Source of the DNA: Leidyana gryllorum EB-2025a
Lineage: Eukaryota > Protista > Apicomplexa
Direction of reading: 5' to 3'
DNA length: 43,922 nucleotides
Assembly (NCBI GenBank): GCA_048772705.1
Contig: JBLWGC010000055.1
Location: forward strand, 1 to 43,922
Part shown: positions 1-43,922 of the stretch, in pieces
Numbering within the stretch: position 1 is the stretch's first letter
Layout of the letters: every line of letters starts with the position of its first letter
The notes under the pieces: generated by a model
Seen by the model: the letters and a program-made list of their open reading frames with translations, nothing else
Told to the model about the DNA's origin: nothing
The model's database searches: none
Made by a program: the position numbers and the translations under genes

Positions 1-131
1 TGGGCATTATGTATTGGAGTGAATGGGAATTTGTAAGAATATGCGGATGGAGTCAAGTTATGCATAGGATTTGAGTGTTGATGCGGACGACATGAATTTG
101 GCTAATGATAGGTAGGTTAATAGGAGTATAT
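1..131. repeat. Direct repeat, copy 1 (matches 43792-43922)
   Basis: The first and last 131 nt of the window align with about 4 substitutions. Confidence 0.95.
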
Positions 132-309
132 TGACAATTGTGATGTAGTTCGAGGTGTTGTAAGAGGGTGGTGGTCAGTTGTTTGCTATAAAACATTGAG
201 AGAGTGTATATATGCTAAGAGTTATGAGTATTCGAATTGTTAGTGTACGAGCGGGATGTTAAGGCTGATATGTATGTTGAGTAATAGTGTGCGTGAAGAA
301 GTATTGATG

Positions 310-358
310 GGGTGTGGGGAGCGCCCTTGTCGCTTCGCTGGGGCGCTTCCCCGTACCC
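310..358 (+). other. GC-rich stem-loop in AT-rich DNA
   Basis: GGGTGTGGGGA-GCGCCC pairs with GGGCGC-T-TCCCCGTACCC, ~18 bp including G.T pairs; the loop contains TCGCTTCGCT. Confidence 0.6.
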
Positions 359-514
359 ATTGTTTCTGTGAGATTTATTTATTGATGGAATAGTTAGCAA
401 CCTATCGTGAATGTGATAAGTAGAACGAACCAATTGCATCAATCTTGCGTGCAATTGCTCTGGAACGATATGTACGAGTTCAAACGACTTGTAGAGAAGT
501 GTCATTTAAGTACC

Positions 515-1715
515 TATCAAGTAGCAAAGAAGTGTGAAACAAGTGTCAAACAACTCGGAAACCAGTGTCAAACAAGCCTGGAACATGTTGCAAACAAGTG
601 TGAAACATGTCGCGAAGCAAGGGTCAAACAAGTTCGCAACAAGTTTTAAACATGTTGCAAACAAGTGGCAAACATGTGTCAAAGATGTCGCAAACATATC
701 GCAAACGAGTGTCAAACAGGTGTGCAACATGTGGCAACAAACAAGTGGCAAACATGTGTGTCACACGTGGCAAACAAGTAGCAAACAAGTGTCAAAGATG
801 TGGCAAACATATCGCAAACAAGTGTCAAACGAATGTCAAACAAGTGTGAAACATGTGGCAAACATGTAGGAAACAAGTGGCAAGCGTGTGTGTAACACGT
901 GGCAAACAAGTAGCAAAACAAGTGCCAAAGATGTCGCAAACAAGTGTCAAACGAGTGTCAAACGAGTGTGAAACATGTGGCAAACATGTAGGAAACAAGT
1001 GGCAAACGTGTGTGTAACACGTGGCAAACAAGTAGCAAAACAAGTGCCAAAGATGTCGCAAACAAGTGTCAAACGAGTGTCAAACAAGTGTGGAACATGT
1101 GGCAAAAAAGTGTTAAACATGTGGCGAACAAGTTTCAACGGAGTTTCAAACAAGTGTTAAACATGTGGCAAAGAACTGGCAAGCAAGTGTAAAGCATGTG
1201 GCAAACAAGTTTCAAAGAAGTATCAAACAAGTTGTGGCAAAAAAGTGTTAAACATGTGGCGAACAAGTCTCAACGGAGTTTCAAACAAGTGTTAAACATG
1301 TGGCAAAGAACTGGCAAGCAAGTGTAAAGCATGCGGCAAACAAGTTTCAAACGAGTGTCAAACAAGTGTGGAACATGTGGGAAAAAAGTGTTAAACATGT
1401 GGTGAACAAGTCTCAACGGAGTTTCAAACAAGTGTTAAACATGTGGCGAAGAAGTGGCAAGCACGTGTCAAACGAGTATCAAACAAGTGTGAAATATGTG
1501 GCAGAAAAGTGTTTAACATGTGGCGAACAAGTCTCAACTGAGTGTCAAAGAAGTATGAAAGATGTGGCAAAGAAGTGGGAAGCAAGTGTAAAGCATGTGG
1601 CAAACAAGTTTCAAAGAAGTATCAAACAAGTAGCAAGCAAGTAGGAAACAAGTGTGAAACAGGTAGCAAACAAGTGTCAAACATGTCGCAAACAAGTCTC
1701 GAACATGTTGCAAAG
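515..1715. repeat. 11-bp minisatellite/satellite (CAAACA[A/T]GTG[T/G]) with a 122-bp higher-order unit
   Basis: About 100 degenerate monomers such as CAAACAAGTGT and CAAACATGTGG; AACATGTAGG recurs at 861 and 983 within near-identical 122-bp blocks. Confidence 0.95.
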
Positions 1716-2770
1716 GGGTACTGAAGGTGCTGCAAAGAGATGTGTAACACAAGTATCATCTGGTACAAGTTGCACACTGGTGACGAACTCTGCTTTTTTG
1801 AAAATTTGGTAAGGGGGGGTTAAGGATGACGACACGAAAAAATCCGATGAATTAGTAACGGGTTAAGGATGACGACATGAAAAATTCCGATGAATTTGTA
1901 ACGAGATAAGGATGACGACATCAAAAAACACCGATAAACTTGTAACGAGATAAGGGTGACGACATCAGAAAAATGTGAGAAATTTCGTTTAGAGACACCC
2001 AATAAGACGAGAAAGACGGTAGGGGAGACTGAGAATGACTCAATGAGATGTTAGCTGGGGCGTCACTGGATGCTGGTTGGGGCAGGTAGCGAATGGGGGT
2101 CAGTTGGCTGGGATTAAAACTGCACAACGGGGAGGTGAGGCTCTGGTCGCAAAGTGCCGAAGCTCTTCCTCGGCTATGTGAGATGTGTGGGGATGAGGTG
2201 TGGGAACTTACTTGGTGTGGGAACGTGCCAGACCAGTCTGAGTGGCACGAGGTCACGTCTTGGGAACATCTGGGGGGGAAGAAAGCGAGCGCGAGCGAGA
2301 AGAGGGCTTTTTGGATCTGAGAACAAAAATAACAGTCCAAGTCCCACGTCTCGCACACCAAATCTTGGGAAAAGTGGCTCGTTTGGGCTGCTATCTGTTG
2401 CTTGCGAGCCGCACGAGAGCTAAATTAAGGAGTCTGACGACCCTTACATCTCGATGGGAGGCTAGTTTGCTGTAGCGAACGAGCCAATTGAAGTTTGGGA
2501 AGTCTCATTTTTGCAAAAATCAGGCCTTCTCGTGTCTCCGAGAGCTCGAGAGAGTCGCCTATCTCCTATTCTAGCGGTGAGATTTCGCCTAAAATCTGGC
2601 TGCTAACTAATCAGGCCACTACTATTCCTAAGGTAAGCGAGAGAGCTAGTCTAGAGCTCCTAATCAAATTCCTATTTCACTAAAAGTCGTTTCTGGTACC
2701 CCCTAAGAACCCCCAAAAAACCTACGGTAATGGTCGGGCTCACCCTTGCGGGTTTCGCCGACCTGCACAA
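1703..2770. repeat. ~1.07 kb non-coding host repeat, copy 1 (uninterrupted; gives the empty sites for A and C)
   Basis: Matches 2771-3112 + 7921-7978 + 20616-21246; both copies end in GACCTGCACAA. Confidence 0.93.
1821..1987 (+). repeat. 43-44 bp tandem sub-repeat x4 (TAAGGATGACGACA core)
   Basis: Cores at 1821, 1864, 1907 and 1951. Confidence 0.9.
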
Positions 2771-2886
2771 ACATGTTGCAAAGGGTTATTGAAGGTGCTG
2801 CAAAGAGATGTGTAACACAAGTATCATCTGGTACAAGTTGCACACTGGTGACGAACTCTGCTTTTTTGAAAAATTTGGTAAGGGGT

Positions 2887-3009
2887 TAAGGATGACGACA
2901 TGAAAAATTCCGATGAATTTGTAACGAGATAAGGATGACGACATCAAAAAACACCGATAAACTTGTAACGAGATAAGGGTGACGACATCAAAAAATGTGA
3001 TAAATTTCG
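2887..3009 (+). repeat. 43-44 bp tandem sub-repeat x3
   Basis: Cores at 2887, 2930 and 2974; one unit fewer than in copy 1. Confidence 0.9.
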
Positions 3010-3112
3010 CTTAGAGACACCCAATAACCTCAGTAGACGAGAAATGCGGTAGGGGAGACTGAGAATGACTCAATGAGATGTTAGCTGGGGCGTCACTGGA
3101 TGCTGGTTGGGG

Positions 3113-3294
3113 TGTAGGCCAAGTCATATATGTGTTCATGTTTGTGTCTCGGTGCCGGCCGGCCGGCCGGAACGAGACGGAGACACGGGTTTTTAGAGTG
3201 TACATAGATTCGACGAACGAACAACGAACAACGATGGTTCTACGAAGTGGCAAAGCCCTACGGACGCAAGCAGGTGGTCATGCAGATGACTACA
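3113..3294 (+). repeat. 5' LTR of A
   Basis: TGTAGGCC...GACTACA, followed by T and the PBS. Confidence 0.97.
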
Positions 3295-4355
3295 TTGGTA
3301 GCAGTGCGTCTCTAATACCAATAGACAAGACCGCGATGACCGAACCAAAACCCGGAATCGACCCGGAAACTAAGAAAGGAACGGACAGCCCAATCACAGG
3401 GGCACCGGCGGACGGCCTAACGCCGATAGAACAGATCCAGCTGATAACCCACATAGTCCGGAACGCACTCGAGGAAGAGCGGAACACCCAGCAGAAAGCC
3501 ACCAGCCACCGCCAAATCGAAGAAACCTCACAACAAGAAAGGGCGCATACGGCCCTCCGAAAACACACAACCTTCGACGGAACCGCATCAGCGCGGGATT
3601 GGCTAGACGGTTGCGCCGCCCGCTTCGTCGCTCATCGAATTACCGAACCCCAGAGCCAAACTCGAGCAGCAGCAGCCCTTCTTACCGGATCAGCGGCAAG
3701 GTGGCTGCTCACCTCCCCAACTCTGGCCGACATTGACTTCAACACCTTCCGCAAGGCATTGATAGAAGAGTTCGACACGATTCAAACAGTTCAGAACGAC
3801 CTCACCAGAATGGCAGAAATAAGCAAAACAGGGACAATGGCCCAATACGTATCCGATTTCCGCACTCTCAACCGAGGACTACCGGAGACCATAGACACTC
3901 TTACCAGAACACACTTCTTCCTCAAAGGACTGCCCCACGCGGACAAGATAGCATTAAGCCCTCACATTGGAACGGACATCAACACACTCTGCCTGAGAGC
4001 ACTTCAGTACGCAGCAAGCACAGGATCTCAGAAACGCGTGACTGAGAATGTCTTTGCCACAGCAGCCACAACAGGGGGAACAGTGGGGAAAAGATGCCGA
4101 TTCTCACACCAGGAGTGCGTGGCACAGAAGCGATGTTTCAATTGCGGGTCGGACCAGCACCTAGCCTGGAAATGCGACCAACAACGAGATGATCGACGAG
4201 CCCGCCCCCTGATAAACCACCGAAACGCCAACCGCGGATACCGAAACGTGATGGCCACGGACATAGAACCCATCGAGGATTTTACGCAACGCCCTGGACA
4301 GACGGCGCACGCTCCAGAGGCAGAGAACAGCGCCAATCACATAACGGAACTCTGA
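3234..4355 (+). CDS. gag: Gag of A (MVLRSGK start inside the LTR; CX2CX4HX4C knuckle)
   Basis: Capsid-like region (FDG..ARDWLD, LTGSAARW) and CFNCGSDQHLAWKC. ATG chosen by comparison across families. Confidence 0.9.
   Translation: MVLRSGKALRTQAGGHADDYIGSSASLIPIDKTAMTEPKPGIDPETKKGTDSPITGAPADGLTPIEQIQLITHIVRNALEEERNTQQKATSHRQIEETSQQERAHTALRKHTTFDGTASARDWLDGCAARFVAHRITEPQSQTRAAAALLTGSAARWLLTSPTLADIDFNTFRKALIEEFDTIQTVQNDLTRMAEISKTGTMAQYVSDFRTLNRGLPETIDTLTRTHFFLKGLPHADKIALSPHIGTDINTLCLRALQYAASTGSQKRVTENVFATAATTGGTVGKRCRFSHQECVAQKRCFNCGSDQHLAWKCDQQRDDRRARPLINHRNANRGYRNVMATDIEPIEDFTQRPGQTAHAPEAENSANHITEL
3296..3309 (+). promoter_or_regulatory. Primer binding site, tRNA-iMet type (TGGTAGCAGTGCGT)
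   Basis: 1 nt after the LTR CA. Same 14-mer at 17117-17130, 19550-19563, 28459-28472, 30590-30603 and 42749-42762; a 1-mismatch version at 20218-20231. Confidence 0.9.
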
Positions 4356-7300
4356 CAACCCTCTGGAGAATTGGCCATCCCTCCACACACACCAACGAGG
4401 TCGTGGCCTGCATCTTGGTAGACACGGGCGCATCAATGACGTGCGTGGACGGCCAAACCGCCAAGAGACTCAAGTTACCAATCCTACAAGAAACCATCCA
4501 GTTACGATCGATCCACGGCACTAGCATACAACCACTGACACGGGTCAGATTTACGACGCCCAAGGGCCAAGATATAGTGGTCACCGCGGCAGTGACCCCG
4601 AAAATGGCATACGACGCGATCCTCCCAACTCAGGTCATAGCGAACCTGGGGATTAGAATTGGAACAACCGACGGAAAGAGACTATGCATACTCGGGGAGC
4701 GCATAATTGAAATCACGACACCACGCGGCGAAGAGTGGTGGAGCGAAAGCACCAACGAACGCAACACGCGTGCAGTCAACGCCACGATGGGACCGACACC
4801 AGCCGTCGAACCCGACATACCGCCGGGCGAGATAGGAGTGCTGGCCGACTTCCCAGAAATCATACGCGAGACGATACCGATGCCGCCACACCGCGAAGGC
4901 ATCGACCACTGTATAGTATTGAAATCGGCAGCGGTGAAACCGTGCGTACGACCCCCTTACAGAGTACCCCAACAGTTCATCAACGAAATGAGAAAGCAAA
5001 TACAGGACCTATCACAATCCGGCAAGATCGTATTGAGCACCTCAGCCTGGGCCTCGCCGTGCCTTTTCGTTCCAAAGAAAGATACCAGCGTCCCACGACT
5101 GGTATGCGACTACCGGCAGCTGAATACCCACACAATCAAAACAGCCTCGCCAATACCCCGACTAGAGGACGCCGTACAGATGCTAGGCAACGCGAAATGG
5201 CTATCCACACTCGATCTGAAAGCGGGGTACCACCAAATAAGGATGGCAAAAGAATCAAGACACCTCACCGCTTTCGCAACCCCCTGGGGGTTGTACGAGT
5301 GGACCGTTATGCCCTTCGGGCTAACCAACGCCCCGGCAACATTTATGACACTAATGAACAGCATATTTCAGGATATGATAGGCAGATGCCTGTTCATTTA
5401 CCTCGACGATCTTCTCATATTCTCTCCCACACTCGACCAGCACCGCGAAGACCTACGAAACGTATTCTCGCGACTCAAACAGAACCAACTTACCATTCAT
5501 CTGAGAAAATCTCACTTTTTCAAGACGGAGCTCGAATATGTCGGCCACATAGTGGGCGACGGGGGCATCCGTCCAATAGCAGCGAAGTCCATTGCGCTGT
5601 CAGCGATACCGTACCCCAACACACTGCGAGAGCTACAACGAGTCCTTGGGATGCTAAATTATTACCGAAAATTTATACCACGATTCGCAGACACGGCCAA
5701 GCCGCTCTATGAGCTAGGGAATGGACTCAAGAGACCCGGCGCACCGGTCAAGGTCACGACGGAGGCCCAACACGCACTGCAGACATTGAAAGAACAGTTA
5801 CAAAATGCACCTACACTTTGTTTCCCCCTACCGCAGAACGCAGAAATGGTGATCAACACGGACGCGAGCGCGGTCGCGATGGGCGCAGTCCTCCAACAAG
5901 AAACGAAGGATTGATTGTGCCCGCTGGAGTTCTTCTCTCAAACATTCAAGGAAGCACAGCGACGATACGCAACGCATGAGAGAGAACTTCTAGCAATCGT
6001 TGCCGCATGCCGCCATTGGAGACACCTGTTGGTCGGCAGACATGTCCGCATCCGCTCAGACCATAAACCGCTGACCTATCTCCTCTCACAACCCCACCTC
6101 TCCGACAGGCAGACGCGGTGGATTATCACACTCGCCGAGCTGGACATAGAGATTGAATATGTCAAGGGAACCAAGAACATAATAGCCGACCTGCTAAGCA
6201 GGCCACGGTCAGCAGGAGAACCTCACGAACGCCACGTACTCAACGTGGAGTACAATCAAACGGAACCGCGCACGGCTGAAAACACCACACAACATGACGA
6301 ACCACCCACCCTGGAGGAAGAATTGAGACGATTATGGGAGAACAAAAGAGCAGAGGCGGGAAAATGCGGACCGGTCGAGTGGGTCAAAGACCTCCCCGTG
6401 ACAGAGGACGGACTGATAGAAGTACCGACCGATATACCAATGATTCAAAAGATCATCTCGGAAAGCCACGACACACGCATCGCGGGCCACCTCGGCCCGG
6501 AACGAACAGCGGGACGAATCAAGACGCTCTTCACTTGGCGGGGCCTCATGCCAGACGTCATATCTTACTGCAGAAGCTGCACAACGTGCCAAAGGGCCAA
6601 GAGACGATCCCATAGACCCTATGGCTTACTACAGCCATTGAACAACCCAACTCTCCCGTGGGCAGAAGTTGGAATCGACTTCCTCGAGTTACCAACAGAC
6701 CCAACCACAGGTAAGAACTACCTAATGGTAGTAGTGGATAGACTCACGAGACGCATTCGTCTTGTGCCATGCGACAAGAGTATCTCGGCAACAGAAGCAG
6801 CCCAACTCTTCCTACGGAACGTAGTCCAAGTGCACGGCCTACCACATACGATTGTGTCAGACCGCGACGTCAGATTCACCAGCGCAATGTGGCGACAAAC
6901 GATGAGGGATTTAGGTATCAACCTGAGAATGACAACGGCCTACCACCCTCAATCAAATGGCCTTGTGGAACGCGCAAACCGCAGCATACTTCAGATACTA
7001 AGATGCACCTTAAACGGACACGGGAACGAATGGATGCAACATATCACAACCACAGAGATGGCGTACAACGCCACAATTCAACGATCAAGCAACTCAACAC
7101 CATTAGAGCTGGACACTGGGCGAGTGACGTTCATACCCACGAACCTGACCGACTTAGCCAGCACCAGGAGCCACTTCGGCCGACTCTATCTACAGAAACT
7201 CCAAGAGGCCCACGATAGGCTCAGCGCAGCTAGCAAAGCCCAAGAAGATAACACCAACCGACGACGGCAGGCTCACACCTTCCAAGAAGGCCAAATGGTA

Positions 7301-7738
7301 CTCTTGGCAACCAAGAATCTAGCACATGTACCGAAGACAAAGCTGACGAACCCCTTCTGTGGGCCTTTCAGGATCACTCGCGACTGCGGCAAGAACACCT
7401 ACCTGCTAGATCTACCGCCGACATGGGGCATACACCCCAAGTTCCACGCATCGAGACTCGAACCAATGAACAGCGAACAACTGGAAAGAGGAAGCACACC
7501 ACCAGAGGACACGGAGAATGATACTCTGTACATTATGCAGGAGATAGTCGGATGGAGAGAAGTGGAGAGTGGACTACAGTATAAAATCAAATGGGCCGGA
7601 TACAGCGACCAAACGTGGGAACCAGCAGAAGCAGTGCTCAACGCGGAAGGCGCCGACTTAATTGCCGACTTCGAAGAGAGATGGAACCGCCGGAACCCCA
7701 ATAACCCGTTCAGGCCCGGAGGAGGGGGAGGGATGTAG
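4277..7738 (+). pseudogene. pol: Pol of A (PR-RT-RNase H-IN-chromodomain) with one in-frame TGA at 5912-5914
   Basis: LVDTGAS, YLDD, TDAS, HHCC, SDRD/GLVER, GPF, YIMQEIV..KWAGY..WEP. The -1 frame is open from GGATTTT at 4277. Confidence 0.93.
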
Positions 7739-7915
7739 GCCAAGTCATATATGTGTTCATGTTTGTGTCTCGGTGCCGGCCGGCCGGCCGGAACGAGACG
7801 GAGACACGGGTTTTTAGAGTGTACATAGATTCGACGAACGAACAACGAACAACAATGGTTCTACGAAGTGGCAAAGCCCTACGGACGCAAGCAGGTGGTC
7901 ATGCAGATGACTACA
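7734..7915 (+). repeat. 3' LTR of A
   Basis: Follows the PPT GGAGGAGGGGGAGGGA. Confidence 0.97.
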
Positions 7916-7978
7916 TGGGGCAGGTAGCGAATGGGGGTCAGTTGGCTGGGATAAAAACTGCACAATGGGGAGGTGAGG

Positions 7979-8356
7979 TTTTAGCCCCGAGGGCGGCGGC
8001 TTTCGCTTTGGCAGTCATTCGAATTGTTCTAGGTTATTTCAGGTAATCACGTACACTCAAAAATCGTAAGCCACACGTGTGTCCGTGTCTCCGAGATGCC
8101 GGCCGGCATTTCCGGAGACACCGTCCTTCAACTCTCGACGTTGTCAGTGATCCTGGCGCCACCAATAGCTTGATCATGGCTATCACGCTACTGGTGGCGT
8201 CGGGATCACTGACAACGGGCCAGTTGAGGGGTGCTGCCTACCTGAGTTCGCTCAGTGGGTGATCAATGTCTTCGGAGCAGACGGCCGCCCTTGAGGGTGC
8301 CGTGGGATGGGTCCAGGAGAGGGGGCTGGTCTAGTAAGGGTCGTGGCGGGCTAACA
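7979..8356 (-). repeat. 3' LTR of C (TG...AA)
   Basis: Matches 20233-20610 and is adjacent to the PPT. Confidence 0.93.
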
Positions 8357-11061
8357 TCCCTCCCTTCCAAACCTTCGTAGGCGTGGCGGGGGTTCCGGGT
8401 GTTGAAGTTCCGGCGGAAGTCGGCGATCAAGTCCTGACCGTCCGCCTCAAGTACGTATTCAGCGGGTTCCCATGAAGGGCTCTCGTATCCTCGCCACTTC
8501 ACCAGATATTTTAAACCATCCTCTGACTGTTCTTCACCGACGATCTTCTCCATTAGGTACAGTTGGGGACCTTCATCTGAGACGGGAATGAGGTTGGGGA
8601 CATCTGCAACTGGAGGGCTGATCGGGGTGTTGGGTTGTGGAGAGCGAGTAAAGGGTTCAAGCCGGGAGACATGGAACCTTGGGAAGATTCTCCAGTCGGC
8701 CGGGGTGTCTAACTCGTAAACATCACCGGGGAGTCGTTTCAAGACACGGAAGGGGCCGCAGAAAGGTAACGCCAGCTTGTGTTGGGGTACGTGCGTCAGG
8801 TGTCGGGTCCGGAGGAGGACGAGGTCGTCCTCCGCGAAGGTGATGGGTGCCCGGTGGCGGTCGGCTTGCGTTTTCATGAGCTCGCCAGCATGCCGGAGTC
8901 GGTCTCGGGCTTCTTGGAGTTTTTGGAGGTAGAGTGGGGCGTGCGGGAGTGTTGGGGTGTGGAAAGCGAGCAGATCACGAGAATGTGGGAGTGCCATGGG
9001 TCGTCCGTTGTCCAGTTCGAACGGGCTGAAGTTCGTCGACTTACTGGTGTTGGAGTTGAAAGCGATCTCTATGGCCGGAACCAAATGAGTCCACTCCTCG
9101 CGCAGACCGCTCATGGACAACTTCAAGAGCTGCAAAACCGATTGATTGGTGCGTTCAGCTAGGCCATTTGTCTGTGGATGATATGGGGTAGTGAAGGAGA
9201 GGGTAGTGCCGAGGGCTCGGAACAGGGCTTGCCACATGTTCGACATGAAACGCGTATCACGGTCCGAGATGATGCGTTGTGGGAGCCCGTGGAGTTTCAC
9301 GATGTGGTCGAGGAATAGATGGGCCGTGGTGGTGGCGTCCATGGCCTTACGGCACGGAATGAGACGGGCGCGTCGAGTGAGTCGGTCAATAACCACCATG
9401 AGGTAATTGTGACCTGTGCGGGTGTCCGTGGGCAGTTCGAGAAAGTCCATATGGACCTCGGACCAAGGGTGGAAGGGGATGTTGAGAGGGTTCAAGAGCC
9501 CGAGTGGGCGGTGGCGGCGTTGCTTACCGAGCTGGCACGTCTGACACTGTCGGCAGAACTGGGCGATGTCGTTCATCATCCCCGGCCAGACAAATGTCGC
9601 TCGGATTCGGTTGGCTGTCTTCTGTGGTCCATAGTGCCCCGCGATCAGCGTCGAGTGGGCTTCCTTGATGATGTCCGCGACAATGGAGGGTTCCAAAGGG
9701 ACCTCACACTGACCTTCTTCGGTTATGGGTAGGGAGTCGATCCAAACGATCGGACCACAGGCGCCGGCGCGGTCTTTTTGAGAACGCCAGGCTTGAATCA
9801 ATCGTCGGTGTATTGGTGGGATGCATTCGTGGTTTCGCGGTGAGGAGGGGAAGTTGTTTATGGGATTTCGATTTTTTTGCAGCGTTTCTGTTGAAGCTGG
9901 CGGTAGCGCGTTGTCGGGGGCGTCTGGGGCTGTTGTACGGTCAGTGGTCGGTTCCTCGTCGGTATTGATCAGCGGGTTCGCAGAGAGCGTGAAAACGGCA
10001 GCGGATGTCGTACGGTTGTGTGACAGCGGGTCTGCGGGCGTATCTGCGGTCGGCGGTCGGCTCAGGATGTCGGCGATGACATTCTCGCAGCCCTTGATGT
10101 ATTCGAATTCCAGGTGATATTCGGCGAGAGTAAGTAACCACCTAGCTTGTCTATCAGAGATGTGGGACTGCTTCATCAGGTAGATGAGTGGTTTGTGGTC
10201 TGTGTGAACCGTCACTCGTCGTCCCACGAGTAAATGGCGCCAGTGCCGCACGGCGAACACCACCGCGAGTAGTTCGCGTTCGTGCGTGGGGTATCTTTGT
10301 TCTACATCGGTAAGTGCATGAGAGTAGAAGTCCACTGGTTTCTCCCCTCCCTCTTCATATGAGAGTGTAGCGCCTATGGCTCGGGCGCTAGCGTCAGTGT
10401 GAAGGTGGAGGTGGGTTGCTGTGAGGGGTATGTATCCCAGGGTTTTTGCGGTGAGTAATTGAGTCTTCAGGGTGTTCCATGCTGTATATAGGCTATCGGT
10501 TGTGGCTATAGGTGCTTTGGGGAATTGGAGGCCTTTCATTGCGTCGTAAAGAGGGACCGCAATTTCCGCAAAGTGGGGGATGAACCGGCGGTAGTAATTT
10601 ACCAGTCCGAGCCTACTTTGCATTTCGCGCAGGTTCGTTGGAAGTGGTAGGTTCTGGATGGTTGTGCATTTCGCCTTCAGTGGTCGTACCCCTTCGGCTG
10701 AAATGGTGTGTCCGACATAGTCTACTTCGCGAAGGAAGAAGCGTGACTTGCGGCGGTGAACAATGAGCTGATGAGAGTTGAGCCGTCGGAAGACTTCGAT
10801 AAGATGCTGTCGGTGTGCGTTGAGGTCAGGACTGTAGATGAGAACGTCGTCGAGATAAACAAAAACATATTCGCCGATGAGGTCTCGGAAGACGAGGTTC
10901 ATAAGCGCCATGAAGGTTGCCGGGGCGTTGCAGAGGCCATTGGGCATGCTGACCCATTCGTACAAGCCCCATGGAGTGGTGAAAGCGGTGAGCGGGCGGC
11001 TATCGGGGTGGACGCGTACTTGATGGAATCCGCTTTTTAGGTCTAATGTACTGAAGATCTG
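8263..11061 (-). pseudogene. pol: Pol of C, 5'-truncated (partial RT, RH, IN, chromodomain)
   Basis: Begins at QIFSTLDLKSG next to a B LTR; YLDD, TDAS, HHCC, GPF, KWRGY. The ORF runs about 31 codons into the 3' LTR. Confidence 0.92.
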
Positions 11062-11275
11062 TGTGATCGGGGGCCTTGGCGTTACTCTCCGAGCTGGTAA
11101 GTACTTTGCCACTCCTTAAATCCATTGTTGTTTCCTTAGCGTCACGTAAGTAAAAAAGTTCCACACGCGTGTGTCCGTGTCTCCGTTGATTGCCGGCCGG
11201 CCTCCGGAGACACAGACTTACCTTGGTTGACCGGCTTCGGTCGGCTTCCGTCAAACGACCAGTTGATCGGTTACA
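11062..11275 (-). repeat. B-family LTR with no PBS or PPT and mismatched flanks
   Basis: 214 bp, 2 differences from the other three B LTRs; left flank is C RT, right flank is B1 integrase. Confidence 0.93.
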
Positions 11276-12451
11276 ACAAATAGGTAGTTCATTCCGGTGT
11301 CCATGTCCTCCGGTAGTTCCAAGAAATCGATCCCTATGTGCTGCCATGGAAATATGGGGTCATCAATGGGGTTTAGAAGTCCCGCGGGTCTGCCGTTCCG
11401 CTTCTTGCTTTTCTGACATATTTCGCATATTCTGCAAAAATGTGCTATGTCGGCACTCATTCCGTGCCACACGAATACGGCCCTTATCCTCCCTAGCGTC
11501 TTTTCGCTACCAAAGTGTCCGGCCAGGTGTGTTGAGTGGTTCTCCCTGATGATTTCTTGGATGAGGTCTCGATCGGGTGGGATAACAATGCATCCATCAC
11601 TTGTGACTGGAATTCCTTCCAGCCATTCCGTGTTGTCCCATTGGTTCGCAATCTCTTCCTTTCCCTTCCACGCGTCTTTGATGCGCTGCTCGAGGCTTGA
11701 TTGTGCCGTGATCGTCATCCACGTCTCTGGTGTGAGGTCCTTTTTTGGTGGTGGTCTGCTTAACAAATCCGCAACTATGTTGTTGATTCCTGGCAGATAG
11801 TGTATTTGGATATCGAATTCTGAGAGTGTTGTTATCCATCTGATCTGTCGGTCAGTCAGATGTACTTGGTCCATGAGGAAGGTAAGCGGCTTATGGTCTG
11901 TCTTGATTCTTGTTCGTCTTCCTATCAGCAGATGCCGCCAGTGCTTCAGTGCTTGTATGATGGCCAGTAGCTCTCTTTCGTACGTTGAGTATCTTTGTTC
12001 GGCTGGCTTCAGTGTCCTCGAGTAGAACTCGATCGGCTTCATGGATCCGTCTTCCATTTCTTCCTCCAGGACCGCTCCTATCGCTGTCGCTGATGCGTCA
12101 GTCTTCAAGGTGAGTTCGTCCTTCTTCGGGTCCGGATAGCCCAGTTCCGGAGACGACAGTAAGTCCTTTTTTAGGTGGCTCCACGCCTCCTCAAGTTCCG
12201 CAGTGGGTGCAATCTCGTCCTTCGGTCCGTGGTTGCCCTTCAGACAGTCGTATAGGGGTGTTGCTGTTTTGGCGAAGTTCTTGATGAACCGCCGATAGAA
12301 ATTGAAAATTCCCAACCCTCGTTGCATCCCTCTATGGGTTTGTGGTCGTGGTAATTCCTCGATAAACTTCATCTTCTCCTGGATGGGTCTGATGCCCTGG
12401 GCGCTGACGTGATGTCCGACGTATGTGACCTCGGTCTGGTAAAACTTAGAC
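11276..12451 (-). pseudogene. pol: B1 pol, 3' fragment (end of RT, RNase H, N-terminal IN)
   Basis: Near-identical to 13742-14917; ends at YLFV, against the LTR. Confidence 0.92.
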
Positions 12452-12660
12452 TGTGATCGGGGGCCTTGGCGTTACTCTCCGAGCTGGTAAGTACTTTGCC
12501 ATTCCTTAAATCCATTGTTGTTTCCTTAGCGTCACGTAAGTAAAAAGGTTCCACACGCGTGTGTCCGTGTCTCCGTTGATTGCCGGCCGGCCTCCGGAGA
12601 CACAGACTTACCTTGGTTGACCGGCTTCGGTCGGCTTCCGTCAAACGACCAGTTGATCGG

Positions 12661-15600
12661 TTACACCCCTCCCGGGGCGGCCTCTTGTTGTGGTCTAACG
12701 TCTAGGTAAGGTGTGCGGGGGTTCTGTTCGTTGTATCTCCTTTTGAAATCCTGTATTAGGTCGAGTCCGTCTGCTCTCAAGACCTCCGACTCTGGTTCCC
12801 AGGTGATGTCGTTGTAACCTCTCCATTTGATCCTATAGTAAGTGCCATTTGAATCGGTCTTCTCTCCTACTATTTGTTCCATTATGTACAGTTGTGCCTC
12901 GGGAATCTGTGGAAGTGTTTCATTAGGTGGTTGCTCTTGTCTCCTGTCATCGGTCGGTGCGGTATTTGGGGAGTTATTTCTTGCTTCGTTTGTCTTGAAG
13001 CTATGTAGTCTGGAGACGTGGAAGGTATCGAAGATTCGCCAGTGTTGGGGTAATGCGAGAGTGTATGTATCGTGGGTTCCCTTCCGAATGATCTCAAATG
13101 GTCCTATGTACGGATTGGCTAGCTTATGTTGTGGTATATGTCTTATGTTCTTTGCGTTCAGTAGGACTAGTTCTCCTACTTCGAATGTTCGCTGCTGTCG
13201 GGATCTGTCGTTTGCTTTCTTTTGTCTCTCCTTCGCTTGCGTCAACCGATCGTGGGCTTCTTGAAGCCGCTGGTAGTAGAGTGAAAGTGTCCTATTTCCG
13301 CTCGGTATGTATTGATGTGTTAGCCAATCCTGTTCAAAGTGCGCTCTTCGTCCCGTATCCACTTCCATCGGTGACATTCCCGTTGAGGTTTGTGGTGTCG
13401 AGTTGTAGGCTATCTCAACCGCTGCCGTGTACATGGTCCACTGGTGTCCGACTCCTTGAAGAGTACATCGTAGGATCTGTAAGATAGTTCGATTTGCCCG
13501 TTCTACTAAGCCATTCGTCTGCGGGTGATTTGATGTACTCATTGCCAGGTTTATCCCTAACTGGCTCATCATTGCGGTCCAGAAATCCGAGATGAACCTG
13601 GGGTCTCGATCCGAGATTATTTTGCACGGCAGTCCGTGTATTCGGACTATATTCTGGATGAAGAGTGTGGCGGTTTCCGCGGCCGTGATCGTCTTTCTGC
13701 ATGGGGTCAGTCGAATTCTCCTGCTAACTCTGTCCACCACTACAAATAGGTAGTTCATTCCGGTGTCCATGTCCTCCGGTAGTTCCAAGAAATCGATCCC
13801 TATGTGCTGCCATGGAAATATGGGGTCATCAATGGGGTTTAGAAGTCCCGCGGGTCTGCCGTTCCGCTTCTTGCTTTTCTGACATATTTCGCATATTCTG
13901 CAAAAATGTGCTATGTCGGCACTCATTCCGTGCCACACGAATACGGCCCTTATCCTCCCTAGCGTCTTTTCGCTACCAAAGTGTCCGGCCAGGTGTGTTG
14001 AGTGGTTCTCCCTGATGATTTCTTGGATGAGGTCTCGATCGGGTGGGATAACAATGCATCCATCACTTGTGACTGGAATTCCTTCCAGCCATTCCGTGTT
14101 GTCCCATTGGTTCGCAATCTCTTCCTTTCCCTTCCACGCGTCTTTGATGCGCTGCTCGAGGCTTGATTGTGCCGTGATCGTCATCCACGTCTCTGGTGTG
14201 AGGTCCTTTTTTGGTGGTGGTCTGCTTAACAAATCCGCAACTATGTTGTTGATTCCTGGCAGATAGTGTATTTGGATATCGAATTCTGAGAGTGTTGTTA
14301 TCCATCTGATCTGTCGGTCAGTCAGATGTACTTGGTCCATGAGGAAGGTAAGCGGCTTATGGTCTGTCTTGATTCTTGTTCGTCTTCCTATCAGCAGATG
14401 CCGCCAGTGCTTCAGTGCTTGTATGATGGCCAGTAGCTCTCTTTCGTACGTTGAGTATCTTTGTTCGGCTGGCTTCAGTGTCCTCGAGTAGAACTCGATC
14501 GGCTTCATGGATCCGTCTTCCATTTCTTCCTCCAGGACCGCTCCTATCGCTGTCGCTGATGCGTCAGTCTTCAAGGTGAGTTCGTCCTTCTTCGGGTCCG
14601 GATAGCCCAGTTCCGGAGACGACAGTAAGTCCTTTTTTAGGTGGCTCCACGCCTTCTCAAGTTCCGCAGTGGGTGCAATCTCGTCCTTCGGTCCGTGGTT
14701 GCCCTTCAGACAGTCGTATAGGGGTGTTGCTGTTTTGGCGAAGTTCTTGATGAACCGCCGATAGAAATTGAAAATTCCCAACCCTCGTTGCATCCCTCTA
14801 TGGGTTTGTGGTCGTGGTAATTCCTCGATAAACTTCATCTTCTCCTGGATGGGTCTGATGCCCTGGGCGCTGACGTGATGTCCGACGTATGTGACCTCGG
14901 TCTGGTAAAACTTAGACTTTCTCCGGTGTGCTATGAGTCCGTGTTCTCCCAGTCGTTCTAAGACCCGTCTCAAGTGTTCCGTGTGTTCCACCGTCGATTT
15001 GGAGTATATTAGCACATCGTCGAGATAGACGAAAACGAAGACTCCTATCAATCCTTGCAGAACTTGATTCATGAGTGCCATGAATGTGGACGGGGCATTC
15101 GCTAGACCATTTGGCATCCCGACCCACTCGAACTGTCCCCATGGTGTCGAGAATGCCGTATACTTTCTGCTCCCGGGTTCCACGCAAACCTGGAAATATC
15201 CGGATTTCAAATCTATAATCGAGAAGACTGTCGCTCCCGCAAGGTTCTGAAGCCCATCCTCCATCCTAGGGATGTTTGGTGCGAGTCGTCTGGTCAGGGC
15301 ATTTATGCCTCTGTAATCGCAGACTAAACGTGGGATGTTCGTGTCCTTCTTCGCCACGAACATGCACGGTGCGGACCATTCTGACCCACTTGGTACGATC
15401 AATCCGTTCCCCAACATCTCTCCTATCTGTGTTCTCATCTCGTCTAGCCATTTCTGTGGTATTCTATAAGGTTGCTTCGCCACTGGAGTGCTGTTCGGTT
15501 CCTTCAATTCTATTTTGTGATCTATTCCCCGTCTTGAAATAGGCTGATGCAGGGTGTCACGAAATACGTGGGAGTATTTTTGCCTTATCCACTCCGCCTG

Positions 15601-16137
15601 AGGTGGTAAGACCCACGCTTCTTGTACCGGTGCTGTCCCTTTCTGCAGTTGTATTAGCATTGCCGTTGCTCGTTTCCCTCCGTTGGCCGGGTTCCAGTTC
15701 CATTGATGTAATTTGATCTTTCCATTCAAGGTAAGTTGGTGCCCTTGTATTATACATAACCGTTCAGCTCGAGCTGCAATGCACAGATTGAGGCGTGCTA
15801 TCTCCCTGGTCCCTATCAGTATGTCGTAGTGTAGCGATGCTACCACGAACGGTCTAGCTTCTATTGTCGTTGTTCCTGTATCAAGGATGAGTTTTGATGC
15901 CTGTCCTAGTATTTTCTCGGTGCCTCCTATGCCTTCCAACTCTGGTCCCCCTTCCGTCATGGACAGTTTCAGTTTCCTTCTTGTTCCGTTTGATATCAGA
16001 CATATGTTTGATCCTGTATCGACGAGCACGCATGCTCGGCTCCTGGTTCGTTCGTCGTCCGGATTAAGTATCCACCATTGAGCTGTCAGAACCCCGGGGC
16101 CGGTTCGCTCGTGTCCGACGGGGGTTCCTGAAAATCC
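12661..16137 (-). CDS. pol: Pol of B2 (PR-RT-RH-IN-chromodomain), intact
   Basis: LVDTGS, YLDD, TDAS, HHCC, SDRD, GPF, KWRGY. Open from the slippery site 16137-16131; stop TAA lies in the LTR terminus. Confidence 0.95.
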   Translation of the reverse strand, partial: GFSGTPVGHERTGPGVLTAQWWILNPDDERTRSRACVLVDTGSNICLISNGTRRKLKLSMTEGGPELEGIGGTEKILGQASKLILDTGTTTIEARPFVVASLHYDILIGTREIARLNLCIAARAERLCIIQGHQLTLNGKIKLHQWNWNPANGGKRATAMLIQLQKGTAPVQEAWVLPPQAEWIRQKYSHVFRDTLHQPISRRGIDHKIELKEPNSTPVAKQPYRIPQKWLDEMRTQIGEMLGNGLIVPSGSEWSAPCMFVAKKDTNIPRLVCDYRGINALTRRLAPNIPRMEDGLQNLAGATVFSIIDLKSGYFQVCVEPGSRKYTAFSTPWGQFEWVGMPNGLANAPSTFMALMNQVLQGLIGVFVFVYLDDVLIYSKSTVEHTEHLRRVLERLGEHGLIAHRRKSKFYQTEVTYVGHHVSAQGIRPIQEKMKFIEELPRPQTHRGMQRGLGIFNFYRRFIKNFAKTATPLYDCLKGNHGPKDEIAPTAELEKAWSHLKKDLLSSPELGYPDPKKDELTLKTDASATAIGAVLEEEMEDGSMKPIEFYSRTLKPAEQRYSTYERELLAIIQALKHWRHLLIGRRTRIKTDHKPLTFLMDQVHLTDRQIRWITTLSEFDIQIHYLPGINNIVADLLSRPPPKKDLTPETWMTITAQSSLEQRIKDAWKGKEEIANQWDNTEWLEGIPVTSDGCIVIPPDRDLIQEIIRENHSTHLAGHFGSEKTLGRIRAVFVWHGMSADIAHFCRICEICQKSKKRNGRPAGLLNPIDDPIFPWQHIGIDFLELPEDMDTGMNYLFVVVDRVSRRIRLTPCRKTITAAETATLFIQNIVRIHGLPCKIISDRDPRFISDFWTAMMSQLGINLAMSTSNHPQTNGLVERANRTILQILRCTLQGVGHQWTMYTAAVEIAYNSTPQTSTGMSPMEVDTGRRAHFEQDWLTHQYIPSGNRTLSLYYQRLQEAHDRLTQAKERQKKANDRSRQQRTFEVGELVLLNAKNIRHIPQHKLANPYIGPFEIIRKGTHDTYTLALPQHWRIFDTFHVSRLHSFKTNEARNNSPNTAPTDDRRQEQPPNETLPQIPEAQLYIMEQIVGEKTDSNGTYYRIKWRGYNDITWEPESEVLRADGLDLIQDFKRRYNEQNPRTPYLDVRPQQEAAPGGV

Positions 16138-17195
16138 TGCTCCGTGAGGTAGGTGCGTGCCCTATTCCTTGCTGGGTAGTTCCCATTCTGACTCGGTTTG
16201 TCCTCTCGTGGCAGAGGGCAATCCCTCCCCATGTGTCCTTTCTCGCCGCAGTTCAAGCAGCGGCCTTCTGCCATGCATCGGCTGAAGTCGTATTGGCATC
16301 TCTTCCCCGTGTTCCGGTTCCCTCTGTTTATCCTTCCTTCAATTGCATATGATCTGTTCTGCGTTGCGGCTTCCTTCGCGACTGCCTCCACTTCTAGTGC
16401 CGCTATGCAGATTTCGTCCAGTGATCGGCCGTTGATGCCTCCAAGCATTCTTCTGTCCTCCGCAGGTAGTCCGTCATAAAAGATTCTGGTCAGTGTGGAT
16501 TGCCGTACCCCGCGGTCGATTCCTCGCGTCAGTTGCCGCGTCTTATTCACGTACGTCATCATTGATCCGGTCTTTCGGAGGTGTACCAGTTCCAACAAGT
16601 CATCGTGTTCTCCTCTAAGTGGCCCAAATTCATCGAGGAATGTCTGTTTAAACTTCGTCCAGCTATAACTCAGGACCTGTGGTTTGGATGCGAACCAGCG
16701 GCTTGCTGTTCCGGTCAGTAGTGCGCAGGTCGCCCTGATTCGATCTTCGTCGTTCTGAATGTCCCAGGCTAGGAACTTGGTGTGGCATCCGTCCAGCCAG
16801 TCCCTGGCGTTTGCGTCCGTGCTTCCATCGAATCCTTCCTGCTTCTTCAGGGCCCAGGCCGCTTGGCTTCGTCCCTCGTCGGCCTTGGGTACTTTTGGTT
16901 GTCTAAGCTGTGTCATTCTATCCGTTATCGTTCCTTGTTTCTGGATTTGTTGGATGTTGTCCGTGGCCTTCCGCAAGTCCTGTGCTAGTCTTTCGAGTTG
17001 ATCTATCACTGTCAAGTGCGGCTCTGTGCTTTCCGTTCTTTCGCTTTCCTGTTCCGTTCCCAGGTGGGCCTCTTGCAATTCTTCGTCCGTGGGTGGCTGA
17101 TCGGCGTCTGCGTTGTACGCACTGCTACCAGTGTGATCGGGGGCCTTGGCGTTACTCTCCGAGCTGGTAAGTACTTTGCCATTCCTTAAATCCAT
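16086..17195 (-). CDS. gag: Gag of B2 (MDLRNGK start in the LTR)
   Basis: CLNCGEKGHMGRDC knuckle; capsid-like region. Confidence 0.9.
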   Translation of the reverse strand: MDLRNGKVLTSSESNAKAPDHTGSSAYNADADQPPTDEELQEAHLGTEQESERTESTEPHLTVIDQLERLAQDLRKATDNIQQIQKQGTITDRMTQLRQPKVPKADEGRSQAAWALKKQEGFDGSTDANARDWLDGCHTKFLAWDIQNDEDRIRATCALLTGTASRWFASKPQVLSYSWTKFKQTFLDEFGPLRGEHDDLLELVHLRKTGSMMTYVNKTRQLTRGIDRGVRQSTLTRIFYDGLPAEDRRMLGGINGRSLDEICIAALEVEAVAKEAATQNRSYAIEGRINRGNRNTGKRCQYDFSRCMAEGRCLNCGEKGHMGRDCPLPREDKPSQNGNYPARNRARTYLTEQDFQEPPSDTSEPAPGF

Positions 17196-17345
17196 TGTTG
17201 TTTCCTTAGCGTCACGTAAGTAAAAAGGTTCCACACGCGTGTGTCCGTGTCTCCGTTGATTGCCGGCCGGCCTCCGGAGACACAGACTTACCTTGGTTGA
17301 CCGGCTTCGGTCGGCTTCCGTCAAACGACCAGTTGATCGGTTACA

Positions 17346-18570
17346 TAGACTTTCTCCGGTGTGCTATGAGTCCGTGTTCTCCCAGTCGTTCTAAGACCCG
17401 TCTCAAGTGTTCCGTGTGTTCCACCGTCGATTTGGAGTATATTAGCACATCGTCGAGATAGACGAAAACGAAGACTCCTATCAATTCTTGCAGAACTTGA
17501 TTCATGAGTGCCATGAATGTGGACGGGGCATTCGCTAGACCATTTGGCATCCCGACCCACTCGAACTGTCCCCATGGTGTCGAGAATGCCGTATACTTTC
17601 TGCTCCCGGGTTCCACGCAAACCTGGAAATATCCGGATTTCAAATCTATAATCGAGAAGACTGTCGCTCCGGCAAGGTTCTGAAGCCCATCCTCCATCCT
17701 AGGGATGTTTGGTGCGAGTCGTCTGGTCAGGGCATTTATGCCTCTGTAATCGCAGACTAAACGTGGGATGTTCGTGTCCTTCTTCGCCACGAACATGCAC
17801 GGTGCGGACCATTCTGACCCACTTGGTACGATCAATCCGTTCCCCAACATCTCTCCTATCTGTGTTCTCATCTCGTCTAGCCATTTCTGTGGTATTCTAT
17901 AAGGTTGCTTCGCCACTGGAGTGCTGTTCGGTTCCTTCAATTCTATTTTGTGATCTATTCCCCGTCTTGAAATAGGCTGATGCAGGGTGTCACGAAATAC
18001 GTGGGAGTATTTTTGCCTTATCCACTCCGCCTGAGGTGGTAAGACCCACGCTTCTTGTACCGGTGCTGTCCCTTTCTGCAGTTGTATTAGCATTGCCGTT
18101 GCTCGTTTCCCTCCGTTGGCCGGGTTCCAGTTCCATTGATGTAATTTGATCTTTCCATTCAAGGTAAGTTGGTGCCCTTGTATTATACATAACCGTTCAG
18201 CTCGAGCTGCAATGCACAGATTGAGGCGTGCTATCTCCCTGGTCCCTATCAGTATGTCGTAGTGTAGCGATGCTACCACGAACGGTCTAGCTTCTATTGT
18301 CGTTGTTCCTGTATCAAGGATGAGTTTTGATGCCTGTCCTAGTATTTTCTCGGTGCCTCCTATGCCTTCCAACTCTGGTCCCCCTTCCGTCATGGACAGT
18401 TTCAGTTTCCTTCTTGTTCCGTTTGATATCAGACATATGTTTGATCCTGTATCGACGAGCACGCATGCTCGGCTCCTGGTTCGTTCGTCGTCCGGATTAA
18501 GTATCCACCATTGAGCTGTCAGAACCCCGGGGCCGGTTCGCTCGTGTCCGACGGGGGTTCCTGAAAATCC
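17346..18570 (-). pseudogene. pol: B1 pol, 5' fragment (PR and most of RT)
   Basis: Near-identical to B2 pol; broken at HRRKS by B2. Confidence 0.92.
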
Positions 18571-19628
18571 TGCTCCGTGAGGTAGGTGCGTGCCCTATTC
18601 CTTGCTGGGTAGTTCCCATTCTGACTCGGTTTGTCCTCTCGTGGCAGAGGGCAATCCCTCCCCATGTGTCCTTTCTCGCCGCAGTTCAAGCAGCGGCCTT
18701 CTGCCATGCATCGGCTGAAGTCGTATTGGCATCTCTTCCCCGTGTTCCGGTTCCCTCTGTTTATCCTTCCTTCAATTGCATATGATCTGTTCTGCGTTGC
18801 GGCTTCCTTCGCGACTGCCTCCACTTCTAGTGCCGCTATGCAGATTTCGTCCAGTGATCGGCCGTTGATGCCTCCAAGCATTCTTCTGTCCTCCGCAGGT
18901 AGTCCGTCATAAAAGATTCTGGTCAGTGTGGATTGCCGTACCCCGCGGTCGATTCCTCGCGTCAGTTGCCGCGTCTTATTCACGTACGTCATCATTGATC
19001 CGGTCTTTCGGAGGTGTACCAGTTCCAACAAGTCATCGTGTTCTCCTCTAAGTGGCCCAAATTCATCGAGGAATGTCTGTTTAAACTTCGTCCAGCTATA
19101 ACTCAGGACCTGTGGTTTGGATGCGAACCAGCGGCTTGCTGTTCCGGTCAGTAGTGCGCAGGTCGCCCTGATTCGATCTTCGTCGTTCTGAATGTCCCAG
19201 GCTAGGAACTTGGTGTGGCATCCGTCCAGCCAGTCCCTGGCGTTTGCGTCCGTGCTTCCATCGAATCCTTCCTGCTTCTTCAGGGCCCAGGCCGCTTGGC
19301 TTCGTCCCTCGTCGGCCTTGGGTACTTTTGGTTGTCTAAGCTGTGTCATTCTATCCGTTATCGTTCCTTGTTTCTGGATTTGTTGGATGTTGTCCGTGGC
19401 CTTCCGCAAGTCCTGTGCTAGTCTTTCGAGTTGATCTATCACTGTCAAGTGCGGCTCTGTGCTTTCCGTTCTTTCGCTTTCCTGTTCCGTTCCCAGGTGG
19501 GCCTCTTGCAATTCTTCGTCCGTGGGTGGCTGATCGGCGTCTGCGTTGTACGCACTGCTACCAGTGTGATCGGGGGCCTTGGCGTTACTCTCCGAGCTGG
19601 TAAGTACTTTGCCATTCCTTAAATCCAT
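18519..19628 (-). CDS. gag: Gag of B1
   Basis: Same protein as B2 Gag. Confidence 0.9.
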   Translation of the reverse strand: MDLRNGKVLTSSESNAKAPDHTGSSAYNADADQPPTDEELQEAHLGTEQESERTESTEPHLTVIDQLERLAQDLRKATDNIQQIQKQGTITDRMTQLRQPKVPKADEGRSQAAWALKKQEGFDGSTDANARDWLDGCHTKFLAWDIQNDEDRIRATCALLTGTASRWFASKPQVLSYSWTKFKQTFLDEFGPLRGEHDDLLELVHLRKTGSMMTYVNKTRQLTRGIDRGVRQSTLTRIFYDGLPAEDRRMLGGINGRSLDEICIAALEVEAVAKEAATQNRSYAIEGRINRGNRNTGKRCQYDFSRCMAEGRCLNCGEKGHMGRDCPLPREDKPSQNGNYPARNRARTYLTEQDFQEPPSDTSEPAPGF

Positions 19629-19778
19629 TGTTGTTTCCTTAGCGTCACGTAAGTAAAAAGGTTCCACACGCGTGTGTCCGTGTCTCCGTTGATTGCCGGC
19701 CGGCCTCCGGAGACACAGACTTACCTTGGTTGACCGGCTTCGGTCGGCTTCCGTCAAACGACCAGTTGATCGGTTACA
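19565..19778 (-). repeat. 5' LTR of B1
   Basis: 214 bp, followed by the PBS at 19550-19563. Confidence 0.96.
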
Positions 19779-20272
19779 AAAGCTGCCTGGAAGGTCTCCC
19801 AGCTCGTTTCTACGAGCTGGGGATGTGCTAGAGCCCACTGGGCTGCAGATCCCTGGAGATAGGAGCAAGCCCAGGCGGCTCGCTGGATCGGTGGGGTACG
19901 GCGCGTATGGAATCGAAGTGAAACGGCGTCCAGCCATTCTTGCCCCTCCTTCCGGCGCTTGCCGTCGAAGGCTATCATGTTGCGGAGTGGGTCGTTGCGT
20001 TCTAACATTGGTTCGTCTGAGGGTAAGGTGGTGGTATCCGCTTGTACAGCCGGCGTGGTCGGGGTGTTCATCGGGGGTCGTAGCAGCTCGAGGATCTGGC
20101 GCATGGTGTGATTCAAGGTTCCAAGGTCTAAGGTGGGTTCGGAGCGGGTATCGAGCGTTTCCACGGATGTGGCCGTGGAGTGGTTCGCATCCTTCGGTGG
20201 TGCCGGTGAATTCAACGACGTACTGCTACCAGTTTTAGCCCCGAGGGCGGCGGCTTTCGCTTTGGCAGTCAT
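19779..20272 (-). pseudogene. gag: Gag of C, N-terminal part (cut by B1)
   Basis: MTAKAK..TGSS.., FDG..EWLD, LQGSAAQW, SWETFQAAF, matching the other Gags. Confidence 0.85.
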
Positions 20273-20610
20273 TCGAATTGTTCTAGGTTATTTCAGGTAA
20301 TCACGTACACTCAAAAATCGTAAGCCACACGTGTGTCCGTGTCTCCGAGATGCCGCCCGGCATTTTCGGAGACACCGTCCTTCAACTCTCGACGTTGTCA
20401 GTGATCCTGGCGCCACCAATAGCTTGATCATGGCTATCACGCTACTGGTGGCGTCGGGATCACTGACAACGGGCCAGTTGAGGGGTGCTGCCTACCTGAG
20501 TTCGCTCAGTGGGTGATCAATGTCTTCGGAGCAGACGGCCGCCCTTGAGGGTGCCGTGGGATGGGTCCAGGAGAGGGGGCTGGTCTAGTAAGGGTCGTGG
20601 CGGGCTAACA
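20233..20610 (-). repeat. 5' LTR of C
   Basis: TGTTAGCCC...GGGCTAAAA, then C and the PBS. Confidence 0.93.
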
Positions 20611-21246
20611 TGAGGCTCTGGTCGCAAAGTGGCGAAGCTCCTTGGGGGCGTTCTGGGATGTGTGGGGATGAGGTGTGGGAACTTACTTGGTGTGGGAACG
20701 TGCCAGACCAGTCTGAGTGGCACGAGGTCACGTCTTGGGAACATCTGGGGGGGAAGAAAGCGAGCGCGAGCGAGAAGAGGGCTTTTTGAATCTGAGAACA
20801 AAAATAACAGTCCAAGTCCCACGTCTCGCACACCAAATCTTGGGAAAAGTGGCTCGTTTGGGCTGCTATCTGTTGCTTGCGAGCCGCACGAGAGCTAAAT
20901 TAAGGAGTCTGACGACCCTTACATCTCGATGGGAGGCTAGTTTGCTGTAGCGAACGAGCCAATTGAAGTTTGGGAAGTCTCATTTTTGCAAAAATCAGGC
21001 CTTCTCGTGTCTCAGAGAGCTCGAGAGAGTCGCCTATCTCCTATTCTAGCGGTGAGATTTCGCCTAAAATCTGGCTGCTAACTAATCAGGCCACTACTAT
21101 TCCTAAGGTAAGCGAGAGAGCTAGTCTAGAGCTCCTAATCAAATTCCTATTTCACTAAAAGTCGTTTCTGGTACCCCCTAAGAACCCCCAAAAAAACCTA
21201 CGGTAATGGTCGGGCTCACCCTTGCGGGTTTCGCCGACCTGCACAA

Positions 21247-21349
21247 CTTGATCCTGGACTACAGGAGAAAGTGGAACGAAAACAGACGAGGCGGCGTACC
21301 GTTTACCGAAGATCAACTCAATGGCCTAGATCTAGTGCCCATCAGCTAG
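21247..21349 (+). pseudogene. pol: C-terminal chromodomain tail of E/F pol
   Basis: LILDYRRKWNENRRGGVPF...IS* corresponds to LIADFEERWN..NPF in A. Confidence 0.85.
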
Positions 21350-21376
21350 GAAACAAAACAATGAAAGGGGGAGCAG

Positions 21377-21624
21377 TGTAAGGACTTACACTAGTCTACT
21401 CTTTCAGAAGCTCGCAACGGAACAGTTAGCCTACTAAATGTTTAGTTTTTAGTTGCATGAAAGCCGGTGTCTCCGAGGAGACACCGGCAATACACACACG
21501 GAACACTCGACTAGAATGACTGTTACAACGCGATCTAAAAAGCATTCTATCCTACCCAAGAAGCTAACCAGAAAGACCAGAACTATTGCCCAACCAGATC
21601 TAGACCCAGAACCGGACACTTACA
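21377..21624 (+). repeat. LTR of E/F (248 bp, single copy)
   Basis: PPT AAAGGGGGAG just upstream; TGTAAG...CTTACA; GTGTCTCC/GGAGACAC palindrome; MTVTTRSKK ORF start at 21516. Confidence 0.88.
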
Positions 21625-21625
21625 G

Positions 21626-23891
21626 TTCTCCACAATAGACCTGAAATCGGGCTATCATCAGGTGAGAATGCAGGAAGACTGTTGTCAACTTACGGCGTTC
21701 GCCACCCCGTGGGGAGTCTTCGAATGGACCGTTATGCCGAATGGGTTGACAAACGCCCCCTCCACATTCATGCACCTCATGAACAGCATCTTCCACGACC
21801 TAATCGGAATCAGTGTCTTCGTCTACTTGGACGATATCTTGATCTTCTCACCAACCCGCGAACAACACCGCACAGACCTGAAAGAAGCATTGCAGAGGCT
21901 CCAAAAGAACAAACTCACCGTCCACCCACGAAAGTCTCATTTCTTCCGTAGGAAGGTGGAATACATTGGACATGAACTCACAGAAATGGGAGTACGACCA
22001 CTCAAAGCGAAGGTGGAAGGCCTAAACGCCATCAACCCACCACGCAACCTTAAAGAAACGCAGCGCTTATTGGGAATGTTCAATTACTATAGGAAGTTCA
22101 TACCTCACTTCGCTGCGATAGCAGCACCCATATATCAGGCAACGCATGGTTTAAAGAAACCAGGAGAGCAAGTGACATGGAATACGAGCTGCCAAAAAGC
22201 ACTAGAAAATTTAAAAGAAAACTTGAGGCGGACAACGAACCTGGCGTACCCAGATAAGAACACAGAGGAGCTACACATCACCACGGATGCAAGTCAGGAA
22301 ACCATTGGCGCAGTCTTGGAAACAGCCCCGAACCGGGGATCGGCGCCAATAGAATTCATATCTCAAAGTTTAACTGCTGCACAAAAGCGATATGCTACTC
22401 ACGAGGAGGAACTGTGGGCTATAGTCTTTGCGTGTAGACACTGGCGCCACTTGCTACTGGGACGACGGGTAGTGATTCACACGGATCACAAACCACTCAC
22501 GCACCTTCTAACACAGCCGAAACTGTCGGACAAGCAGATGCGATGGATGATGTCGTTAGCCGAACTGGACCTGACGATAGGATATCTCAAAGGAACAAAT
22601 AACGTCGTTGCAGACTTATTAAGCAGGCCCTGGGGACCGAGAAGCACGGGCGAGTGCCACCAACTGACCAGCGAGATTCGCAACCCCCTCGAAGACCGGA
22701 TCCGCACGGCATGGAGTGGAAAAGAAGACCAAGCGGGCAAGTGCGGCCCAGTCGAATGGATCGAAGGCCTGCCTGTACTTGAGGATGGATGCATCGAGAT
22801 ACCAGGTGATGAAGACCTCATCCGCACGCTGATAGCGGAACACCATGACTCAAGACTAGCGGGGCACCTGGGAGCAGACCGAACGACGGCACGACTGAGA
22901 TGCCTAGTTAATTGGAGAGGCATTCGAGCGGATGTGACGGAATACTGCAGAAGTTGCGACATATGCCAGAAGGCAGAAAGAAGGAATCACAGACCGCATG
23001 GACTACTCACTCCGGTAAGCAACCCTCTAATTCCATGGACAGAAGTGGGAATGGACTTCTTGGAACTGCCCGAAGACCCAGACTCCAAGAATAACTACCT
23101 CATGGTAGTATGCGACAGACTGACTCGTCGAATTCGACTCACACCATGCAAGAAAACGATTACGGCAGAAGCCACTGCCCAGCTCTTCATAGACCACATA
23201 GTCAAGATCCATGGCATTCCACAGAAGATCATCTCGGACAGAGACACGAGATTCATGTCAGACTTTTGGAAACAGCTCATGACATCGATGGGGGTGAACC
23301 TCGCGGTCAGCACAGCTTACCATCCCCAATCGAACGGCCTGGTCGAGAGAGCCAACCGATCGATAATACAGATGCTGCGGTGTGCGGTCACTGGGTATCG
23401 GAATCAATGGGAGAGACACATCAGCGCGATCGAAATGGCATATAACTCGTCCCCCCAAACATCATCGAGAGCTACCCCGATCGAACTGGATAGTGGCCGA
23501 CCAACTCTGTGGGATACAATGACACTACAGACACCGACGAACGGCCGAGGTCGAGCCGCCAAACTATTCATCCAACAGCTTCAAGAAGCGCACGATAGGT
23601 TGGACCAAGCCTCGAAAAGACAGAAGGAAACCACAGACAAACACCGACAGCAAACAACGTTCAATGTGGGAGACCGCGTGCTCCTAGCAACGAAGAACCT
23701 GCTGCACGTACCAAGGAACAAACTGACAGAACCATACTGCGGGCCATTCTCCATTACAGAAGCCAACGACAACAACACATACAGCCTTGACCTACCTACG
23801 TCTTGGCAAATTCACCCACGATTCCACGTCTCACGCCTCGAGCGATTCATCGAGAGGAACCACGGCGAAGGGCCAGAAGGAGGCCAGGAGG
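21626..23891 (+). pseudogene. pol: E/F pol (RT from FSTIDLKSG, RH, IN)
   Basis: YLDD, TDAS, HHCC, SDRD, GPF; no gag or PR upstream. Confidence 0.92.
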
Positions 23892-24066
23892 TGTAGTCCT
23901 TGCCTAAACTACCTGCAGATGGTCTGCTGATCGCTTTGCCACTCCGTAAGTCCATTTCTGTTGCTTTTGTAGTGTTCTTGAAAACCGTTTGTTGTGTGTC
24001 CAAAAACCCGTGTCTGTGTCTCCGTGCCGGTCTTTTTGCCGGTCTCCGAGACACGCCCTATAACCC

Positions 24067-27000
24067 TTACACCCCTCCCCCTTCCTCCATGTTAAACGGG
24101 TTGCGAGGGTGTCTCGTGTTCCACCTGTTCTTGAAGTCCGCTATTAGATCGGCTCCGTCCGCTTCGAGTACCGTTTCCGCCGTTTCCCAGCTCTCATCTG
24201 AGTAGCCTACCCATTTCACTCTGTAGTATAGCTGTCCATTCTCCTCTTTCCATCCTACTATTGACTGCATGATGTATAGAGTTTCCTGTGCTTCTTCATC
24301 TGCTGTGGTTGACTCTTGGGCATCTGCTGTGGGAACTTCTCGGAATCTCTCCAGTCGTGATATGTGGAACTTGGGGTATATTCCCCAGGATGAAGGGAGG
24401 TCGATCAAGTAAGTGTCATTACCTGTGTCTTGTAGAACCGTGAATGGCCCACAAAAGGGTAAGCTTAGCTTGGATGTTGGCACATGACTGAGTTGCTTGG
24501 TAGTCAGTAGGACCCGGTCCCCTTCGCGCAGCGTATTGTGCAGTCGTCTTCTGTTCGCCTGTGTCTCTTGTTTCTTCGATGCTTCTGTCAGGCGATCGTG
24601 CGCTTCTTGAAGTTTCTGCAGATACACTCGTCCGAAGGTACTCCGAGTCCCTGCAATGTCACTAAGTTCTGTAGGGAGGAAGGTAATGCGTCCGGTGTCA
24701 AGTTCTAGTGGGGTGGAATTTGTTGACTTCTGTATGGAGGCGTTATACGCCATCTCTGTGGCTGCGAGGTGGCTCAACCAATTTTGGCCGTGCCCCTCCA
24801 GTGTGCATCTGAGAATCTGAAGAACTGATCTATTTGTTCTTTCCACCAGTCCGTTAGTCTGTGGGTGGTGTGCTGTGCTCATTGCCAATTGTATACCCAG
24901 TGCTCTCATCGTTTCTCTCCAGATGGTTGCAGTGAATCTTGGATCCCTGTCCGACACCATCTTCCGCGGCACTCCGTGGACCTGCACTATGTTTGTGATG
25001 AATAGGGTGGCCGCTTCCTCCGCCGTTATCGTTTTCTTGCAGGCTACTAGCCGAATCCGTCGTGTCAACCGATCTACAACAACCATGACGTAGTTGTGTT
25101 GGGTAGATCTGTCTTCAGGTAACTCCAGAAAGTCCACTCCTATCTCTGTCCATGGTAGTGTGGGGTTATTGAGTGGGTGAAGTAAGCCGTAGGGGGGGTG
25201 GTTCCGCTTCTTAGCCTTTTGGCACACCGCACAAGTCCTGCAGTACTCCAGTACATCGGCCATTAGGCCTCTCCAAGTGAATATAACTTTAATTCGACCT
25301 GCTGTTTTCTCGGGCCCCAAGTGTCCCGCTATGTGGCTGTCGTGATTGTCTGCAATAATTCGGCGAATCATAGCTGGTTCGTTCGGGACCTCTATGGTTC
25401 CCTGACTTGTCACCGGTAGTTCCGCGATCCACTCAACTGGTTCGGTCTGTCCTGCCTCGTTTCTCCGGTTCCGCCATGACTCTCTCAACTCCTCTTCAAT
25501 ACTGCTGTTCTGTCTGTTTTCGTCGCTGCCGTTCATCGTGCCTTGGATGCTGTTGCACACCGCTGTGTTCACTTTCCTTGGGCGACTTAAGAGATCCGCG
25601 ATGATATTGCGTGTGCCTCGAACATATTCGATCTCAATGTCCAATTCTGCAAGAGTGATCAACCATCTCACCTGCCTGTCAGACAGGTGTGGTTGCTTGA
25701 GGAGATAGGTGAGTGGCAATAGGTGTCGCCAGTGTTTGCAGGCTAGTACGATTGCGAGAAGCTCTCGTTCGTGCGTCGCATACCGCTGTTGTACGTCTGT
25801 GAGGCTTTGGGAGAAGAACTCAATGGGGGATAAACCATTGCCGGCGGGTTGTTGGAGGACGGCGCCTACCGCGATGGTGCTCGCATGCGCATGTATCACT
25901 AACTGAGTTGTGCTTAGATCCGGAAAGTTCAATTTCGTTGCCCTTTTTAGGCTCTCTTTCAGTCTGTCCAATGCTCTTTGAGACTCCGCCGTTGCTTCCA
26001 GTCGTTCATGGGGTCGTTTGAGTCCGTGGCTGAGGTTATACAGGGGTCGTGCAATGTCGGCAAAATTTTTTATAAATCGTCGATAATAATTGAACATCCC
26101 GAGTGTGCTTTGGAGCTCTCTCAGTGTTTGTGGGTGGGGTACGTTCGCTAAAGCGTCTGTCTTTCCTGGTAAGGGTCTGATGCCTCCTTCTCCGACGATA
26201 TGACCGATATATTCCAGGTTTCTTTTGAAGAAGTGTGATTTTCGTCGATGAATCACCAAGGTGTGTTCTTTCAGTCGGTCAAATACCAATTTCAGGTCTT
26301 TCCTATGCTGCTCTCGGGAGGGAGAGAAGATCAGTACGTCGTCCAGGTAAATAAATATACATCTACCTATCAGGTCGTGAAATACTTTGTTCATCAGGCT
26401 CATGAAGGTTGCCGGTGCGTTCATCAACCCGTTCGGCATCACTGTCCATTCGTACAGGCCCCAGTGTGTCGCGAATGCAGTAAGGTGTTGCGAGCTGGGT
26501 TCCATGCGGACTTGGTGATATCCCGCCTTCAAATCGAGACATGATAGCCACTCCGCTCCACTCAGCATTTGAATTGCGTCGTCTAGGGCTGGGAGTGGGG
26601 ACGCCGTCTTAACGGTAAGGCTATTCAACTGTCTGTAGTCACAGACTAATCGCGGCACGTCGGTATCCTTTTTAGGCACAAACATACAGGGCGATGCCCA
26701 GCTTGATGTGCTCAGGACAATCTTGCCCGAGCTGACTAGCTCCTGTATCTGTGATCGCATTTCGGACATGTATTTCTGTGGAACTCTGTATGGTGCGTGT
26801 ACGTAAGGCGTCGCGTTGCTGTCTTTAAGAACAATGGCGTGGTCGATTTTGTCACGATGGGGGGGCAGCAGTGGCTTCTCGATCGTGACAGTGGGGTATT
26901 CGAGAAGTAAATGCAGTTCCTCTGGGGGTACATCGAGGTGTCCTGAGGACTCCGGGCGTATCGTCTGCTTGTTCGTTCCCCCCATTGTGTATACCGCGTG

Positions 27001-27477
27001 ACTCGACATTCCACGTTCCCACCCGTCCAGCTGGCTGGGTGTCGTCGTCGTTCGTACCATACCTTCTTTCAGATAAAGTCGTCTCCGATCGTTGGTTCCA
27101 ATCTGGAGTCCCAGTTGTGCTATCAGCGGTGTCGGTAAGATCAGGTCGTAGGGTATCCCTTCGAGTATTGCCGCTTGGGTCGTCACTTCTTGTCCTCCAC
27201 TAGTTTGGATGGTGACGCATGTTAGTCGTTTCTCATCCGTTGCATGGACGGAGGCAATCCGCACCGTGTCTTTCAGCGCCTGTAGTCCGATGCGTTCCGC
27301 AGCGACGTTGTTGATGCATGTGATGGATGCTCCCGTGTCGATTAAGACTTTCGCCGCGCATCTGAGGTTTCTGTTGAGTGGGTTTATAATCCACCATTGG
27401 ATGATTAATGTGTCTTCGGCGTAGCCTCCCCCTGATTGGACGTCTCGGCCATTGACATCTGGGGCACTTGAAAACCC
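24067..27477 (-). pseudogene. pol: Pol of G, open but with a damaged RNase H
   Basis: LIDTGAS lies upstream of the listed ORF start; YLDD. DAS has become HAS, and the ~12-aa segment containing TDHK is missing (WRHLL-PLTYLL). Confidence 0.88.
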
Positions 27478-28537
27478 CGAATTTCCGTGGCGAACACTTT
27501 GTTAGCTGGTTCCTGCTCCTGTTTCTATGGTTGGATGGTCTCTTATCGTCTCGTGGCTGTTTGCACTTCCATGCAATGTGGTCATTAGCTCCGCAGTTGA
27601 AACACCTCCTTTGTGCTACGCATTCGGCATGCGTGAATTGACAGCGGCGTCCCACTCGTCCTTCGCCTTCCGTTCTCGTGGCAAGCACGTGTATCGTGTT
27701 CCTTTTGTTGTTTGTCTCGGTCGCCGCTCCGTATTGTAGCGCTCTGGAACAGAGTGTGTCTATATCTGCTCCTACATGAGCTGCTAGTGCCATTCGGTCT
27801 GTCATTGGCAAGCCTCTGAGGAAAAAGTTCGTTCTTGTTGTATTGCTGACGGTGTCCGGGATCCCAATGTTGAGTCCTTTGAATGCTAAGACATATTCAG
27901 CCATGCTGCCTGTTTTTGTGATGGACGCCATCCGTGTTAGGTCATCTTCCACGGTTGCCATTGTGTCGAATTGGTTCTTGAGCTGTGCTTCTAAGTTATT
28001 CCACGTACCGCAGAGTACTTCTGGGTTCACCGTGAGCCAACGGGCCGCCACTCCGGTGAGCAGTGAACATGTTGCGCGGACTCTTGAGTGATCGTCGGTC
28101 ACATTGAACGTAAGAAATCGCGCCTTACAGCCGTCCAGCCAATCCCTCACCGATCCAGATCCATCGAAGCGCTCATGCTTCTTCAGCGCTACTGCCCCCG
28201 GGTTTTGTTCGCTCCATGGTGCTAATGCGGTTCTGTCATACTCCTGCGTCCTCGCTTTTGCTTGATCTTTTGGTTGTTGGTTCACCACAGCCTTGATCAT
28301 TTCAGCGACAGCCAATAGCTGCTCCATCGTAGTCATCGCCTCTCCAGTAGTAGGGCTATCCGCTGCTGTGTCGTACTTCTTGTTGGTCACTGTTGGCTGT
28401 TCCGGTTCTGCTGTTTCGTGTGTTGGCTCTAGTAAGTTCAGGCTGTGATGTGGAGGAAACGCACTGCTACCAATGTAGTCCTTGCCTAAACTACCTGCAG
28501 ATGGTCTGCTGATCGCTTTGCCACTCCGTAAGTCCAT
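27405..28537 (-). pseudogene. gag: Gag of G (MDLRSGK), frameshifted near the C-terminus
   Basis: Knuckle CFNCGANDHIAWKC; the homologous ending KVFATEIRGFQ is in a different frame from the main ORF. Confidence 0.85.
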
Positions 28538-28653
28538 TTCTGTTGCTTTTGTAGTGTTCTTGAAAACCGTTTGTTGTGTGTCCAAAAACCCGTGTCTGTG
28601 TCTCCGTGCCGGTCTTTTTGCCGGTCTCCGAGACACGCCCTATAACCCTTACA

Positions 28654-28720
28654 AGGAGGAGCAACTCGACCAAAACCTCTACATCATGGAACGAATTACA
28701 GGTTGGGAGATGAGAGGCGA
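28654..28720 (+). pseudogene. pol: E/F pol fragment (start of chromodomain)
   Basis: EEQLDQNLYIMERITGWEMRG, between G and H. Confidence 0.88.
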
Positions 28721-28884
28721 TGTAAGCCCCCGTAGGGGGAATGCGACGGCTGCGTAGGTCCATTTTTGGTTCTGTTCCCAGTTCGGGTTCTGTCCTCCTC
28801 TCTGTTTGTAGCTACTGTCATTCACGCTCGAAAAACCTATGCTTTTGTGTGTCCCACACATGTTTGGCTCTTCGGCTTAGCCTG

Positions 28885-30431
28885 CTACACCCCTCCCCTA
28901 CCAAGAGAAGATGTATCGGCTGTGAACGGTTGTTTCGGATTCTGCCTGTTCCATTGCTCGCGAAATTTTTCCACTAGATCTGTTGCCTCGGCCTCTTGTA
29001 ATTTTTGTGCTGACTCCCAGGTCTGATCGTCATAGCCGGCCCACTTCACCAAGTACTCAATCCCTGTGGGGGTCTCGCGCCACCCAACGACCTCTTGCAT
29101 TATGTAGTAAGTTTCCGTCTCTCCTGTCGGTACACATTGTCCTTCTCGCGATTTGTAAGGTTCGAGGCGGCTTATGTGGGAGTTAGGGAGGATCCCCCAG
29201 CTTTCGGGGAGGTCGACGAGGTAAGTATCTGCGCTCGTCTTCTTCAACACTTGGAACGGGCCACAGTAGGTTGGCGCCAGTTTGGATTTCGCTATATGGG
29301 CGAGGTTTCGTGTGTCTAAGAGAACCAGCTGCCCTTCCTGGAGTTCCCGTGGCTGTCGTTTTCTATCGGCGCTCTTTTTCTGCATCTCTGCTGCGTGTGT
29401 GAGGCGATCGTGAGCTTCTTGGAGCTTTTGCAGATATGTTCTGCCCATTTGACTTCTTGTGGACGCCAACTCGGCCAGGTTATGTGAAATGAACGTGGCT
29501 CGACCCGTGTCGAGTTCTAAAGGGCTTGTGTGTGTGGATGACTGAACGGCACTGTTGTAGGCCATCTCTGTGGGCACTATATGCGCCATCCAGTTTCCTC
29601 CATGGGCTTCTAATGTGCAGCGTAAGATTTGCAGAATGGAACGATTGGCGCGTTCGACCAGTCCGTTCGTTTGCGGATGTCTCGCGGTCGACATGGCAAG
29701 GTTGACTCCCAGACTGGTCATCATTGATTGCCACATCGTGGATGTGAATCGGACATCGCGGTCCGATACCATTTTGCGAGGGAGACCATGAATCTTGACT
29801 ATCTCTCTGAGGAAGAGTTGGGCCGCCTCTTCTGCCGTGATCGTCTTCCGGCACGGGGTAAGTCGTACCCGACGGGTCAGGCGGTCCACGACCACCATGA
29901 CGTAGTCGTGTCCGGTTTCCTCGTCCGCTTGGAGCTCGAGAAAATCCAATCCTATTTCCACCCATGGTCTCGAGGGGTTGCTCAATGGATGCAATAGGCC
30001 GTACGGTTTGTGGTTGCGGCGTTTCGCTTTCTGGCAAGCGTGACAACTGCTGCAGTAAGCGATCACGTCGGCCATCAACCCCCTCCAATGGAAGAGTGAC
30101 CGGATTCTGGCTGCCGTTTTATCCGCCGCTAGGTGGCCCGCCAATGGGCTATCGTGATTGTCCTGGATGATGCAGCGGATCAAGGTCGGCACGTTGGGAA
30201 CCTCGATTGTTCCTTCCGCCGTGACCGGCAGGCCTGCGACCCATTCTATGTTGACATCCTTACCTGCGTCCTCCTTATGTGTGCTCCAGTGGTTGCGTAG
30301 TTGCGCTTCAATGCCAACTTCCTCCAGCGTCTGGTCTGATTGCGATCCTTGCCCTGGAGATGCGGTTGGGGTCCCCCCGTCCGGTATCCGTGTGCTTGTG
30401 CCGAGACTATTCACTTCGTCCACTCGTTGCT
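28885..30431 (-). pseudogene. pol: H pol, 3' part (IN and chromodomain)
   Basis: HHCC, SDRD, GLVER, GPF, KWAGY. Confidence 0.92.
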
Positions 30432-30536
30432 TGTAGGCCGGCAAAGGCTGGAAACGGCTAATTGGGACTAGACAACTATGAAGGTTTTTCATTGCACGCA
30501 TACGACACAAACAGAACAGGGGGACAGAGATTCCGA

Positions 30537-31627
30537 ATGGGAGTTAGTCTACGTAGCGGTACTCGCGCTAACCGGCCGACCGGTTACACTGGTAGCAGTG
30601 CGTCCCCTACTAATCACCACGCCACCTCACGAGAGAACGATATGCTGAACGACACCAGCATAGACAACGCGAACACGAAGGGGCCGCACGGGACCCTGAC
30701 ACCACCAACGGAGGCAGTACGACAGGCAGACCTACAGTCGCTTCTCAGAATGCTTAGCCAGATAATCCAGCCACCGCCGCAATCCGCACCCACCAATACC
30801 GACCGACAGGACTACGGCGACGATCACAAACAGCAGAGAGCTCAGCAAGCTCTCAAGAAACATCATCCCTTCAGTGGGACGCCCGGCTCCCGAGGACGAG
30901 ACTGGATAGATAGCTGCGCCGCGAAGTTCCTGAAGCGCACGACGTGGCGGATGACCAATCAAAGGTTCGTGCCGCCTGCGGACTACTCACCGATTCCGCG
31001 GCAAGATGGCTGCTGGCCAAACCCAACCTGGTCAACGCGACGTGGAGCGACTTCACCCGCCAACTCATTCAAGAGTTTGACACAATCCACACAATCGAAG
31101 ATGATCTGGCACGGCTGACAAACCTCACAAAGACCGACAGCATGGAATCATACGTCTCTACCTTCCGAACACTCAACAGAGGCATTCCAACCGAAATTCC
31201 GCAGAGTACCAGGACAAACCTATTCTTCCGTGGGCTTCCGACGAGTGACAAAATGGCACTGGCCCAGTACATCGGCGCCGACATCGACACTATCTGCCAA
31301 CGAGCCCTGCAGTACGCCACCGCGGTGGGCCAGGTCAAAAGAATGCCCCCAGAACAATGCTTTGCCCTCGCACGACCGGCGGGACGTGTGGGAAGGAGAT
31401 GCCAATACTCATACGATCAGTGCGTTCGGGACCGTCGCTGTTTCAACTGCGGGGCTGCGGACCACCCTGCTTGGCGGTGCAACTACCCACGAGACGACAA
31501 ACGCGGAGCCAAGATGGCGAGAACGGAGTCCGGAAATATCACGGGAGGAGCGCGGCGAGTATTTGCACTGGACGAACAGGATTTTCAGAGTGGCCCAGGG
31601 CCAAACGAGAAGACCCTGGGCGACTAG
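30537..31627 (+). pseudogene. gag: Gag of D1 with a +2 frameshift at ~30932
   Basis: TTCCTGAAGCG in D1 versus TTCCTAGCG in D2. Confidence 0.9.
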
Positions 31628-34600
31628 AAGGCAAGGAGCCAACCCTCACGACACAATGGGTAATAAGCAGGCCCGACAAGGCGACGGGCGCGATTAAGGC
31701 TCGCATATTAGTGGACACGGGCGCGTCGATAGCGTGCATTCATACCAAGACGGCTAACAAATTGGCGCTACAACTCCACCAACACAGCATCTCGATAGCC
31801 TCGGCCCACGGCACTCAAGACCACGCGGCAACAAACATTCTCGTCCAAACCAACGAAGGGCAGGAAATTATACTTAGAGCAGCAGTATTCAACCAGCTGC
31901 CCTACGACGCCATTCTTCCGACCCACGCCATAGCCAAGCTGAGATTGCGGATCGGAACACGAGATGGACGCAAACTAGAGATAGTGGAGAAAGCCCCAAT
32001 CACACCAGTCGCCGGGCCTCTCGCGGGAAATCAAAAAGCGGCGAACAGCAGCGACAAAATACACAGAGTGTTCTTAACCGACACCCCACTGCCACTCTAC
32101 ACCGAATTAGATGTACCAGCCAGCGAAGCTAACTTACTGCAGCACTTCATGGATATCATGCCCGACAATCTCCCCACGCCGCCAGAACGACCCGGCATTG
32201 ACCACCAGATCCAACTCCGCGAACCGCAGACGACTCCATTCGTCAGCCGCCCCTATAGAATACCTCAGCAATATGTACAGGAAATGCATAGACAGATCAT
32301 AGAACTCACCCGATCAGGAAAGATAACCCTGAGCAAGTCGAGCTGGGCATCTCCAGCTATGTTCGTCCCCAAAAAGGAGACGACAACCCCCCGTCTTGTA
32401 TGTGACTACAGGCGCTTGAACCAAGCGACAGTACGAACAGCATCGCCTTTGCCTTCGATCGAAGACGCCACACAGATGATGGCCAGCGCTCGCTGGTTCT
32501 CCACCCTCGATTTGAAATCGGGGTACTACCAAGTTCGTGTCTCACCGGAATCGCGACACTTAACAGCCTTCATCACACCATGGGGGCTTTACGAATGGGC
32601 TGTGATGCCAAACGGCCTCACCAATGCCCCCGCGACGTTCATGCAACTCATGAACACGATATTTCAAGACCTGATAGGAGTCTGTGTGTTCGCCTACTTA
32701 GACGATGTTCTAATATACTCACCGGATCTGGCCCAACACCGAAAGGACTTACGCATGGTTCTCGAACGGCTGCGCGAGCACCAACTGGTCGTTCATAAAC
32801 GAAAATCTCATTTTTTCAAGCAGGCGATAGATTATGTGGGCCACAGATTCGAGGCCGGAGGGATACGACCCTTACGAAACAAAGTGGAGGCACTCGACCA
32901 GCTAACTTACCCCACAACTCTTCGAGAACTGCAACAAGTTCTAGGGGTACTCAACTACTACCGCCGATTTGTCAGCCAGTTCGCGGAAAAGGCGAACCCA
33001 CTCTACAAGCTCGGGCACAATCTCAAACGACCAGGGGATCGGATCGCAGATACGCAGAGCGCGCGACAGGCCTTGGAGGGACTGAAGAATGAACTGCGAT
33101 CAGTGCCAAGACTGGAATTCCCGAATCCCTCAAACCGAGAAGTCACAATCACCACCGACGCCAGCCTCATCGCGGTGGGGGCGATGCTTGAACAGACGAA
33201 CGACGAGAGAACGCTACCAATAGAGTACATGTCAGCTACTCTAACACCCACACAAAGCCGATATCCTACACACGACAGAGAACTATTCGCCATAGTCGCC
33301 GCCTGCCGACACTGGCGGCATCTACTGATAGGACGCCGGGTGACTATCAAGACGGATCATAAACCACTTGTCCATCTCCTGCAACAGCCGCACCTCTCCG
33401 ACCGCCAAGTCCGATGGCTGGTCACGCTCACGGAACTAGACATACACATCGAATACATACCAGGAGTTCAGAACGTTATTGCGGACTTACTCAGCCGCCC
33501 TCGCCGCACGGAAGAAGTAGGGATGATAGGAACACGACACTTGGAAAACAATCCCCTCCTGGAAACACCAGGCGATGAGGCGCAGGAGGAGGAATCGCTG
33601 GACCTCGAACAGAAGTTGAAACGGGCATGGCGGGAACGAGTGACCGAGGCAGGTAAGTGCGGATCTGTTCAGTGGGTGGACGGGTTGCCCCTCACTGATG
33701 AAGGAACTATCGAAATTCCCAATGATCCCGACATAATCCGATCGATAATTAAGGAGAACCATGACAGTGCGCTCGCGGGCCACCTAGCGGCGGACAAGAC
33801 AGCAGGCCGGATCAAAGCTCTCTTCTCCTGGCGAGGATTGATGGCGGACGTCACCAACTACTGTCGGAGCTGCCACACTTGTCAACGAGCCAAACGCAGG
33901 AACCACAAGCCGTATGGGCTCCTTCACCCCTTAGGTAACCCGAGCTTACCGTGGGTGGAGATCGGCCTGGATTTTCTGGAGCTCAAGACGGACACGAACA
34001 CAGGGAATGATTATTTAATGGTAGTGGTGGACCGCCTCACGCGACGCGTGCGCCTGGTACCATGTCGAAAGACAATCACCGCTGAAGAAGCAGCGGACCT
34101 ATTCCTTCAACACATTGCTAAGGTCCACGGACTCCCACGGAAGATCGTGTCCGACAGGGACGTACGTTTCACGGCTGCAATTTGGCAAGCCATCATGAAG
34201 ACACTCGGTGTCAACCTCTCCATGTCAACAGCCAGGCACCCCCAAACGAACGGGTTGGTAGAACGGGCCAACCGTTCGATTCTTCAGATCCTGCGATGCA
34301 CCTTGGAAGCCCACGGCGGCAGTTGGATGACTCACATAGTGGCAACAGAGATGGCATATAATGCCGCGATCCAGGCCTCAACCAACGCCACACCGCTAGA
34401 ATTGGACACAGGAAGGGTGACCTTTGTCCCCTCCAACCTACATGACTTAGTCTCGACCACAGGAACGACGGGTCGCACTTACCTTCAGAGACTGCAAGAA
34501 GCTGCCGACAGACTCCGCGACGCTGCCAACAGGCAAACGACCCAAGCGGATCGACACAGAAAGGCAGTGGAACTCCGGGAAGGACAACTAGTACTGCTAG

Positions 34601-35052
34601 ATACTCGCAATCTAGCACATGTCATAAAGTCAAAACTTGCTCCAACGTACTGCGGGCCTTTTCAGGTCCTACAATGCACAGGCAACGACACCTACCTGAT
34701 TGATCTACCCGCCACATGGGGACTATTACCCAAATTTCACATATCACGCTTGGAACCATACATCGAGCGCACTAACCGAACACAGACCCAAACGGAAGCG
34801 ACAGCAGGGACAGCCAACGACAACAACGAGCCTCGACCAAGCGAGACAGAGGCCTATTACATAATGCAGGAGGTCAAAGGTTGGAGAGAGACACCTACGG
34901 GAGTGGAGTATCTGATTAAATGGGCAGGCTATCCGGATGAAACGTGGGAACCAGCGGGCAAAGTACGAGAGGCAGACGCCATGGATTTAGTCGAAGCCTT
35001 CAGAGAAAAATGGAACCGACAGAACCCCAGACAACCCTTCACACGCAACTAA
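31579..35052 (+). CDS. pol: Pol of D1, intact
   Basis: LVDTGAS, YLDD, TDAS, HHCC, SDRD, GPF, chromodomain; slippery site at 31579-31585. Confidence 0.95.
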   Translation, partial: GFSEWPRAKREDPGRLEGKEPTLTTQWVISRPDKATGAIKARILVDTGASIACIHTKTANKLALQLHQHSISIASAHGTQDHAATNILVQTNEGQEIILRAAVFNQLPYDAILPTHAIAKLRLRIGTRDGRKLEIVEKAPITPVAGPLAGNQKAANSSDKIHRVFLTDTPLPLYTELDVPASEANLLQHFMDIMPDNLPTPPERPGIDHQIQLREPQTTPFVSRPYRIPQQYVQEMHRQIIELTRSGKITLSKSSWASPAMFVPKKETTTPRLVCDYRRLNQATVRTASPLPSIEDATQMMASARWFSTLDLKSGYYQVRVSPESRHLTAFITPWGLYEWAVMPNGLTNAPATFMQLMNTIFQDLIGVCVFAYLDDVLIYSPDLAQHRKDLRMVLERLREHQLVVHKRKSHFFKQAIDYVGHRFEAGGIRPLRNKVEALDQLTYPTTLRELQQVLGVLNYYRRFVSQFAEKANPLYKLGHNLKRPGDRIADTQSARQALEGLKNELRSVPRLEFPNPSNREVTITTDASLIAVGAMLEQTNDERTLPIEYMSATLTPTQSRYPTHDRELFAIVAACRHWRHLLIGRRVTIKTDHKPLVHLLQQPHLSDRQVRWLVTLTELDIHIEYIPGVQNVIADLLSRPRRTEEVGMIGTRHLENNPLLETPGDEAQEEESLDLEQKLKRAWRERVTEAGKCGSVQWVDGLPLTDEGTIEIPNDPDIIRSIIKENHDSALAGHLAADKTAGRIKALFSWRGLMADVTNYCRSCHTCQRAKRRNHKPYGLLHPLGNPSLPWVEIGLDFLELKTDTNTGNDYLMVVVDRLTRRVRLVPCRKTITAEEAADLFLQHIAKVHGLPRKIVSDRDVRFTAAIWQAIMKTLGVNLSMSTARHPQTNGLVERANRSILQILRCTLEAHGGSWMTHIVATEMAYNAAIQASTNATPLELDTGRVTFVPSNLHDLVSTTGTTGRTYLQRLQEAADRLRDAANRQTTQADRHRKAVELREGQLVLLDTRNLAHVIKSKLAPTYCGPFQVLQCTGNDTYLIDLPATWGLLPKFHISRLEPYIERTNRTQTQTEATAGTANDNNEPRPSETEAYYIMQEVKGWRETPTGVEYLIKWAGYPDETWEPAGKVREADAMDLVEAFREKWNRQNPRQPFTRN

Positions 35053-35229
35053 AAAGACAGAGGGGGGAGGGGTGTAGGCCGGCAAAGGCTGGAAACGGCT
35101 AATTGGGACTAGACAACTATGAAGGTTTTTCATTGCACGCATACGACACAAACAGAACAGGGGGACAGAGATTCCGAATGGGAGTTAGTCTACGTAGCGG
35201 TACTCGCGCTAACCGGCCGACCGGTTACA

Positions 35230-37161
35230 TTGCTGGTGTGGTCTGCTAAGCAGGTCCGCTAGTACGTTCTGTGTGCCTGGGATGTACTCAATGGAGATGT
35301 CCAGTTCCGTGAGGGTGATCAGCCATCGTATCTGGCGGTCCGAGAGGTGGGCTTGTCGTAGTAGGAACGTAAGGGGCTTATGGTCTGTTTTCACCCGTAC
35401 TTTCCTTCCCAGAAGTAGATGTCGCCAGTGACGACAGGCACTGACAATGGCTAGGAGCTCGCGGTCATGGGTGGCGTAGCGGCTTTGGGCCGGCGTGAGA
35501 GTAAGGGACATGAACTCTATTGGCAGTACTTCGCCGTTGATTGTCTGCTCTAATATTGCTCCTACGGCCGTGAGACTTGCATCCGCCGTAATGGTGAGTT
35601 CCGTGGCGTGTGGGTCGGGATACTGCAATCTGGGGGCTTGCCTAAGGGCTTCTTTGAGGTCCTCGAACGCGGCTCGGGCCGATGGGGTGTCTTCTACTGG
35701 GTCCCCTGGCTTGGATAGTTTGTGTGACAGTTGATACAGTGGGTTAGCTCTAGCCGCGAAGTCCCGTACAAACCGTCGGTAGTAGTTCAGAATACCCATC
35801 ACTCTTTGTAGATCTTTCAATTTCTTTGGGTATACCAATCCCTCTAAGGCGTCGAGTTTGCTCCGGAGGGGTCTAATTCCGCCCGCCTCAAATCTGTGTC
35901 CCACATAATCGATGCTCTGCTTGAAAAAATGGGATTTTCGCTTGTGGATAACTAAGCCGTGTTGTTGAAGTCGTTCCAGTGCGATTCGTAAGTGTATTCG
36001 GTGCTCTTCCCGTGTCTTTGAAAAGATCAGCACGTCGTCCAGGTAGACAAAGGCGAATATGCCGATTATGTCTTGGAACACACTGTTCATGAGTCTCATG
36101 AAGGTGGCGGGGGCATTGGTGAGCCCATTTGGCATCACCTTCCACTCGTATAGCCCCCACGGCGTTGCGAATGCGGTTAGGTATCGTGATTCTGGGGCGA
36201 CTCTGACTTGATAATATCCTGACTTCAGGTCCAAGGAGGAGAACCATTGTGCTCCTGCGAGGCACAGTGTGGCGTCTTCGATGGATGGCAATGGTGAGGC
36301 TGTTCGGACGGTTGCTTGGTTGAGGCGTCTGTAGTCACAGACGAGCCGTGGTGTTGTCGTTTCCTTCTTGGGAACGAACATGGCTGGCGAGGCCCAGCTG
36401 GAGTTGCTGGGCTCGATTTGTCCGGCCTTTGTTAGTTCTGTAATCTGTCGGTGCATCTCTTTTATGTAATGCTGGGGAACCCGGTATGGTCGGCTGACGT
36501 ATGGTACCGTATCTGCTTTGAGTTCGATCTTATGGTCTATTCCCGGCCGCTCGGGAGGGGTTGGCAGCTGGTCCGGCGTTAGCTGTGGAAAGTCGTCGAG
36601 GATGGTCGCCTCATTGGGTGGTATATCGATCTCTCCTGGTTCCATTGGCGCTTCTGGTTCGCCTGTGCGAGCCCCTTTCTCCGTCTCTATTGTCCACACT
36701 TGAAGTGGTATTGGTGTTGTTGCTTCTCCGCCTCTGATGGCCGCATTCTCCACCATCTCGAGATTTTGCCCGTCCGCTGTGCCTATTCTCAGTCTGAGTT
36801 GCGCTATGGATTGGGTGGGTAGTATGACATCGTGTGTCAAGGTACGGAAGACTGCCGCTTCCATATCTAGACGTTGTCCTTGCCTCGTGTGGAGTGTCAG
36901 GTATACCGTTTCATGCCTAAGTGATGCGTGTGCGGATTGGATTGTGGTTTGCCGGCCGGTTGATTCTAGTCGCAGTCGGCTCGCTATTTCTGCTCTCACA
37001 CAGCCTATGGTTGCCCCTGTGTCAATGAGCACTTCGACAGGCAGTCGTCCTGTGCCATCGTCGGTTCGGCTTATCGTCCACGTCGTGGTGAGCAATGGCG
37101 TTTTCAATTGATCGCCTCTTGTTGGGGTGTCGCCAGCTGCCCCGAGGCTGAGGGAAAATCC
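35230..37161 (-). pseudogene. pol: H pol, 5' part (PR, RT, RH)
   Basis: LIDTGAT, YLDD, ADAS, TDHKPL; cut after DLLSRPHQQ by D1. Confidence 0.92.
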
Positions 37162-38124
37162 CGCTCCTCCATCATGAATACGCGTCGGCGGGGTGTTTGC
37201 TGTGTGTAGTTATCCACTCGTCCAAATTTGTTGTTCCTGCGGTCATCCCGCGGGTACCTGCAGCGCCAGGCTGAGTGGTCCTCTGCTCCACAATTGAAAC
37301 AGCGCTTTTCCCGTATACATTGCTCGTACGTATATTTGCATCGTTTCCCCACTCGCCCGGTTCCATTCGTTATACTAAAACAGTGTTGGTTGGTGGGCGC
37401 TGCTCTCTTGACTCTCCCTATGGCTGTTTCGTACTGCAATGCGCGTGTGCATAGCGTGTCGAGATCACATCCCACGAATTGAGCCAGAGCCATGCGGTCT
37501 GCCGCCGGAAGTCCTCGGAAGAACAGGTTTGTTCTGGTGCTGTCGGCTATGCAGTCGGGCACTCCTCTGTTGAGCGCTCGGAACTGATTGACGTATGTGG
37601 CCATAGAGTCCGTTTTCGATAAGGTTGTGAGCCGCACTAAGTCGTCTTCCAGAGTCTCCGCTGTATCGAATTCCTGAATTATCGCTCGGCTGAATTCTTC
37701 CCAGCTCGCCTGTTTGATGGCCGGCCTGCTCAGTAGCCAGCGAGCAGCTGAATGAGTGAGAAGTCCGCATGCGGTATTCACTTTGTATCGGTCTTCTGTA
37801 ACGTCATGTGCCAAGAACTTGGCCGAACAACTGTCTATCCAATCCCGCCCCCCAATCTTGGTTGTCCCGTCGAAGCTATCGTGCTTCCTCAATGCCAGCT
37901 CCGCCCTTCTTTGTTGGTCTGGCGGGTGTGACACCTCACCTCCGTTCGCCTGTGCCGACGTCGCTGTCGTCAGGAAGAGTCTGAGTGTATCCCAGAGGGC
38001 TTGAATGGGGACATTGCCCGTAAGTGCTTCTGTCGGCGGTGTCAAGGTCCCTTGCGGACCTTTCGTTGCTTCCATGCCTGTGCCGCTCGGCATGTCGTTT
38101 GTTTCGTTCGGTGGGGACGCACTG
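37104..38124 (-). pseudogene. gag: Gag of H, separated from its start (42921-42975, MDLRSRR) by D2
   Basis: Removing D2 and one TSD gives MDLRSRRIPPTGAYTGSSASPPNETNDMPSG in frame; knuckle CFNCGAEDHSAWRC. Confidence 0.88.
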
Positions 38125-38301
38125 TGTAACCGGTCGGCCGGTTAGCGCGAGTACCGCTACGTAGACTAACTCCCATTCGGAATCTCTGTCCCCCTGTTCT
38201 GTTTGTGTCGTATGCGTGCAATGAAAAACCTTCATAGTTGTCTAGTCCCAATTAGCCGTTTCCAGCCTTTGCCGGCCTACACCCCTCCCCCCTCTGTCTT
38301 T

Positions 38302-41300
38302 TTAGTTGCGTGTGAAGGGTTGTGTGGGGTTCTGTCGGTTCCATTTTTCTCTGAAGGCTTCGACTAAATCCATGGCGTCTGCCTCTCGTACTTTGCCCGC
38401 TGGTTCCCACGTTTCATCCGGATAGCCTGCCCATTTAATCAGATACTCCACTCCCGTAGGTGTCTCTCTCCAACCTTTGACCTCCTGCATTATGTAATAG
38501 GCCTCTGTCTCGCTTGGTCGAGGCTCGTTGTTGTCGTTGGCTGTCCCTGCTGTCGCTTCCGTTTGGGTCTGTGTTCGGTTAGTGCGCTCGATGTATGGTT
38601 CCAAGCGTGATATGTGAAATTTGGGTAATAGTCCCCATGTGGCGGGTAGATCAATCAGGTAGGTGTCGTTGCCTGTGCATTGTAGGACCTGAAAAGGCCC
38701 GCAGTACGTTGGAGCAAGTTTTGACTTTATGACATGTGCTAGATTGCGAGTATCTAGCAGTACTAGTTGTCCTTCCCGGAGTTCCACTGCCTTTCTGTGT
38801 CGATCCGCTTGGGTCTTTTGCCTGTTGGCAGCGTCGCGGAGTCTGTCGGCAGCTTCTTGCAGTCTCTGAAGGTAAGTGCGACCCGTCGTTCCTGTGGTCG
38901 AGACTAAGTCATGTAGGTTGGAGGGGACAAAGGTCACCCTTCCTGTGTCCAATTCTAGCGGTGTGGCGTTGGTTGAGGCCTGGATCGCGGCATTATATGC
39001 CATCTCTGTTGCCACTATGTGAGTCATCCAACTGCCGCCGTGGGCTTCCAAGGTGCATCGCAGGATCTGAAGAATCGAACGGTTGGCCCGTTCTACCAAC
39101 CCGTTCGTTTGGGGGTGCCTGGCTGTTGACATGGAGAGGTTGACACCGAGTGTCTTCATGATGGCTTGCCAAATTGCAGCCGTGAAACGTACGTCCCTGT
39201 CGGACACGATCTTCCGTGGGAGTCCGTGGACCTTAGCAATGTGTTGAAGGAATAGGTCCGCTGCTTCTTCAGCGGTGATTGTCTTTCGACATGGTACCAG
39301 GCGCACGCGTCGCGTGAGGCGGTCCACCACTACCATTAAATAATCATTCCCTGTGTTCGTGTCCGTCTTGAGCTCCAGAAAATCCAGGCCGATCTCCACC
39401 CACGGTAAGCTCGGGTTACCTAAGGGGTGAAGGAGCCCATACGGCTTGTGGTTCCTGCGTTTGGCTCGTTGACAAGTGTGGCAGCTCCGACAGTAGTTGG
39501 TGACGTCCGCCATCAATCCTCGCCAGGAGAAGAGAGCTTTGATCCGGCCTGCTGTCTTGTCCGCCGCTAGGTGGCCCGCGAGCGCACTGTCATGGTTCTC
39601 CTTAATTATCGATCGGATTATGTCGGGATCATTGGGAATTTCGATAGTTCCTTCATCAGTGAGGGGCAACCCGTCCACCCACTGAACAGATCCGCACTTA
39701 CCTGCCTCGGTCACTCGTTCCCGCCATGCCCGTTTCAACTTCTGTTCGAGGTCCAGCGATTCCTCCTCCTGCGCCTCATCGCCTGGTGTTTCCAGGAGGG
39801 GATTGTTTTCCAAGTGTCGTGTTCCTATCATCCCTACTTCTTCCGTGCGGCGAGGGCGGCTGAGTAAGTCCGCAATAACGTTCTGAACTCCTGGTATGTA
39901 TTCGATGTGTATGTCTAGTTCCGTGAGCGTGACCAGCCATCGGACTTGGCGGTCGGAGAGGTGCGGCTGTTGCAGGAGATGGACAAGTGGTTTATGATCC
40001 GTCTTGATAGTCACCCGGCGTCCTATCAGTAGATGCCGCCAGTGTCGGCAGGCGGCGACTATGGCGAATAGTTCTCTGTCGTGTGTAGGATATCGGCTTT
40101 GTGTGGGTGTTAGAGTAGCTGACATGTACTCTATTGGTAGCGTTCTCTCGTCGTTCGTCTGTTCAAGCATCGCCCCCACCGCGATGAGGCTGGCGTCGGT
40201 GGTGATTGTGACTTCTCGGTTTGAGGGATTCGGGAATTCCAGTCTTGGCACTGATCGCAGTTCATTCTTCAGTCCCTCCAAGGCCTGTCGCGCGCTCTGC
40301 GTATCTGCGATCCGATCCCCTGGTCGTTTGAGATTGTGCCCGAGCTTGTAGAGTGGGTTCGCCTTTTCCGCGAACTGGCTGACAAATCGGCGGTAGTAGT
40401 TGAGTACCCCTAGAACTTGTTGCAGTTCTCGAAGAGTTGTGGGGTAAGTTAGCTGGTCGAGTGCCTCCACTTTGTTTCGTAAGGGTCGTATCCCTCCGGC
40501 CTCGAATCTGTGGCCCACATAATCTATCGCCTGCTTGAAAAAATGAGATTTTCGTTTATGAACGACCAGTTGGTGCTCGCGCAGCCGTTCGAGAACCATG
40601 CGTAAGTCCTTTCGGTGTTGGGCCAGATCCGGTGAGTATATTAGAACATCGTCTAAGTAGGCGAACACACAGACTCCTATCAGGTCTTGAAATATCGTGT
40701 TCATGAGTTGCATGAACGTCGCGGGGGCATTGGTGAGGCCGTTTGGCATCACAGCCCATTCGTAAAGCCCCCATGGTGTGATGAAGGCTGTTAAGTGTCG
40801 CGATTCCGGTGAGACACGAACTTGGTAGTACCCCGATTTCAAATCGAGGGTGGAGAACCAGCGAGCGCTGGCCATCATCTGTGTGGCGTCTTCGATCGAA
40901 GGCAAAGGCGATGCTGTTCGTACTGTCGCTTGGTTCAAGCGCCTGTAGTCACATACAAGACGGGGGGTTGTCGTCTCCTTTTTGGGGACGAACATAGCTG
41001 GAGATGCCCAGCTCGACTTGCTCAGGGTTATCTTTCCTGATCGGGTGAGTTCTATGATCTGTCTATGCATTTCCTGTACATATTGCTGAGGTATTCTATA
41101 GGGGCGGCTGACGAATGGAGTCGTCTGCGGTTCGCGGAGTTGGATCTGGTGGTCAATGCCGGGTCGTTCTGGCGGCGTGGGGAGATTGTCGGGCATGATA
41201 TCCATGAAGTGCTGCAGTAAGTTAGCTTCGCTGGCTGGTACATCTAATTCGGTGTAGAGTGGCAGTGGGGTGTCGGTTAAGAACACTCTGTGTATTTTGT

Positions 41301-41775
41301 CGCTGCTGTTCGCCGCTTTTTGATTTCCCGCGAGAGGCCCGGCGACTGGTGTGATTGGGGCTTTCTCCACTATCTCTAGTTTGCGTCCATCTCGTGTTCC
41401 GATCCGCAATCTCAGCTTGGCTATGGCGTGGGTCGGAAGAATGGCGTCGTAGGGCAGCTGGTTGAATACTGCTGCTCTAAGTATAATTTCCTGCCCTTCG
41501 TTGGTTTGGACGAGAATGTTTGTTGCCGCGTGGTCTTGAGTGCCGTGGGCCGAGGCTATCGAGATGCTGTGTTGGTGGAGTTGTAGCGCCAATTTGTTAG
41601 CCGTCTTGGTATGAATGCACGCTATCGACGCGCCCGTGTCCACTAATATGCGAGCCTTAATCGCGCCCGTCGCCTTGTCGGGCCTGCTTATTACCCATTG
41701 TGTCGTGAGGGTTGGCTCCTTGCCTTCTAGTCGCCCAGGGTCTTCTCGTTTGGCCCTGGGCCACTCTGAAAATCC
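38302..41775 (-). CDS. pol: Pol of D2, intact
   Basis: Differs from D1 Pol at about 2 residues. Confidence 0.95.
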   Translation of the reverse strand, partial: GFSEWPRAKREDPGRLEGKEPTLTTQWVISRPDKATGAIKARILVDTGASIACIHTKTANKLALQLHQHSISIASAHGTQDHAATNILVQTNEGQEIILRAAVFNQLPYDAILPTHAIAKLRLRIGTRDGRKLEIVEKAPITPVAGPLAGNQKAANSSDKIHRVFLTDTPLPLYTELDVPASEANLLQHFMDIMPDNLPTPPERPGIDHQIQLREPQTTPFVSRPYRIPQQYVQEMHRQIIELTRSGKITLSKSSWASPAMFVPKKETTTPRLVCDYRRLNQATVRTASPLPSIEDATQMMASARWFSTLDLKSGYYQVRVSPESRHLTAFITPWGLYEWAVMPNGLTNAPATFMQLMNTIFQDLIGVCVFAYLDDVLIYSPDLAQHRKDLRMVLERLREHQLVVHKRKSHFFKQAIDYVGHRFEAGGIRPLRNKVEALDQLTYPTTLRELQQVLGVLNYYRRFVSQFAEKANPLYKLGHNLKRPGDRIADTQSARQALEGLKNELRSVPRLEFPNPSNREVTITTDASLIAVGAMLEQTNDERTLPIEYMSATLTPTQSRYPTHDRELFAIVAACRHWRHLLIGRRVTIKTDHKPLVHLLQQPHLSDRQVRWLVTLTELDIHIEYIPGVQNVIADLLSRPRRTEEVGMIGTRHLENNPLLETPGDEAQEEESLDLEQKLKRAWRERVTEAGKCGSVQWVDGLPLTDEGTIEIPNDPDIIRSIIKENHDSALAGHLAADKTAGRIKALFSWRGLMADVTNYCRSCHTCQRAKRRNHKPYGLLHPLGNPSLPWVEIGLDFLELKTDTNTGNDYLMVVVDRLTRRVRLVPCRKTITAEEAADLFLQHIAKVHGLPRKIVSDRDVRFTAAIWQAIMKTLGVNLSMSTARHPQTNGLVERANRSILQILRCTLEAHGGSWMTHIVATEMAYNAAIQASTNATPLELDTGRVTFVPSNLHDLVSTTGTTGRTYLQRLQEAADRLRDAANRQKTQADRHRKAVELREGQLVLLDTRNLAHVIKSKLAPTYCGPFQVLQCTGNDTYLIDLPATWGLLPKFHISRLEPYIERTNRTQTQTEATAGTANDNNEPRPSETEAYYIMQEVKGWRETPTGVEYLIKWAGYPDETWEPAGKVREADAMDLVEAFREKWNRQNPTQPFTRN

Positions 41776-42815
41776 TGTTCGTCCAGTGCAAATACTCGCC
41801 GCGCTCCTCCCGTGATATTTCCGGACTCCGTTCTCGCCATCTTGGCTCCGCGTTTGTCGTCTCGTGGGTAGTTGCACCGCCAAGCAGGGTGGTCCGCAGC
41901 CCCGCAGTTGAAACAGCGACGGTCCCGAACGCACTGATCGTATGAGTATTGGCATCTCCTTCCCACACGTCCCGCCGGTCGTGCGAGGGCAAAGCATTGT
42001 TCTGGGGGCATTCTTTTGACCTGGCCCACCGCGGTGGCGTACTGCAGGGCTCGTTGGCAGATAGTGTCGATGTCGGCGCCGATGTACTGGGCCAGTGCCA
42101 TTTTGTCACTCGTCGGAAGCCCACGGAAGAATAGGTTTGTCCTGGTACTCTGCGGAATTTCGGTTGGAATGCCTCTGTTGAGTGTTCGGAAGGTAGAGAC
42201 GTATGATTCCATGCTGTGGGTCTTTGTGAGGTTTGTCAGCCGTGCCAGATCATCTTCGATTGTGTGGATTGTGTCAAACTCTTGAATGAGTTGGCGGGTG
42301 AAGTCGCTCCACGTCGCGTTGACCAGGTTGGGTTTGGCCAGCAGCCATCTTGCCGCGGAATCGGTGAGTAGTCCGCAGGCGGCACGAACCTTTGATTGGT
42401 CATCCGCCACGTCGTGCGCTAGGAACTTCGCGGCGCAGCTATCTATCCAGTCTCGTCCTCGGGAGCCGGGCGTCCCACTGAAGGGATGATGTTTCTTGAG
42501 AGCTTGCTGAGCTCTCTGCTGTTTGTGATCGTCGCCGTAGTCCTGTCGGTCGGTATTGGTGGGTGCGGATTGCGGCGGTGGCTGGATTATCTGGCTAAGC
42601 ATTCTGAGAAGCGACTGTAGGTCTGCCTGTCGTACTGCCTCCGTTGGTGGTGTCAGGGTCCCGTGCGGCCCCTTCGTGTTCGCGTTGTCTATGCTGGTGT
42701 CGTTCAGCATATCGTTCTCTCGTGAGGTGGCGTGGTGATTAGTAGGGGACGCACTGCTACCAGTGTAACCGGTCGGCCGGTTAGCGCGAGTACCGCTACG
42801 TAGACTAACTCCCAT
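41727..42815 (-). CDS. gag: Gag of D2 (MGVSLRSG start in the LTR), intact
   Basis: Uninterrupted ORF; knuckle CFNCGAADHPAWRC. Confidence 0.92.
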   Translation of the reverse strand: MGVSLRSGTRANRPTGYTGSSASPTNHHATSRENDMLNDTSIDNANTKGPHGTLTPPTEAVRQADLQSLLRMLSQIIQPPPQSAPTNTDRQDYGDDHKQQRAQQALKKHHPFSGTPGSRGRDWIDSCAAKFLAHDVADDQSKVRAACGLLTDSAARWLLAKPNLVNATWSDFTRQLIQEFDTIHTIEDDLARLTNLTKTHSMESYVSTFRTLNRGIPTEIPQSTRTNLFFRGLPTSDKMALAQYIGADIDTICQRALQYATAVGQVKRMPPEQCFALARPAGRVGRRCQYSYDQCVRDRRCFNCGAADHPAWRCNYPRDDKRGAKMARTESGNITGGARRVFALDEQDFQSGPGPNEKTLGD

Positions 42816-43101
42816 TCGGAATCTCTGTCCCCCTGTTCTGTTTGTGTCGTATGCGTGCAATGAAAAACCTTCATAGTTGTCTAGTCCCAATTAGCCGTTT
42901 CCAGCCTTTGCCGGCCTACACACTGCTACCAGTGTAAGCCCCCGTAGGGGGAATGCGACGGCTGCGTAGGTCCATTTTTGGTTCTGTTCCCAGTTCGGGT
43001 TCTGTCCTCCTCTCTGTTTGTAGCTACTGTCATGCACGCTCGAAAAACCTATGCTTTTGTGTGTCCCACACATGTTTGGCTCTTCGGCTTAGCCTGCTAC
43101 A

Positions 43102-43193
43102 GGCGACGAGCTAATGTATAAAGTCAAATGGATGGGCTATAACGACGAGACATGGGAGACAGCGACGACAGTGCTCGAAGCACAAGGACAAGA
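43102..43193 (+). pseudogene. pol: E/F pol fragment (chromodomain core)
   Basis: GDELMYKVKWMGYNDETWETATTVLEAQGQ(D). Confidence 0.9.
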
Positions 43194-43922
43194 CTAGTTT
43201 GCCTGTAACCTTTGGTTCGGCGTTTCGGTCGGCTTCGATGGCTGTTGTGACTGCTGTTTGCTTTTGGATTATGTGGTTTATGTGTGTTTATCGCTGCATT
43301 GTACTGTGTTTGCGTGTTTGCGACTGTTTAGCTTTCAATTCTCTACACGTTGCGGTTGCTGTAGCGTGCGCAAGTAAGGTCTGATGTGGTGTGTATTGTG
43401 CTAATAAAAGACTGTGACGATATAGCTGTGTTGCTTAGTATGTTGACAGGTATCGTGCTTGTTATGTATTGATTTGTGAGACTATATGAGCTGGAGATGC
43501 ATGATTGTATGAGTGTATGGCGTGTATTTTGGTAACTGTGCTGTGATGTGTAGTATGCTCAGTTTGCTAAAGTGAATATGGAGCAACTTGGAAGGTTATG
43601 TGTGAGTGATATTGGTTTAGATGGTTTGTCTGTTAGGGTGTGAGGGGTCTAGAGTGAGTTAGCGATTCGCTCGTTGATTGAGGGAGTATTTGTAGACGTA
43701 TAAAAGCTTGTAATGCTAGATATAGGGGGATCAATGAGATTCAGTTGAATTGAGAGTGTTGAGAAGAATGTCATGAGTCCAATGCGTATCGTGGACATTA
43801 TTTATCGGAGTGAATGGGAATTTGTAAGAATATGCGGATGGAGTCAAGTTATGCATAGGATTTGAGTGTTGATTCGGACGACATGAATTTGGCTAATGAT
43901 AGGTAGGTTAATAGGAGTATAT
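43194..43922. repeat. AT-rich, G/T-skewed host sequence ending in copy 2 of the 131-bp repeat (43792-43922)
   Basis: Abrupt change in composition at CTAG (43194); the last 131 nt match positions 1-131. Confidence 0.75.

Follow-up and report, generated by a model that had tools for sequence, protein, structure and literature searches.

An arginine-centred, LTR-encoded N-terminal peptide of Gag in chromoviruses of Leidyana gryllorum resembles nucleosome acidic-patch anchors

About 40 divergent Gag families in a single genome, that of the apicomplexan Leidyana gryllorum EB-2025a, share an Arg-centred N-terminal tip, on which purifying selection acts at the peptide level and in which one Arg is strictly invariant. 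Judging from its sequence, we regard the chances as evenly balanced that the tip is an acidic-patch anchor of the LANA/IL-33 type, predicted to bind from the end of a flexible arm of ~110 residues. The window, that is the whole stretch of DNA analysed, is contig JBLWGC010000055.1 of assembly GCA_048772705.1, positions 1–43,922 of the forward strand. Its elements are Ty3/gypsy chromoviruses with LTRs (long terminal repeats) of 160–216 nt. They are bounded by TG...CA LTRs, as seen from LTR pairs and ends; they carry a tRNA primer binding site (PBS) that is complementary to the host initiator tRNA-Met; and they match Pfam models for a Gag capsid, protease, reverse transcriptase (RT), RNase H, and an integrase with the C-terminal chromodomain that the initial annotation had noted. 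The features of the window, with families labeled A to H, are as follows.

3113–3294, forward strand: 5' LTR of A (TGT...ACA), with the Gag ATG 61 nt before the LTR end; the LTR pair is 3109–3298 and 7730–7919
3234–3254, forward strand: Gag motif of A, translated as M-V-L-R-S-G-K, with Arg codon CGA
3296–3308, forward strand: PBS of A (13 nt), the complement of the host initiator tRNA-Met 3' end, in frame G-S-S-A
3234–4355, forward strand: Gag ORF of A, 373 aa, with Ty3_capsid and Retrotrans_gag matches
7855–7875, forward strand: 3' LTR copy of the ATG and motif of A
16086–17195, reverse strand: Gag ORF of B copy 1, 369 aa with a CCHC knuckle, starting MDLRNGK at 17195; PBS at 17118–17130
18519–19628, reverse strand: Gag ORF of B copy 2, starting MDLRNGK at 19628; PBS at 19551–19563
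11105–11125, reverse strand: MDLRSGK of B copy 3 (B3), the Ser variant; the ORF departs from the family sequence ahead of the PBS and is truncated
12661–16029, reverse strand: Pol of B, with RT, RNase H, integrase, and the C-terminal chromodomain, the proposed second tether
27233–28537, reverse strand: Gag ORF of G, 434 aa, starting MDLRSGK, with Arg codon CGG; PBS at 28460–28472
30537–30560, forward strand: M-G-V-S-L-R-S-G of D copy 1; PBS at 30590–30602; the Gag ORF is broken after 193 aa
41727–42815, reverse strand: Gag ORF of D copy 2, 362 aa, starting MGVSLRSG; PBS at 42750–42762
42955–42975, reverse strand: MDLRSRR of H; PBS at 42920–42931; intact relative L037
21516–21542, forward strand: M-T-V-T-T-R-S-K-K of E/F, in the LTR; the ORF stops after 40 codons
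20255–20272, reverse strand: MTAKAK of C, the sole start without Arg

All nine start sites given in the initial annotation (A, three in B, G, two in D, H, and E/F) translate as it had claimed, and family C, which it had singled out as the exception, does start without Arg; this family has a single internal copy in the assembly. The ATGs of A, B, G, and D copy 2 open unbroken ORFs of 362–434 aa with Ty3_capsid, Retrotrans_gag, or zf-CCHC matches. Truncated Gags in the window belong to D copy 1 (193 aa), H, B3, and the E/F copy (40 codons); that of H is cut short because D copy 2 sits inserted inside the H PBS. Intact relatives of H (L037) and of E/F (L080) are encoded elsewhere in the genome, the latter being 363 aa and reading through a PBS variant. 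Comparisons across families were made with a set of 28 intact Gag families that have a median identity of 33%, plus 14 further N-termini from variant-PBS sites.

The predicted Gag ATG lies within the 5' LTR, 41–75 nt from the LTR end in families with an exact 13-nt PBS, and in family A the 5' and 3' LTR copies diverge at the LTR end, showing that the start codon is encoded by the LTR. From this ATG the Gag frame crosses the LTR terminus and the initiator-tRNA PBS, reading G-Y-T/I-G-S-S-A, and then runs through an acidic, predicted-unstructured stretch of ~100 residues before it reaches the capsid domain, which is of the Ty3 type, and the zinc knuckle. The G-Y-T/I-G-S-S-A block owes its conservation to being the LTR end and PBS translated in frame, and its presence as a second conserved block corrects the earlier description of the N-termini as otherwise unalignable. 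All 28 families keep an open frame that starts at the ATG, spans the PBS, and enters Gag, and it is always the same one of the two stop-free frames; no downstream start is conserved, the next in-frame Met falling anywhere from residue 12 to residue 214, and most families have no other ATG between the LTR T-run and the Gag ATG. The LTR ATG is the only consistent Gag start, and translation would begin there if that start is used. Since the PBS then forms part of the coding sequence, annealing of the tRNA and translation must be in competition on one RNA. The layout is like that of the copia-type element Ty1 of Saccharomyces, in which the Gag ORF also starts within the 5' LTR, in U5, and the PBS lies inside the coding region; we know of no acidic-patch motif reported for Ty1.

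The anchor Arg never varies among the 28 intact families, where it forms one of only 11 invariant columns of the Gag alignment, and it is present in all 14 further N-termini, in line with the earlier claim of a motif at the Gag N-terminus common to deeply divergent families. Most tips fit [M/L/V]-x-L-R-[S/N]-G-[K/R], and the rest read T-R-S or K-R-S/T. Of the 28 families of our own set, 22 have a strict form of the motif, [MLVIT]-x-L-R-[SN]-[GRKS], among their first 16 residues; none of 133 foreign Gag relatives and none of 551 internal 16-residue windows of our own Gags has it. Exact M-x-L-R-S-G occurs in A, B3, and G as well as in L009, L017, and L043, and most other families are one conservative change away from it (S to N, G to R/K, or M to L/V). 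Counting from the Arg, 23 of 28 families have M, L, or V at −3, among them families whose motif lies 4–6 residues inside the start, and the residue equivalent to LANA M6 is the initiator Met in 17 of 28. Position +1 is S in 15 families, N in 11, and T in 2; position +3 is K in 11 and R in 7. Asp is the commonest second residue (10 of 28 families).

A comparison of conservation at the protein and DNA levels, as the initial annotation had suggested, reveals codon turnover that favors selection at the protein level. The anchor Arg is encoded by six codons among the 28 families (CGA 11, CGC 8, CGT 3, AGA 3, AGG 2, and CGG 1), with 0.29 bit of information at the third codon position versus 2.0 bits at the second; Ser at +1 is encoded by AGY as well as TCN, and synonymous turnover is seen at every motif codon. 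Between 10 and 24 codons, depending on the family, separate the Arg from the PBS. The six Arg codons, the two Ser codon types, and the varying spacing indicate that selection acts on the peptide and not on a DNA or RNA element. The notion that conservation reflects a U5 element that serves, for instance, in priming, packaging, integrase binding, or the initiation of translation, the peptide being incidental or untranslated, is thereby close to refuted. It has in its favor that the region lies in U5 near the PBS, where retroelements hold cis-acting signals, and that the adjoining G-Y-T/I-G-S-S-A block is conserved at the DNA level; however, turnover throughout the motif, including CGN/AGR and AGY/TCN changes, the variable spacing, the frame that is open in every family, and the shortage of alternative start codons, downstream or upstream, all argue against it. 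Lys is never found at the anchor position, even though one transition would turn AGR into AAR, whereas +3 swaps K and R freely. A fixed Arg combined with a free choice of K or R at +3 is the pattern that would be expected of an anchor pocket rather than of a generic basic signal.

The closest known counterparts are KSHV LANA (residues 5–13) and IL-33, whose core M-x-L-R-S-G is identical in several of our families (PMC8750818, PMC9040877), and the literature agrees with the earlier statement that MXLRSG is a motif shared by IL-33 and LANA (PMC8750818). The invariant Arg, the hydrophobic residue at −3, Leu at −1, Ser at +1, and Gly at +2 are in common, and LANA resembles the Gags studied here in carrying the motif near its N-terminus in an unstructured stretch. 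Whereas LANA is an episome tether of a herpesvirus and IL-33 a cytokine of mammals, the putative anchor described here is carried by the capsid protein of a protist LTR retrotransposon, is LTR-encoded, and often has Asn in place of Ser. The precedents named in the initial annotation hold for LANA M6/L8/R9, for prototype foamy virus (PFV) Gag Y537/L539/R540, and for HCMV IE1 M483/R486, the only residues confirmed there of its proposed IE1 peptide MVTRSK (PMC9040877). PFV Gag, with arginine anchor R540, is likewise the Gag of a reverse-transcribing element with a short Leu-Arg acidic-patch peptide (PMC9040877); however, its motif is Y-x-L-R-P-R in a C-terminal Gly-Arg box, whereas the present peptide forms the extreme N-terminus, before the capsid domain. 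The C-terminus of the present Gags is a CCHC knuckle instead of the GR boxes, of which GR box II holds the anchor in the foamy virus chromatin-binding sequence (CBS). As the PFV motif and the present tip have no sequence homology, a likeness between them would have to come from convergence. Tips of the E/F type (V-T-T-R-S-K-K) look similar to M-V-T-R-S-K as the initial annotation gives it for IE1, but the motif of IE1 is located C-terminally and belongs to a folded viral regulator; the co-fold described below covers the LRSG-type tip of G.

Word-indexed protein searches, a method that requires shared 5-mers so that a blank result says little, returned no match at E ≤ 0.001 for Gag B and no candidate for residues 1–40 of Gag G. 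A solved-structure search with a 25-residue tip gave only chance matches to designed repeat proteins and missed LANA, as expected at such a length. The motif is wholly absent from the nearest foreign relatives, in which Gag begins 5 nt past the PBS. One relative (L076) came from a public run.

If the tip is an acidic-patch anchor, the Gag Arg would insert into the H2A–H2B acidic patch of host nucleosomes in the manner of LANA R9 and IL-33 MXLRSG, positions −3 and −1, with their hydrophobic residues, would stand in for LANA M6 and L8, and Ser or Asn at +1 could supply a hydrogen bond. Ser stands beside the anchor Arg in five of six solved acidic-patch peptides (PMC10606924). Gag-coated particles or preintegration complexes would thereby be held on chromatin, for which the CBS of PFV Gag is a precedent (PMC9040877), and the integrase chromodomain would then pick the local site. 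The predicted fold of Gag G has no secondary structure up to residue 69, with pLDDT of 40–54 over the block of residues 1–70, and its capsid domain exceeds 90. Host H2A (L068) retains the acidic residues of LEY, AELLE, and DEE, and host H2B (L067) retains PGE and NEG, so that by comparison with the human sequences the acidic-patch residues are kept. Points against the anchor are family C, which starts without the Arg, the lack of the motif in the nearest foreign relatives, the more basic tips of several families, and the use in 17 of 28 families of the initiator Met, which may be processed or acetylated, in the place of LANA M6.

We co-folded residues 1–40 of Gag G with host H2A (22–125) and H2B (28–123) in three runs with three controls. 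The ipSAE values were 0.54, 0.55, and 0.53 versus 0.00 for the best control, graded as "weak support" by the tool, and memory of the LANA–nucleosome complex may contribute to them; the runs have no fewer than 26% of contacts in common, and the pLDDT of the partner is 35 or higher. Of 78 solved complexes, 51 gained the "weak support" mark, as did 2 of 108 mismatched pairs. Values of 0.60 or below, however, account for only 5 of those 78 complexes but for all 4 of the mismatches that passed (of 180), and the tool rates such scores as wrong more often than right unless the guess was already likely.

The main rival explanation, which we hold to be unlikely, is that the tip is a nuclear import signal. 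In Tf1 of Schizosaccharomyces pombe, a chromovirus of the same superfamily, the first ten residues of Gag, basic in character, are critical for nuclear import and transposition (PMC7175516). Basic residues are found in every tip of our set, and K/R-rich tips occur in some families (MHLRSKKQR, MVKRTKRS, MPPKRTKRS, and the E/F lineage, in which a PKKLTKK-like cluster follows); Gag of the nearest foreign relatives likewise opens with a basic pair (e.g., MAPRRDEE and MPPRREED). The tip charge averages +1.7, however, with 16 of 28 families at 0 or +1, and in LRSG-type tips it is 0 to +2, with Asp as the most frequent second residue. By inspection, LRSG-type tips lack the K-K/R-x-K/R core of a classical monopartite nuclear localization signal (NLS), which is arguably present in a minority (MHLRSKKQR, MVKRTKRS, and the second E/F cluster). 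Unlike in Tf1, most tips are of low charge and Leu-Arg-Ser/Asn-Gly in form, and their flanking Leu, Ser/Asn, and Gly residues and the exclusion of Lys at the anchor are unneeded by an importin-α signal. In the E/F lineage the basic cluster is separate from TRS, so the two look like distinct elements. The caveat in the initial annotation that such motifs could be NLS-like therefore identifies a real rival, given the Tf1 precedent, but one that fits the LRSG-type families poorly.

As what is established is selection at the protein level, the peptide might instead contact its own acidic linker or another acidic partner, or act in N-terminal processing or turnover or in particle assembly, roles that we consider distinctly improbable. 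The linker behind the tip has a mean net charge of −4.9, and a basic tip could fold back onto it; Met-Asp, Met-Glu, and Met-Asn starts, which are typical substrates of N-terminal acetylation, would suit processing. Neither the L-R-S/N-G pattern nor the exact MXLRSG match is predicted by such ideas, and the form of the motif is unchanged where it lies 4–6 residues inside the protein, which speaks against a function that depends on a free N-terminus. We rejected Ser as a phospho-acceptor because Asn takes its place in 11 families, and N-myristoylation of the MG start of family D on the known sequence preference of that modification.

A few viral proteins, one retroviral Gag among them, are known to tether to the acidic patch by an arginine anchor (PMC9040877), and our literature searches found no report of such tethering for LTR retrotransposons. 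We propose, tentatively and at slightly less than even confidence, that this clade independently reached the herpesvirus and cytokine hexapeptide, encoded it in the LTR, and placed it on a capsid arm, with Gag as a general tether beside a mark-reading chromodomain; this would be the first arginine-anchor tether of an LTR retrotransposon. A Gag tether as the cause of dense nesting is speculation, and since an acidic-patch anchor fits any nucleosome and confers no site specificity, nesting is not explained by the anchor alone; the ordinary explanations lie in the chromodomain and, the genome being compact, in selection against insertions. If the peptide binds, Gag-mediated chromatin docking would be older and wider than retroviruses, and MXLRSG would be a clean case of convergence in three unrelated settings. 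The ~40 natural variants would then amount to a ready mutational scan of the tolerance of an acidic-patch anchor, with S or N accepted at +1, K or R at +3, and M, L, or V at −3, and the Arg never replaced.

Nested Ty3/gypsy chromoviruses are stacked over the 43.9-kb contig, and long ORFs in the window match Pfam models for Ty3_capsid/Retrotrans_gag, zinc knuckle, aspartyl protease, RT, RNase H, integrase, and C-terminal chromodomain. The LTRs are very short (160–216 nt, with ends TGT...ACA). The initial annotation had proposed that Gag in these divergent families begins with an MxLRSG-like peptide, and our translations of the nine claimed Gag start sites are identical to those it gave; family C, which it named as the exception, does start with MTAKAK. 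Families A, B, and G and the second D copy (D2) have an unbroken Gag ORF of 362–434 aa from this ATG; D1, H, B3, and the copy of E/F are cut short in the window but have intact relatives elsewhere in the genome (15.5 Mb, 237 contigs).

Every element has its Gag ATG within the 5' LTR; the 3' LTR carries this ATG and the motif a second time, and the two copies diverge only at the LTR end. Downstream of the ATG, the Gag frame continues across the LTR terminus (...ACA), a single spacer base, and a 13-nt primer-binding site (PBS) exactly complementary to the 3' end of the host initiator tRNA-Met plus CCA. The corresponding positions in the window are:

3283–3308, LTR terminus and PBS read in the Gag frame
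17118–17140, equivalent region
28460–28482, equivalent region
30580–30602, equivalent region
42750–42772, equivalent region

Read in frame, this region gives a second conserved N-terminal block, G-Y-T/I-G-S-S-A, which is conserved at the DNA level because it is encoded by the LTR terminus and PBS. One of the three PBS frames has a stop, and of the two open frames intact elements always use the same one. Because the Gag ORF passes through the PBS, ribosomes and the annealing tRNA must compete for one and the same piece of RNA. The Gag of H ends right after the PBS-encoded residues because D2 inserted in the PBS of H (42920–42935 and 38119–38124), with a 5-bp target duplication, CACTG.

The LTRs also share an architecture, seen at 3140–3195 (LTR of A) and in the same region of 28 families, that includes a GC-rich hairpin GTGTCTCCG ... 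CCGGCCGG ... CGGAGACAC, often a CACGTG palindrome, then a T-run 16–71 nt upstream of the Gag ATG, and finally an A/C-rich leader, all of them candidate promoter or R-region signals. Between T-run and Gag ATG most families have no further ATG, the ATG-to-PBS stretch is open in every family, and the next in-frame Met falls anywhere from residue 12 to 214, a position that is not conserved. Transcription presumably crosses the LTR ATG. The 15.5-Mb genome has about 193 copies and near-copies of the initiator tRNA-Met gene that primes the elements (loci L001–L004; assembly contig C5 and many others); they lie in dense arrays with 10–15 tRNA genes, in both orientations, every 3 kb.

A genome search for the exact PBS gave 61 sites, against none for a reversed control. 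Upstream sequences retrieved for all 61 sites comprised 46 distinct sequences, and the sites gave 28 Gag families that are no more than 80% identical to one another and whose intact ORF, 300 aa or longer, starts at the LTR ATG and crosses the PBS. In pairwise comparison the families have a median identity of 33%, and only 11 alignment columns are invariant, including the motif Arg (one column) and the PBS-encoded GSSA (four). The strict motif, [MLVIT]-x-L-R-[SN]-[GRKS] within the first 16 residues, is present in 22 of the 28 families; none of 133 foreign Gag relatives has it, nor do any of 551 windows from the interior of the same proteins; the consensus tip is [M/L/V]-x-L-R-[S/N]-G-[K/R]. PBS variants outside the first search pattern yielded 14 more N-termini, all with an Arg within the first ten residues, three with the strict motif and nine with a loose [L/T/K]-R-[S/N/T] motif (tips include TTRSKK, TTRSG, and KRTKRS). 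Behind its TRS tip, the E/F lineage (positions 1576–1700 of L080, an intact relative; also L082, L090, L091, L101, L102, and L109) has a second conserved block, S-I/V-L/I-P-K/R-x-L/F-T/A followed by K/R-rich residues, that looks like a separate basic signal.

The conservation of the tip might reflect a DNA or RNA element, as the initial annotation had itself considered, but this explanation is nearly excluded. All six Arg codons occur at the invariant position among the 28 families (0.29 bit of information at the third position versus 2.0 bits at the second), Leu is encoded by TTA, CTA, CTT, and CTG, Ser by both AGY and TCN, and Gly by all four codons. The Arg, at residues 4 to 10 of Gag, is separated from the PBS by 10 to 24 codons. 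This codon turnover and variable spacing point to conservation as a peptide.

Because the invariant Arg is never Lys, though Lys is one transition from AGR codons and position +3 swaps K (11 families) and R (seven) freely, position +1 from it alternates among Ser, Asn, and Thr, all able to hydrogen-bond, and position −3 is hydrophobic even where the motif is displaced inward, the pattern points to specific recognition of Arg rather than generic basic charge. A phospho-acceptor role of the +1 Ser was ruled out by Asn at the same position. Mean net charge is only +1.7 for the tip and −4.9 for the acidic linker of ~100 residues that follows it. AlphaFold2 on the family alignment gave no secondary structure up to residue 69 (block pLDDT 40–54 over residues 1–70) and a capsid domain with pLDDT above 90; because residues 1–70 are thus modeled as unstructured ahead of the capsid domain, the motif is predicted to be at the end of a flexible arm on Gag.

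LANA has the same MXLRSG core as IL-33. In IL-33 this is the essential chromatin-binding motif (PMC8750818), and contacts are made by M6, R7, L8, and the anchor R9 in LANA, M483 and R486 in IE1, and Y537, L539, and R540 in PFV Gag (PMC9040877), precedents that the initial annotation had cited correctly. Five of six solved peptides have a Ser next to the anchor Arg (PMC10606924). Host H2A and H2B both keep the acidic-patch residues, and co-folding of their histone-fold parts with residues 1–40 of Gag G gave scores of 0.54, 0.55, and 0.53 versus 0.00 for the best of three controls (tool grade "weak support"; at least 26% of contacts agree between runs; partner pLDDT at least 35). In calibration, 51 of 78 solved complexes reached the mark versus 2 of 108 mismatched pairs; scores at 0.60 or under were given by only 5 of the 78 solved complexes, yet by all four mismatches that passed (of 180). 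The pass may be memory of the solved LANA complex, and we let it raise our estimate slightly without counting it as evidence of binding.

We give roughly even chances to the Gag tip being a LANA/IL-33-like arginine anchor and putative chromatin tether, which, if true, would be a new form of a known kind of tether. The strongest rival, though a clearly less probable one, is a nuclear import signal, a role that the first ten residues of Tf1 Gag have (PMC7175516) and that would suit the K/R clusters of some families but fits the LRSG-type majority poorly; some other, unspecified peptide-level role is less probable still. The acidic-patch proposal is partly supported: the N-terminal position of the motif and its conservation as a peptide hold, and nucleosome binding itself is predicted from sequence likeness and the 0.54 co-fold. 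The suggestion that such an anchor helps to explain the dense nesting does not follow, because it would bind any nucleosome, without site preference.

A profile search of 1.84 billion representatives returned 13,975 Gag relatives. Among the matches listed (700 aa or less), a single one of 134 inspected has this layout: P0003 (public run), which starts with MTRTLRSS and shows the same PBS read-through. The next-nearest foreign group among these matches, seen in a public-run contig encoding P0008 (L077, 1–300), has nearly the same initiator-tRNA PBS (12/13 nt), but its Gag begins 5 nt downstream of the PBS with a tip of MAPRRDEE type, so the LTR-internal start appears specific to the present clade. 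A quick Gag tree with midpoint rooting places this foreign group between two clades of the present genome and puts LR[S/N] tips in three or more places, across path lengths above 2.5 substitutions per site; the tip would therefore either be old and have been lost by the foreign group or have arisen repeatedly, and the tree does not decide between these.

Family B (11061–19780) consists of four stacked LTRs with three internal regions between them, one full and the other two partly deleted; this is a tandem LTR-internal-LTR layout and not simple nesting. At the left contig end, 474–1700 is a tandem repeat array with an 11-nt period, and the 131 nt at either end of the contig match each other at 97% identity.
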